Below, in pieces: positions 1 through 64,000 of a stretch of DNA of 64,000 nt. The position numbers and the translations under genes are program-made. Each line of letters opens with the position of its first letter. Within the stretch, counting starts at the first letter, position 1. Source of the stretch: Dudresnaya verticillata (taxonomy: Eukaryota). The notes under the pieces were generated by a model. It was not told where the DNA came from and did no database searches. It saw only the letters and a program-made list of their open reading frames with translations. The DNA is taken from positions 2,914,001 to 2,978,000 of the forward strand of contig OZ374557.1 in the NCBI GenBank assembly GCA_977862235.1, given 5' to 3'.

Positions 1-13
1 TGAGGATATTGAG

Positions 14-1399
14 TTGCAGTTGAAGATACTCGTCGTATCTCACTGTGGGACTATAGGACACCGCGGCAGAGCTGCCACAAAGCGTGTGCTAGCAGAGTCG
101 TTTTGGTGGTCGAACATGGAAAAGGATGTTGAGACTCTAGTGCGCGGGTACCTTCACTGTATAGTGACCCGGAGAGGCGAGGTGGTACCACGTCCGCTCG
201 GCACCGCACTACATGGCTCCAAGCCTAATGAGGTACTTCACCTCGATTTCCTGTTCATGGGGTCTGGCAGGGGACGTATGAAATACATACTAATCCTGCG
301 TGACGATTTGTCGTCATACGTTTGGTTGTGGGCTACGGAAGCCTGCACCAGCGAAGCTGCCGCTGAGGCGCTCGCAAATTGGCTCGGTGCATTTGGAAGC
401 ATGGTATGGCTCGTAACGGACCAAGGGTCTCATTTCAAGAACGAGCTCATCGCTGACTTGACGAATGAGATAAGGGTACACCATCATTTCACGACGGCAT
501 ACTCGCCTTGGGCAAATGGGTCCGTCGAGAGGGTCTGTCAGGAGGTCCTGAGAGCGTGCAAAGCCCTGCTGAGCGAATGGGGACTTGGGCCGCAAGACTG
601 GCCGGCTGTGACAGAATGTGTGCAGAGCGTACTGAACCACTCACCTTTAAAGCGTTTAGGATTGCGGGACAAGAAAGTGAATGACGTTTACAGAACACCG
701 CTAGAAGTTTTCACCGGGCACTTGCCGGTACGTCCGCTGCTCCGCGCGTTACCAGTTGACAAGTTTAAGAATGCTCATAACCTGGATGAGGTGCGCGCAC
801 TCCAACTTATTGATGTGGAAAGAACTCAAGATGCCATTTCCCAAATGCACACAGACGTTGTAGGGCTGGTCACGGCCTCAAGGAAGAGGAAAATAGACAA
901 GCACAACCGCAAGACGAATATTTCTGCTGCCAGCTTTAACGTTGGGGACTTTGTTCTTGCTCGTCGTGCGAGAAGAGGAAATCATAAGCTACAATTCTCT
1001 TGGTGTGGGCCCAGACGCGTTACTGAAGTCAAGTCGGACTGGGTATACAAGGTCGAAGACCTAGTGAACAACAAACGCGAAATTGTTCACGCCCGACGGC
1101 TCCATATGTACCGTGCAGATATGGATGGAAAGCCCGTTTCAGAAAAACTGCTGCAGGCAGCCAAGCGGTCTGAAACATGCTTCGAAACTGCAAAAGCATT
1201 GCGAGCTATTCGAGACCATGAAGGTGGTCTGATGGTGCAGATTGAGTGGGAAGGACTTCCTGACGCAGCTGACTATACTTGGGAACCGCTGAACCAACTG
1301 TTTGAGGACTTGCCTGGACTACTGGAGGATTTTCTCCAAACAGCCGGTGATCGACCGCTAACGCGCAGAGCCCTCAAGCAACTCTCTCTATCAAGTTAA
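14..1399 (+). CDS. Gypsy pol C-terminus: integrase (HHCC remnant, DDE core) + chromodomain; 5'-truncated by the window
   Basis: H...GH..W/C zinc region, LHLDF, TDQGSHF, YSPWANGSVER, WCGP motif, C-terminal VQIEWEGL...TWEPL chromodomain. Confidence 0.92.
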   Translation: MQLKILVVSHCGTIGHRGRAATKRVLAESFWWSNMEKDVETLVRGYLHCIVTRRGEVVPRPLGTALHGSKPNEVLHLDFLFMGSGRGRMKYILILRDDLSSYVWLWATEACTSEAAAEALANWLGAFGSMVWLVTDQGSHFKNELIADLTNEIRVHHHFTTAYSPWANGSVERVCQEVLRACKALLSEWGLGPQDWPAVTECVQSVLNHSPLKRLGLRDKKVNDVYRTPLEVFTGHLPVRPLLRALPVDKFKNAHNLDEVRALQLIDVERTQDAISQMHTDVVGLVTASRKRKIDKHNRKTNISAASFNVGDFVLARRARRGNHKLQFSWCGPRRVTEVKSDWVYKVEDLVNNKREIVHARRLHMYRADMDGKPVSEKLLQAAKRSETCFETAKALRAIRDHEGGLMVQIEWEGLPDAADYTWEPLNQLFEDLPGLLEDFLQTAGDRPLTRRALKQLSLSS

Positions 1400-1439
1400 T
1401 GCTTTACCACTTCCGGTGGTGCGGCAAACCATGGGGCCC

Positions 1440-1823
1440 TGTGACGCTGGAGCACTGCTCGCCACAGTATGCTGCCGGCACACAAGCGCCCGCTAATGCG
1501 TCATTAGTCACTTCCATTCATCAAGGCTTGCAGTAATTCGAGAGCCTGCGGGCCCCGCTGCTCGGCGCGCCGCTGGAGGGCAATGCTCTCGCCGCCGCCC
1601 ACAGCCGCCGGGTCCAATCTGTAGAGTAGCAGATAAAGGCGCACGGTGTGGGTCACCGCGGAGTGAAGCGGTAACGAACAGGTACCCCCCGTTGCAGTGC
1701 CGTCCACCTTCGCCGAGCCTTCCCTTTAATTCCCTTGCGCTCTATCGTCCTTATAGCGCCTCCCATGCAACTAAGCGCGCACCTCCGCACGCGCGTTGTA
1801 AGAAAAGTCCCCGAGTCGTCACA
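1440..1823 (+). repeat. 3' LTR (384 bp)
   Basis: Starts TGTGACG (1440), ends CGTCACA (1823): 7-bp terminal inverted repeat, 40 bp after the pol stop. Confidence 0.75.
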
Positions 1824-1924
1824 GAGAGAGAGTTTGTGTTTACTGGGATCTTGGGTATGGAAGGCAGAAAGCGCTTGTGGGTCGGGATGTGGTATGATAA
1901 ATCGCAGTATCGTTATCTGCGGGT

Positions 1925-2539
1925 TCAATAGTCGAACTCACTCGAGAGCTGGGGCCGGCCATCATGTACACGGTGAACGACATGCAGCGCGACAAGCAGC
2001 GGCAGCACGTCCGCCGCGCGCAAGAAGGCTTGCGCCAGCACGACGCCCAACGCAAAGGCCGGGACGCAGGCGAGGCACGGGACAAAGGCGGCAAAGTCGA
2101 GCAGCATGACTGCGCGCGCGCCGTCACGCGCGGCCGGCGGGTGCGACAGCCACGCGGCGTGCACCGGCGTGCACAGCCACAGTAGCGCGGCCGCGGCGGG
2201 CAGATGCAGCGCGCGCGGCGATGTCGAGAGCGGCACGTGCAGCAGCAGCGACAGCAGATAGACCGGGAACAGGCGGGGCACGCGTGTGGCGTAGAAGCGC
2301 GTGGCGAAGAAGGCGCGCGTGGCGTGCGCGTACGAGTGCGCAAAGCCCGACTGCAGCAGCAGCAGCAGCGCGAGGAGCGGCGCGGCGGATACGCTCAGCG
2401 CCGAGGCGCGGGGGGAGACGGCGGCGAGGACGAGGTGCAGGCCCGTGGACACGCGCAGCGCCAGCAGCAGCGGGAGCGGCGGCGACAGCGGCGGCGTTCA
2501 TCGAGGGTGGGGCGCGCGCGCGCGGCGGAGGGGATGCAT
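1925..2539 (-). pseudogene. Acyltransferase-3 (OafA-like) membrane protein remnant
   Basis: LLLALRVSTGLHLV, LLQSGF..Y and FYATRVPRLFPVYLL resemble the LR..A / SGF / FY.RR..RL.P.Y motifs; ATG at 2539 is in frame but followed by TGA at 2498-2500; short. Confidence 0.5.
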
Positions 2540-2681
2540 TGGACGGGGTGCGACGGCGGGGCGCGACGGACGGGGAGAAATTCCATTTGGACCGGGACGT
2601 GCAGACGCGGACTGGACTAGTTCGCGAGACCCTGGTGGACTGTCCAGTGGACCGGGGGTGCTATGGTCGCCGTGCTTGTCG

Positions 2682-2712
2682 TTGTTTGTTTGTTTGTTTG
2701 TTTGTTTGTTTT
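2682..2712. repeat. (TTTG)n microsatellite
   Basis: About 7 tandem TTTG units. Confidence 0.9.
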
Positions 2713-3057
2713 ACGTCCTTAATTTTATTTTAAGGTACCATCTCACCCTGGGTTAAAGTGGGTTTCCTGTAGGCGCAAGCCTGGCAGAAGAAGACAAGGG
2801 ACTGAGACGATAGCCAGTTCTCTGCAGCTGATCAGGGCGAAGGACCGCTGCTGCGGTTTGTAGCTATAGGGGTGGCATGGAGGAGGATCCACAGGGTAGA
2901 TGGCAGGCAGAAATGCTCGGTGACCACGGCGAAGGGAGCGGCGGCGGTGGGAGAACTTCACCCTGCAGAGGCTGGTGCAACACCAGAAAAATCAAATTTG
3001 TACTCTACGCCGAATCTTTGGAGCGCCCTCGAAAGAAATGAATTGTAGGGAGGAACT

Positions 3058-3227
3058 GGCGGTGTACCGTGGCACCCAGGGTGCGGCGGGTGTCAATCAA
3101 CATGTCGGAGCCAATGGCCACCGTCTATACTCAACCGGAAAGTAGGGCCACGTCGCATATACTCAGTTGCTGATTGGTGGGGCTCTAGCCAATACATTTA
3201 CTCTATACTCAACTAACAAGTACTTGG
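3058..3227 (+). repeat. MULE left TIR
   Basis: GGCGGTGTACCGTGGCACCCAGGGTGCGGCGGGTGTCAATCAA...AACAAGTACTTGG matches the reverse complement of 12157-12326. Confidence 0.92.
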
Positions 3228-3708
3228 CACGCAGGGACTGTTCAGGGGCCTTTTCGTGACCGATGTCTGTGTGACAGTGACGAATTTCAAATCGCAACGA
3301 CCGGAAAGCGCGCGGATGATGTGCAGCCGCAGCTGTGGATCCCACCCACCCCCACCCACCCCCTCGCCGCCATCGCCGCCATCGCCGCCATCCGTCCCCG
3401 CCCGCAGCCATCATGATTGCCTCTCTCTTCCGCGTGCATTGCGTCCATCTCTAGCGTGCTTACCGGTCTGCCTCCTAACGGACTCGACTCTTCCTGTGGC
3501 CGGCGTTCCTCCCTACAATGTCACCTCTGGCGGAATGGCGCTCCCCGCATGACGAGCGCATGACATTCGTTTCCCGCCTGCTTTCCGCCGGCTGCTTTTC
3601 TAACGATGCGCAAAAAGCCCGTGTCGGCCTGCTTTTCAGTATTTTGACTCGCATAGAAGCACGAGGCCCCACAATACCCTATGGATTCATTTTGTAGGGT
3701 TTTCCGAT

Positions 3709-4701
3709 ATGTTGCCCAGTTTAATGCTCGAGTACGCGCTGTCTGATATCGATCTACACAGGACAGTCGCAGTTGGGACATGTGAATTCTCTGAGCAATT
3801 GCGAGATTCAGCAATGCAGTCCAAGAAATGTGGAGATAAGGAGCCCGTTTTTTCTTCGTGGATGATACAATACCTGAGTGATCTCGTCCTCTATGGTGGT
3901 GAATCGACGAGCAAAGTTATCCTACCATTGTGTAAAAACCTGCATTGGGGGTTTGTGCTCATTCAGGTGGTTTTTGAGAGCTGTCCCGTGTCTGCAACCG
4001 GTCGTTTCGCTTTGGGAAAGGGTACGTTACACTGGGCTGATAGCTTAGGTGCTTCCCCTCGGCGAGGAGAGGAAAACCAGCTGTTTTGTTTTACTCGCAA
4101 GTGCCTGCAAGCGGCATTAGAAAACGTGCGTTGGACCTGCTGTGAAGAGAATTGGATGCTTCACAAGAACGGTATGCACTTTGCAAGGCAGAGGGACGGC
4201 TATAGCTGTGGGTTTTATGTCATTGCTTCGGTATTGCAATTGTCGTCTGCTGGCAATCGTGGCGAGTTCGAACGGGTTCCTAAACACCCATACAGACCGC
4301 ATTACTCGCCCGGGGCAAGCAATACAATTAGAGATGCGTGCATCCGTGTAACGTACAAGCATACCCTACGGATAATGTCGGAGATAGGCCCTGACCGCGA
4401 TGCCATTCGAAAAAGCTACGAACGGAAACTGTACGGCCTTCTGAGACAAATATGGAAATACCCGAACAGAACCCAGCCACTCTCACGGGAACCGGTTCGA
4501 GTTGATTCCGCCAGTTCTGATCGCAATAGTGCACTGGAATTGGCACCTCTGCAATCGTCTGCACAGCGGAGCCAGGAAGTTCGTGAGCTGCCTTCGTTGA
4601 GCCAAATACTCTCTCTACCTAATCTGACGCCCAGCCATCCAACAACGGGACTGCGCTCTGTGTCCACACGGTCTACTGCAGAAGATGTGGCCACAGAATA
4701 G
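3709..4701 (+). pseudogene. Ulp1/SENP-like (peptidase C48) cysteine protease domain, in frame with the downstream transposase
   Basis: PLCKNLHWGFVLI (His), WADSLG (Asp), RQRDGYSCGFYV (Gln, Cys); true start probably upstream and frameshifted. Confidence 0.85.
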
Positions 4702-7700
4702 GATGCGAAACGCCATGGGAAGGGTGGTTATACCTACCCTGCCCGTCCAGAAGGCCCTGCGAGCGGCCTGGATTGCGGCCTGGATTGCGGCGCAGCAGCC
4801 CGTCCTGCGAAACCCGGCACCCTTCCGCCCAGAAATGTCGTGCGTCCCACTCTGATTGCGCTACCTAATCTTTTTGGCAGCTCTGATGACGACGACGACG
4901 ACTTCATGGAATTAATTCATCCCCGCAAGCCTACCACGGCTGCTGCTGCGACTGCGAGTTCTAGCTCGTCAAACACGTCGTCGTCTTTGAGCGGTGGTAG
5001 CAGCGTTGCGGAAATCCCGCGCTCGAAAGTACCGTCCTCTGAACATCTCGAGATATTGATCAACAGTCCGGTTGTTCCGCCACTCGGAGCTGGCGGTTCG
5101 AAAGCAGAGAGGTTCTTCCTCTGTACTACAGCCAACGCCGCGGAATATGCAGCGTCATTCGCGCATTCTGGATTCTTCTTCACGAAGAACTACGTGCGAA
5201 GGACTGGCAACGGATAAAATCACGACTGGAAGGTTCGTTTCCGCTGCTTGAGACAGGGAACCCCCCTCGGCCACAGGGAGCCGTGCAAAGTGTCATTCGT
5301 TTGCCATCGCCGAGTCGACGAAAATGGTTGGGATGTGTGGGCTGCTTCAGAGGATATTCATGTATCCCACAATCACCCAGCGGAGCGGAAGCATCAGAGG
5401 TACAACTTCTCGGTAAAGCTCCGGGAGTACTACAGAGATAAGCACTTCGCAAGAATTCTCCCCCGGATGGAAGGAAGCTCCCAGGCCGATCCTGTACCCG
5501 TTCGTGATGCATTGTGGCCGACCAGTATCACGTTGAGGCCAATTCATGCTAATCTTGCAGGCGTGTCATCATCCAGTGGTGGGTGTGAAGACCGCTCAAC
5601 CACGTGGACCGGCACAGAGAGTGAAATCGCAATCGAAGGCGGAGGTGCGTGTCGGAGAGGTACGACTGAAGCATTGCCTGCGATGTCGGACGGTGAGAAT
5701 GAGGAAGTGATAGACCTCTACAGTAGGAGTGACAGCGATACTGAGCGGATGGCTGCTGTATCCAGTCCTATTCGGCGCAAGAGAACTGAAGCCCAAGGAA
5801 CTGCGCCAATTGAGGTTAGAGTCGTAGAATCGCCGACGGCATATCTCAAGATGACACTGCAGTCTTTCGTGGAAACTGTCGACGCTCAATGCGCTGGACG
5901 CGATGTCAAGCAGGGAATCATCGTGATATGCGAGAGTTTTGGTCTCGATGCAGTAGTGCTGAGGTCTGAATACGAGAAGGATAGGGATGGGAGACGGGGA
6001 GGATTAAAGCGCTCAACATTTTCATGCGTGACAGACGGGTGCGCTTTTGGAATGAAGGTCACAAGCGCATTGGTAGCGCATAGCATTGACGATGGGCACG
6101 AGAACGGGTTAACATCGAAAGTCCGAACGTACTACATTTCTTTCTCCGAGTGGGAGCACAACCACGCGCCCGAGACTCGCAAACTGTGTTCTAGATTGCC
6201 ACCGCATATATTTGAGGAAGCAGACAATATGCACAACAAGTGCTTTCTTGCTTTCGCGGACGTTGTACGCTTCCTGGAGCGCAAGTACGGTTTCGTATGT
6301 GACAACCGCACTCTGCAACGGCAGCTGACGAGACATAAATCACTGGGCAACCCGAAAGACCTCGCCGCACAGCGTTTAGTTCACAATCTCATGAATATGC
6401 GCAATGAGGATGCAGGTAGCTTCTGCCGACTCGTGCAAGGGGAGGAAGATGGTGCTCTACATTCGATTTTGTGGTGCTCGTCTGAATGGAGAGCTGACTA
6501 CTACAGGTTCGGGGTGCTTCCCGGTGTTTGTATGGACTGCAAGGCGAAAGGGAACTAGTATATGATGAATCTGATCACTGTTAATGGTCGTACAAACTGT
6601 GAAAGAGTATTTACTGCCATGATGGGTTTCCTAAGCGACGAAACTATGGAGTCCTTCCAGTGGTTCTTTCGAAAGCTCAAAGAGTGCTATGATGTCTTGC
6701 CCGCCATGATCGCGATGGATCAGAGCGCCGCATGTATGTCAGCTTGTCGTTCCGTCCTGCGAAGCACGTATGTCAAATTGGACGAGTGGCACCTAAAACA
6801 GAACCAGAAGAGAAACGCCATGTCTTATCTACAACGCATTCGAAGTCCGCATTTGTACAATGAAATGGCGGCGGAATTGTTTCTCTTGAGGAAGTCTTCG
6901 ACGGTTCAACGATTTGTGGAAAGACGGACAGCTTTTGACAATACGTATTTCGTACAATATGGGATGCCACCGCCGAGATGGTTTAACTACCTGTACTACA
7001 ATGAGTCAAGAGCGCTCATTGACTGCTTCAATAAGAGAGCTTGCGAGCCTCGGTTCCTTTTTCAAGGCAGCGGGTACACAGGAGCTTCCAACTCTGAGTA
7101 CCGCGAGGTTGTGGCCGGGAAAAAGGTCGCAATGGAAATCGTTCCGGAGGTTATGACGAGGGTCACGGCGAAGAGAAGGGCAGGCAGAATTGCTGATAAG
7201 CTCAAGTCGCGTTCGGCTTCGTATTGCTCGAAGTTCTCTACATCGTGCGGCTTGAGTGCGGAAAGGGCTCAAAGGCTTTGCAGCCGGTATACGAAGTACT
7301 CACTTGATATATTCTACAAACTCAGTGTGTTGAAGTCGACTGAGTTCACTGTTTTGGAGTGTGGAGTAGAAACCCGTGATATCACTTCTTTGACTCTGAA
7401 TCCTCGAAGCCGGCCTGATTCTCCAACCGGTACGCATGAAGTAGTCGTTTTCCGCGTCGGTTGGAACAGAACTGAACAGGCAGGGTCAGCAGGAAATACC
7501 CTGCCTGTACAGCACACGGAGGCAGATGCAGCTGCTGGGGATGAAAACACTCAGACCCAAATAGATGAGGTAACCCCGGTTGAAGAGGGGTTGCCATCGG
7601 GACCTGCAGTTCCGAATGTGGGTAGGGTGCAGGGGACGGGAGCAGGGGAGGGTCAAACAACTGGAATGAGCTTCTTCTCATCTCTCATCAATATCAGTAA

Positions 7701-8856
7701 CAGATTCGATTCTCGGCAGTCTGGAGCGGGACGAAATGGCGGCGGTCAATCGACCTCCGCGGCGGCGGCTCATGAATCAGATCCCCACGTGCAGGTGTGG
7801 CAGGAAAATCAGCCCGTGCTTGACGATGTAGCAGAGTTGGCTGCAGCGCTGGCAACTATTGAAGAAGACCATCCACTTGTGTCATTCAACATAACATATG
7901 AGGTAGTGGTTGTGCATGTCGAAGATTTTGGATTGCGGTATACGTGCAGCTGCAGGTTATCAAGCAGTGCAGGGTTCCCTTGTGCTCATGTAGTGCGCGT
8001 CGCGGTTGTATATGATGAAGTGCGGGTTCTGCGTCCGACTGTGACCCGGACGATAGGACCCGTGATTCCATTAGAGAACCTCTTCCATAATTACTGGGAG
8101 CTCGATGCAAGCAAGCGCACCCAGGAGGATATTCAACCTGAGCGAAACGAGCTATATCAGATATGGGCGAGGGAAAATGGCTTGGACAACGATGTTGGTG
8201 CAGTGCTGATTGCCGTCCAGGAGGACATCGTTACCCGGCAAGACGGAACGGCCGTTGTTTCCCGAGAGGTTATTGGTGCGAGCGCGGATGACGCGGAAGA
8301 TAAGGAAGCCAGACGCGAAAGAGAAGTTCGAGTTGAAACCAGCCGACATGTGTCATGGGCTGGAGCAACAAGTCTGACCAAAGAGATGCACAGGGTTGCT
8401 TCAAACGCAGGGGAACGTCGCGTTCGTGAGTTGATGTTATATCTCCGCCAAGGTCTCACCATGCTCCGTGGGGGACATTCACCCTTTTCGTTAGACGTAG
8501 GCGGTCAGACAGTTGCTCCTTCGATGAACCCTCTACAAAATACTGTACAAGGCCGTGCCCCCGCGGCCGCAGGAACACGTCGGCAAGCTCGGGGCTCACA
8601 AAGCAGGCCACGCCAATCTGTTGGTAGGCGATACAATCAGAACCACCGCCCTGGGTTCCAGACCGTTATGATGAGAGAAGTTAATGTCCAGGGACCAGGA
8701 GAGCTACAAATACCTATCAGCAACCCGGCGAGGATAGCAGGCAGGAGAGGTCTTGGGCAGAAGAGAATCCGTTCCGCAGCTGAAGGATGGGGACCAAGTC
8801 GCAGGCAACGCCGCGGCTCAGGATCCTCCCAGCAGTTTAGTAACCCGGAACAGTAA
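4702..8856 (+). pseudogene. MULE transposase: two FAR1/WRKY-like C..C/HNH fingers, DDE-type core, SWIM finger; in-frame stops at 5215-5217 and 6556-6558
   Basis: CMDCKAKGN*Y, FLSDETMESFQWFF, MDQSAA, LDEWHL, CSCRLSSSAGFPCAHV; ORFs at 4840, 5248 and 6562 share one frame. Confidence 0.92.
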
Positions 8857-8910
8857 ACGCTACTTCCTACTCTTGCTCCTCGTGTTACGGCGTTCCTGCG
8901 AAGGAGCATC

Positions 8911-11772
8911 TCATGAAGTAGACCGGTAGCGCGGGCCCTCGCGATCCTGTGCATCTTCCGCGTCCGCGACATTCCGCATTATGACATCATTACCGGAAGC
9001 TGCAAGTTCAGCCTGTTTCTCGGCAACCTTTGCAGTGGGCTTTGCCGCACGCGGTACCTCAATGGCGTCAACCTCGGCGACGTTTGCATCTTTTGAAATA
9101 GGCTTCACGCTTGAAGCATCCACGGCGGGTTCATCCGCAGCCGTGTCCTTTTCGCAGCAGAGGACGGTGTTGGGGCTGCATCCGGCGGTCCTGATGGCTT
9201 GTCGATTAGATTCTCGACATCCTGACCCCCTGTAGAGCTGGGTTTGCCCGCAGCAACAGCATCGACTTTCAGCGCTTCACAGGCGCCCGCTGCACCAGGA
9301 TTGTCTACAGGAACCCTTCTAATTACCGTGGAGGTGGGCTTGGCCGCAACCTCGGGCTGTGGGGGACGAGAGGCATCGTTGAAGCGCCTTGGCCGGTTAC
9401 GTCCCAAATTCGCCGCCGTGCTCGGGGCAAGGCCGGAGGCTACTGCAGGGCCAGCTTCTGTAGGTGAGACCGAGCCCTGTACACCCCTTGTCCCATGCGC
9501 ACCTGTAACTGTGGCTGGTCTCATAACGGCATCATTGAAGCGATCCGGGGCTTGGGCGTAGTTTGAATCACCGTTTTCGCCTGGCCGCCGTTGTTTCTCC
9601 CACCACCATTCCTGCCGCCGCTTCCACCGCCGTTGTTGCCACCGCCATAGACACTGCCGCGCGCGGCGGCGCGATCGTCGCTCCCACCGCCATTTGTGCC
9701 TCCACCGTTGCCACCGCCGTTGCAACCTCCATTGCCGCGTCCGCGGTTGTCGTTCCCGCCACGATTGTTGTACCCTCCACCGCGGTTGTCGTTGAAACCA
9801 TTTACGCGATACCCTCCGCGGTTGTCATTGTAGCCGCCCCGATTGTGGTATCCGTCTCGATTGTCGTTGTACCCGCGGTTGTCGTAGCCGTCGCGGTTGT
9901 CGTTGTACCCGCGGTTGTCGTAGCCGTCGCGGTTGTCGTTGTACCCGACGCGGTTCCTGAACCCGCGGTTGTTGTTGCACCCTCCGCGGTTGTTGTAGCC
10001 ACCGCGATAGTCATCATAGCTATCGCGGTTATTGTAGCCACCACGATTTTCATCATAGCCACCGCGGTTGTTGTAGCCGCCGCGGTTGATGTAGCCACCG
10101 CGGTTGATGTATCCACCACGGTTGCTGTAGCCACCGCGGTTGTTGTACCGCTGCGGTTGTTGTAAGCGCCGTGGTTATCGTTGTGACCGCCACGATAGTC
10201 GTTGTGGGCCCCACGGTTGTCATTGTAGCCACCTCGGTTGTCGTCGTTGTAGACGCCGCGATCGTCCTTATACCCGCCGTTGTTCTGCCTGGTAAGGTCC
10301 GGGAAAGGCCCGTGGCTATACGGCCGATCGCGATGATCTCCGAAATAGCCCTGCTTGAGCAGGGCGATCCTTCACAATACCTTCCATCAGAACGGCTTCC
10401 TCATGTGCAAGAGGGCCAATGCACCGCTGCGTCTCCTCTGCGTTGATGAATTGAATGATCGTGTTGCGCTGATTCTTGTAGGCGTCGACATTATGCCGAC
10501 AATAAATGACTGCCGGGTCACTAGGATCTTCAGACGCGCACTGCTGCCTGACGAAAGTGAGAATGCGACAGTGCCGATTGCAATCCATTGAGCGAAGGCG
10601 CTGATTTTGGTCGAGGAAATCAAATCGCCACCTTCCATCCTCTGTCTTATCCATGTGTCGAGATAGTCCTGCCACCATGCGCCAAACTTATCAGTAGAAA
10701 GACGCTCCATAGCGTCAATAATGTCCAGCCCGGGCTCCATGTCTTCCTGTCCTGGTCCCCAAACCCTCTGGCGCTTGATAATGTTGCTCACCTGCTCCCT
10801 AAACCACTTTCGCTGCCTCTCAGATGCAGACTTGGGGCAAGCCCGCTCCGTCCTGCGTTCCGTTTCGCGCTCTGCCAGAGACATGTCCTGGAAGCGGGCA
10901 TTTCGCTCATCCCTCGAACGTCCACTACTGAAAAGTCTTGAAAATTCTCCGCGGCCCCTCCCACGGCCGCGACTACGTGGAGCACCACGTTCACGACCAC
11001 GTCTGCGACCCCGACCTCCTCCTCGAGAAAAACCTTCCTGCTTGTCGATACGCCCACTGGTCGTCATCCGCATGTCCTGGAAAGGGAAAGCGTTGTAGTC
11101 CACGATTTGCTTGAATTCGGTAGGGCGACCGTTACCGACGAAGAGCGAAGCAGCATTGCGACGCGAATTCTGTACAGCAGGCGGCGGCACTGTGTTCCCA
11201 TGGTCAACTGCAGCTGGAACAAGCGCAGTAATCGGTATGTTTCCTAGCCCAGGATGGTTGTAGGGAAGGAAAGGTCCCGGGTTGGATGGCACGTACCCCA
11301 CAGCGGGAAGGCCGATGTTGTTACCCAAAGTCGGTTGCGGCGTCGGATTGTAGATGTGGGCGGCCGCTGCGCCTTGCTGCGAGGTTGCAGCCATCAATGC
11401 GGCAGCACGAAGCGCGTTGACTTGTTCTTCTGTTCGCGACGCCATTGTGTGGCGCATGTCGGCAGCACCGGTACGGTAGGCTTGCTGAATACTCGCTTGG
11501 AGTGATGGTTCGTGAATTGCAGAGAAGGGATCCATAGCTGGAAGGTTCATGGCGGCGGCATGCACAGCTCCGCCGACAGCGCTTGGCGTCGCCGGAATCA
11601 TGGCGCCGATGGTGCTCGGTGCAGTCGGAACCAAGGCACCATTTGCGGAAGGTGCGAGGTTCCCGGGAGCGACGATGAAATGCTGGTTGATGTGTGCGAC
11701 GCTGCTCCCGGGGTGAGCACCTCGGCTCGCCGGCGTGGGCGCAAGGACAAAGTTGGGGTGCACCGGCTGCAT
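8911..11772 (-). pseudogene. MULE accessory gene of unknown function with RGG and YNNRGG low-complexity regions, frameshifted
   Basis: Likely ATG at 11772 (MQPVHPNF); consecutive minus-strand ORFs 10387-12102, 10316-10678, an unlisted repeat frame, 9105-9725 and 8911-9123 converge on the transposase stop. Confidence 0.6.
9730..10270 (-). repeat. Degenerate 18-21-bp coding tandem repeat (GGC TAC AAC AAC CGC GGT = GYNNRG)
   Basis: Recurrent accgcggttgttgtagcc-like units on the + strand. Confidence 0.85.
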
Positions 11773-12156
11773 CGCGGTAATGGATGCGGGAGAGGGAAGC
11801 TCGTAAGAGAAGGAAGGACGGGTAGAGAGAGCGCAGTGTCCAAAGCAGAGCGTGAAGCGCGCGAGCGGGGGCGCAGTCGTTGCCGTCGGTAGGTAGGCTG
11901 CTGTTCGATGGGCTCGTGGGTGGGGTGGTGGGCGCGGGTGGGCGGTGAACAGCGGCACGGGACAGCTGAAATGTTTTTTTCGCACAAAACACGATGGCGC
12001 GGCGACGACGCCGCCGGTCGGATCCGGCGCGTTTCGATCTGCGCGCGCGCGCGCTCCGCTCGGAGTGACCGTCACATCGCCACCCCGCGCCAGCAGCCGC
12101 ACCCACTAGTGGGTGCGAAGTTCCACGCCTCAGTGCGGGTGACCATTGTGCATGCT

Positions 12157-12326
12157 CCAAGTACTTGTTTCTGAGTATAGAGTAAATGTATTGGCCGAGA
12201 CACCCGCCAATCAGCAGTTGAGTATGCGCGACGTGGCCCGAATTCTAGCTGAGTATACAATGCGGCCATTGGCTGAGTATAAGTTGATTGACACCCGCCG
12301 CACCCCGGGTGCCACGTTACAGGGCC
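12157..12326 (-). repeat. MULE right TIR
   Basis: Inverted copy of 3058-3227, ending ...GCCACGTTACAGGGCC. Confidence 0.92.
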
Positions 12327-12400
12327 GGAGGAACTCTCTCGATACAGCTGTGGACAACAGTACTGTTGTACACGGTCGGGGGAGTACAATACTACTGTAC

Positions 12401-12754
12401 TGTAGTGACCTCTAAATAAGGTGACCGGGAAGAGCTAACAATCAGGGTCACTGCAACGGGACGCCTCCTATTGTACAAGCACGGTATAAAGCGGCACAGG
12501 CGTACCGAGGGGGTCACTGTGGCGGAAGTCGTTGCGCGATCATGCAGCTGAGGCTGTACGGCAGGAAGCCGTACTGTTCCCGCAGAATGAGCACCCGCGT
12601 CAGACGCCGTGAGGAATGGCCTCCTGGCAATTTTGGGCATTGTAAAAATGAAGAAAAAGAAGGGCATGGGCCGCAGAGCGCCATTGTGAGAAAAGCTTTT
12701 GTTTCCTGTCGCTCACAATATAGAGGAGGCTCACTACTACGAGGGGTCACTACA
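12401..12754. repeat. LTR-like element (354 bp), probable solo or remnant LTR
   Basis: Perfect 10-bp inverted ends TGTAGTGACC...GGTCACTACA, internal TATAAA near 12485; no TSD seen. Confidence 0.55.
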
Positions 12755-12855
12755 TCGGGAGTTTCCTCTATAACATCCAAACTTCGACGAAGCTTTCGAC
12801 ATTACGATTCATTCGTAGCTCGCGTGTTTAGTAGTTGTGAAGATCGGCCAATGGA

Positions 12856-13689
12856 TTATGAGCGGTGGGCGTGGAGCTGGCCATTTTCCCATACTGCCTG
12901 CTGCAGCTCTGCACGAACCTGCCGCAATGGGGCTGAGGATTGGACCTGCAGTTGTCCCTGCTCCTGCATAACCATCAGCTGAAGTTCGCAGATGAGATCG
13001 TCAGGCAGAATGTCCAGGTGTAGCTTGAGCTGCGAGTGAGAACCCGGCTTCACACCTTTCAATCTCCGGGCGATCAGCCTCAAGCTGTCACGAACACCCT
13101 TCTGCGTGAGTCTCTCCATGTCTGCCTTGAGCTGTATGCGTTCTTATCTGGTGACGTTCGAGCGTCCCAAGGCAGCTGCCACGGCAGCTATCTCCTCCAG
13201 CTCTATTTCCTCGAGTATGCGGCGACGATCCTTCAGCGTGCGGATGCGGTCCCGTAATGCCTTTTCGAAGGGATGGTTTATTCTTCTCGCAGCATCTGCC
13301 TTTGGCACTTTGATGCTAATAGTCCTTGGGTCCTCAAGCCATCTTTGTCGGTGAGTGGGAGGTACTCTATCAAACGCCGGAGTCCTTTGTATTTTGACTT
13401 CTCTCGAATAGCGTTGGCGATTGAACGATAGTTCTGTCGAAGATTTTCGAAGTCGCGATTCACATTGAAGACTGGTCGGAGCAAGTACGTTTCTGGGGAG
13501 CGGCAAGACAGGATCACCACGAACTAGATCGAATGCAACGGAATTATCAAACTGAGCCAGGTAGGTCCTATCACGGACGGAACGACAACGTTTTCGGGAC
13601 AGTGCATTGCCATAGAATGGCAAGCACCGCTTACGACGCGAGGTCACGTCGTCATGGCAGAGTGAACGATTCGATTCGGTGTCGGCCAT
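12856..13689 (-). pseudogene. Protein with C-terminal ET (extra-terminal, BET/NET-like) domain; in-frame TAA at 13144-13146
   Basis: VTR*ERIQLKADMERLTQKGVRDSLRLI...LKLHLDILPDDLICELQLMV fits the ET helix pattern; ORFs 13144-14079 and 12856-13119 are in the same frame. Confidence 0.55.
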
Positions 13690-14786
13690 GGCACCGAGAG
13701 ATGGAGTATCAGCGTAGTCAAATTCCCATCTGCGTAGTAGCAGTTTGCGCAATCCGAAGACGCCAGAAGAGGCGGACACCCCAGGCAAGATTGCATTCAG
13801 TGGAGGGCGAGGGGGGCGTAGCGGGTACGAGAGTGGGGTCCATGCAGGCGGAAAGGGATAGACTCGAAACACCACCTGGAATGCAGGCGCGGACGCGTCC
13901 GTGCCTTCGTCAACGCAAGGGGTGAGGCTACGGCGCTTCCGAAGCCTTCCCGCGCTTCTTGATTGGACTGCGGTTCCATTTAGAGGAAATAATGAGCACA
14001 ATAGTCCCGAGGGGGAACAAAGACTTGTGCATACGGGTTCATCATATGACGAAGGAACTGCTAGAGAGAAACCCGACATCAGAGGCCAGCTTACTGTATA
14101 TTTTGCTGAAGCTGCTTCTTAGCGCTTCTAGGGCGCGACAGAAAGAGCCGGGAATTTGAAAGTTTTGCCGTTTTGTGGCGTTCAACGCTTTCTGAACACT
14201 TTCGTTCCACCAAACCCAACATGTGAAACTACAGAGGCGGCAGACGCCGGTGATTATCGCGGCAGCCCCAATTTATTGCCGCCTTAATTTTCAAACAGCG
14301 CACTGGGACCCCCGACGCTGCCTCCGAGAAGGCAAGGCCCAATTTCACTAACACAACGAAGCGCAATAGATCCGAACTCGAACTCCGGGAGAAGATACAC
14401 GTGCTGTACTGTTTTCAAAGTTGGGCCAGGATCTGGATTTCCGAATCCAGATCTTGTGCGCGTGCCGCACAGAAGGCTGTGCGGCATCGCTCAAACACTC
14501 ACCGAGTACAGGTGTGGTGTTTGTTCAGCTGATGGTAACCGGCAGGTGCTGTACCGAGGTGTCGGCACCCAGTGGGCTATCATACTTCCGACCCTTCGCG
14601 ACGATTGTGGAACAGCAGCAGCTTTTGTCGAAAGGTTTTGCACCAGTGCACAGAATGAAGACAGAATGCTACAACGAGCAGCGAGACCGGCAGTCTTTGA
14701 AGGGTCGGAAAATCAAACGAGGAACTGTTATCGGTTATCGACATCCGGTCACGTGACGCGATGAAAAATGACGCCATGACGAAGAT

Positions 14787-15578
14787 ATGGTACTGTTCCC
14801 CTTGGTTTATTCGGAAAGGGTGCAAAACCGCACCCTTTCGCTTCCTTTTGAATCTTCGATGGAAACTCCTAAACACTTCGTGCCTGAGATTCCGTGCAAT
14901 CGGGAATGTCGGCTTAAAGACCGGCCAAGTACGAAGCTGCAGTCGGCACGCGCATGCATACTCCAGGCTAAAGCCTGTCTCGGTAGATCTACCTGCTATC
15001 TTGCCATTGCGCATCTTGCGACGCTCATGTCTTCTCTACAACCTTCCGTTCTACAACCTTCCGTGGAGCACAATCCTCCAGGACAAGAGAAGAGTATCGG
15101 AGCTGCTGCGAGCAGATCTTACTGGGAAACAGTGCTCCGGCCAAGTTCAGAGTTGCTTACAAACATTGCGTCGCCTACGGGTGGAGTTGACGTGCAGGAG
15201 CGAAAAGAGTTTAGCTGTGTAGTGTGCAAACGAGCATTTGGACAAGCTTCGAATCTGAATAAACATGTGAGAGTAGTTCACATGAAGCTGAAGCCTCATA
15301 CCTGTGACGCTTGTGGAAAGGCTTTCTCTCAGCGCTCGGTTGCAAAGAATCATTTCAAATCAGTGCATTTGCAACAGAAGCCCTTCCAATGTTTGCAATG
15401 TCTGAAATGGTTCTCGGACAAGTCTAACCGAAAGAAGCATATAAATCTAGTGCACAACCACGAGCGCAAGTACGAATGTCCGTACCATGAATTCCGCAAG
15501 AGATTCGGAGAAAATCGCTCGTTACACGATCATGTGTCAAGCGTCCATCTGAAGGAAAAACCATGTTTGCCCTTATGA
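14787..15578 (+). CDS. C2H2 zinc-finger protein (3 canonical fingers + 1 degenerate)
   Basis: CVVC..F....NL.KH...VH, CDAC..F......H...VH, CLQC..F......H...VH with KP linkers; 4th finger lacks the second Cys. Confidence 0.9.
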   Translation: MVLFPLVYSERVQNRTLSLPFESSMETPKHFVPEIPCNRECRLKDRPSTKLQSARACILQAKACLGRSTCYLAIAHLATLMSSLQPSVLQPSVEHNPPGQEKSIGAAASRSYWETVLRPSSELLTNIASPTGGVDVQERKEFSCVVCKRAFGQASNLNKHVRVVHMKLKPHTCDACGKAFSQRSVAKNHFKSVHLQQKPFQCLQCLKWFSDKSNRKKHINLVHNHERKYECPYHEFRKRFGENRSLHDHVSSVHLKEKPCLPL

Positions 15579-16621
15579 CGAATGCCAGAAGCGATTTGGA
15601 CAGAAGTCGCACCTTTCCTCTCACATTAAGAGCCGTCATTCAAAGTGAAGAATCAACTCCAGCTCTGACTAGTGTATCTGTGCTGGGAAGGCTGGGAAGG
15701 CAGAAGCACAGAAGCCGGGCACAGAAGCCGGACACAAGCCCCGATTTCTAAGGCCGAAGGTTGGACCCAAAAGCTGTCTGCATTCACACGCGAGATCAGT
15801 ATACAAGATAACCAACGCAAGAAATGGAGCCCAAACGCTTCCAGCCGAACCGCTTGATTGCAATATGAATCGCATACTCGAAAACCAATCCATTGTGTCA
15901 GTTTCGATCCCTATTGCAGACATCGTGGATCTGTGACAAGTGCAAACCCCAGAGTGCACCCGACTTGATCCTATTAGGGGATTACAGGAATGGGGACTGA
16001 CATACGACAGTCTCTGGAGTCTTTTCCGTCGCAGGCCAGCACAGGCTTAGAGACGGGGAAGGCTGGCTTGAGCGGTCCGTACAACACCCCTTACTCGTCA
16101 TCAGACATGAGTCCGTTCTGCAGAGGTATCCAGAACAATACTGCACAACAATTAGACGAATGAGGCAGATCCCATGTTTGTTTTGGCGGAAATAGTTAAG
16201 AAACGCCTCAATACAGTATTAGACACTCATATGAGATGAAGAGGGCAGCGCGGTGAAGAATCTTGGGGCATAAATCGTCTATTGGTTGTTAGGCATATTT
16301 GTGCGTGTTAGACTGCGTGGTTTCTTGGCAAGTCTTCATCCCCAAGCGGCCGTGCCGGAGGACCATTCACATGGCTCTTACCCCTTTATGGGTACACGAC
16401 GGAAGACCTGGACAGGTCAAAGACTGCAGCTTGTGCCAACGATCTGAGAAGATACACACTCTCGCCATCGTCAGAAGCGAGCATGCCACGTCATGATTAT
16501 CCTGTAAAGAACCAAAAATAGAACCAAAATGAATGTGTAACGGATAGTGTCAATGATGTACTGTAAGATAGGCTAGCAATGTTGAGACCCTAAAAACTGC
16601 ACCGCCAATACAGGAATTCGG

Positions 16622-16675
16622 AGGGGACGAAACATTAGGCACGTACAGCATTTATCATACTTCGTTCGGCGGCCT
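16622..16675 (+). repeat. Left terminus of the giant element (13-bp TIR + TTCGGCGGCCT)
   Basis: AGGGGACGAAACATT...TTCGGCGGCCT. Confidence 0.75.
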
Positions 16676-16939
16676 TAGCAGTGCGCAATGGCGGGTGGTC
16701 TTTCGGGACGTGCGGCCTAGAAGTATTCGAAAAAGCATATTACGAAATGGACCGGCCCCCCTCTCCGCTCACTGACGAGAGGTGCCTAGATGGGTGGCGA
16801 AGGCGCGCGCACAGCCGCCGCCGGCACGCGCGCGCCATGATCAAAGTGCATTACAGCAGTACTCTGCATCGTGTCACGCAGCGTGACCAGTGCAAAACAA
16901 AGAGCCTGCATACTACATTTGCCATTTGCCAGGCATGTC

Positions 16940-18075
16940 GCCTGTAAAATTACTTTCTCAGCCATTCCGTTCTCGAAAATGTTTTCAAAGGCTGGGTAGG
17001 ACGTCCCTGAATTTCATTTCACAGCCACGTTTCCCTTGAATATACTTTCACAGTCCATTTTGCCACAAAGACCCATTTCGAAAGTTTGCTAACGATGAAA
17101 CTGCATACTATGCCACCGCTATATGGCCGTGAGCAATGCGAAAGAGAACATCACATTGGCGACATAGGACCCGTAAAAAGCATTTCACAGCCATAACGAC
17201 CGTAATCGATATTTTTACAGATTTTATGACTGTAAAAATTAATCTAGAGACAAACAGTCCGTTAAACGTGTTTTGTATCCATTACTTTCGACGGCTGTAT
17301 ACCTCCTGTCGGTTCTGTACCCCTCGTCATTGGTCGCATGGGTCGCATTTTTCGCATTTCCTCGCTCTTGAAGTTTATTTCACGTACATTTTACCACTAT
17401 ATCGTACTTTGCAGACATTTTGTCTGTGAACTAAGTTTTACAGGCAATAACGACCCAGAAACGCCGTTGGCAGACAATATGTATCAAAAGCATACATTCC
17501 CCAGCAACAGTCATGCAAATAGAGGTTTTACAGGCTCATCCTGGCAAGTCCTGCCAAGACTTCCCAGAGGGTCTTATAAATTCATTTCACAGACACTTAG
17601 GCCTCTTAAATTCATTTCAGAGACACTTTGCCCTGTTAAATGCCTTTCACATACCTTTAGCCTGTGCAATTCATTTCAAAGGCAAGTCTGTCTGTGAAAG
17701 GGGGTTTCCATACATATGATACGGCGTAAATCACATTTATTCACTGCAGATGATAGTTTCATGGTTTTATATCTGATACCACAGAATCAGCCTTTGATCT
17801 ATCTGCAGTTCTCGAAATGTTATTTATGAGGCCTGGAGCCCATGAAACATTGTTTCTAGATATGAGGTACGTAAAATGGATTTTCAAGGTCATCCAGACT
17901 GAGAAATGTGCTGCACATGCCGTGCTGTTCTTTAATTATAATTCAAGGTCCAGATATTTCCCCGCGGAATACATTTCACAGGCAACGGAATGTTGCAAAC
18001 AGATTTCACAGCCACTGTCACCCTAGAAGTATCTTTAACAGCTTCGAATGTCGTAGAAATTGCTTTCACAGCCCT
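16940..18075. repeat. Palindromic ~30-bp-period array 1 (left subterminal)
   Basis: For example 17577-17700: TAAATTCATTTCACAGACACTTAGGCCTCT / TAAATTCATTTCAGAGACACTTTGCCCTGT / TAAATGCCTTTCACATACC... Confidence 0.8.
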
Positions 18076-18236
18076 CGGTTCGTTTATTTCCCGTTTGTAG
18101 CTGTTCGTTGCACAATTACATCTTTCTAGTCTATATTATTCCTATGGAAGACGATGTTGTACTGCACAGTTAGCACATTATGCTAAGAATCTTTAAATTG
18201 GAAGTTAACAGAGGTAGTTTTGTTTAGTAATAGCAA

Positions 18237-20830
18237 CTAGTCTACAATCTTCTTGTCGAATTTGTAGATTGCTTCCTTAGCGTAGCTGCGAAACCTCGAA
18301 ACCATCATCGAAATAAAGTCAAACGTAAACAACCCCTTCTGGTTGAAGCGGTACATCTTCCAGGCCCTCTTTCGTCCCTTCAAGTCTTTATAGTTTGGGT
18401 ACTGCCTTCTTTCTAAGCATACATTACTTATGCGATCCATATATCCTTTCTTCATTCCATTGGCGACATGGGCGAGCGCATAGAATCCGCAAGTAGTGCT
18501 ATCCATCTACAATGGCCCAGTTATTATGGCACCAAGCTCGATGTAAAACTGTCTCAAAGACTTCATAGCCTTGGTAAAGCTGGGAGGGTCGCGCTCTTCC
18601 TTGTCCTTGAACTGTTGGAGACGCGTCCGGTATGCATGCCTCAATAACAACTCCAGAAGCAACATCACCGTATTGAAGACCTCTCCCTGATGTAGCTCGT
18701 CAAGGCTATCAAACATGAAGAGTAAAGGCTGCTTCATTTTGAGCTCATCCGCAAGATTAAACCCTTCTGGAAACGGGTGTTCTTCTAAAAGCTCGTCTAC
18801 TACGAAGCTGAGAACGATGGAAGATTTACACAATGCCACCATCTCGTAGTGCTTTCCAGACTCCCGATAGACAATAACAAATATACATTCCTGAACCATG
18901 AGAAGAGGTATGCTCCCTTTTGTCATGTAGCGGGTTAGACGGAGAGACAATTCCTCTTTCCCTACCCCGGCCTTCAATTCGTCTGAAAACCCCTTGGTAA
19001 GTAAAGTATCTGTGAGGAAACGACGTCGGCTCTTCCTTCATGAAATGGAAAAATCCCACGTACTCTCTCCAAGCATTGGCCTGCTAGATGCAAGGACAAA
19101 TCGTTGCATTTTGCAGTAGGGAAGCTAAAAAAAGGACCAAGTGCTTGCTCTGTTAGCGTTACGGCATCAGCCGTCTTAATACTAACTTCTCCTTCAGGCC
19201 AACCCTGAACTCTATACTTCGTCGTACAGGGGATCTTCGTAGCAACAAGTGATCCTTTTCCCTTCTTCTCGTTGACCAAACGGCTAACCATGACGACTTC
19301 AGCAGACTCAGTTCTTGTACCTGTCTCCAGGGCTACACCTTTACTGCCCTTCTCGTGTTCTCCATCTTCATTCCTCTGTTTCTTCTGCCCTGAGGTCTCA
19401 GGCACATTCTTCGCTTCCATATTCTCCTGGCAAGTATCAGCAACTTTCGGGGCTTTAGTCTTGACCGCATCGGCTTTCTTGCCCACCTTCCCAATACTTA
19501 ACTCATTAGCCTTGTCAGCTTTGTCAGCTTCAGCCTCTTTACTGCCCTTCCCATCCTCCCTGGCGCTGGATTTCATAGCTTCAGACTTTTCAACATCTGT
19601 ACACCCAACTGGACTTTCTCCCTTCTCGGCAACCACGACAGCAAGCTTGCCCGTACTGACATCCTTATTATCACCCCTGACAATATCTAGAGATGAAGAC
19701 TTGTTTGCTCCAAATTTAGTCGAACCCTTGACAGTGCTGATAGCAGTAGACTTAGCCGCTCCTCCCGTCCCTTCATCCTTGCTGGAGTCGACAACGGCAG
19801 ACTTCTCCGCTACTGATTTCTCTGCATTCTTGCCGTAATCGACAGCTGCCTTTATCTTCGATATAGCCTTATTGCTGTCCTTGGGCACATCAATATCAGT
19901 GTTATCATCCGTCCCGTCCACGTTAGGAGCATCAGCTGGTAGCGATGATGGACCGGCAAGGTTCTTAACACCCTTTCCAGCATGCTTGGCACTTCTACTG
20001 GGCACAGTCTTGCCAGCTTTGCCACTGGTCAAGTTAGCTTTGGGTCCCTTCCCGTTGCCTGCCTGAATATTCACTCCCTTTGCTTCTCCCGACTTGCTTT
20101 TAGTCTTTCCAGATGTTTTCTCTGCGTTCTTGGGGACAGGTTTCTTAGCATCCTTGTTTGCAGCCTTCTCCACAGATACCATATCCGTACAAGGAATGTC
20201 TTCTTTGGGTCGACTGGGCTTCTCAGTCTCGATAGAAAGGTGGTCAGATAAATCCAATTCAGCAGTACAGCGTCCTTCCGTCTTCTTCCTCTTCGCCGGT
20301 TTTGTGCTTCTCGGTCTTTTTGATGCCGGCTCTGGCGAAGAAACGCGATGAACAGAATTGTCCGTATTCCGCCTCTTCCTTTCCCCTTTTGTTCGTCTTT
20401 CAACAGTCGGTACGCCTTTCGCTGAAAGTTCTGGAGAATCCTTCATTCCGTTCCTCTGAGACCTGCTCATGATCCCAGGCTCTGATGGCATATCGGGCAT
20501 CACCCTAGTGCCAAGCACGCTCAGAAATGCGTCAGGAACAGGACCCCAGCATGGGGTGTGTGCGGCATACTCCTCGAACGCATCGACAGTTAGAACCTTA
20601 GCACTATTGTCGTATACCCTTGCATGCTGAACAATAAGGTCGCCCAGGCTATCTCCATGCAAAGATCCGCTATAGAAACGCCTGCAGGCCTCTGCCTCCA
20701 TCTCATGGAGTGCTAGACATTTGTTTACTTCTTGCCCATTCTCTTCGCCAATATCAGACCCATCGGCGGAGTTGGGTTCTGAAGCGGCACCGATAGATGA
20801 ATCCTCTCTAGCTTCACTAGAGTCAACCAT
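18237..20830 (-). pseudogene. Ulp1/C48-like protease with long K/A/D/E-rich disordered N-terminus
   Basis: SGKHYEMVALC (His), FMFDSL (Asp), GPL*MDSTTCGFY (Gln position is TAG; Cys); frameshifts near 18975-19070. Confidence 0.75.
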
Positions 20831-21444
20831 ACTTAACCCCTGGCAACCTTGTAGCTGTATATTAACGGCCGTTTATGTGCGCGAGACACACGCATTCAAC
20901 AACAAGAACAACAAGAATTTCCGGGAGTGTTTGGCGCTTGCGCACGCCTCGCACGCCACCGCAAGATAGGGTTTCGAAGAGACACGCAGCAGGGGAAGAT
21001 CGCCCGTGGATCCGTAGTTGCCGCAGACAAAACTACGAAAGATAGAGAGTTAGTTCGAGAGGGAGGGTAAACAACACAATACGAACACACGAGGAAGGAC
21101 TGAGAGTTAGAGTCGACGAAAGCGCAAACGCAAATGAGACCCGAAGAGAATTTTGGAGTCCGTGTGACGTACATGTTCTGGTTTCAGAGTTCCTCCACGC
21201 CAACGCACGGAATCCACAGGTTTTAGGATGCCCCAAGCGGCTGAAGTCCACCGTACAGCCTTGTGGACCTCTTTTTGGATGGAGGAGGAGGGGTGGGAGG
21301 TGGGAGGGGCCCTCACTGCACTGCGCTGGTTGTTCAGGGCGGGCGGAACTGGGCCATGAGCGCGCGTCCGGTAATTGTGAGCAAAAATTCCGAAAATCCC
21401 CGGCTCGGCTGTCGTGGTCGCTCGCTGATTGTAGGGTTTTCTGG

Positions 21445-21725
21445 TTTTCTGAAATTCAGTAAATTACAGGTTTCATTTCAATTCATGTCGATGTAATTGT
21501 AGCCGAGCTCAGGAAAGCAGTGTCTGGCCCCCTGTACACCAGAAGCAATATTGAGGGCGCAATGACATTATAAAATCAACTTCATGGCCTGTACGCCTGT
21601 GAACTATATCTTTTGAGACATAGATGGCATTATGTATACTTTCACAAGCCAAATGGCGGTGAAATGCACTTCCCGTTCCTGGCGTCTGGGAATCAGGTTT
21701 CACAGGCAAGCATAGAGATTTCATG
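21445..21725. repeat. Palindromic array 2
   Basis: CCTGTGAACTATATCTTTTGAG, TATACTTTCACAAG, GGTGAAATGCACTTCCC, CTGGGAATCAGGTTTCACAGG at ~30-bp spacing. Confidence 0.65.
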
Positions 21726-22170
21726 TCGTCAATTGCTTAAGCATGCAGGCGCCTGCATCGCGCTCTGCCTCCATGTCCAGATAGACACATGCAATATCGC
21801 GCGATTGCACGAAGGGTGACACAAGCGAGGACCTCCGCAAGACATGTGTTACGCTGCATCATGATGCATTCGAAAACAACAACACAGAAATGCCAACCGC
21901 TAGAGAGTTTTATATGAACAAGTTAACATATGTTGAGATATCTTTATGTTGTGCCGAGCTTGATCGCACATACATGTCTATAGTACAATGTTTATGACGT
22001 ACTGGTTCTGACTCTTCCGACGCGCAAAGGGGCTCTCGCAACTCGTTCCCCAGTTTCCGCGTCAAGTCTGTTGAGGTAGAAAGCAGCAACTGTCTCTTCA
22101 TATACACTGGAAATAATGTAGCGGAACCGAGGAAGGATGATGCCCAAGGACAACAATCGAATGGTGGTTG

Positions 22171-23916
22171 CTACCCATAGATCATCTTTTCCTTCCCAGT
22201 CACTCTATCCCAATCTTCAATAGATAAATCCACTGCATCCAGTGCTTCATGACAATGAACGAGCAGCTCCTGGGCTATGGACATTGCCTCCTTTAGAAAG
22301 GAAAGAGTATCGCACAGAGCAATCTTGACATCTCCATACGCCCTAAATCGCTCTTTATCCACCACAATGCGCCCAATCTTGCTAACGGCCCGTTGAGAGA
22401 TGGGAATATCTCTATCATCACATTCTTCTCGCAACGAAGACAACAAATAAGACTGAATACGAGCTCCAATTTCTTCTCTTGAGGCAGAAGGGGACAAACC
22501 AGCTTCCGAAACACCCGCGCCTGAGGTTCGAAGTCTCTCAGCAGACTTCCAAATGTCTCCAAACATAGGTCTACCTCTACGGAAAGGGTTGTTTTCAGCT
22601 TCACTGGGATTCATCTTCTGTGTGGACACAAGGACTCCACTTAAAACTCCAAGAAGACTGAAATCCAAATCCACAGTGTCAAGCTGACATACGTTCTGCA
22701 GACAAGTATCCATTTCGGTAATCGCGGTCCCCAGCGATGAATGCGAACTGTCACGTACCGATTTGAAGGCAAGCTTGCGGTCTCTTTCTGAATCACGTGC
22801 TGTGTACAGGAGGTTGAATAGGCACTTGAATAGGGAAGAAACCATAAGGGCTCGATTCAGCACCGTGTAGTTCTCATCGTCACCAAGGACAATGCTGCGG
22901 TCAGACTCTCTCACAATTAAGGTCGAGTCAATAAACATCCTTTGCCATGAGGCATATACTCTGTGTACTCTGAATAGAAATTGTTGCTGCCCACTTGATG
23001 CTTTCCCAGACTTAACTTCAAGAGCATATGCAATTGCAGTTGAAAGCAGCATCGACGGCGTGAAGCGGCCATATACGGCTCCTGTATCTCGACCATCTCT
23101 TGCGAGTACGTTCCGAAGAAATGATCTAGGAATCTCGTGCAGCTTGTCCAATTTCTCATCCACCCTAAGCACCTTCCCCTTCCTCCCTCCCTTACCACGA
23201 CTTTCGATTTTCTTTTTGTCTTCTGTACCAGCCTCCCATCGTAGAGACAACACAGAGGATAAGTCTTCCGCTGCGGTATTGCACAAGGACGTCTGATTAC
23301 GCCTGTAGATACGCTTCAAGTCTTTGTTAGTACCGCTTTCGGTGTCCACATCTTGCTTCTTCAAAACGTTGGCCACGAATAGGAGAGCCTTTCGACGCGC
23401 TTCATTGTTTCGAAAATGCTTCCTCATAGTTTTCCTTAGCGACGAAGCAATCAGTAACGTATGCAATCGGTCAAGACCGGAGTCAAAGCAGCTATCGCCA
23501 TCAAATTTGCACCAAGAGGCAAATGAAATGTTAATGACCTCGGCGATTCTCCTCTTCAACATTTCTCTTCGTGTTGTGTCTTGGACAAGCTTCTGAATAT
23601 TGAGCTTGCTTTCCTCTCCTGCTGGACGACGCTTGTACGAACCCCTTGTCTTCGCAATAGTCTTTTTTCCCTTGGACGTTCTGGTCGCAGTATCACCAGA
23701 TACACCTGAGTTACCCGTACCTGACCTTCTTGCTTGACACCATATCTCAATACCCCCTTGCAAAACGATGTGGGATTGGAAAGATATACAGGCGTGATTG
23801 CCACCAGCTTGCGCGAGACATACAGTTCCGGGGTTGATTGGCGCTCGCACGCAACGCGCGCTGAGAAGCGCAGGAGAATAAAGGCGCTTCGCTCTCGAAA
23901 GAGTGCAGAACCGCAA
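22171..23916 (-). CDS. Orphan protein (581-aa open frame), basic N-terminal half, predicted helical
   Basis: Long uninterrupted ORF, co-oriented with neighbours and bracketed by arrays; start codon uncertain; no motif recognised. Confidence 0.7.
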   Translation of the reverse strand: MRFCTLSRAKRLYSPALLSARCVRAPINPGTVCLAQAGGNHACISFQSHIVLQGGIEIWCQARRSGTGNSGVSGDTATRTSKGKKTIAKTRGSYKRRPAGEESKLNIQKLVQDTTRREMLKRRIAEVINISFASWCKFDGDSCFDSGLDRLHTLLIASSLRKTMRKHFRNNEARRKALLFVANVLKKQDVDTESGTNKDLKRIYRRNQTSLCNTAAEDLSSVLSLRWEAGTEDKKKIESRGKGGRKGKVLRVDEKLDKLHEIPRSFLRNVLARDGRDTGAVYGRFTPSMLLSTAIAYALEVKSGKASSGQQQFLFRVHRVYASWQRMFIDSTLIVRESDRSIVLGDDENYTVLNRALMVSSLFKCLFNLLYTARDSERDRKLAFKSVRDSSHSSLGTAITEMDTCLQNVCQLDTVDLDFSLLGVLSGVLVSTQKMNPSEAENNPFRRGRPMFGDIWKSAERLRTSGAGVSEAGLSPSASREEIGARIQSYLLSSLREECDDRDIPISQRAVSKIGRIVVDKERFRAYGDVKIALCDTLSFLKEAMSIAQELLVHCHEALDAVDLSIEDWDRVTGKEKMIYG

Positions 23917-24409
23917 GGAGGTTAAACTCAGCGCGTCGTTAGACGCAGGTGCTCACAGGTACGATTGACAGGTAGACACCCGGGCGTGTCGCCCGAAGGA
24001 CACGCTCGAGCGATCGCTCGACAGGTCGCGCTCGTCGTCGCGCGCGCGGAGGTAGATCAAGGAAAACCTTCGCAGATATCACGACGTATCTCTTGATCGA
24101 GCCTGTTCGAATAGGGAGAGCACAGGGAGAGTGCACACCCAAGGGCAGGTGTGGGGGATTGCGGGAAGTTGCCAGAACGCGTGTACTGGACGACCAACCG
24201 CGAAGATTTGAGGCTATTGCGTTTGAGGTGAAATGGCCCAGATGGGTGTGGGCCGGCGTTGATTCCATGGAATGAGTGTACTCAACGGTGGCCATTCAGT
24301 CTGAAACAATCGAAAATCTAGAGTTTGAAAATATTATCATTTTTCTCCGAAGGCATTATATTTTCTAGGATCCATAGCAGTCCATATTTTTCAATCTACT
24401 GAAGTCAAA

Positions 24410-24765
24410 TATCTGTGAAATACATTTCTGGGACTATTAGACTGTTTATTAATTTCTAAGGCCGTTTGGGCTGTGAAAGTTCTTTTACGGGCACAAAAAT
24501 TGGCGGAATCTGATTTTGACGTTCTTTACCTCAGGACCAGAGGTAGTCGTCGTGGAGGTTTCATTGCGCGGGATGGTAATCAATGTTAACAATTGTTAAG
24601 TTAGATTTTCATCAACTGCAAATCACCTGAATGGCGTTTCATAGCCACATGTGCCTGTTAATAGTAGTTAATTGGCACGTACGCCTACTAAAAGCATTCT
24701 ACAGACAAATGAACCTGTGAAACCATTTCTACGAGAAGGTGTGTCTGTGGATTTCTCTTTACAAA
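24410..24765. repeat. Palindromic array 3
   Basis: CTGTGAAATACATTTCTGG, CTGTGAAAGTTCTTTTACGG, CCTGTGAAACCATTTCTACG, CTGTGGATTTCTCTTTACA. Confidence 0.7.
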
Positions 24766-25090
24766 AAGCGGGAAGACACTTAGTTTATTGGTAACTACAG
24801 AACAGGTCCAAGGATATGGAAACGTAAATCTTCAGTAATGCGTGCGCGCAGCAGCATGCCCGCATTAGCAGCTGCTGAAGAAGTCTGTTTCCATGTCTAG
24901 TGCGATGTATGCTAGGCATACGCATATGGAAACGCTTGAAATACGTACTCTATATCGGAAGGGAGCTATGTATAACATCCACAAGTTTATTGAATTGACA
25001 GAAGCACGCATGCCTACGCTTGCATCCATGTCGAGATTCTTTCACACTGACTAGGACCGCTGCAAATAAGGTTCCACACAGTTGCGAATC

Positions 25091-28000
25091 TCATGACCCT
25101 TGTCCATTGGACTGATTCTCTTGAGAACGCAAGCTGTATCCGCCGCGGGTTCGCATCGGGCGCTGCATGTCCTCAATATCTTTGCAGTGGCGCACGTCCC
25201 GTCTTCCGCGATCAGGAATAACGAATTCGATGCCAGTCCCATTCCTCTTTTGCAGGCAGGCATCCCAGAACCCATGCAACATGCGACTCTTCCCACAGAG
25301 TGTAGTGGTATCGCCTACCAAAATCAGCAGCTTCTTTGCCCGACTTGTTGCGACGTTGATACGGCGGAAGTCTTTTAGAAACCCGATATTTCTGCCAGAA
25401 TTACTTCTAGTCAAAGATATGATGACGATGCTGCGCTCAAGACCTTGGAGTGCATCAACAGAGTCGATGAGCACATCGAAATCCTTCCTCACCCTCTTGT
25501 CGGAAAGAAAACCGTCGCCATAGTATAGATGATCCCTGATATTCTGAACTTGTGAGCGATACGGTGCGGTGACAATGATCTCGCTGCACAGCTCCTCATA
25601 ATCTGGCCCACCAGAATCCCTAGAACTAGACATGATGTTCTTCAATCTCCATAGAACCCGATTAATTTGCCTGACCTCGAAGCTATTCGTGAACTTACCA
25701 CCTCCAGCAGACAACTCGAATCGGTCCAAACTCTTGGAGGTATCCATGAACGTGAATGGAGCAAAGCCATAGCGACCAGAATTGTAGGAACATTCGTACC
25801 GGTCAACCGAAGACGGGTGAAGAATGAGGTCACCATAAACCATTCGGCTTTGGATTCTGGCAATCGCAGGATGTGTACGGTATTGCCGACAAAGTCATGC
25901 TACCGGACAACGATAACGGTCTACCATGCGCTCAAATAGGGACCTAATTTGCATCTTGTAAGGCATACTGTAGTTGAAATGCCTCATCCTTGCAAGGAAG
26001 GACCCAACAGCAAACTGCGACAGCAGCACAGGGGGTAACTGCTTGTGGTATCCGCATATGACGACATGCAAGCGACCCGTCCCCTTCTTAGTGGTCTTGG
26101 CGGCAGCAGCGATAGGGATGAGACACTCCACTTCTGTTGAATTTGCACCCTCATCCACAATAACGACATCAAGGGGTACCTTCAACTCCTGCAGGACAGC
26201 ACTCGCTGCAGTTGAAAGCGTTGACAAGAACACGATGCATTCGCGTGCCATCGCCTTTCTGGCCTTGGTAGACGCGAAGTTACTTGGCTCGAAATGCTCC
26301 GATCCCTCCTTCTCCTTGTCGAAGATCTCTCTATCGAATACCAATGCCTTCTCGTTCAGAGAAATGTCCAGCAAATCCTCGAACTTGTAGCGCTGACGAC
26401 CAACCCTGACTACATCGGGTATAACCTTTCTACCCTTGCCATCCACGAATCCCATCTTGAGCTTGCGAGAGACGTTATCTACAGCTTGGTTGGAACTGTA
26501 GCACGCCAAAATACGCACCCCTTGGGGGTTATTACTGCAACGCGTCCGACCATCTTCCTTCTTCAGACGGTTGCGCTCTACAGCACCTTCACACAGATGG
26601 CCTGCAGTAGAATGATGCAGTAAGGAAGCCACGAGAGTTGAAATAGTAGTCGTCTTTCCCGTTCCAGGAGGACCAACGATCTCGCAGAAGGATGAGGATC
26701 CCCTCCCCATATCCCCCATTTCGCACAGAACCATGCTCACAGCATTCTTCTGAGAAGGGTTACACTCCGCCTCCCCCAAGCCATCCAAAAACGCCCGGCA
26801 GCCACTGTCGACACCAGTACTCAGCTCCTGGTCAAGAACACTCGAGCGGAGCGCTGGACGCCGAGCAGAAGAGCCAGTTCCAGGCTTGGATCCAGGGCCT
26901 TGCGGTAGATTATCGCCGAAGAGATACTCTAGAAGTCTCTGCGGGGCCCTGCAGATGTTGTGGGTAGCTCTGAACATGCGGTAGAATGCGACGAAGGACT
27001 CCAACGGTTCGAAGAAAATCGTATCGCCCACATCCGGACGCCCCCTATCCAGTTGACGTCGGTTTCCACACATACGCCCATTGACAGTCTCGATTCGCTT
27101 CTCTACCCCCATGTCGTCCACGCTCTCACTGTCATACGAGAGACTGCGGCACAGGAATAGCACCAACGGAGAGTTTGGCCTTCGGCATTCACCTTAGCAG
27201 TGTTTCTTATAAACCCTATGCACAGAGTCATGCCAGCCACATCGTCAACTAGCTTCTTGTTCAGGTCGAGATTCTGGCTTGTACACTTGAAGTTGTAGAG
27301 TAGACTTGACGGCTGTGCCTTGTTGATACGAAACTTAAACATTGTGGCTTCCTTCTCCACCAGGGTAGACGTGAACTTCTCTTGCGACCATTTCCCTTCG
27401 AGAGTATCTCGAATCAATCGACATTTGTTATCGAGAGCGTGGCGGATGAGGAAGTTTAGCTCGAGGTACAGGAACACCTTCAAATGATCACTGTACGAAG
27501 AGATATCTTTTGCTTAAGACGCCTCAGGAAGCATGAAATGCTTGTTGACCGAAAGGAAGTGCTCAAGCCAGTAGTCGTCGTCAAGAGTTACACTCCAAAT
27601 CTTCCTGTTAGATGCTGTGGCCGATCTAGGGTCAATAACCGGGAAGGTAATGGCGGCGTGCACAATTTACAAGTCAACATGAAGCTTCCTGTCTTCTAAC
27701 TTGTTCTTCATCCGTTCCACCTTCAACGTTTCGAGTTCCTCACTCGTACGCTTTCTGGTCTCAGCAATTAGACCACAATTGCTGCCTTCATCTTCCTTTT
27801 GCTCGTCCTGATCGGCTTCGTCTCCTTGTTCACCTTCAGCACCTTCCAAAACCATGTCCTCGTTGTCGGACTCCGGCACTTCAACATCGAAACCCTGATG
27901 ACCAACTTCGTAGCCTAGTACTCCGTTGCGCATCTCCTGGAGATTTCCGCAGAACTCTTCCTGGATAGAAGCCGGATTACGCTTGAAGCGGGTGTGCCTT

Positions 28001-28908
28001 GGCTTGTCCCTAGCGGGCGCGCCATTCGGAAGTTTGGGAAGCGGTTTCCTAGCCTCGTCCAGGAATCCCTTAAGATAATCACTGTGCCCGGGATGTGACG
28101 GATTCGCAGGGTCATCAGGATTCTTCTCATTATGCTTGGGGTTAAGCCCTGTCCAAGCAGGAAAGTCTCCAAACATCTCCACGGCCTTCTTGCTGCGTGT
28201 GGTAGGGCCGCTTGTCCTCCCACGCGACAGCCAACCTGGCTGACCTAAGGTTGGAATTCCCCCAACGGGGCCGGTGTCTTGGGCGTGGTCGTGGCTCGAC
28301 CCCGCGTGGTGAACATGAAAACCTGCACTCTTCGTAGAAGGAGCGACTTGATCAGGGACTTCCGACAGCGTGCGGGCACTTGCAACGCGTCCGACAGAGG
28401 GGCTGGGACCCGTTAGATCCGTCCTTCTCCTCTTGTTCCCGAAGCTGTTTCCTTCTTGCCGCGGTCTGCGGGCCTCTTCTAGGTCCGCCAACTGAGCGTA
28501 CGATGAACGCGGTCTGCGGGCCTCTTGTAAGTCCGCCAGCTGAGCGTGCTATGAACGCAGTCTGGGGGGCTCTTCTAAGTCCGCCAGCTGAGCGTACGAT
28601 GAACGCGCAGCGGGCTTCGCTACATCCGCCTGTGGTTCCGCGACATTCAGGCGCTCGGTTTCTTTCTCGATTTCTCTCTCGATATCCCGTAGCTCCTGAG
28701 TCACCCGCACACTTCTCTTGCGCAGCACTTCCATCCTTTCCGAACTAAGCCTGCCAGTCTTCGCGATGGCGGGCGTGACAGAGTCATCCGCATCTTCTCG
28801 TAGCCCTGATACGTCCATGACGCGCGCACTGTAGAAACTTCCGTAAGGAACAAGGTGTATCGCTTTTCCGGGATTGTTTGCCGCACGCACGCACACGCAA
28901 AAACACAA
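25091..28908 (-). pseudogene. Sen1/senataxin-Upf1-like superfamily-1 helicase, several stops and frameshifts
   Basis: GPPGTGKT, ILACYSSNQAVDNV, IVDEGA, GYHKQLPP, SLFERM, APYRSQV, SVDALQGLE, IGFLKDFRRINVATSRAK; upstream SYSDHLKVFLYLE segment; ORFs 28549, 27667 and 27103 share a frame. Confidence 0.9.
28461..28604 (-). repeat. 3 x 48-bp coding tandem repeat (RSSYAQLADLEEARRP-like)
   Basis: GCGGTCTGCGGGCCTCTTCTAGGTCCGCCAACTGAGCGTACGATGAAC x3 with few substitutions. Confidence 0.9.
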
Positions 28909-29499
28909 TAACCACTGAGCACGGAAGAGAGTAGTGCGTCAATGAGTGGGCGGTAAGCCTCTGCTGTTGTGAACAAAGCGAGGCCCCGGCCACGCGCGGG
29001 CTCGGCTCGGCCAAAGCAAGCCTCACCTTTCGCTGGGTGCTTGCCAACACGGCCGGCACCCCGGTGCTCGCAGAAGCAGGAAGTTTTGACAAAAGGTAGG
29101 TGTGGGAGTGTGGGTCGGAGGGAGTGTGGATGTGAGTGCAGGATACCACTGGTCGCGCGCACACAGGGAATAAGAGTACAGGTTAGTAGTTCTTGGATGT
29201 TCAGCTGGACCGGGTCAGGCGATGTTGTTCCACAGTTCGCGCGCGGGCGACAGCCGTCGGCGTAACTATTGCGCCCACGACGAACATGGCCGCCGGTACG
29301 CCCTGAGCCGACGAACCGCCCGCGGGTGCACCCGCCAAAATAGTGGGGCGGCAGGGGCGCATTAGATCCGCATGCCAACTGGAGTTGATCCTGGTGGAGT
29401 TAGGGCTTTTGATTCACGTGCACGGGTGCGGTTACAAATCGTGGTGGATCAAAAACCTAAAAGGATTTTTGAAGTAAAACCAAAATAGAATGAATCAAA

Positions 29500-29895
29500 C
29501 AAAATCAGTGAGTTTCTCACCTTTCCAGACTTACGACCTGTGAAACCCGTTTGTAGGTATACGGTCTTCAGACCGTGGTTATTGTCAGTTACAATTGTAA
29601 GCACAGGTTTGTTCGTAGCAATTGAATGTAGTTAGATTTCGGGTCTCGCGGTGCTATTGCGGTGCTGCATTCTGGGATCATGAGCATTGGAATGCATGCC
29701 TCACGCTTGCATGAAAGACCGTACACATTGTAGTTGCAGTGACGCTTGTGGGATTGGAGAATGTAATTGTTCCCGACCTGTGAAATATACTTTCCGAGAC
29801 ATTCAGACTGTGACATGTATTTTCGCAGCTATCACATCTGTAAATTTATTTTTTAGCGTTTTCCGGTCTGTGAAATCATTATTTGCAGACCTCCA
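29500..29895. repeat. Palindromic array 4 (divergent intergenic region)
   Basis: CCTGTGAAATATACTTTCCGAG, CTGTGACATGTATTTTCGCAG, CTGTAAATTTATTTTTTAG, CTGTGAAATCATTATTTGCAG at ~30-bp spacing (29777-29890). Confidence 0.75.
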
Positions 29896-31079
29896 GAGAC
29901 TTTTTAAGATATATCAGAGGAATGGACACTAAATCCAATTTTTACTGTTCGAATACACAGACATACGATACACTGCGTAATACAGTTCGATTCATATACC
30001 TTTCTTGAATAACTAAGGAGTTAAAGCATGCTGAACATTGGGATAGCACCCAAACTGCTATTCAGAGACGAACTACGCAGAGAAAACGGGTTTTCTTCCA
30101 AAACAAAAGTATTTCATACTCATTCCACATCCACAGTGATGTACTGAAAGGATTATGGCATCTAATTCCCAAAGTTCAAATCCAAGTTTGTTGTTCAGAA
30201 AGATGCAGCTAACTACAGCAGATTGCTAAACATTGACAAGAGGATACTGCACTTTCGACTTCCGAGATGTTTCAAATCTAGCACCGCATTACCACTGTAG
30301 GGACACTGCTAGGTTGTCTAAATGCGATTTTTTTAAGATTAAGGGTCTAACTACGGAGATATGAGGCAAAATGCTACGTATTCTTTAAAACAAGCGTCCT
30401 TTATTCAATGTATGAAAAATTATGGCCAACCTGGGCTTTCTACCGGACTTCGTCTTGCTCTATTGGAAGCAGTAAGCCCTTCCCATGATGTCGAAGCTGA
30501 CGGAAAGAAATTAGCATATTCAGTTCGGGCGTACCGTAGGAACAACAACAAACGTGCTACAAAAGTGGCCTTTTTAGGGCGTCTAGGGACGGCTTTCATA
30601 CTGCTCATCTGTGCGCAAAAATAGCACCGTGATGCAAATTAAATCTGAACTGCTATTATCAGAAATTAGCGGTCAGTATTTTCTTTGGCCCCCATCATGT
30701 CGGAGCCAGTTGGGCAACTGGCGAGCCATGCGCATGGCCGTGTAGGCGTTATTCAGAGTGTGTGCAGGGGCCCCACCCGGGTGCAGCGAGGAGAAGGAAG
30801 TGATCCTCTTCCGTAATTCTCCGCGGAGTATGGGGGAGCTCGCCGGCTTCCGGAAGTAGAAATATAAACCTTGCCGAAGCCCCCAAGCTGTTCCTATCCA
30901 TCCGCTCGCACCCGCTTTCGCCCCGAGGCTTATCGCTGACGTATATCTTCTCTTCCTATCTTGCGAACTCGTACGCGCGCGGCCCTCACTTCCTGCCTGT
31001 TTCTTCCAATTCTGGGCCCTGGCCTTTCGTATACGACCCGACCCGAGCACGTGCGAGCGGCAAACACCCCCGGATTCCG

Positions 31080-34000
31080 ATGTCCTGTACCGATTCGTCT
31101 AGTCCGTATCGTGACTATGTGCGCTCGTTTGGTGCAGAGTATGATTCCGATGAAGATAGTGGATCTCACGTTCTCAGTAGTGACCGCGGCGCCTCTACCC
31201 TTCCATACAGCAGTGTGAAGTGGTCTAGGGGGCTTCTACTAGTACATCATTACTTCAAGGCCCTGTGGATGCGAGCACCCTAACAGGAGCCCCTGGGAGA
31301 GACAGGTCTGAATGTCTGGGCATTGTCTCAAATTGTGGATTTAGTGAGGAGGAGGTGAGGGAGGTATTGAAGGATTTTGCAGAAGAAGCACATGGGGGTA
31401 CGGCGTTACCTGACCCTATCGGTACGACGACGGATATGTATGAGAGGTATCTTTCAGACCCGAGGGGAAGCATGCCGTACCACGACTTGCCTCTACGGCC
31501 TGACCTGGGTCTTGTTAGGCCGCGGTATCAAAATCGGGCAGGGAGTGGTCATTCGCTAGGAAGACGTGCTAGGAGACAGGTTGATTTCATTAGAATGGCG
31601 TACGCCTTGCAAAGCAAAGCCTTGCTTTGCCGCTTCATTGCAACAATTCCTAGCAACGGACAGGAAGGTGTTGCAAATCAATTGCTGCAGTACCTTGAAG
31701 TTACTGCAAGGACTGGCTCAACTGGACAAAGTTCCAATTCGAGGACAATTAGCTCTGCAGAGTTGGGGGGTCGACTTGCCGCTCTCCTTGAAAGCCATTC
31801 TAGACGAAAAGAGAGGAACAATGGTTTGGAGCTACTTTTCGGTCCAGTTATTGGTATACGCGCACGGTTCTCTACATCAACAAAAACTATTCCCTCAGGC
31901 GGTCAGGGAGTTGCATCCAAGTCTAGAGAACGCCACACGTGTTGTACATGGATAGACAAGGCGGGGTCAATTCGCTGTACTTGCATTGGGTATACCGATT
32001 ATCGTGTTAGAACGAATCTGGATGCATTCAAAGATCCGTGCTGTCATCATGCTGGAGTATTTACATCTCTACTGGACGAGATATCAACCTGTTTGTCAGG
32101 CTATCTACCTACCACACGAACGGAATGCGCACTGGCGTTAATTGAAATGTGCAAAAGTAAGTTTAGCGATGTGGAATGTGCTCTATTCATGGTCGACCTT
32201 CCTCATCTGTGGAACCACCATGGAACAGCGATATCTGTAATTGCTAGGGCGGATCCACTCTCTCCAGATGAGCTTCTATACATTCCGATAAGGCGTACGA
32301 TGCGGAATGGGGAGCACAGGATATGCGCCTTCTGCGATTTGTCAAAGACGACTAGTTGTGAGCACGTCACTTTATTCCATTCACTAGATACTCATGGAGG
32401 GCCGGTGAACGGTACTGAAGGGTCTGGACCACAGCAGCGTCCGAGAACTATGCAACACGGCCCGGACTGGAATCCCATGCTCGACCTACAATCAGTATCC
32501 TATTTCCCACTTCCAATTGTCAACTGCACACGGAGCATTCGAGTTGACCGGGAAGTATTGCAGCTATCGCAGAAGTGTGCCGCATTTCTCGTCAAGGCTC
32601 CAAAGATATGTATGGTATGCAACAGTCTACATTCCGAAAGCAGTAGGAAACTTCAGGAGGGTATTCTCTTATTCTCGGCTGGATCTTGCCGAATGCATAT
32701 AGAGATATTCCAGTGCAGCAGCCTGTCTTGCAATGCGAAGATTCATTCTGAAGGGCGGGACCATGGTATATTACTCCTGATGCTATCTTCTGCAGCTACA
32801 CATGTGGTACTCCGAGACATATTGACAGGTGTGTCTTTGACGAATGGAACTGTTAGCGGGCGCATACAGCAGTTCCACTCCACAATGCTCTCTAACATAA
32901 GTGCAGATTTAATCCCAGGGATTTGGTTGCAGCGCGACTCTACGTTGACACCAGAGCAGCAGTTCCAGAAACAAGTTGACAGGAATGTCCGAGACGGACT
33001 TTTCGATTTAGAAGGATATGATGCCCCCGCATCCCAATCGATTCAGGATGCACATGATGATTCATCGCATCCCCCCGGGGCAGGAGCGCAGCATGCACCA
33101 CCTCCTGTTAGAAATGTCTGGTCCGAAAGGAGTCCGAGAACGACGTCTGATGACGCGGGATTGTTGGAAAGCCAGCATGGGTGGCGTTCTGCAAGGTTGA
33201 TTCAGAAACCGTGTGTGGTTATGTGTGCAAGTTAATGGTTGTTGCCCCACCGCGAAGTTTATTTCAGTGCAACACATGCGAGGCGACTGGACGGATGCAT
33301 GCAATTTGCGCGGATGGCATATGGAGTGGGTATCAGAAAAGGTTGCGAAGGAAGTTTACAAACGTGTCCCAACCTTGCGAGGCGCTACACGTGTCTAGGG
33401 CAGTCTCCCGGAATGCTACGAGAAAGCGTCCGCTTCCCGGACTGCTTCGCCGGGAACGGACCGCGCTCCTACTGATCTCTGCTATAGAGGGCTCCTCAAT
33501 TACCATTACTGGCCAAACGGTTTCGGCATGTGCTTCAGTAGTTCGTCTCATCAACCCCTCTGTTCTTCCAACCAGCTACTTCCAGGAGTCCATATGTGGT
33601 AGAAACGGTGGTGACTGTAGCGATGACATAGGCGAATGCGTACTGAAGAGGATTCGGGAGCTCACAACTTTCATTTTTACTGAGGAGGTGTTGCTTCTAC
33701 GTCTGTGTAGGGCGCTTCTGAAGTACCTTGTGAAGGTATGTCAGCGCAACAACAGGAATGCGCTGACAGCTGCGCATGAAGGAGTTAAGGAAACTGTCAC
33801 GGCATATACTTCAAGGGATAGCGTTGCTAGTATAGCTGATACTCAAGGTTTGCCGTGGAACAGTAGCTTCACATCAGATCGAGACGAGGAAGAAGAAGTC
33901 CTAAGGGACTGCCGACATGACTTGTTCATACTTTTTAAGGCATTAGTGCAGGCCCCATGTACTCAGCTTGTGACAAAGAAGTAGCTTCAAAGTCTATCTA

Positions 34001-35058
34001 CTGTAGCTAACGCTTGCATGGCAGGAATTGAAGGAGTTAAAGAACAACTGAAGGAGACAACTGTTCCGATTGCACAGAGGAGTCAGACCGAAAACTATAA
34101 TGTGCTAAGGTTTCTACGGATACTGCGCGGAGGACTCTCCGCGACGTTGTACTTCGAAAACGTGTGCAAAGTTCTGCTGCAACATATAGGGAAATCGCTT
34201 CATGATGTGGCGAGACGGGGGAGGGACTTTTATGAATTCTATGTTACATTGCCACCGGGAGTCTGCAAAGCTTCCAGTTTCGCAAAAGACTGGAGAAGTG
34301 CTGAATTTGAATTACTGCGAGCCAAGTACTTGGGAATTAACCTTGCCAATAGGCTTGAAGCGAATATTGACAATCAGTACGCATCTGCTTGTAGAACAGG
34401 AGTTTTCTTCCCCGCCCACCCACAAGTGCGTCCGATGCCGTTTAATGACGAGTTAAAGGGTATATCTCAGGACGATTTCTTCGGTGTCTGCTCCAAGCGT
34501 TACTTGCAGAAGAATAAGAGTTACACTCCAGGCGCGTTGACATTCTGCTGCTCTTGTTCATCTCCTATTATCATGGGGTTCAAGGTGCTGGAGAAGAATG
34601 AAGGGCCGAGGTCTGTACTGGATGCCATCGTGTCGCGGTTTCCCCGTCTACCTCGGCATATTATCTACGACTTTGCCTGCGGACTGTACAACAGCGCAGC
34701 GCATACTCTTTGGTGGGCCATTGAGGACACAACGATAACTTCTGATTCCCTTCATGCTCTAAATCACAATTGCTCGCCGAGTTACGTCCCTACCTCGCAC
34801 GATAACCTCAACATGTCCAACACGGTCGCCCATGAACAGAGGAATCGCGCAATTTCGGAAATCGAGAAGAGTCTCCGCTACTGTTCCCAGGAGTTCTATA
34901 TAGCTCTACTGGCATATTAAGTCTGTATTCTAAACTTGAAGGCCAAAGCGAAATCATCGCCAATGTACAACAGCAGGCCAATGGATGTTTCTGAAGCAGA
35001 TCTTCACTGGACGTACTTCAGTTGCCTCGAACTGACATGTCCGTGTTGTTCAGAGTAG
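31080..35058 (+). pseudogene. KDZ (Kyakuja-Dileera-Zisupton / HMGXB3-like) transposase with N-terminal SWIM/CxC-like Cys-His clusters
   Basis: CTC...CCHH, CAFC...CEHV, CMVC...CSSLSC; AICADG; CSKRY...TPGALTFCCSC; EGPRSV; IIYDFACGL; DSLHALNHNC; NTVAHEQRN. Frameshifts near 31270 and 33200, stops at 33982 and 34918. Confidence 0.88.
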
Positions 35059-35139
35059 TTTTCTGTAGGAGCGTGCGTGCAGGACCACTAAACCCGTTTT
35101 GTAAGCTTCATGATTGCATAGTAGAATGTCCTAACTAAT

Positions 35140-35360
35140 TGTCTGTGAACTTATCTTCGCAGGGCGTTTTGGATCAGAAAACTACTTCGGCTACTCCGGG
35201 CCTCAGAATTTCATTTCGGAGCCCTTAGTGACCAAAAGACTATTCCAAAGACCAGTAGCTTCAGGAAAGAGTATTTTCGGACTTCGTGGTTCCGAAAACA
35301 ATATGTTCAGATTTATTGCTCCAGAAACGAATGCTATCAGACCTATTGCTTCACAAATGT
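35140..35360. repeat. Palindromic array 5
   Basis: CTGTGAACTTATCTTCGCAGG, CTCAGAATTTCATTTCGGAG and weaker units at ~30-bp spacing. Confidence 0.6.
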
Positions 35361-36505
35361 TATGAAACAGAACCGTATGGTTCAGTAATAAGTAGTTATC
35401 TCTGTCAGTTGAGGGCAAAGAGTAAATAGTCACTATGTGCACATAGTGGCATGCTACAGCTCTACACGCCAAATCCAGCTGGATTGAGCAGTCACTAGTG
35501 CACTACAGTCAAGACTGGTCCAAAATTCTAATGGAGGATGTATCGCGCCTTGCGGCACACGCGCGCTTTTCGACTAGTACCGTATTCTGTAATGTATACT
35601 CTTCACCTCCCCTACGCAACGTTTCTGCCATTTTGTGCTTCTAGCTAAAAAGTTAACTGCGAATCACACGGAAATGAAATTGCCATCGCAGGCATACCCG
35701 GGCATTCCACAGGGCCCAGCGGGGCCCCGCGGAGGGCCTCTCGAAGGGCTTTTCGTCACTGAAGGAATGGTTTTGGTATTGCGTAAAGCTGTGCTTGGGA
35801 AACAACGTTGCCAGCGCTGCTTGGATGAGAACTCTCCTCATTTTTGCACTTGGTACAGGAAATCATTTTCTGGGCTTGCTGCATGCAGCCGTGCCCATTT
35901 TCATGCTTCGAAAATTTTGCAAAAAAATCTAACTTTTAAACACGGTTCAGTTCCGCAAATCAAGGGGCACGGGGCTGCATTGCTACATCTCGATTGCGGG
36001 CGTCAGAGAAGACGTCTGGAAAACGTGCAGGTTCATGATCCTATGCCCCCGGCGTTGCAACCAGTCCTCATCCCCACCCTCGCAGCAGTCATCTGCCTTG
36101 TTGCCATACGGTGATCGCCGTCTTCAAGACTTGTTGTTGAACGGCCTAGGCTACTGATGCTCCAGACGTCTGCGCGCAGGAATTTCATATGCGCAACGTC
36201 CCGATACTGCTAATCTAGAGGTATCTGCAGACTTATTTCGGCTTCCATGCTACAGATTGGGTCAACCAGAACAAGATTGCGCTACTGTTCTTGCATCTAT
36301 TTATCTCACGCGTGAGATATTGCTGTCCACACTGCCTGCTCCCCGCATTTCGCTTTTTGTGCTGTGCTGCTATAGCTAACATTCCTGTTTTGTCTGCGTC
36401 TCTTGCGCGCTGCAGCGGCAAACAACCCGGAAATTCTTACCTTTCTTTCACGCGAAGTTCGGCTGCGCAGCGGTTACGAAGGACTTTACGTAAGACCGCC
36501 CGGAT

Positions 36506-38805
36506 ATGCGTGTACTGGAAATCTTATTGCCGTGTCTACGGCGGATGTGTGGAAATGATTGCAGCGACGGTGTTCCTGCTAGTTTATCGCCAGTTGTTTC
36601 CACATTAACAACTATAATTGAGTGCGCAAGATGGGTGGAAGATGTCAGTAAGAGCAAGGCAGGAATCGGTAAATTGAAGGTTCTCGTGTGCGTGAAAGAA
36701 TATAGTCCGACTGATGGCGGAGAGTTCGAGACGGGACGTAGACCGAATGCAGCATTAGGGAAGATCTTTCGCATCTGGGGAGCACCTGGTACTGCTGCTC
36801 CCTACGTGCAGGCACCTGCACGTGTGCCTGGCACAAGTCGTGAGGAGGGGGCGACTAGGCATGGAGAGCGTAACGAAACACGGCCCACCGAGGGTGAACG
36901 GAGCCAACCAGGAAGACCGCGACTACCGATGGGGAACTCCCGCCTTGACAGTCATGGAGATGGACCGCCAGGCCTACAGTGACGAGATGTGGGCAATGCA
37001 AAGTCGAAAAGCACACCTCGGCATCCCACGAAACGCTCAAGGCAAGAAAGGTCCAGAACGACTGTGAATGACGGAAGTACTTCGAACTCGTGTGTAACGA
37101 CAGGCCATCGAGAGCCTTCGCCTTCTTCAGCTTCGATTGGAAACGGTCTTGAGAAGAATACGTCGGTAAACGATCGTTTCGATCCGCCGGCGGAAAAGGA
37201 GGCCTCTCACCAATCTGGGTTTGATGTGGAGGTTCCGATAGAAGTTTCTGCCCAGTGTACGTCTCTGCTACTGGATGGTGGAGGTCACATCACACACCCG
37301 ATTCGGACCAAGTACTATAGCTACAAGGACCTGCATGTGAATGAGTTGGTTTGGGCTGTGCAAAAGTTACGGGACATAGAAGTGAGGCACGTAGCGCAGA
37401 ACGCTACGGGGACTGTTTTAGGCGATACGATTGCTGCGCCAGATCAAATCAATACGGTTGGCGAGCTTGTTTACAACTCTCTAATCCGGAGAACGTTCGT
37501 GGGAAAGTAGTTAGAGTTAGAACGGTTTCTTTCGCACCTTGGATTGGAAGTGACGGGGAGATACAAGACTATGAGCAACTTGAAACCCTCTACGTGAAGA
37601 TGGATATCAAGAAGCCGGACAGGAATACGAAAACCCAGAATTTTGCTGCCCTTTGCACGAATCTGATGACGACTGGAATGGAGGGAAGTGCTGGCAAGGC
37701 GTTACTTGAGAAAGCAAAGCAAGGGATTGTCTTCCAGAAGTCGTGCAGGGTTTGGAGGATTTACACGAAGCGGGCAAGGGTAAAGCACAAGGGTACTCCG
37801 AAGGAGTCAGAGAGAAGGAATAGTGATACTAATGATACTAATCGGAGGGTAAGAAAGAAGGCGACCCGCGGGGAGACGAGCATCAATGACATGCAGTGCG
37901 TATGTGGAGGTCCCGAGAGGTGCGCGTTCGACCAACGCCCGGCATGCTCATTCATTTCGAAGGTGGATGGCAGGGACATCGAGGTTGGTAAAGGATCGGT
38001 CCACCCAGAAATTCGATTCTTCAAGGGAGGGAACGTCGCGGAAGGCGACATTGCTACTCGGTTCGCAAGTGTATCGCAGGTGGCAACGGATGCGGCTCCT
38101 GACTCCCTGCACGACTGTGAATCTGAGGTTGTTTTATGGAAGAAAGATGCTATCAAAAGGGTCTTAGTTAAAGGTCCATACGCATACACAGAAGAATCTG
38201 GTACGACTGGACGTTTTGTAGGCACAGCCATTATGGTGGATGATAGACCTTGGGAGGAACCTGATGTTGAAAGTTTTGCGCTCGGAAGGAAGAAAAGAAG
38301 ATCCAGCGCTGCCCGGAAATCTCAGATGAATATTGCAAGGGCAGTAACTCTGTGTGATTTCCGAATGAATCCAGAAACGCCTGGAGGTGCCACTTTTCAC
38401 TACCCGTACTCGGATTGGTATGAGCTTCCTTCCTGCCAGCATTTACTTGGCCATCACTTTTTGCAGAAGATTGTTCCTACGAAGCTTGAGGATCTTTCAG
38501 CTCCAACAGTTGTTCAGTTCCTTTGGGACGCTGGACAGATCTCAGACGATGAAGACCCGTGCTCACAGGTGACAGAAGGTCAACTACTATACTGGCTGTG
38601 CTATTTCCGGAAACAAGGCCGTGAAAAATACTTGGTGCACAGACGTTTACGAACACGAAAGCGAATATGCAGGCATTCATGCGCGTGGACTTACTTCCAC
38701 AGCTGCAGTGTCTGTGAAATTGTGTTCGAGGTCACGATGGCTGTGAAACTGTTACTCATAGACTTGGTAACCCAGAACCGTATTTCCCAGACCTGTTTCC
38801 TGTGA
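36506..38805 (+). pseudogene. Orphan gene (~700 codons), one in-frame TGA (36980) and a frameshift near 37505
   Basis: ORFs 36506-36982 and 36989-37510 are in frame; 37351-38805 continues in another frame; 3' end runs into array 6, so the true stop is uncertain. Confidence 0.6.
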
Positions 38806-38865
38806 ATTCATATTTCACAGGCGTCACGATCGTGGAAATTTGTTTCGGGGACAGGCTATTTCGGA
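38685..38865. repeat. Palindromic array 6
   Basis: CTGTGAAATTGTGTTCGAG, CTGTGAAACTGTTACTCATAG, CCTGTGAATTCATATTTCACAGG (38799-38821). Confidence 0.8.
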
Positions 38866-39900
38866 AGGCGGCAAGTAAACTCGAGAAATGATGGGCTATT
38901 CCGGACCATATCGAAACCGAGGTTTCGTACACGCAATTCTTGGTTACGGTAGGATACGTGAGCAACAAAAACGCGGATGTGCTGCAGGAGTAATCGTATC
39001 CGGATATATAGTTCTATCAACAAGTCTGTCGGCTCTTCTCCCCTACGCTGGAAAACACACGCATTTTACACACGTACGTATCCTATGATGTCGGCAGACA
39101 TACCATGGCAGTACACTATCTGGTTTGGTGCGCCACACCTTCTTGTGTGCGTAAAGGGTGGGGAAAATCATGACTTGGCTTACATACTGTGGGACACACA
39201 CTCTTTGCGATATTTTGCGATATGCGGAATTCAGCGAGGGGTTTGCGATGAAAGAAGTTTGTAAGGTACGAGGAATGCGTTTACTTCACGCTAGCGCTCG
39301 ATTTGAGACATTACTTTAACAGCTTTTTTGCGTCTGCGCGCGCAGCGGCGGCAAACACTCCTTGAATAATTGTGGACTCTTGTGGGCTACTACTGTACCA
39401 CTACAGAATTTGAGACGCTCCTTGCCTGAGCAAAGGGCCTCTTACGATTGAAGCGGCCGATGCTGGCGGGAAATATTTGTGAACTTGGAGCTTCACACAC
39501 AGCTGCAAATGTCTACCGGGCGGTTTAAATTGGTGGGGAATTGGTTGATACCAAGAATTGGTTGATACCAAGCTGGGCGGCAGCTCCAACATAGCTGCCG
39601 CCTAGCTTACAACAGATTTGACATCACATCTGTTGTGCCGTCACATGTCATCCCCGAGCAGCTCAGATTAGAGGCACCCATCGGTTCTGAAGATGCTGAT
39701 ATTTTCAATTGAAAATTGGCACCATTTTGCGCCGTGCTTCCCGCGGGAACGAGCTTCTCCAAGACGGCCTGAACTACCCGGAGCCCGTCTCCCGGACTGT
39801 ATGTACCTTGGACCCCTGCTTAAGCTTGAGCCCAGTCTAGTCTATCTAGAAAAGGTGGCAACAGCAGCTGGGACCAATCCTCTTCTAATACTTCAGTATC

Positions 39901-41594
39901 ATGGAGGTTTATCCGGTCAGCGCGACAGGACTTGATCGCTCGCAGACCAATGCTATCAAGGCCTTTCAGAAGGGAAAGAGTGTGGCTATTCTAGGCGGGG
40001 CGGGGTCTGGAAAGACCCATGTTTTGAAAGAAATTGTGAGACGCGCACGGTCTAGTTCCAGTGGTCACAAGCAAGTTGCGGTTTGTGCACTGAGCAATAA
40101 TGCTGCGTCCAATCTCAATGGATGTACGATGCACTCCCTGTTTTCCGGTCATTGTTCATGGGAATGGTCAAAGAGACATCTTTGGGAGAAGGTATCCGGA
40201 AATGAACGACTATGCGGTATTTTGAGGGCGATCAAGTGCTTAATCATTGATGAAATTTCTCTCATCAAAAGGAACGAAATTGAAGCAATCGAATATGTCC
40301 TGCGTCGACTTACGTCGCGGGAGGAGGACGCCGCATTGCCTATGGGTGGAAGACAGCTAATAACCGCTGGTGATCCCTTTCAGCTGGAACCTCTGGTGTT
40401 GAGGACACAAAGTGTTACTTTGAAACTTTCTTCCAATCTCGAGTTTGGTTTCTACTATTCACAGGATATGGAAATGGAGCTGTTGTTTTGCTAGACCATA
40501 ACTATCGTCAGAGGGAGGACAGTGTATTCTACTCTATGCTACAGAGATTTCGGTACGGCTCGCCCCGGGACTCTGAAATTGTTGAGCTAAATACAACAAG
40601 CGCGCAATCACGCAATGCTCCGCCCAGCGGTTCCACGCGTCTATGCCTGAAGAAGGTAGAGGTTACCGGTGTCAATGGAAGAGAGATGGAGAAACTAGAA
40701 GGCCATGATTTTGTTTGCGTTGGTGCGGACACATACGGCAGGCAACCATCAGACTCAGTGGCGAAGCGTTTGGAAGAAGTTGCCTCAGTAAGGTTGGTAA
40801 TAAGGAAGAACTGTTTAGTCGTGCTGACTCGAAAATATGGGGACTTCAACCCAGGATCTCGATTTATGGTCACGGATGTCGTCACCATGGCGGCGAGCTC
40901 GCCTATATACGGACGTGACAGTAGAAGACAGTTCGATGCGAAGCATGTATCCGTCACTTTAGCGCCGCTCTCTAACTCGTCCTCGCAAACGTCGACGCTA
41001 TCGCGTCTGCCGGGTGCACGGACTATCTGCGTGCGACCGATGAGCTTCACGGTGCACAACTACGATACTAGCGTTGCTGGAACTAGGGTACAGCTTCCCA
41101 TTCTTGTCGCGTATGCGATGAAAATCCATCGCAGTCAAAGAATGAGTCTCGAAAGCGTAGCGGTTGACTTTTCTGGAATGGGAGCATGGAGGCCGAATGG
41201 GATGGTGTATGTCGCACTCTCAAGATGCATTAGGAAGGATGCTTTGTGGATAAGGGGGCTGTCAGGAGACCATGTGAGAATAATTGAAAGAGCTAAGGTG
41301 GCCATGTCGGGCATAATTTGCTTTGCGAGGAGCTATCCGCAACGATTTATTGGGGAGAAAGCGTTGAAGCAGTACATGACGGATATTAGTAAGTGCAATG
41401 TACGATCGAGTCGACTTGGAGGACAAACTGCGACAAGTGAGGAAGACGAGAAGGATGAAATAGACCAAGCAGTATGTCCAGAAGGTGTGAAGAGAAAAAG
41501 ACCAGACACTGGAAACCATATCTCGAGAAAGGAGGACATGAACCCTAATGTCATGAGATCCTCGAAGCGACGTCATCCACAGCAACTGCGCTAG
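39901..41594 (+). pseudogene. PIF1-family DNA helicase, one frameshift near 40395
   Basis: GGAGSGKT, IIDEIS, GDPFQLEP, (shifted frame) FFQSRVW...LDHNYRQRED, RVQLPILVAYAMKIHRSQ, GMVYVALSR. Confidence 0.92.
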
Positions 41595-41744
41595 ATAAGT
41601 TGTAGAACTGATAAGATAGCTACAGAGTAATGGTAGAATCGATAAACGAAACAGACGTACGCTTAAGCAGAATGTCTTAAGAAATACAACATCATGAGGG
41701 TATATTTTGAGATCTCCAGTCCGGTGATGAATGTTGGTTCCGAG

Positions 41745-42305
41745 TCTGGGAAATATAATTCACTGACAAAGATGTCTGTGTAATGCACTTTCCAGATGTG
41801 AAACCTGTGAAATAAATTTCACAGGCATTTTTATTTGTGAAATAAAGTTTTGAGACAATCTGATCGTAGGAATGTATTTCACAGACTTTCGTAGCTTGAA
41901 ACATTGTTTCACAAGCAGGGGGGCTGTGAATCTCGTCTCAGAGGCTCACGAATAGTTAAATAGTACTGAAGATACGTATGGAAGTAAAACAGAAACGAAT
42001 GAAATGTAGTACAGACACACGCCCAGAAATTAACATTGTTCTAATCCGATAATCGAGGAATACCAGAAAAGGGACTTAAGAATTGTACTCGCGTTTCACG
42101 ACAAAGTCGGAAACATGGTTCAGAAGGTTTACTTAGGCAGCGCTGACATACTGCAGTGTAGTGTAATATATGTAGTACATGTAGATATGTAGATATGTAG
42201 AGAAAAATAAATGTTGAGAACATACAGCGCAAAATGTAATTTTCAGTACCAAATGGCTCAAAAGTGCAATTCACAGACACTGCTGCTCCAGAAATTCACT
42301 TCTAG
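41745..42305. repeat. Palindromic array 7 (right subterminal)
   Basis: Perfect-arm CCTGTGAAATAAATTTCACAGG at 41804-41825 flanked by ~30-bp-spaced degenerate units; more units at 42225-42305. Confidence 0.85.
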
Positions 42306-42493
42306 AATCGCTGTTTGGGACTCGCATAGGCCGCCGAAACAAAACGGCCGGACATCGGGCCATGAAAAAAATATTTCTAGGCCGCCGAAACAAAAGGGCT
42401 GGGCACCAGCGGGGGAACGGAATGTTTCGGTCCATGAAAAAATATATTTCTAGGCCGCCGAAACATTACGGCTTGCAAATTGTTTCGTCCCCT
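42292..42493 (-). repeat. Right terminus of the giant element (3 x GGCCGCCGAAAC + TIR)
   Basis: TAGGCCGCCGAAAC repeated three times, ending TGTTTCGTCCCCT. Confidence 0.8.
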
Positions 42494-42533
42494 GCGTTCA
42501 ATTAGCCGTAATTAAGTACGCATATGTGGCAAC

Positions 42534-42750
42534 AGGGGACGAAACATTTACAAGCCGTAAGGTTTCGGCGGCCTAGAAATCTATTTTTTTCATGGGCCGA
42601 AACATTCCGTTCCCCCGCTGGTGCCCAGCCCTTTTGTTTCGGCGGCCTATGCTAGTCCCAAACAGCGATTCTAGAAGTGAATTTCGGAGGGGATGTGACC
42701 TGCTAATGAAATTCTGCGCAATCTTAGGTCTGTGAAATTCATATTACAGC
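42534..42750 (+). mobile_element. Second, inverted copy of the right terminus (truncated sister element)
   Basis: AGGGGACGAAACA... is a near-exact reverse complement of 42292-42493 lacking one ~41-bp unit, followed by CTGTGAAATTCATATTACAG. Confidence 0.75.
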
Positions 42751-43023
42751 CCCAATGCTGCAGCTGCATGCAGACAGACATGAGGCACATGCTGTAGGCA
42801 GTCTTTTCTGCATGCTGAGGGGAGACCTTTATCAGGGGCTACTGCAGAAGGGTTTCCTAGAGGCATTGCGACTAGTGGCGCAGAGCGGAACCCAGAAAAG
42901 GGGGTGCTGCCCTGGAGCTTTCGGAAAGAGCTCCCCTAATTATGACTATTATGAAGGGGGTCTCTATTCAGTACTGTAGGGAGACCCTGCCATTCCGTGC
43001 TGCGCTGGGGGGCCCTTTTTCTG

Positions 43024-43090
43024 GGCAATAGGGAGGGGGCATCCACATACCGCAATAGGGAGGGGGCCTCCGCATACCCGAATAGGAAGG
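43024..43090. repeat. ~27-bp tandem repeat (about 2.5 copies)
   Basis: GCAATAGGGAGGGGGCATCCACATACC / GCAATAGGGAGGGGGCCTCCGCATACC. Confidence 0.75.
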
Positions 43091-43329
43091 CTCATCTATT
43101 GTGGCACCAAAAAAGGGGGTGGGTCGCCGTCGTGCAGTGCCGTCACATGCTACCCACGAAAGCATAACGCATAACGCGTAACGTCTCACTAGCTGTAATG
43201 CTGCAGAGACGTTTGGACGCAAGGCCGCTGTCAGGGGAGATGTTCGATGATGGACACGCCAGCAGAGTGTGTGGGGCTCTGAGAAGGCAGCAGAGGGGGG
43301 CACGTCCCCACGGCGCGCGAGGTGCTTGG

Positions 43330-43440
43330 GGGGACGAAACATTAAATGTTTGTTTTTCCGTTTACTTTTACAACCCTTCTCATAAACCGTTCGTCGGCCT
43401 ATACAACCCCATTTCGCAACACTCCCTTTTCGTTTCGGCC
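43330..43440 (+). mobile_element. Third terminus-like sequence of the same family
   Basis: GGGGACGAAACATTA followed by TTCGTCGGCCT and TTTCGGCC, as at 16622. Confidence 0.55.
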
Positions 43441-43633
43441 CCTCGAACTTCAATAGTTCTGCACCGCTAACCTCTAACCCGAGGAGGGGTTGGCAATACG
43501 CAATCGGCGTACAAATATCCTTCTGTAAGGAGGAAATCTCAGGAGATCACCCAAATCAAATGGGGTTACTGTAGCCGGTGTGCGTGTGGTATACAAAAGG
43601 ACCCTTCTCTCTAACAATAAAACGTCGGAGGGA

Positions 43634-44993
43634 TGTAGTAGAATGGCCCTCGGCCAGGTAGTCGGCGATCAAACGGCACGACAGCTGTCCTGGGGACAAA
43701 TGCTCTCGGTGAGCGGTAGCTCAAGTGAAAAGGGGAAAAGGGTGTGGTAGAGACTTGTAGTGGATGTAATACCCAGAAACAAAGAAAAAGGAAGGCGAAC
43801 CCTACAGCGTAGAGCAATCGTCGTACACGATAGGGCTTGTAGACGTTCAAGGGAAGGGAACAATGGTAGCACCGTAGGAAGACCAAAAATGGGTATAGAC
43901 CAAAGCACACACCGCTGCCGGTTTAGGGCGGGACCCCTGCTACTCAGGGGCCTAATAAATATGTCCGGAAGCTGGAAAAGCTACCCATTCTAAGTTAGAG
44001 TAATAATACTGACAGTTGCCTAATACTGTACACTATCGGTGGATTAGAATCCAAAGATAGATATGAGTGGAAGTGCCACTATGAGGTACATGCTGTAGCA
44101 GTATGGCACCGGCCAGAAACAGCAAAGAACAAGGAAAGACAGCTGTCCGATATCACACGCTAATTGGTGGTAGCTCGAAGGAGGCTTGGTAGAGGCTTGG
44201 AAGGATGCGGGCCCTGATGACCCAAACGGGGGGTGCGGAAGCACGGTAAAGACTCGGCGCGACCGACTGAAGGAAAGTATAGAAGTTGCGACCCGGTATT
44301 TCGTAGAGTACTTGTCGTACGATTTCCGGGCCTGTACTGGGCGACCCCTGCAGGCGCGGAGCGTCCGAACGACCAAAAGATGAAGGCTTTCCGAACAACT
44401 CCGCTGCGTGTTTATTCTGAGGGCGCTGGCTATTCCGGCGCCCATAAGTAGGGTTTGACAGCCGAAAACTCTGCCAGCCCAAAAGGGGGTCTAAGTTAGT
44501 CTATGATTATAGTTACAAAGATTAGTACAGTCAGTGCAATGTAAATAGGGGAATGCGTTCCAGTTAGAGGACTTGGTGCAGGATGCGCAGGGGTCCAGAC
44601 TAGGGTCTCGGCTGCATTGTCGATACCCTGAGCGCAGAGGTGCTCCTCGTTCGTGAGTAGGAGCGCAACGGCGCGTCATAAATCAGCCAATACGATGTGT
44701 CCAACTGGCGTCATTACAATGCCAGGTGTATGCCACGTGTACAGCTGTAGGGCCACGTGTACACACGTGTACGCACGTGTATCCCACGTGTCATCCACGT
44801 GTACCGCGATGAAAGGACAGCTGTCTTGATTAAGGGACAGTCTGTCCCGCGAAAAGAAGTACGCTCCTGTAAGCCCTTCTGCTGACAGCGTCCATACTGC
44901 CACACATGCGCGCCGCTGTTTGGCGCGCCATGCCAAAAATATGAGTGACAATAATTAATCCCGCAATGAGAGTAAGCCATCTGAACCGCCACA
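43634..44993 (-). repeat. Possible LTR (~1.36 kb) of a related Gypsy family
   Basis: Ends TGTAGTAG...CCGCCACA resemble the TGTRGTG/CACYACA ends of neighbouring LTRs; apparently non-coding, CACGTG cluster at 44733-44805; no partner LTR or TSD. Confidence 0.4.
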
Positions 44994-45064
44994 TCCTTGT
45001 GCACCCCACGACTTACACGCGTCTCGTGTACATGTATGTGCTTACAGAAATCGGGCGCTCATTG

Positions 45065-45841
45065 TGGTGAAGCGGCCGTTGTGGAGTGCCGACGACGGGT
45101 GAGCCGACTCGCGACCGGCGCACCGGTGAGCTGGCGCCAAAAACCGAACGGGAGTGCATCGACACAGTAGCACTGTACGCCTTGCTGGAGTCTGCGCGCA
45201 CCACCAATAGGAGCCAAGTAGTTGATTTATTTGTAATTAGGTAATTGTAATGATGCAGTACAGTACGTAGTGTCAGCCGGCCAATGAGAATGCCGAGCAT
45301 GTCCGCAACGGTGACCGGGACCAGTAGGGCCGGACCCACCTGGTGGACCAGACCCATTGAGGTCTGGCCCACACGGGCCAGACCGCGGGGCGTATCTCCC
45401 AGTATATTAATGGGTGGCCACCGCGAGTCCTACAGTAAACGGGTACGCAACCCTGGGCAAAGTGACTTACCCTAAGCCTTACCCTCATACTCCTTTACGG
45501 TTTCCCCTCGCCAGCCCCATGCACGGATTCCTCTTACCTCCGTCCCGGTGTAGCTGTCCTGGCACTGTACCGTCCCCCTTATCTGTTGCGTCCCTTTACT
45601 CCTTACAGGTGTTGCCGCTCGAGGTACTCCCTTCGGTCTACGAACCAAGCTCTACCACCCCGGTGCCGTATGAGACCACTCCTTATTGGGATTGCCTGAT
45701 CAGCTCTCCTTACAGGTGTGCCTTTCACTTCACCACATTCATTATTCCGCAAGGGTTCTGTATAGTGCAGACTTCAATATCGCCCTAGGCGTCGTTACAA
45801 CGTCTCGGACGGAGCTCTACGCCCTCGGTGTTACACCGCCA
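45065..45841 (+). repeat. 5' LTR
   Basis: TGGTGAAGCGG...TTACACCGCCA, direct repeat of 55641-56417; ends uncertain by a few bp. Confidence 0.92.
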
Positions 45842-45855
45842 ACGGCGTTCAAGAT

Positions 45856-48002
45856 GTGTTGGTACAGACGCTCATCCGTCAGGAGCGTCAGGCGTCGGAG
45901 ATCGAGCAGATGCTCATCCCCGGACAACCCCTACCGGGACCCAAGGAGCAGCCCTTTTCTGGACCTACACCGATACGTAATAACTTCCCGGTCAAGGCAG
46001 AAACGACGTATATGCCAGAAATCCCCACTCAGGTGTTTCTGCCCGATCCGGTAAGGACAGCGGCAGCCCCTGGGTTACCTACCCAAACTCAATACACCGA
46101 ATTGGATCCAACGCACCAACCCCAACCGAATCGGAGTACGGTCGCTGGACCCGCAGAAGTGCCTGCGGGGGAACGTATCACCGTGCGGGTGGCTTCGCGT
46201 AGAGGCAGTGAGCACTCCGATGGTGACTCCAAGAAAAACCAAGACCGGAGTGGTAGAGACAGTGCTGACAGAAAGGCCAAGAACTCCCACTCCGATAAGG
46301 AACGTGACCATTTGCAACGGAGCAAACGCGCTTCGCGACGGGACAAAGAACACTCCGGTACGTAATCTGATGATAGCAACACCGCAATAGGAAGAAGAAT
46401 AAGCGCAAGTCGCGCCATAGGCGCCGAAAAGGGCATGACTCGTCCCATTCCTCCGCCTCTGATACGAGCTACTCCGATACGGATAGGGACGAGCGGCGTC
46501 GGGCCAGAAAACACGACGCCAACACCGAGAGGTCGACAGGCCACTCCCAAAGGTGATCCGGCCCCTGAACGACAGGTTCGTGAAGGCGCTGGATTTCCGA
46601 ACATACCGACTGGAGAAAAAGAGTTCATACTACAGCTCGAGCTTTTCCCAGAATATGGGACGCATCCGCAAAAAGCTGGAGGTACAAATGAAGTCCCACT
46701 CTTTTAACGGTACAGACCCCTTCACGATCCTTGGATTTCTCGCGAAGTTCAAGGATGCGTGTAACATCAACTCCATTTCGGAAGGAACCGCACTGTGGTG
46801 TTTCCAGTTTTTCTTGAGTGGACAGGCTGAAGCTTTGCTTCAGGCCCATCTCGCTGGTGGCACCATGGCGGTCGACGAGGATCAAGCAGAGATGCTTCGC
46901 ACCTATACCGAAGTGGTGAACGTTTTGCTAAGGACTTATGCTACCGATGAGGTGATTGCCGAAGGGTATTCGGACGTAACGTCGTTTCGACAAACGTCGG
47001 CCTTAACGGAAGAGCAATTCTCCAACCAACTTTGGACTAAGGCACTCCGATGCGGTACAGTATTCTCCGACAGGTCCCTCAAGTCGCTGTTTGTGGGAGG
47101 ACTCCTACCGGGAACGTGTCAGCAGATGCGCAATTATCTGGCAACACACCCCCATATGGATTACCAAGCCATCACCCGCTACGCTAAAGGGCTTGGAGAA
47201 TCCCATCGGGAAACCAGACGCCAAACCTCAGCGGTGCACGTCTTCGACGGAAAACCTAAGAGTCAGTCACGACGTTCGGACGTTCTGTCGATTGGTTCTC
47301 CATCGGAGTACACCTACGCGGAGTATCTCGCTGAATCGGAGGAGCACGTGCTCGCCCTGGAAGGTGGCGCGGGTCGAAGCGCCGGCACCTCGTCGGGGGT
47401 TACGTTTACTACAGCGTACGCTTCCCCACCGAGTAGTGTCTACCCTAATTCTGCCTCGGGCTCCCAACCTTCGCCCACCAGCGCCACGGATGCCACCACC
47501 CCGGCAACCCCGCTACGGACCGGCTGATAGCCGCTACGGCCCCGCCACACACCGTCAGGGGACCACCTGGCAGCATCCCAGCCATATTGGACACCCCCAC
47601 GGCAGCACGCCTCCCCGTCAAGGGCAGGGCGACCACCGTATTGGAAAACAATCCCCTGCTGCAGGGCATACGGATCACACCTCACCGGATGTCAGACGCC
47701 TCTATGGAAGCGGCTACTGTCGCTTGTGCCTCTCCCCGGACCATGTAATTTGTCCATATCTGAGCGACACCGAAAGAGGTCCCCTGATGGAAGAGCGTGA
47801 GCGCAACTATCAGGCGATCCTCCTCAAGCGGCAGGCCTTCGCCAGCTCCAATACGGGAAATCGTCCGCCGGGTAACTACCAGAAACGCCCAGCGCGGGTA
47901 CTGACTGTCGATGGTGGTGCGGTTGGCGAGCCCCCAGCTGATATGATGGAGGAGGCACTCATGGCACACCCCGACTCGAAAAACGTCGCAGGAGACGTGT
48001 AA
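45856..48002 (+). pseudogene. gag-like region, broken
   Basis: FNGTDPFTILGFLAKFKDAC...ALWCFQFFL...LLRTYATDEVI gag-like core; CRLCLSPDHVIC Zn-knuckle-like motif; stops at 46363 and 47525. Confidence 0.8.
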
Positions 48003-48028
48003 GGGCGTCCCCGTCTCCTCAATGCGAC

Positions 48029-51000
48029 GTGGTACGCCCACCAATACGGGCTTTGCCGGACTCTCAGTCCGCCACCATTACGGAGTACCCCCTTGATTTT
48101 GTTCCAGAAATCCCCCTTGAATTTCCACCACCCGGTGATTCTGTCTGTGTTCTACAACGACAGAATTATAAAATCCAGATTACCGTGGGCAGGAGTAATG
48201 ACCTCATGTTACCTCTCATCACCGTATTGGATTCTGGTGCTGGGCCAAATCGCATCAACGCCAGACGGCTTTCACCCCACTGGTTGTCTTTGATTCGCCC
48301 AGCTGCCAGTCCACCTTTACGGGATGCGTCCAATAGGTCGATACGGCCGCTTGGTGTTATTCAACATTTTGTCCGTATCGGAGAATTGCGTACTCGAGTC
48401 CAGTTCCTGGTGGTCGCGAACCTCGCTGCTCCTTGTATTCTGGGAACCAGTTTTATTGATCGCCATGTCAAGGCGATCCTTCCACCGGCACGGAAAGTTG
48501 TTTTTCATCACCACGCCGTGGTTTCGCTAATGGGACAAGTCAGACACTCCAAAACGGTGGCTGCTTCCACTCTTCAGGGCCCCCCTGTGTCATCCGCTTC
48601 GGTATCGCAAAAGCTCCGCCTAGCCAAATCCCTTATTATCCCCCTATGACCCAATCCCTTGCATTGGTCACCACTCCTACCGGTGGTTTGTGTTTTCTTC
48701 AAAACCATCCCAAACCCCTCCATAAGCACCTCACCCTTATGGCTGACGGGGTTATGGATATAATCCCTAACAAACCCTTTAAGGTGTGGCTGACTAATTT
48801 CCCCCAAACCGGTGCGGTTACCCAAGGCTACCATCCTGGGCCTCTCTACTGCTTCTCCCTCTACCATACTCACCGTTAACGGTGTACCTCCATTTAAGGA
48901 GGGGGAGGACATATTAATTCCTTTCCTACTCCTCCTAACGAGAGCAGCAAGGCTACACCCCAAGATGGATTCAAAGGAAACACCGTATCGGAATCAACTA
49001 CAAACCCTGACACCGACTGGAAATATAACATCCATATTGGTGCCAAGGATGAAAAACTCCGCGCTAAGGTGGTTACACTCCTCGAGGAGTTCAGCACTAC
49101 GTGGAACGGCGAGTTAGTAAATATAACTGCCGCGAAACACCGTATTGAATTAATGTCTGGTGCCAAACCGGTATATCAGGTACCATATCGGCAGGACATA
49201 AACAGCGCGAGCTGAAGAAGGCAGAAGTGGATCGTATGTGGTCCGCTAAGGTGATCGAGCCATCCGCTTCGGAGTGGGCCAGCCCTGTGGTCTTCGTTCC
49301 TAAAAAGGACGGCTCCATGCAGTTTTGTGTTCATTATAGACGTCTTAACACTGTCACCGTTCGGGATTCATACCCTTTACTCCGGATGGATGAATATATC
49401 GACTCCCTTAGAGAAGCTACAGTATTCACCACTCTGGATTGTAATAGTGGCTACTGGCAAGTAGAGATCCCTGAGGAGGAGCGTGACAAAACTACCTTCA
49501 CCAGTCATTATGGATTATACCGCTTCCGGAGAATGCCTTTTGGGCTCAAGAACGCACCGGCTACTTTCCAACGGGCGGTTGACATCATCCTATCTACGGT
49601 GAAATGGCAATTTGCCTTAGTCTACCTAGATCATGTGATTGTATATTCAAACACCGTTACGGAGCACTTCGAACACCTTAAGGAGGTCCTCACGCTACTC
49701 CGTTCCGCAGGTGTAGCTCTGAAATTATCAAAGTGTGCCTTCTTCGACACTTCCGTACAGTATCTGGGCCACATAGTGCGCCCGGGCCAACTGGAAGTGG
49801 AACAAAAGAATATTCTCGCCGTCAAGGAGGCTAAGCCACCTACAAACCAAACGGAGTTGCGCTCCTTTCTAGGATTATGTAACGTCTATCAACGCTTCGT
49901 TCCCAATTTGGCACGTATTGCTTCGCCACTCAATAAGAAAACCGGCAAGGGTCTGGTATTTGAGTTTGGAACTCTCACCGAAACGGAGTTTATCGCCTTT
50001 GAGTTAAAGAGACACCTAATCTCCCCTCCAATATTGGCTTTACCCCGTCATGGTTTCAATTATACGTTGGATACCGACGCTTGTGATTACCAAGTTGGGT
50101 GTGTCCTTCTGCAGAAGCAAGCTAGTGGAGATAATCTATCAGTGGGTTACTGGAGCCGAAGTCTAACCGATGCGGAGAAGAATTACACAACCACTGAAAA
50201 GGAGTGCCTTGCTGTCGTTTGGAGTATGCTAACGCTACGTCCTTACCTTTTCGGTGAAACGTTTATGCTCCGTACGGATCACGACGCATTACGCTGGATA
50301 TTGCGTTTAGCCGATACGTCTGGACGCTTAGCAAGATGGCGCCTACGCCTATCGGAATTTGCGTTCGAGGTACAATACCGCCCTGGTATCAAGCAACAAC
50401 TCGCAGACGGTATGTCGAGACTCCGAACAGGTGGTGTTGACAGAGCTGAGTTGGATGAGGAAGTGCCTTGCGTCGTTATGGAATCGACTCCTAGTGGTGT
50501 AGTGCAACATGGTGTGCGACTGACCAATTGGAAACAGACCCAGCAGCCTGATGCCGCAAGCAGCCTTGTCCTAGGCGTTGAACGTGGAGACACCGAAATG
50601 GATACTACGCCTGAAATGGATACAGTACCACCCACTCCGCTCCGGCAAACGGTCATCCAACAAGAGGATATGCGCAATCAGACCCTTACCCGTGAGGCGT
50701 TCATATCCGCGCAAGCAACAGATACTTTCTGCAAGCTTAAAGCCGAATCTGTGGGATCACCTGGATCACAATTTGACTACGACCGACATGGGTTTCATGT
50801 TCGCAAGTCTGCCCTTGACGGCGCACTCCAAAAGGTGGTACCGCAACAGATGCGCGGCAGGGTCCTGTATCTTGCCCACTACACCCTGATGTCGGGACAC
50901 CCTGGTGGAATTAGGATGTACTACACCTTATAGAGCGACTACTATTGGCCACATATGGCTAATGATGTATTCGAGACCGTTCGGACTTGCCGCTCATGTT

Positions 51001-52330
51001 TCAAAACCAAGGGCAAGCGGTTTAAGCATCAGAAGTTCATGAAGCTATTTCCCGCGAGTGTCCCACTGGAGTTTGTCGCTACGGACATACCGGGCCCACT
51101 GCCGGAAACCAAACCGGGATACGTCTTTGTCCTGGTCATCACCGATCGGTTTTCTAAACGAACACGGTGCATCCCGTTACGGACGATTACAGACGCTGTG
51201 GTGGCGGACGGACTTTTAGACCATTGGGTGTATTCGTATGGCACACCTAAATTTGTACTCACCGACAATGGAAGACAGTTCACGGCGAAGTTCTTCGACG
51301 CTGTCTGTGCCCTACTCGGAGCTCGGCATTTGCTGACCGCTGCCTATCACCCGCAAACCAATGGGCAAGCCGAGCGGTTTAACAAAACCATAGCGCAGCG
51401 TCTCCGAAACTACGTCGAGGATCACCACACCGATTGGGATTTATACCTACAGCCGTTGACCTACTCCTACAATATGTAGGTACACCGGATTACGGATACT
51501 ACTCCCTTTGAATTGGTGTTAACTCGACACCCATCGGATATTATTGTGCGTGGCACCCCTGTGGAGTTGGAAGAAACCGTTACGGAGGGGCGTATGACGC
51601 CCGTACTCCAAAAGCGGGGAACCATGCGGCGTTTGCGCGATGCCCTACAGAAGGTGCAGACCAAACAGACTACATCCCAGTTGAAGTCTAAGGCCCTATT
51701 CGACCGTAAGGTGCGTTTACGACCGGTGGTCCGCGGTGGCGATCAAGTCTACGTAGATCGCCCGCCGCTTAATCTACGGCCCACGGAACGGAAGGAACGC
51801 GACCGATTGGGTCAAGGCCCTGACCACGTCGGTGAATTTGGGGAGCAAATGAAGAAGCTTCTCCCACGATCGACGGGCCCCTACGAGGTACACACCGCAA
51901 CGGACACTGTAGTCACTATCAAGAAGGATGGCGTCCTGATTCCCAACAGCATCGATCGCATCACTAAGGTACCAATTGGAGTTCCTGTGCAACCGGCGCC
52001 GCTATTGGCTCCGCCAGTTACGCCACACACCGACGTGGACGGTACAGTACCCCAGCAGGCCGGAGGCACCACAGTAGTACCCCAAACACCAGGTGGTATT
52101 ACTGTAACGCCCCAAACGCCAGGCAGTATTCCTGCCCCCGTGCCGGAGACAATTGATGCCGACACGGAGTATGTCATCGAGCAGATCGTGGGACACCGCG
52201 AAGAACCCACGGGCATGACCTACAAGGTGCGTTGGTACGGCTACCCACCAGATCAGGACACGTATGAACCCGCTGAGGAGTTGCCCCAAACTTCATACAC
52301 CGCTATTGGAATAGAAAGCGCACGGCAGCC
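48029..52330 (+). pseudogene. pol: aspartic protease, RT, RNase H, integrase, chromodomain; frameshifts and stops
   Basis: LDSGAG; WASPVVFVPKKDG, LDCNSGYWQ, MPFGLKNAPATFQR, YLDH (YLDD degraded); TDAC, EKECLAVV, TDH; TDNGRQF, PQTNGQAER; YVIEQIVGH...YKVRWYGY...TYEP. Confidence 0.95.
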
Positions 52331-52436
52331 GCTGCAGCTCGACGTCGCAGAGCTCCCACGCGTCGATAGCCAGTCGCTACTCACCCACGCAGTAGGGGGT
52401 TTGGCAAAATCGGGCATGACCCGTGGACTCCGTGTT

Positions 52437-52562
52437 CACAGAACCCTTGCCCAAGGGGCTCTACTCCATATTGGTGACTTGGCTTTGGTACAAAATGGGC
52501 ATGGCCTCTGGACTCTGGAACCACAGAACCCTTGCCCAAGGGGCTCTACTCCATATTGGTGA
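52437..52562 (+). repeat. 41-bp direct repeat x2 downstream of pol
   Basis: CACAGAACCCTTGCCCAAGGGGCTCTACTCCATATTGGTGA at 52437-52477 and 52522-52562. Confidence 0.9.
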
Positions 52563-52752
52563 ATCTCCGGCAAGCGCGCAACCACTTCTGGTATGAGGTA
52601 GTCGTCAACCAGACGCAAAGCCTTGCATAGTGGAGAGTATCCCCGCCACTTCGGGACTCACTCCACAGTGGTGTTATTCCACTTCCCCTCCGCCAGTGGA
52701 AGGGGGGCTCACAAAAGTCACAAGATTTTATTGACAAGTGGCATTTCTACGC

Positions 52753-55347
52753 CTACACCGCATTTCGTGGACGCTTCGCTGGTGGCGCCAGGTCAGCCTC
52801 CGTATCCTCCTCTTTGGCCGCACTCTCCTCCAAGTCGAGAATATCCTCACCATATACCCTTGCGGTAATCATGATGAGTCTCCTACCGGTGTCTGCCATG
52901 CGACGATGCAAAGCGCGAATGGTACGCCGTAGGCACACCAGACGCCCGACCCACAGCACTGCGGTGTTAATGGACTCGTTCGCCGACGCGGGAAGGGGCA
53001 TTCCCGCGTCTCTACACCCTTCGCGGAGTCGCTGCAGGGCAGCCCCATCTATGCGCAACTCCGCTTCGGTCCAACTCGTCATCTCCTTCGGGGTATCCTC
53101 TTCTTGCTTCACCGTCACGGGGTCGATATTACGGGGTGGCCCTCCACCTGGACCCGCAGCGGCCACAAACATCACGGAGTCACTCGACGCGGGCGACACC
53201 GGTTTGGCAACTTCGCTCCGCTTCGGTACAGGAGTCTTCACTGCTACGGTAGGCCGTGTGGTCGTGAGTGCGTCCACTTGGTCGGTCCCCACCGGTGTAG
53301 CGTCCTCTCCCACTTCGGAGTCTTCGTGCTCCCCGACGGGACCCAACTTAGCCGCTGCTGCTGCTACTACCGTGGGCTTCTGACCAACTACCGCTACGGC
53401 ATTCGCCACCTTGTCCAACTTGGTGTTCTTGTTGATCCCCGGCGAGACTGTCGGTTTCGAAGCCCCGATTGGCGTGGACGCTGCGGCCACCCCCGACGAA
53501 CCCCCCTGCGTCTCGATCTCCGCCCCTACAGGAGGAGACGCCGTTACGGCCTTCTTTGGCGACTAGGTAGTGCGGTCGCCCCACACCTGTATGGATTATC
53601 CACCAGGAGCTTCTCTTGGCACGAGGACCCTGGGGTCCCCGCGCACCCTCTCGATCTCGTCAACCCCCACTGGTGTAATCTCGTCAGCAGGCAGACTGTC
53701 GAGGCACCCCTGTTGATGCTGCACACCGGATGGAGTACCCCACTCGCGTGACGGCGGAGCCCTCGATGGCCCCTCCGTCATGGGGTAGAACCTCGAGCGG
53801 GAGCGCATCGCGTGCCAGCTTGACATCTCCTCGTCGATCAACCACGCCGACTCGGGGTCTTCTTCCGATAGGAAATACGCCATACCGCACCCGGGGTTGA
53901 GTGGCGGCACCGACAGCACGCGGTCGTCTTTTCAATGATAACCGATGAACCCTGGCGTTCGCTCCCAGTTGGTGTCTGCGTCAACCACGAAGAGACGTTC
54001 AACACGCGCCAAGGGGTATTCGGTCCCCTCGACCAACCGGTCTACTCCAACTTGGTGTATAAGGGTAGCCACCGGCCCTGGTAGCTTGAATATGCGCCCG
54101 CAATTGCCAATTCCCGGATCCGTTCTGCTCCGCAGGTACGCCCTCCAGTCGGTTATCTTCGTATTAGCTCTTACACCCCGGTAGATAACCTGTAGCCAGG
54201 AGAAGAGGACTAACATTGCCCATTCCGCTAGGAGTATCCGACCCAACACAGTCATCAGCGGATGGTCAACTGACTTCTCTCCGCCTGGGTGTGCAGCTTG
54301 CCAGTCACGATGCTGAATGAACCGATTGGAAACGTACGTCACCACCGTCGGAGTTGGCACTGACACCCAACGGGTGACTTCATACTCAGCCCACCAATCC
54401 GGAGCGGTGCAGTACAATCGACGATGCGCCCCCGGCGGCACCTGGAAGAATTCGTTCGTGTTCCAAGTATGGAGTATCACCCTTCCGAGGCGGCGCCCAT
54501 CTCTACTCCGCAACCGGCGTCGATGCTCTTTCGCTGCGTCGTCAGCACACCGTTGCGGATTCCCAAACCAGTGGACGCCTTGGTCATACGGCTTCTCGTA
54601 GCACAGGAAATCGACACCAACCGGATGATCTCGCAGTCGGTGGGCCCTTGCCAGCAATCGACATACCTTATCGGGATAGCCCTCTTCCTCCTGACATCTC
54701 AACCACACGATGTCACACCCGGTTGGAGTTCGCACTCTACAGTTCGAGTGAACCCACCTGGCTCCTAACATCCCCTCATGCCGATTCGGCAACCGCTTGT
54801 TGTTGATTAACCCACCGGAGTCTGTAACATCGCTGTAGTGACGCCTCTCGAGGGTGCCACCATAGTTGGAAACGAAACCCGATACGGGCATAGGGAGACG
54901 CACCATATCGCGCTCCTCTTCGGTACGCTGGCGCCACCCGGTGCGGTGATCATATTCCCGGCCAGGCCAAGTTCCCTCATCGGTGTAACCTGTCGAGTCC
55001 ACACGCCCATGGTAACTCCCCTGCATCCCCGGCGCGTATGGCAGTGAACTCGATGGTACGCCGCCTACACCCATGTGGAGTGGGAGTGAGGTTACTACAC
55101 CTCCAGCCTGACCAACCTGGAGACCCTGCGCGTACTCCTCATATCGTTCATACGGAGTTGCGCGACGATATCCACCAAGCACCATCTCGGTGCTGCTTTT
55201 AAAAGGACCGGGCTGTTGTGACACCGGCCCCACCTGTCGATCCGGAAGCAGAGTAGGCGTCCGTAGAGCCTCGCCGTCATCGCGCCGTCGCGGCACCCGC
55301 GGGCTACCCACACTTGCTGGCAGCGTCGGCGTTGCGCCCGTTACCAC
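52753..55347 (-). pseudogene. Antisense ORF(s) between pol and the 3' LTR, unknown function
   Basis: 471-aa ORF 53932-55347, in-frame continuation 53596-53919 and 245-aa ORF 52753-53490; similarity to 58620-59537. Confidence 0.75.
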
Positions 55348-55626
55348 CGAAACGCTCGCTATGGTGTCCGCGAGCCCGCCGCCTTATCCCTCTTCTGCCT
55401 CCGGCACCGGAGCCGCCCCCACCGAAGATTACGCCGTTTCGGTTGGAAGGGGCTCCGTGCGCGGTCGGTGTTACCGCCCGCCATCGCTAGCGGTACACCG
55501 GTTTGGACTTGCACGCTGGTCGACTTGCCCGAAGTGGATGTACTCATGAGGTTCGCTCCTTTGTGGGATACACCTGACTGGAGGTGTAGAAGACGTGCTG
55601 TGGCGCACGAGGACATGTCGCCATTT

Positions 55627-55636
55627 AGGGAGGGGG
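55627..55636 (+). other. Polypurine tract
   Basis: AGGGAGGGGG just before the 3' LTR. Confidence 0.85.
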
Positions 55637-55640
55637 TCTC

Positions 55641-56417
55641 TGGTGAAGCGGCCGTTGTGGAGTGCCGACGACGGTTGAGCCGACTCGCGACCGGCGCACC
55701 GGTGAGCTGGCGCCAAAAACCGAACGGGAGTGCAGCGACACAGTAGCACTGTACGCCTTGCTGGAGTCTGCGCGCACCACCAATAGGAGCCAAGTAGTTG
55801 ATCTATTTGTAATTGGGTAATTGTAATGATGCTGTACAGTACGTAGTGTCAGCCGGCCAATGAGAATGCCGAGCATGTCCGCAACGGTGACCGGGACCAG
55901 TAGGGCCGGACCCACCTGGTGGACCAGACCCATTGGGGTCTGTTCCACACGGACCGGACTGCGGGGCGTATCTCCCAGTATATTAATGGGTGGCCACCGC
56001 GAGTCCTACAGTAAACGGGTACGCAACCCTGGGCAAAGTGACTTACCCTAAGCCTTACCCTCATACTCCTTTACGGTTTCCCCTCGCCAGCCCCATGCAC
56101 GGATTCATCTTACCTCCGTCCCGGTCTAGCTGCCCTGGCACTGTACCATCCCCCTTGTCTGTTGTGTCCCTTTACTCCTTACAGGTGTTGCCGCTCGAGG
56201 TACTCCCTTCGGTCTACGAACTAAGCTCTACCACCCCGGTGCCGTATGAGATCACTCCTTATTGGGATTGCCTGATCAGCTCTCCTTACAGGTGTGCCTT
56301 TAACTTCACCACACTCATTATTCCGCAAGGGAGCTGTATAGTGCAGACTTCAATATCGCCCGAGGCGTCGTTACAACGTCTCGGACGGAGCTCTACGCCC
56401 TCGGCGTTACACCACCA
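55641..56417 (+). repeat. 3' LTR
   Basis: Direct repeat of 45065-45841. Confidence 0.92.
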
Positions 56418-56456
56418 ACGGCGTCCAAGACGTGAGTTTGGGCGCGAACCCGCTCG

Positions 56457-57207
56457 TGTGGTGCAAGGGGGTGGCCCCCTTTTCGCTCTGATCTGTAAGC
56501 GTAGCCCAGATCCGGATTGGATCTGGATCGGACACCGGGATCCGAATCCGGATCACCCACACCGCTGCGCGCACGCGCCTGTAAGCTACCCGCTACGCGC
56601 GCGCAAGTCTGTAAGGTACTCCTTGCCCGCGGGTACGCGGCTGCACGACTACGGCGACGTGTCAGACGGGCGGTGGCGTGACGCGCGTCCTGAGTTCCCG
56701 CGCACCGCGCCACGCCGCCGCCGCCCGCATCGTATTGGTAGTATATTAGGTAACGCGTCTGAGACGTTGGAGTAGACCCCGGCAAGGCGGTCTGCCTGCA
56801 CACTTCGCCCCTTCGCTCGTTAGCGTCACTGCCGCTACCCACGTTGGCTACGCGTTGCGACGATCGCGCTTCCGCGTCAATATCCGTCTTTGACGTGTAT
56901 CCCCTTTTGTTTCCCTCCGAGAAGCTCGGTGGTTTCACCCCCAGCGCTCAAGAGCTGACATCGCCGCTGTTAGCGTGGGCTACGTGCCGGACTACCACGC
57001 ACTCATATGAGTGGATATCCACTCCGTTGTGGACGTGTGTTTCCCCATTTCCATTTCTACCGCCTCGGGCGTTTACAGTCCGCCCTTGGCGTGTTACCAG
57101 ACTCTACCCCCGTCTACCGCCCTCATCACTCATCCGCCAGAGGCGAGCTACCGGCCGGGCTACGAACGGCCTGGACAGTGTTTCCGTCCTAGACGTTTTG
57201 CACTACA
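56457..57207 (+). repeat. LTR of a second Gypsy family (solo-like)
   Basis: TGTGGTGC...GCACTACA ends; colinear similarity with the reverse complement of 57211-58103. Confidence 0.75.
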
Positions 57208-57210
57208 ATC

Positions 57211-59537
57211 TGAGGTGCAATCCGTCTAGGACGAGTAGCAACTCCGGGCAGTTCGGACCCGGTGGTAGCGCGCTAGTAACGAGGGTGTGGTAGAGCGTAG
57301 GTAACACGCCGTGGGCGGACTGTAAACGCCCTGGGCGGTAAAAGTGGAACACAGCCACAGAAAGGAGAGAGAGAAGGAGAGAGAGAAAGGGGGAAAGACA
57401 CGTCAAGGATATAGACGGACGCGGAAGGGCGGGTGGAGCTGCGCTGTTGCCTTCGTTGGTGACGGGTAATACGCATTAGCGAAGGGGCTTCAGGTCCGCG
57501 GCCGGCTTGCCGGGATTTACTCAACGTCTCAGACGGGTTACCGAATATACTATCGCTACGACGCGGGCTGCGGCGGCGCGGCGTGGCGCGCGGGAACGCG
57601 GGACGCGTGTCGCGCCCCGGTGCGTCTGATAAGTCGTCGTCGCTATGCAGCCGCGCACCTGCGGGTGAGGAATAGCTTACAAGCGTGCGCGCGGGTAAGG
57701 AATAGCTTACAGGCGTGCGCGGGCGTTGGTAGAGGTGATCCGGATTCGGATCCCGATCCCTGCCAACATTGCTGGCGCGTGAGCGTGCCTTACAGGCGCA
57801 CGCCTTACATTGTAGCGGATCCCGATCTGATCCCGATATCCGATCCAGATCCCATCTGGATCTGGGCCATCATTACAGGTATCCGCCTTACACCTCCCGG
57901 ATCCCGATGGGCGATCTGGATGCGCGCCACGCGGGCGTATAGTGCGTGAGCCGCCATGCCCGGCGGCGGTTGTGGCGTCCGTACGCCGTTGAGCCGGCCG
58001 TCCGTGACGTGTTCGCGCGCGCCAGCGGCGGTTGCGATGCCCGTCGGTAGACGTCTTATGGTACGCTCCGAGCGGGAAAAGGGACTCACCCCCTTGCACC
58101 ACACGACCCCCCTCCAAAACGCGAACACGTCCGACCCTCAACCTGCTGTCGTGCGCACTCCCGCTTCGTCCTTGCCTGCTCTTGCGCCTTCGCATCTTTT
58201 ATTGGTGCGCCCGCGTGTGCGTTGCGACCTCGGCTGTGCCGTAAGAACTCCGCTCTTGTTGCGCGCGTTGCCCATGCTACTGCACCTGCGCTGCCCCGCC
58301 ATCATCGCCTGTGGCGCATTACGATCCACGTCGTTGACGCCGTTCAGATTCCCTCGCCTGCTGGCGTTGCGAACCAATCTTCAGCGACGTTGCCCTCTTT
58401 GCGTATCCCCTGTGGCGTGGGAACTGAACGTCGTTGACGCGGATTTCTTTTCCTCGCCTGGGGCGTTGCAACAGAACGTCATTGACGTACGTTTTGTAAG
58501 ACGTTCGCCAGTGGCGCAGGGTTGTTTGAATCGCCTGTGGCTTTGAACAGTAATCGTCTTCGACGCGCGCTTCGTGAAGCTTTCGCCGGTTGGCGCAGGA
58601 CATTAGTGGTCTTTGACGTTTGCGCAATCATCGCCAGCGGCGCGAACAGATTTTCGTCTTCGGCGTTATGCCGACATTCAATGGTAGGCAGGTGGCCGCG
58701 CCCTGGGCCGCGCCGGTGTACGCGTCGCCTGTCGACTTTGTCCGGAAGAATCCTCGCGATCACGCGCATTTCTTCGCGCGGGCCCCCTGTTTCGACCAGG
58801 AGGCTTTCCGCGAAGAGGAATTCGTCGCTCATTACGATACTAGCGGATTCTTGCCAGGGGGCCTGCCCCTTGGTGTCGCCTGGGCAGTAGAGTGGAATTT
58901 GCGCTGTGCCGTTCCTCCGGAATGGCTTTGGGTACGATCGGGACAATCGCATGCGGACTTCCACGCGCAGTTGGTCTCAGGCGTCTATCGGCGCTTCACG
59001 CGCTACCCCGGGTCGACGTTAACGCCGTCCCTCTTCAATTTTGACGCGGGGCAATGTCGTACAACCGGCGAGGCCGAATATGGTGGTCGTCTTGGGACGC
59101 TATCGCCCAAACATGTGAGCGTGTCAATCGAGCCTCGCGTTTTGGGAGAGGCTTACCTGTTAGGTGTACGCTTGAAAGTGGATTTTCGTTATCTGCATCG
59201 TACGGGTACGTTCTTCTGGGAGCGTTGTATCCTTTGGGAGTGCGAAATGCGTCGCCGAAAGGGCGTATTCGTACCCTACCAGGACATGCAGGTCGACCGC
59301 ATTGAGAGTAGTAAGTTTCCTCACTGTTTTGTGAAGGTGCCGCCTGTATGGCGTGAATTCGAGATATGCGAAGGTTTCGCAGCAGAGCTCCGCCCGTGTA
59401 TCACGTATGTTGGTTCTGATCTGATGACCGACCCATGTTCTAGATATTGGATTGTGTTCTACACCAAGTGGGTCGCCAACGTGGCGTATGCTTGGTTATG
59501 GGAGGTGTATGACACCTTCCGTATGTATCATCTACCA
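57211..59537 (-). mobile_element. 3' end of a minus-strand Gypsy element: LTR 57211-58103, PPT 58107-58115, antisense ORF, cut by the CACTA element
   Basis: Minus strand reads GGAGGGGGG-TCG-TGTGGTGCAAGGGGGTG...GCACCTCA. Confidence 0.75.
58620..59537 (+). CDS. Antisense-ORF protein of the second Gypsy family, truncated by the CACTA insertion
   Basis: FVKVPPVWREFEI...RPCITYVGS...KWVANVAYAWL...MYHLP aligns by eye with YCTAPDWWAEYEV...PTVVTYVSN...EWAMLVLFSWL...IFKLP of 53932-55347. Confidence 0.7.
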
Positions 59538-62500
59538 CACTACGATGGCGATTTCGGCTTGATCATATTAGAATAAATCGCAAAAATAATGGATTTGGCC
59601 CAAGGGATTTTGATGCGCCAGGGTCTGAAAAAATGCGCCAGAAATTGCAAAGGGATTCTGGAATGCATTAGAAATAGGTTATACCCCATAATTAGAGTTC
59701 ATTTCTGGCGCGTCAAAATTTTGAGTCAGATTCATTACCGCCGCAGATTTACGCATGCGCCTTGCAACACCTGCGGCCTTACTGCGATGTTATACTTCAT
59801 CAAGTATTATGTTTCATGTATCATCGCAATTTCCACTTTACATTTTGCGCCCATCGAATCTATACGCATACACTGGCCTACATCACTTAATGACACAGCC
59901 ACTTCGTACATATCAGAAAACATGCTTTACTTCATGAATATGAACCTACACAACTGAAAATGACCGTTTCCTCGGTCTTGTAACGGCACTCGCCCGGGCG
60001 TGCGGCCGAACGCCGGGCGCGCCGGCCGGCGTTCGGCCACACGCCCGGGAGCGTCGCGCGCGCCCGCGCGCGACGTGTCAATCTCCTTCTGCGCCCTTGA
60101 AAATAGCGCTATCAGGCGCCCACGCTTCCCGCGGGAGCATGCGCTGGCACGCTTGCGATTGTGCCTACGCCATGCGCGGAGGGTACCCTTACTCCCTCGT
60201 CTGAAAAAGTACAACCCTCCATTCAACATTGGCTCCGTATGCCTAACAGTTCTTTGTTCCTCATCGACTTCGCATTCCAGATGCAACCCGTCCTCTTGAA
60301 ACGCGCAGTCGTGGTACACAGGGACTCTCCTCATGCCCCTTGTCAATTCCATCACATGAACATTTTCACATAGCGCGGCCGCGCTCACCTGCATCCTCGC
60401 ATCCGCCTTCAAGCACTTAACAACGATTACCCAAGTCCCGCGATCTGACACATTTCTTCCATTCCCTCCAAACTGAAGGCAGCATACCACTGCGAACAGC
60501 TTCATATTTCCACTTCCATCACTTTCTGGCACAATGCCTTTTCTGTTTTCATCCCCGGGCGAAACAAGGCATCTTAATACCATCCCATGGGCACCTATAT
60601 CGTGTCTATAAGCCCGTTGCGGGCCCGCACCCGTCTTCGTTCAAACTCGCTTCGCTCCGCGCATGATGAAGGCTGGGGCGGGAGCTCCATTTCGCCTGTC
60701 GAAGTCTGGGTAGTTCTCCTCGATTGCCGACACAGCCTCGTCAAGCAAATCGTCCCACGTATTTCCAGCTGTTGTAGCTCGCTCTACGCCTTTCAGCTCT
60801 TTCGCAACTGTCGTTCCTGTCCACTCCGCTTCCGTACTCGACCAGGAAGGATTCACCTTACCATCTGCCCTTAGTTCTTCCACTAGCGGCTCCACGAACA
60901 CCCCTTCGATTTTGTCGTCCAAGTCCTGAATAACGGTACTGACTTCGGGGTCCTCTTCCTTAACGGATCAGATCTCGGGCCCGAGAAGTAGCCTTCTGAG
61001 ACCTCTGCGCGCCATAATACGTTCTTAGTTTTTTCCATGCTCCGAAGTGTGTCTAAGGAGGGCAAGCCTGCCCTACCCGTCGTTTCCGAAGACATGCTCC
61101 ACGGCGGATATATTCACATTGTGATGACTACTTCTTGTCACACATCTTTTCAGAGGTGAGTGCGCACCCTCGAATACCAGTGCCATGACATGTCTTGCAT
61201 CCCCAAACATTGGGATAGTGTGATAGTACAGTTCCATGAGGCGATGTAGATTGGGCTTGTCTAAATCGCCGCCAGGATCGTTGGCCTCAATGTACTCGTT
61301 GCACAACTTGACATATTTCGTCGCAAGATTCTTCAGGCGGCGCAGATACGGCTGGCCACCCGACTTTCGAAACGTCTCCACAGCTTTTTTTCCGTCCACA
61401 TGTGCAAGAGGCTACCAGAATGTTCCTGCAATGCGTTCCTGCAGGCACTTGGCCAAGCGGTAAGCATCGGTCGCCTTTCCCAGGGTTATACGAAAGGCAT
61501 AAATAGACACAGGGAGAACGCAGTACAGTTCGGAAAGCTGCATGGACTGTAACGTACTCTCGAAGACGGAATTCTGGGTGAGCATCCCGTTGTCGCGAAG
61601 TCTCTGGAAAATTATGCTATCAGCAATAGTTTTACACTTTGGAGACAAAGCAAGGAACCAGGTTTTGAGAGTATTCTTGATCAAGCCGGTGAGTAATTGA
61701 TCTGGGGCAACGACCTGTGATAGGTACGGGTCGAAGATGCACGGCACGACACGTTCTCCATTGACGTTAAGAGACACGTCCGGCCGGACTCTCTCCAACT
61801 CCTCAGACAAGTATAATAGCCGTTTTATGCCACTATCGTCATACACATTCGACATTCCCATACGTGGTGCTTGGTGCTCGCAAATTCCACTCTCCCGCAA
61901 AGCCTTATGTCGTTCTTTGCAGCGAACACTTGAAGAATGTTGGGAGTGCAGTTGCATAGTATAGCCGAACTTACTTGAAACATCACTGAATACGCATAGA
62001 AAGTTGCAGTGGGTACAAGAGGCCTTGCTAGTGTGTCCAACAACATCTGTAGACTTGGCGGCCGCCGAGAAGTCTGCAATGAACCCGACCGGGTCAAGGA
62101 AGATCCTGACATGCTCCCCGCTTGGGCTCTTCGCTTTGAAACCTTCAGTACATCCCTTCACGAGGTCTGGTACGATGTCCCTCAGAACCTCATTTGTGCT
62201 CACGCCGGGCGTCGTCAGTCCCGAAAGCCGCACAGCTGATCTCTTCGCACGGTTTCGCGGTTAAAGACCGAGTGGGAGAAGGTAGCACCCACCCGCAGAG
62301 CCTTGCGGGAGCAAAGAAGTACAGGGTTGAAAGTCATCACAGTACAACAAAAGGCGATATACGACATAGCTCTCTCCAGAATGAAGGACCCCCATATTTC
62401 TCGGCCGAGAAAGGAAGTCCATGGGCATGTTTTCTTCATCAATGGCATTTCGGAGTGCTCGCTCCCTTCCATCTCGACACACGCCAAGGTGAAAGTCCTT

Positions 62501-64000
62501 AACTGTTGTCCTTTCCTTCAGGACTTGAAATGGCGACCCCTCCCCGCAAATATCAACGCCTGAACTCCAACTGTTGTCCACATCTATCCATATTAAGAGC
62601 TGCGAAGGCTCCCCATCCCGATATCGCCAGGACCTGCTGACCAGCATACAGGCCACGAAGCCTTCTCGGCGTCGCTCAGGAATACTGAAAAGCGATCAAA
62701 AGTCCCCTGGAAGCACGGCCGTGCTTTGCAAGTCTGTAGTCGTTGTCTGGTTAGCGTTCGCGATTTCGTTACAGCCTCCGTAGATACAATCAACTTTCGC
62801 ACCAGCGCTTAACAGGTTGATGATGTACTTCTCAACACCTTTTGCCTCCTCAACTGCTCGCTTTGAACGTTCCGTCGGGCAGGTTCTGGAAGCGACACAC
62901 CAGCAGGCAGCAATTTGTCCAGTCACGATAACACCCGGGGCCCCGGTGTAGTTTGCTCTCAAGGCACAGGAACGTGCTGAACGCGGATGTGTTACAACAT
63001 GCCTCGCAACTCGCTTAATATGAACATCCACTGTTATTCCTGTGGTCACTCTAACGATGTTCTCCCCTTTTGAAACGAACTACATCTCAGAAGCGTTTAA
63101 ACCATTTGGGTGGTGCCTCACAGCTCTTGTTATCTCGATGGATTCGAGGTCAGCAGGACTCTGGGCGTAGCTGCAGTCAGACTCCGGGGCCCGGGGGTTG
63201 CCGGTGTTGAAGTTAGGAAACAAGTTTTTAATACAAGGTAAGTTGCCACATCCATCTTGGCCCACTCCAAGGGTATTATAATCTTGCCAGGAGCAAATCG
63301 TCGTGCCCTCTCGTCTGCTTCAAGGTTTGCAGCGTGTTCAGGAGGTCAGGGAGCGGCCGCTCTCACTCTCTTATTCCGCCCTCTCATGTGTCCACACTCT
63401 TCTTCAACGGCAGTGAAAGAGATCCCCCTTCCCCTCTTCTTCAGATCTTGCTTCGTAACAGCAATGGAAACATTGTAACTCGCAACGAAGCAATGTTTGA
63501 TTGCGAACGGGAATATCGTTCGTTGGATGGTAGAATACACAGGTAGCGAGGCCTCGCGACTTTGAAGTCGCTCCAGCCAGTTGCCCAGCCTCTGCAAAGT
63601 TTCATACTGACGCACAGTCATTCGGACGCTTCCACAAACACAAACGAGAGCGAACAGCTCCTCCTATTTCAGCAGAGTTCTTCTTTTGTGCAGAAACGTC
63701 ACGAGATCCAGCGGAGAAAATGGCGCCCGTACCGCAGAACCAACGGAAGTCCGGCCGGACGCGTCCATCCTGTTGCGCGAATCGAAGTAAGCGAAGGGCT
63801 GCGGCCCTTCGATTTTTGCAACAGGGTCACATAACCTATCTTGCTCCCACCTCCTCACAGATTCACCATTTGTCAGGTCGATGATCTCATCGAAAGAATC
63901 AAGCAACTCGGGGGCACATCATCTTCATCGAAATCTGGACTTTCTTGCCCGGCTCCAGGAAGGGGCCCCTTACAGGAGCCTCGCGGGAGCACCTCGTCTC
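59538..64000 (-). mobile_element. CACTA/EnSpm (CMC/Plavaka-like) DNA transposon, one end in the window
   Basis: CACTACGATGGCG terminus at 59538, subterminal ATGCGCC repeats (59610-59850), transposase remnants on the minus strand. Confidence 0.8.
59927..63906 (-). pseudogene. CMC/Plavaka-like transposase, heavily broken
   Basis: LLYCDDFQP...SAGGCYLLPLGL, TTPGVSTNEV, GFIADFSAA...GH...CTHC, APDQLLTG, KPNLHRL...FG...LVFEGAHSPLKR. Confidence 0.82.

Follow-up and report, generated by a model that had tools for sequence, protein, structure and literature searches.

A 26-kb stretch, probably from a red alga, likely represents a dead six-gene transposon of the KDZ type

How cut-and-paste elements of 20–30 kb persist and multiply is the question that this locus raises. 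In the window, the 64-kb stretch of DNA that we analysed, a first-pass annotation had read positions 16622..42493 (25,872 bp) as a giant KDZ transposon with a helicase-rich cargo. We conclude, with a probability of roughly 0.6, that this 26-kb stretch, from a probable red alga, is a cut-and-paste DNA transposon of the KDZ type with six genes, present here as a single dead copy. Six gene-like units, broken or doubtful, do lie in two divergent blocks: an Ulp1-like gene, a 593-codon orphan and a Sen1-like gene on the left (−), and a transposase, a companion gene and a PIF1 gene on the right (+). Five of the six are broken by stops and frameshifts, confirming that the copy is decayed. That the stretch is one family-level unit is highly probable; where it ends, and whether the left block belongs to it, are judged from this one copy.

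The proposed element has inward-facing exact termini. The 13-bp left terminus AGGGGACGAAACA occupies 16622-16634 (+), its reverse complement lies at 42481-42493, and these form the sole inward-facing pair of exact termini in the window. The shared subterminal motif TTCGGCGGCCT is also present as first described, once on the left at 16665 (+) and three times on the right at 42328, 42379 and 42452 (−). The left end (16622..16727, +) carries a second, degenerate TTCGGCGGCCT near 16712, and the right end (42286..42493, −) holds its three motif copies in units of 51-73 bp. Inverted 13-mer pairs more than 5 kb apart number 65 in the window, many without relation to any known element, and so the 13-bp pair alone is not beyond chance. 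The ends are nevertheless credible because a 12-mer of the terminus recurs exactly four times and carries the subterminal motif. A second, inverted copy of the right end (42534..42750, +) sits 40 bp outside the element; about 150 of its bases are nearly identical to the right end, except for a 51-bp indel, and it contains an internal-repeat site at 42726. Further out, the terminus at 43329..43443 (+) resembles the left end and belongs to a diverged relative; a degenerate inverted terminus closes it, and it lacks a target-site duplication (TSD). An Rfam search of 16000-44000 returned no match.

The absence of a clean TSD, already noted at first pass, is confirmed. The left flank (16614..16621, GAATTCGG) and the right flank (42494-42501, GCGTTCAA) agree at four of eight positions, so the element is without the 8-bp duplication that was looked for. 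Four or more matches in eight would arise by chance with a probability of 0.11, and decay of a true duplication to this extent at 10% divergence with a probability of 0.005. No TSD was found in any register for the four left/right terminus pairings tested, and a neighbouring MULE 4 kb away has kept a perfect 9-bp TSD. Two left-flank-like sites, GAATTTCGG at 42679 and GAAATCGG at 45047, were rejected as TSD partners because no terminus precedes either. Later rearrangement of the right end, with its cluster of extra termini, is the best explanation for the missing TSD.

The gene at 31080..35058 (+), with frameshifts near 31.25 and 33.2 kb and stops at 33982 and 34918, encodes the predicted transposase. 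An RNase H-like D-D-E core with YD, DxxH and E motifs marks the KDZ superfamily, and alignment places the core residues at D 33313, D 34669, DxxH 34744-34755 and E 34834 (+). The D-D-E is intact, with D506, D531 and E561 invariant in all 24 aligned rows and the first D conserved in each of the 18 rows reaching it. A SWIM-like cluster at 31976 (+) follows a CxC-x18-CxH pattern and aligns with relatives, and a CxC4-like cluster at 32585-32890 (+) is matched by a profile of seven CxC4 segments at E 9e-18, a score driven by the two closest relatives. The proposed KDZ identity thus stands on the core and both clusters, but Pfam KDZ (PF18758) does not match the window's own protein; nor does Pfam SWIM. 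Among 32 relatives, five match Pfam KDZ, all below its cut-off (best E 1.8e-5), and the window's core matches two of those five at 1e-20 and 8e-15; eight match CxC4, three of them above cut-off. Judged by sequence, the transposase is KDZ-type, with Pfam KDZ reached only via its relatives. Our transposase tree, made by a quick method, has 94 rows, none of them a named reference element. Searches of viral contigs and of genome contigs with the transposase and the terminus pattern found nothing.

Both helicases anticipated at first pass are upheld. The Sen1/Upf1-type SF1B gene (25091..28818, −) has four internal stops, a frameshift near 27.19 kb and a 48-bp tandem repeat in its 5' part, and its predicted protein matches AAA_11 (4.9e-36) and AAA_12 (3.5e-36), both above Pfam cut-offs, with yeast Sen1 as best PDB match (1.4e-35). 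An intact homolog of 1,167 aa, P0187, is 48% identical (608 bits), and all other relatives are distant. Membership of the Sen1/Upf1-like SF1B family is a solid prediction, and orthology to host Sen1 is no part of our claim. Equally solid is the predicted stand-alone PIF1-family helicase (39901..41594, +), broken by one frameshift at about 40395, which matches Pfam PIF1 (PF05970) at 3.5e-20, with 73 bits against a cut-off of 25.9, and Pif1 in the PDB at 8e-16. Of the families suggested for profile searches, AAA_11, AAA_12 and PIF1 therefore match, whereas KDZ and Peptidase_C48 give no match on the window's proteins. In viral contigs, P0187 found nothing and PIF1 one marginal locus (L011, E 5e-4). 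A nested Helitron was rejected as the source of PIF1, as no Rep family was found among the 16 element ORFs scanned, and no long ORF lies upstream of PIF1.

The SUMO-type protease fared less well. The putative Ulp1-like gene (18237..20830, −), with one frameshift near 19.0 kb, has a long K/A/G-rich N-terminus followed by His, FDSL-Asp and x-D-x-x-x-C-G-F-Y in Ulp1 order. This His-Asp-Cys order was judged by eye, and the Gln position is a TAG stop (18509). Support for Peptidase_C48 or Ulp1 was absent from Pfam, from PDB sequences and from our own profile; hhalign aligned the Cys block alone, at 3% probability; and the predicted fold (pLDDT 37, Foldseek blank) is too poor a model to judge. Weak NACHT and CheA matches were rejected. 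The Ulp1 identity, suggested by motif order alone, is thus unproven. We compared ten related loci, all from one other assembly and 1.2-13.4 kb long: a canonical Ulp1 gene adjoins the transposase in four of them (Pfam C48 was checked for L001 and L005), and the window's ORF has no detectable kinship to the Ulp1 of these loci.

The left-block orphan (22171..23952, −), first given as 581 aa, is present as an ORF but runs 593 codons between stops, the first ATG lying at 23562, codon 131. It has no Pfam match and no homolog among 7,999 candidates, and is predicted, at low confidence (pLDDT 37), to be all-helical. Neither this orphan nor the Sen1-like protein has a homolog in any of the ten related loci, which are only 1.2-13.4 kb long. 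The right-hand gene (36506..38805, +), interrupted by a stop at 36980 and a frameshift near 37.5 kb, can no longer be called an orphan, since its homologs adjoin related transposases. It shares collinear blocks with L001:2139-3089 and L004:3847-5260, and a profile of these two regions has this gene as its sole match in the window (E 1.7e-5). The homology is remote, the best single block scoring 33.4 bits against a shuffle maximum of 33.1. A BAH-like reading made by eye was dropped, with no support from Pfam, a PDB profile or Atlas (best 0.80). An ORF at 35674 suggests that the gene may begin further upstream.

PIF1 homologs (30-49%) lie within 4 kb of the transposase in two of the ten related loci, L001 and L004, and the companion homolog occurs in the same two, in differing order and orientation. 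In these loci, the transposase core shows only about 50% identity, and DNA similarity does not extend beyond it. As all ten loci come from one assembly, the linkage of transposase, PIF1 and companion draws on two genomes. Because PIF1 and the companion also adjoin related transposases in another assembly, they likely serve the element, and we consider them probable working accessory genes.

A 30-bp repeat with a 20-bp palindrome ties the two blocks together, as first suggested, and is present in all seven non-coding intervals of the element. On the left it forms an array at 16938..18075, with palindrome CTGTGAAAT-NN-ATTTCACAG plus a spacer (TRF period 30 at 17577-17678). The repeat profile places further sites at 21593..21710 and 24409..24765, in the divergent intergenic region (29534..29888), directly past the transposase (35139..35226), in an array at the end of the companion gene (38683..38855) and in a 30-bp-period array at 41742..41948 with a near-perfect palindrome at 41805. 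The exact 8-mer core of the repeat occurs 21 times in the 25.9-kb element versus twice in 38.1 kb of flank; 100 simulations gave a mean of 2.1 and a maximum of 6. The profile yields 52 strand matches, merging to 41 sites, with none in 16.2 kb of coding DNA and three outside the element, and gaps of 25-34 bp make up 25 of the 38 short gaps between sites. Trained on six right-block seeds, it detects 26 sites in the left block's 5.5 kb of non-coding DNA, with two in the left flank, none in the right flank and one in coding DNA; trained on 12 left-block seeds, it finds 13 sites in the right block. Specificity was measured against the 38 kb of flank in the window. The ten related loci hold five scattered matches, and the family is absent there. 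One repeated signal recurs in every intergenic gap, and the stretch is therefore likely a single jumping element.

The repeat bears directly on the possibility that recombination or a nested insertion brought two related elements or halves together here. In that case the transposase, companion and PIF1 would form a right module, and the Sen1-like, orphan and Ulp1-like genes a separate left module derived from a non-autonomous or otherwise different member of the family. Such a junction would account for the missing TSD, the divergent blocks, the local pile-up of termini at 42.5-43.4 kb and the restriction of homologs in related loci to right-block genes. However, both blocks carry the same repeat, and between them lies no terminus (up to three mismatches) or subterminal motif (up to one), save isolated degenerate 13-mers without the motif. 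We regard this alternative as unlikely. One mobile unit, as first inferred, remains the best reading given the repeat cross-training and the PIF1/companion linkage, although the 8-bp TSD test fails.

Similarly improbable is a single transposon that picked up its extra genes passively from the host, in Pack-type fashion, and makes no use of them in its life cycle. Sen1 and Pif1 both belong to gene families of the host, and gene sets vary, a third gene in L001, L004 and L005 being absent from this copy. Giant Ectocarpus elements are also described, in the accessible part of that study, as carrying unrelated passengers (PMC12477816). Against passive capture, protein-level conservation of PIF1 and the companion persists next to transposases that are only about half identical in their cores, the Sen1-like protein differs greatly from canonical Sen1 and yet has its intact 48% relative, and the element's repeat brackets each gene. 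A decayed host-gene cluster beside a solitary transposase and chance inverted 13-mers would fit the missing TSD and the frequency of 13-bp inverted pairs in the window, but is very improbable given four exact terminal 12-mers with subterminal motifs, a repeat family confined to the interval, broken genes in a proportion unlike host genes and the transposase-PIF1-companion linkage conserved elsewhere.

For the single element that we prefer, other KDZ elements suggest that the transposase would recognise and bind the repeats at and just inside the termini and excise the element, and that insertion would leave an 8-bp duplication. PIF1, a DNA helicase of 5'-3' polarity, promotes long repair synthesis and removes G4 and R-loop blocks. 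In our preferred model it would enable repair synthesis over the full 26 kb at the donor-site break, and a giant element would thereby increase in copy number. The Sen1-like enzyme would resolve RNA:DNA hybrids and terminate transcription where genes are tightly packed, and the Ulp1-like protein would remove SUMO. The 30-bp palindromic arrays would be bound by a dimer of one of the two unknown proteins, which would mark the element as self by analogy with VANC for VANDAL. These specific roles are tentative. More doubtful still is the full proposal of a red-algal giant-KDZ lineage with a complete self-maintenance kit of PIF1 donor-site copying, a Sen1-type R-loop helicase, a SUMO protease and a dimeric array reader.

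A KDZ lineage that keeps PIF1 across deep divergence would make it possible to test directly if such elements supply their own help with gap repair or replication, and a Sen1-type helicase carried by a transposon would link R-loop control with transposition. For a self-recognition protein, the palindromic arrays are a ready probe. Additionally, 'gene expansions' of Pif1, Sen1 and Ulp1 in seaweed genomes may be transposon cargo.

Helitrons are mobile elements with a PIF1-family helicase, to which their HUH Rep is fused. The present element shares such a helicase, but here PIF1 stands alone, no HUH Rep was found, and the element has a DDE enzyme between inverted ends.

KDZ elements of giant size that carry accessory genes are known from Ectocarpus, where KDZ-1 to -5 span 8.9-30.3 kb and selection is expected against giant size (PMC12477816), and in Chlamydomonas, where Zisupton-3_cRei reaches 31.7 kb (PMC9977147). 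The present element resembles them in size, opposite-strand genes, a pseudogenised transposase and complex, tandem-repeat-rich termini that are sometimes repeated and, in Ectocarpus, typically start GGG(G) (PMC12477816, PMC9977147). They differ in having 8-bp TSDs and one or two genes, and a helicase is noted in none of the seven Ectocarpus KDZ rows (PMC12477816 supplementary file 1). With Zisupton/KDZ elements more broadly, it shares inverted termini, extra ORFs and a KDZ-type DDE core with CxC4-like and SWIM-like clusters (PMC12730594, PMC11343200, PMC12810828), this core with its clusters being a layout called canonical for Zisupton (PMC11343200). In contrast, its terminal repeat is just 13 bp plus subterminal motifs, and it has no TSD. 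The exact repeat and motifs provide the terminal inverted repeats of a strict Zisupton, but we do not file it as one because the 8-bp TSD is absent (4/8). No TET/JBP gene was found in it. The available portions of the Zisupton/KDZ descriptions make no mention of PIF1 or Sen1-like genes (PMC12730594, PMC11343200, PMC12810828). Thus, the first-pass view of an unrecognised helicase cargo holds to the extent that, in the literature as far as it was accessible, helicase-bearing DDE transposons and giant cargo-bearing KDZ elements are in print and a KDZ element with PIF1 or Sen1 was not found.

Red-algal Plavaka, Mutator and Zisupton elements carry PAG1-3 accessory genes and share with this one giant DDE architecture, a mobile accessory cassette and inverted-repeat arrays proposed as self-binding sites; going by the domain descriptions in the accessible text, the PAG2 (methylase, SET) and PAG3 (ParB, 2OG oxygenase) domains were not detected here (bioRxiv 10.1101/2025.02.11.637652). 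VANDAL elements, of the Mutator superfamily, likewise array an element-specific short motif in non-coding tandem repeats, absent from coding DNA. Their motif is 9 bp and non-palindromic with a known binding protein, the only self-recognition protein described for such arrays in the available text, whereas here a 20-bp palindrome would have a putative binder (PMC5735166). If the self-maintenance reading is true, this would be a second, independent VANDAL-like self-recognition system, and the element the first DDE transposon with two superfamily-1 helicases. AcademH and KolobokH are also DDE transposons with an encoded helicase, there of DEAD/Helicase_C type, whereas here the two superfamily-1 helicases occupy separate genes beside a KDZ transposase (PMC10799480).

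We assign a probability of about 80%, judged from one copy, to the reading that window positions 16622-42493 (25,872 bp) held a single mobile unit of six genes, as the first-pass annotation proposed. A repeat common to both gene blocks, and PIF1 and companion genes beside related transposases, support this reading; the single copy and the lack of a target-site duplication (TSD) weigh against it. Our strongest evidence for placing both blocks in one family is the internal repeat, which cross-predicts between them. The motif TTTCACAG/CTGTGAAA makes up half of a 20-bp palindrome, which itself lies in a degenerate tandem unit of 30 bp. The motif has 21 copies within the element and two in the 38 kb outside, one of them in the extra right end. 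Merged repeat sites number 41, all of them non-coding by coding limits drawn by hand, and are present in all seven intervals of the element. To avoid circularity, the seeds of each block were used to predict the other: 6 right-block seeds recovered 26 sites in the left block and 12 left-block seeds recovered 13 in the right, and at a stricter threshold the cross-trained profiles detected 1-2 sites left of the element and none to its right. No sites were present in three non-coding stretches of the flanks (4 kb, with a somewhat higher GC content). The repeat was not found in ten related loci, in keeping with a signal that evolves fast and is specific to its family; VANC targets show this behaviour (PMC5735166).

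The annotated 13-bp inverted termini with a shared subterminal motif are present. AGGGGACGAAACA lies at 16622 with its inverted copy at 42481-42493, and TTCGGCGGCCT occurs as one copy plus one degenerate copy by the left end and as three copies, arranged in 51-73-bp units, by the right end. An isolated inverted pair of 13-mers has no significance by itself in this window, which holds 65 such pairs more than 5 kb apart. We accept the ends as real because the terminal 12-mer, with exactly four occurrences in the window, is accompanied each time by the subterminal motif or by a copy of it with one mismatch. Two extra termini lie outside the element: one at 42534, 40 bp beyond the right end and inverted relative to it, and a left-end-like one at 43329. 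The former is nearly identical to the right end over ~150 bases except for a 51-bp indel and diverges beyond. The sole inward-facing pair of exact copies is 16622 and 42493. Between the extra termini, 42750-43328 is GC-rich, with a 27-bp tandem repeat at 43025-43090.

As the annotation had noted, there is no clean TSD: the element flanks agree at four of eight positions, and none appeared in any register or alternative pairing with the extra termini. Four matches arise by chance at 11%, whereas a true TSD at 10% divergence would carry four changes only 0.5% of the time, and the neighbouring Mutator-like element (MULE) retains a perfect 9-bp TSD. Thus, we conclude that the TSD is absent rather than worn; its loss and the clustered termini point to a later rearrangement.

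The 9.3-kb MULE (3058-12326) has 165-bp TIRs (83% alike) and contains a weak Ulp1 match (E 0.03) and a SWIM-bearing MULE transposase; among its minus-strand ORFs is one near 9100-10370 with repeats rich in Gly, Asn and Arg. A C2H2 zinc-finger ORF (14772-15578), probably a host gene, lies 1 kb left of the element. A broken Gypsy LTR retrotransposon with a chromodomain (45063-56434; RT, RNase H, integrase, chromo; 794-bp LTRs, 96.5% identical) is followed directly after its 3' LTR by foldback-like nested inverted repeats (56454-58106; arms 31-386 bp, 68-90% alike).

The transposase (31080-35058) belongs to the KDZ superfamily, as annotated, although this assignment comes from its D-D-E core and its KDZ- and CxC4-positive relatives; Pfam KDZ did not match the window protein itself. 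Most of it can be aligned with P0003 and P0005, intact relatives of 1,190-1,206 aa, and relatives carry Gln at both of its internal stops. About 285 bp (32920-33205), which may be an insertion, intron or linker, are missing from these two proteins. A profile combining the window transposase with two near relatives matched 1,079 proteins at E ≤ 0.001. Among 32 relatives scanned, Pfam KDZ matched five, below cut-off, and CxC4 matched eight, three above cut-off; the window core matched the KDZ-positive proteins P0098 and P0151 at 1e-20 and 8e-15. Across 24 aligned rows D506, D531 and E561 never vary, and the first D is kept in 18 of the 18 rows spanning its position. Upstream of the core are a cluster resembling CxC4 and a pattern resembling SWIM; KDZ, CxC4 and SWIM form the canonical Zisupton layout, as outlined in PMC11343200. 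We do not claim strict Zisupton membership, because the TSD test failed.

In a quick tree (94 rows; the minimum was 130-165 aligned residues of the core, and matches below this and loci L007, L009 and L010 were left out), the window transposase groups with seven related loci in a 22-row clade (SH-aLRT 96), nested in a 45-row clade. We infer a probable red-algal host because this larger clade contains P0026, which shares its cluster with a Porphyra umbilicalis protein.

The ten related loci (1.2-13.4 kb), whose names carry one common assembly prefix, came from a scan of metagenome contigs. The two with the most upstream DNA, L001 and L004, have a PIF1 homolog <4 kb from the transposase (30-49% identity by segment), and the intervening gene shares several collinear blocks with the companion (36506-38805, plus strand). 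Taken singly, these blocks match weakly (pairwise E 1e-4 to 2e-3; 33.4 bits versus a shuffle maximum of 33.1); with a profile of both genes, the companion was the sole match below E 1 in six frames of the 64 kb (1.7e-5, 0.009). The order is PIF1, reversed companion, transposase at these loci versus transposase, companion, PIF1 in the window, and DNA similarity is restricted to ~160 bases of the transposase core. Of two annotated orphans, the 593-codon ORF, for which no homolog was found, keeps that status, but the companion has homologs at L001 and L004. A 173-codon ORF without a match (35593-36114), between transposase and companion, may be the companion's 5' part or a seventh gene. Canonical Ulp1 adjoins the transposase in four of the ten loci and a further gene of no assigned family in three; the Sen1-like and 593-codon genes appear in none of these short loci.

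A conserved gene 3' of the KDZ transposase (L001:7467-8891, minus; L004:11401-12608, minus; L005:7707-8491, plus; ~40% identical) has no Pfam match and is missing from the window; by eye, it may be a degenerate member of the 2OG-oxygenase fold, like PAG3. A shared non-coding stretch of ~100-150 bp recurs near several related transposases (L001:10200-10383, L004:1300-1470, L002:6240-6500, L005:4810-5110), perhaps as a terminus or as part of a small repeat family. Fragments upstream of the transposase in L006:1-3000 are, judged by eye, possibly akin to DIRS-type reverse transcriptase and RNase H.

Both annotated helicases hold. The Sen1-like gene matches Pfam AAA_11 and AAA_12 (125 bits each), and its best solved-structure match is yeast Sen1. 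The sequences place it in a distinct conserved lineage, not as a recent copy of ordinary Sen1, because P0187 (1,167 aa, encoded on a 4.1-kb contig) matches it at 608 bits versus 126 for yeast Sen1, with the alignment extending into the N-terminal part; P0187 was the sole match at E ≤ 1e-30 among 7,995 candidates. The PIF1 gene stands alone; no Rep partner turned up among the element ORFs. In the supposed Ulp1-like ORF the His, Asp and Cys motifs are arranged as in Ulp1, but all profile tests were negative, and its Ulp1 identity is a guess. Stops or frameshifts interrupt five of the six genes; the copy, rightly described as decayed, is dead.

By analogy with other KDZ elements, the DDE enzyme would act at the complex termini in cut-and-paste transposition. 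Going by the general biochemistry of these families, PIF1 could help repair synthesis to fill long gaps at the donor site, the Sen1-like enzyme might clear R-loops, the Ulp1-like protein would remove SUMO, and an element protein of unassigned family may bind palindromes as a dimer.

KDZ elements have been seen to jump with 4-8-bp TSDs, as summarized in PMC12810828. Giant KDZ elements are described at 30.3 kb in Ectocarpus (PMC12477816) and 31.7 kb in Chlamydomonas (PMC9977147), Bangiophyceae Zisupton elements carry PAG2/PAG3 (bioRxiv 10.1101/2025.02.11.637652), and AcademH and KolobokH are helicase-bearing DDE elements (PMC10799480). In the literature passages covered we found no KDZ element with a PIF1 or Sen1-like gene; Repbase, the Bostrychia supplements or older accounts could hold one. 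Giant size is already known for KDZ elements and helicase cargo for DDE elements, and the combination of KDZ with PIF1 and Sen1-like genes is apparently new.

Follow-up and report, generated by a model that had tools for sequence, protein, structure and literature searches.

How multi-gene transposons of 20-30 kb evade silencing outside flowering plants is an open question. Self-binding, in which an element is bound by its own protein, has been demonstrated in Arabidopsis for VANDAL and Spm; for the giant elements of algae it has only been proposed. Here, we analysed a window of 64,000 nucleotides from Dudresnaya verticillata (contig OZ374557.1, positions 2,914,001 to 2,978,000), in which a preliminary description, drawn from the sequence alone, had reported palindrome arrays in every gap of a giant element. 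This element offers a sharp cis signal, a dyad of 20-24 bp repeated every 29.7 bp in each gap, with just three orphan proteins as candidates, in a lineage without a 5mC footprint. What could these arrays be, and what could read them?

A giant KDZ/Zisupton-like element

The arrays lie in a decayed copy of a giant KDZ/Zisupton-like DNA transposon of 25.9 kb (16622..42493), whose ends are placed by a terminal inverted motif. This 13-bp motif, AGGGGACGAAACA, is exact at 16622 on the forward strand and at 42481-42493 on the reverse strand. Besides it, a subterminal motif is common to both ends: the left terminus (16622..16760, forward) combines the TIR motif with a TTCGGCGGCCT-type subterminal motif, and the right terminus (42327..42493, reverse) carries three TAGGCCGCCGAA subterminal motifs and the TIR motif. 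Both mapped ends, we infer, are those of a single insertion. Flanking direct repeats of 4-12 bp were not found at end offsets of -4 to +4, in a single copy whose ends are possibly rearranged. The copy is about 1% from intact, with nine stops, including the natural end, in 5507 codons. What had been described as a duplicated end is actually the inverted end of a sibling copy (42534..42749, forward), 40 bp beyond the right end. It is identical to the element end at 149 of 154 aligned bases (5/154 differ) and carries array units of its own at 42669-42749, including one at 42730.

By its sequence motifs, the element is a DDE transposon of KDZ/Zisupton-like type; it carries two helicases, Pif1 and Sen1-like, and three genes about which little is known. 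The Cys-rich transposase, g5 (31081..35058, forward; two stops, one frame change), has catalytic residues D(ADG) at 33313, D(YDFAC) at 34669 and E(HEQ) near 34834. The KDZ type is characterized by the motif set D..G, YD..C, D..H...H and N..EQ.N. YDF.C is present in all 12 aligned transposases, D..H...H..C and NT/SVAHEQ.N in 11 (one is truncated); the first catalytic D lies in the window frame and its pattern matches 10 of 11 homologs. Pfam KDZ matched neither the window nor 10 homologs, one of which gave a sub-cut-off match to the KDZ-associated CxC4 (E 0.0013). The structure model of g5 reached a pLDDT of 51 overall and below 50 over most of the catalytic part, and in the fold search residues 1-95 alone matched, to generic helical bundles.

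The parallel with Mutator/VANDAL elements first drawn for this locus fails as a class assignment: the transposase motifs are KDZ-like, and no MULE transposase match was found inside the element (the MULE at 6559-8853 is a separate element). EnSpm and Plavaka were rejected on the same motifs and on the lack of a Pfam match for either. A Helitron was also rejected, with no Helitron Rep match among the 40 ORFs scanned and with Pif1 as a stand-alone gene of about 560 codons.

This Pif1 helicase is g7 (39889..41594, forward; one frame change; PIF1 E 3.5e-20). The second helicase, g3 (25091..28938, reverse), is of Sen1/Upf1 type (SF1B) with a long N-terminus, in a read-through frame with four stops and one frame change; it matches AAA_11 and AAA_12 (E 4e-36 to 5e-36), and its best PDB match is yeast Sen1 (E 1.4e-35). 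The orphan g2 (22171..23952, reverse) is an intact, basic ORF of 593 codons (pI 9.5 over the 535 residues analysed) with conserved motifs Y-x-RR-x-GESKL and RKAL-x-F. Two homologs (E 1.6e-18 and 2.8e-7) were found solely by a full HMMER scan; a word-index search was empty, no match was obtained in Pfam, PHROG, PDB or Atlas, no relatives were found in viral contigs, and the single-sequence structure model was unusable (pLDDT 36.7). The conserved orphan g6 (36494..38802, forward; about 750 aa) is broken and its true 3' end is uncertain. It has a homolog in the related locus L047 (E 1.8e-11) and a weaker one in L001 (E 5.6e-4), with no family match, an empty word-index search for g6c and no usable Atlas match.

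The third poorly known gene, g1 (18297..20872, reverse; one stop, one frame change), joins a Lys/Ala/Ser-rich low-complexity N-terminus to a C-terminal domain. The Ulp1 SUMO-protease is typical of Zisupton. By eye, the C-terminal domain of g1 shows an Ulp1-like motif order (H..D..x..C); as an identification this failed both BLASTP and a three-sequence profile, and g1 also gave a weak NACHT match (E 0.003). Pfam C48 was detected in L001 (E 5e-13), with a homolog in L035. For g1, g2 and g6, the searches yielded no DNA-binding fold, ParB-like domain or chromatin enzyme. Within the element, Pfam and PHROG detected no polymerase, primase, Rep or capsid gene; methylase, SET, ParB and oxygenase had no match in Pfam, PHROG or PDB, and TET/JBP is absent from the gene set. 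CpG is not depleted (0.92 in the element, 1.0 in the neighbouring Gypsy and MULE), so that a VANC-type demethylation role is not indicated and the anti-silencing of this type suggested earlier has left no footprint.

Phased arrays in every non-coding block

We searched for sites with the consensus of the preliminary description, allowing up to 4 mismatches of 18. Positions 16901-42800 hold 23 sites, against a mean of 0.32 and a maximum of 2 in 60 dinucleotide shuffles, and the 38,100 bp of flank hold none, which bears out the claim that such arrays occur nowhere else in the window. All seven non-coding blocks contain sites (10, 1, 2, 3, 1, 1 and 5, in order) and the six gene blocks contain none. 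Among neighbour distances below 70 bp, 30 of 34 equal one or two periods (null mean 3.1, maximum 10, in 5000 random placements). The best period is 30.0 and the mean spacing 29.68 ± 0.44 bp (n=33), in agreement with the period of about 30 bp noted before. In cross-validation, a profile trained on array 1 alone and scored on the remaining blocks as phased chains gave chains of 31-89 in arrays 2-7 and 18.5 past the inverted end; shuffle maxima were 7.6-12.0, genes reached at most 7.4 and the flanks 8.7 and 12.1.

The longest array, A1 (16942..18071), is left subterminal, 3' of g1, and comprises several phased runs. A2 (21567..21705; chain 37.7 versus a shuffle maximum of 7.6) lies between the 3' end of g2 and the promoter side of g1, and A3 (24413..24764; chains 42.8 and 24.1) between the 3' end of g3 and the promoter side of g2. 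A4 (29538..29887), with a single unit at 29538 and a run at 29778-29887, separates the divergent promoter regions of g3 and g5, and A5 (35143..35279) starts 85 bp past the transposase stop. A6 (38683..38850) has six in-phase units (chain 63.0). A7 (41746..42306; chains 88.5 and 16.1) is right subterminal, 3' of g7. The two units singled out earlier as the best are recovered at 41805-41824 (no mismatch) and 38800-38820 (one mismatch). All arrays originally delimited were found, and the scored units of the second start, and those of the fifth end, inside the limits first given. A6 overlaps the last ~40 codons of the open frame of g6, whose homology stops at 38541.

Contrary to what had been thought, the spacing falls short of three helical turns: at 10.5 bp per turn, a step of 29.7 bp makes 2.8 turns. 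No 10-bp periodicity was detected (identity 0.268 versus 0.258 by chance), which gives no support to a nucleosome-bending signal. A bacterial promoter scan, which has no bearing on this eukaryote, was near chance.

Structure and age of the units

The unit is a degenerate dyad with half-site GCCTGTGAAAT, repeated at a step of 29.7 ± 0.4 bp in each of the seven non-coding blocks. The dyad consensus initially proposed stands and its outline widens, the symmetry reaching into the linker with C at +2 in 79% and G at -2 in 62% of 56 units. Conservation depends on the position in the unit and is mirror-symmetric. As anticipated, arms are more conserved (about 58%) than linker positions +3 to +7 (27-32%, versus 26% by chance), in a comparison between units of one copy; all but one of 33 linkers measure 9 or 10 bp, and their core is near random.

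Arm identity is 58.6% between different arrays and 58.4% within an array; the arrays therefore converge on one consensus without local homogenization. Given a decay of about 1% and the five sibling differences, the roughly 40% divergence between units is older than the death of the copy. Neighbouring units resemble each other slightly more (arms 0.63, linkers 0.32) than units further apart do (0.586, 0.273), indicating that slippage built the arrays. A test for block duplication between arrays (z up to 4.1) was not used because its null broke the unit phase.

Within a unit, complementarity between the arms (0.589) does not exceed that of randomly re-paired arms (0.585, p=0.40), and a fold of -3 kcal/mol or better is reached by only 6 of 56 units (median hairpin -0.9 kcal/mol). 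This lack of arm co-variation and of folding fits recognition of the duplex. Hairpin recombination cassettes of the attC type were rejected, with no compensatory pairing and no stable single-strand fold, as were structured RNA repeats (0 Rfam matches, no arm co-variation). The units thus fit predicted double-stranded sites kept by selection, rather than hairpins, MITEs or recent slippage.

Related loci

We compared the element with 62 related transposase loci, fragments of 1.5-20.6 kb, mostly GC-rich, with transposases 33-61% identical; the named relatives are from Pyropia only. Pif1 adjoins the transposase in 29-31 of them. Neither phased units of the array motif nor a g2 homolog was found in the 62 loci. 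The absence of arrays is weak evidence, because these loci are fragmentary, GC-rich and divergent and because the motif-free period test also missed short arrays of the window (A2, z=2.1; A4, z=1.2). Gaps of L001 and L047 may hold faint dyads: a de novo search scored 6.27 against up to 5.88 and 5.94 against up to 5.33 in 6 shuffles, with no phased sites. A breakpoint comparison among the related loci did not define ends. In viral contigs scanned for two adjacent half-sites, none of 30 stretches had more than one strong unit.

What could read the arrays

We give an even chance to the explanation that the arrays are double-stranded binding sites for a dimeric accessory protein, which would coat the non-coding DNA and keep the genes transcribable against silencing. 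Selection would have kept the arms and the spacing while the linkers drifted, and the reader would be a two-fold symmetric protein that binds cooperatively. By coating the element's non-coding DNA, it would leave the genes transcribable despite host silencing, with chromatin (histone marks, SUMO, R-loops) a more likely target than 5mC. From the sequence, an accessory protein appears a likelier binder than the transposase, because the ends have separate motifs and the relatives of the transposase lack such arrays. The basic orphan g2, a real and conserved gene, is the leading candidate, a tentative choice somewhat short of an even chance. The binder could also be a host protein.

It is rather unlikely that the arrays are sites for the transposase, serving end synapsis, compaction of a 26-kb transpososome or activation of the element's own genes. 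Nevertheless, the largest arrays, A1 and A7, lie only 320 and 190 bp from the element ends, and this subterminal position, a frequent place for transposase sites, counts against a dedicated accessory protein. The sibling end also has units, and transposases are able to act as sequence-specific activators (10.64898/2026.08.24.746577). However, five of the arrays are internal, the ends have TIR and TAGGCCGCCGAA motifs of their own, and phased units were not seen in the gene gaps of relatives that carry this transposase. Transpososome assembly, among the roles first envisaged, is for the last two reasons a weaker option.

The arrays could instead mark gene boundaries, as terminators, pause sites or insulators recognized by a factor of the element or of the host, with the Sen1-like helicase halting read-through between packed genes. 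Arrays do lie 85-466 bp past the stops of g1, g2, g3, g5 and g7 and at the end of g6, and g3 is nearest to Sen1 in PDB. Yet A4 sits between divergent 5' ends, where no transcript terminates, and the symmetric units fail to form hairpins, which makes this role quite unlikely. Another possible origin, as the greater likeness of neighbouring units and their high degeneracy might suggest, is an old minisatellite of 30-bp units, spread by slippage and gene conversion, of which the arrays would be neutral remains. Neutral decay would wear arms and linkers equally and the spacing would drift, whereas here the linkers keep their length around a near-random core and conservation is mirror-symmetric and position-specific; we find this origin very doubtful.

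Maintenance or replication of an extrachromosomal stage, by analogy with the EBV Family of Repeats or with parS/iteron arrays, is more improbable still. In the Family of Repeats, EBNA1 binds the central palindrome of a 30-bp unit (PMC3218044), and a Pif1 kept beside the transposase in about half of the related loci could, with the SF1B helicase, serve replication. Against this, no gene for a polymerase, primase, Rep or capsid was detected, the arrays are dispersed and do not form one origin, and neither EBNA1 nor ParB showed any sequence relationship. Independent MITE insertions have nothing in their favour but the palindromic look and are extremely improbable, since the arrays have no common flanks (top score 23 versus a mean null maximum of 22.8) and flanking direct repeats are not above chance in 7/7 arrays.

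Comparison with known systems

Giant KDZ/Zisupton elements of algae and fungi reach 30-32 kb, with transposases of about 1200-1300 aa, accessory genes and TIRs (PMC12477816, PMC9977147, PMC12730594). The present element resembles them in size class, transposase length, accessory genes and TIRs; in contrast, this copy has neither the 8-bp TSD of Zisupton and Dileera nor the 7-bp TSD of Kyakuja (PMC12730594), and lacks TET/JBP. The VANDAL elements, which are Mutators, share with it a short motif in tandem repeats in the intergenic and terminal non-coding DNA of a multi-gene transposon, and ChIP and EMSA demonstrated the binding of VANC to these repeats (PMC5735166). However, the VANDAL motifs described there are 8-9 bp long (YAGTATTAY and AGTTGTCC) and not dyads, and VANC acts on DNA methylation (PMC5735166), whereas here a 20-24-bp dyad recurs at a fixed 29.7-bp step, beside a KDZ-like transposase, with no VANC match and no CpG depletion.

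The Family of Repeats of EBV oriP, needed for episome maintenance and promoter enhancement, is likewise made of 30-bp units with a central palindrome, and its binder, EBNA1, is element-encoded (PMC3218044). It belongs to a viral episome and forms one block of near-identical units; no homology was found, and the likeness is an analogy only. In a red-algal, helicase-carrying giant KDZ lineage, an undescribed dimeric DNA-binding protein of the g2 family might polymerize on 30-bp-phased palindromes and set the element apart as a chromatin domain of its own, perhaps also maintaining a free episome as EBNA1 does on the Family of Repeats; we regard this wider scenario as unlikely.

The closer precedent comes from red algae themselves. 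Plavaka elements of Bostrychia and other red algae, giant EnSpm transposons of 17-19 kb with accessory genes, carry inverted-repeat arrays beside PAG3 (ParB-like plus 2OG oxygenase), for which binding is proposed only (10.1101/2025.02.11.637652). PAG2 (N6-MTase plus SET) and PAG3 are also carried by Zisupton elements in Bangiophyceae, and PAG3 itself was missed by InterPro in that paper (10.1101/2025.02.11.637652). Either g2 or g6 may thus be a homolog of PAG1 or PAG3. Both systems are giant algal DNA transposons with accessory genes, tandem inverted-repeat arrays and proposed self-binding. They differ in that the present element has a KDZ-like transposase, with arrays at both ends and in every gap and not beside one gene, and a cargo of Pif1, Sen1-like helicase and orphans, in which searches revealed no domain of the ParB, methylase, SET or 2OG-oxygenase kind; array units and PAG proteins are here set apart by their published description, not by sequence. 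In the literature searched, we found no earlier description of a Pif1-linked KDZ lineage, which is recorded here, or of phased dyad arrays in KDZ/Zisupton elements. The idea of self-marking is itself precedented; what is new is its combination with no detectable ParB gene, a KDZ host, strict phasing and arrays in every gap.

Palindromic arrays of the element

Phased palindromic units occupy the non-coding DNA of the giant, decayed KDZ/Zisupton-like element. Using the consensus of the preliminary description with up to four mismatches, we detected 23 sites within 16901-42800 (shuffle mean 0.32, maximum 2), present in 7/7 non-coding blocks and 0/6 gene blocks, and none across 38,100 bp of flank. 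Because this consensus had been derived from the scored sites themselves, a further profile was trained on array 1 only (17 units). Best phased-chain scores were 37.7, 42.8, 50.3, 30.9, 63.0 and 88.5 for arrays 2-7, respectively, and 18.5 behind an inverted sibling end; the control maxima were 7.6-12.0 in shuffles, at most 7.4 in genes, and 8.7 and 12.1 in the flanks. The preliminary observations that palindrome arrays sit in every intergenic gap of the element and, apart from those after the duplicated end, are seen nowhere else in the window are both borne out.

One- or two-period spacing accounts for 30 of the 34 neighbour distances below 70 bp (null mean 3.1, maximum 10), with a mean unit step of 29.68 ± 0.44 bp (n = 33). 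Motif-free identity is maximal at lags 29 and 30 (0.315 and 0.357; chance 0.258), with no peak at lag 10. The period of about 30 bp announced earlier is recovered; the step amounts to 2.8 helical turns at 10.5 bp per turn, against the roughly three turns of the preliminary description.

Across 56 phased units, picked with a profile trained on those same sites, conservation is mirror-symmetric, with most information in the inner AA/TT pair and the outer C/G, and the dyad reaches into the linker (C at +2, G at -2). The linker is 9 or 10 bp long in 32/33 cases and its positions +3 to +7 are only 32.1% identical between adjacent units, 28.6% within arrays and 27.3% between arrays, in agreement with the variable linker of about 9 bp first noted. 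The corresponding values for the arms are 63.0%, 58.4% and 58.6%. Arm complementarity within a unit is 0.589, versus 0.585 for random re-pairing (p = 0.40), 6/56 units fold at -3 kcal/mol or better, and an Rfam search returned no matches. We infer that each half-site has been kept to one consensus independently, as in a duplex site for a two-fold symmetric protein.

Ends of the element and neighbouring features

Exact copies of the terminal motif AGGGGACGAAACA lie at 16622 (+), 42481-42493 (-) and 42534 (+), and a variant that begins with G is found at 43329; TTCGGCGGCCTA-type motifs lie inward of every occurrence, including the variant. As no TSD was found for the element copy (TSD rules for KDZ elements: PMC12730594), we can only infer the pairing of its two ends, and with it the extent 16622-42493. 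The inverted sibling end at 42534, 40 bp from the element end, has its own array units and is identical at 149/154 aligned bases. At 43329-43443 there is one more TIR-like end, GGGGGACGAAACA, which has TTCGTCGGCCTA on its inner side; its opposite end may lie 115 bp off. No dyad array follows this TIR-like end, and it has no TSD.

Several other features were observed in the window. A separate MULE of about 9.3 kb (3058-12326) has long TIRs, MULE and SWIM domains, a weak Ulp1 match and a second gene on the opposite strand, with 18/36-bp Gly/Asn/Arg/Tyr-coding repeats at 9521-10230. A Gypsy chromovirus-type LTR element (45065-55940; 300-bp LTRs 98% identical) encodes RT, RNase H, integrase and a chromodomain, with an extra ~3 kb from pol to the 3' LTR. 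There is also a foldback element of about 1.65 kb (56454-58106), whose several nested inverted arms are 79-88% complementary, and, about 1 kb left of the giant element, a C2H2 zinc-finger ORF (14772-15578) that is probably a host gene.

Gene content and related loci

The six genes form two divergent blocks: g1, g2 and g3 lie on the minus strand, and the plus strand carries g5, g6 and g7. The product of g3 is an SF1B helicase with yeast Sen1 as nearest PDB match (three 48-bp coding repeats lie in its N-terminal part, at 28460-28607), and that of g7 is Pif1. The 11 homologs of g5 (701-1291 aa) have in common the motifs D..G, YDF.C, D..H...H..C and NTVAHEQ.N, a set which we take to be of KDZ/Zisupton type. 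Pfam returned a sub-threshold CxC4 match alone, in 1/10 homologs. The only g5 homologs that carry an organism name come from Pyropia yezoensis (P0011 cluster), which suggests a red-seaweed host. The C-terminal part of g1 has a Ulp1-like motif order by eye, which two tests did not bear out. For the intact frame of g2 (593 codons, pI 9.5), a search of 1.84 billion representatives gave two distant homologs; conserved basic motifs lie in its N-terminal half, and family and fold searches gave no assignment.

Among 62 related transposase loci, Pif1 adjoins the transposase in 29-31, Ulp1 is present in two, g6 has one clear and one weak homolog, and g1, g2 and g3 have none. In locus L001, the transposase and Ulp1 genes enclose an ORF of 475 aa (7467-8891, minus strand) that is 2OG-oxygenase/JmjC-like by eye, without a Pfam match, and could be related to PAG3, an accessory gene of red-algal Plavaka elements. 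A conserved large ORF downstream of Pif1, with internal GC-rich repeats, was found in locus L009 (13900-16644, minus strand) and 17 others (in total 18 of the GC-rich related loci); it has no Pfam or PHROG match.

Possible function of the arrays

The favoured mechanism, to which we give about even chances, is that a putative dimeric accessory protein would occupy the arrays cooperatively, this predicted binding keeping the element's promoters open. Its target would more probably lie at the level of histones or SUMO than at 5mC, because CpG is not depleted (0.92 in the element, 1.0 in both the Gypsy and the MULE) and H3K27me3 is cited as the TE-silencing mark in C. merolae in the Bostrychia paper (10.1101/2025.02.11.637652).

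That the arrays are transposase sites seems unlikely. The element's own terminal motifs would be the natural sites for that enzyme, and the 62 related loci, which are fragments, contain no phased units of the window motif. No 29-30-bp period was found in ten gaps of the three closest relatives, by a motif-free test that likewise missed window arrays 2 and 4. 

For the favoured mechanism, the separate end motifs and array-less relatives, together with the occurrence of g6 in two related loci and of g2 in none, tentatively suggest that the binder is an accessory protein but not g6, with g2 as the best candidate. Locus L035 has a degenerate dyad repeat of another kind, stepping by about 72 bp (6440-6640 and 8520-9200), in non-coding DNA beyond the Ulp1 gene and far from that locus's transposase; it may reflect motif turnover or another element.

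Somewhat less probable than transposase sites is a role as gene boundaries linked to the Sen1-like helicase, which would fit the position of an array 85-466 bp beyond each 3' end. A neutral minisatellite appears slightly more doubtful again. Episome maintenance, by analogy with the EBNA1-bound Family of Repeats of EBV, is quite improbable, and independent MITE insertions can practically be dismissed, the arrays having neither common flanks nor flanking direct repeats above chance.

The 5507 codons in the reading frames of the element include 9 stops, of which one is the natural end of g5; at equal rates this puts the copy about 1.2-1.3% away from an intact one, versus about 40% between the arms of units. 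The arrays would therefore have diverged while the family was still alive, with dyad and step kept in seven separate places, and it is mainly for this reason that selection on the arrays, as judged from a single copy, seems probable.

Comparison with known systems

The palindrome arrays are real and well defined. A search of openly accessible papers found neither a KDZ element described as having phased dyads in all its gaps nor a KDZ lineage linked to Pif1. KDZ elements of up to 30.3 kb are listed in the Ectocarpus paper (PMC12477816), and excision of a 31.7-kb Zisupton is described in Chlamydomonas (PMC9977147). The likeness to VANDAL elements and their VANC proteins proposed in the preliminary description extends to a presumed similar mode of working (PMC5735166), but not to membership, as the element lacks a MULE transposase. 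Nearest among published cases are red-algal Plavaka elements, in which tandem inverted-repeat arrays adjoin the ParB-like PAG3 gene and self-binding was proposed (10.1101/2025.02.11.637652), a proposal extended to other algal giants in the Ectocarpus paper (PMC12477816).
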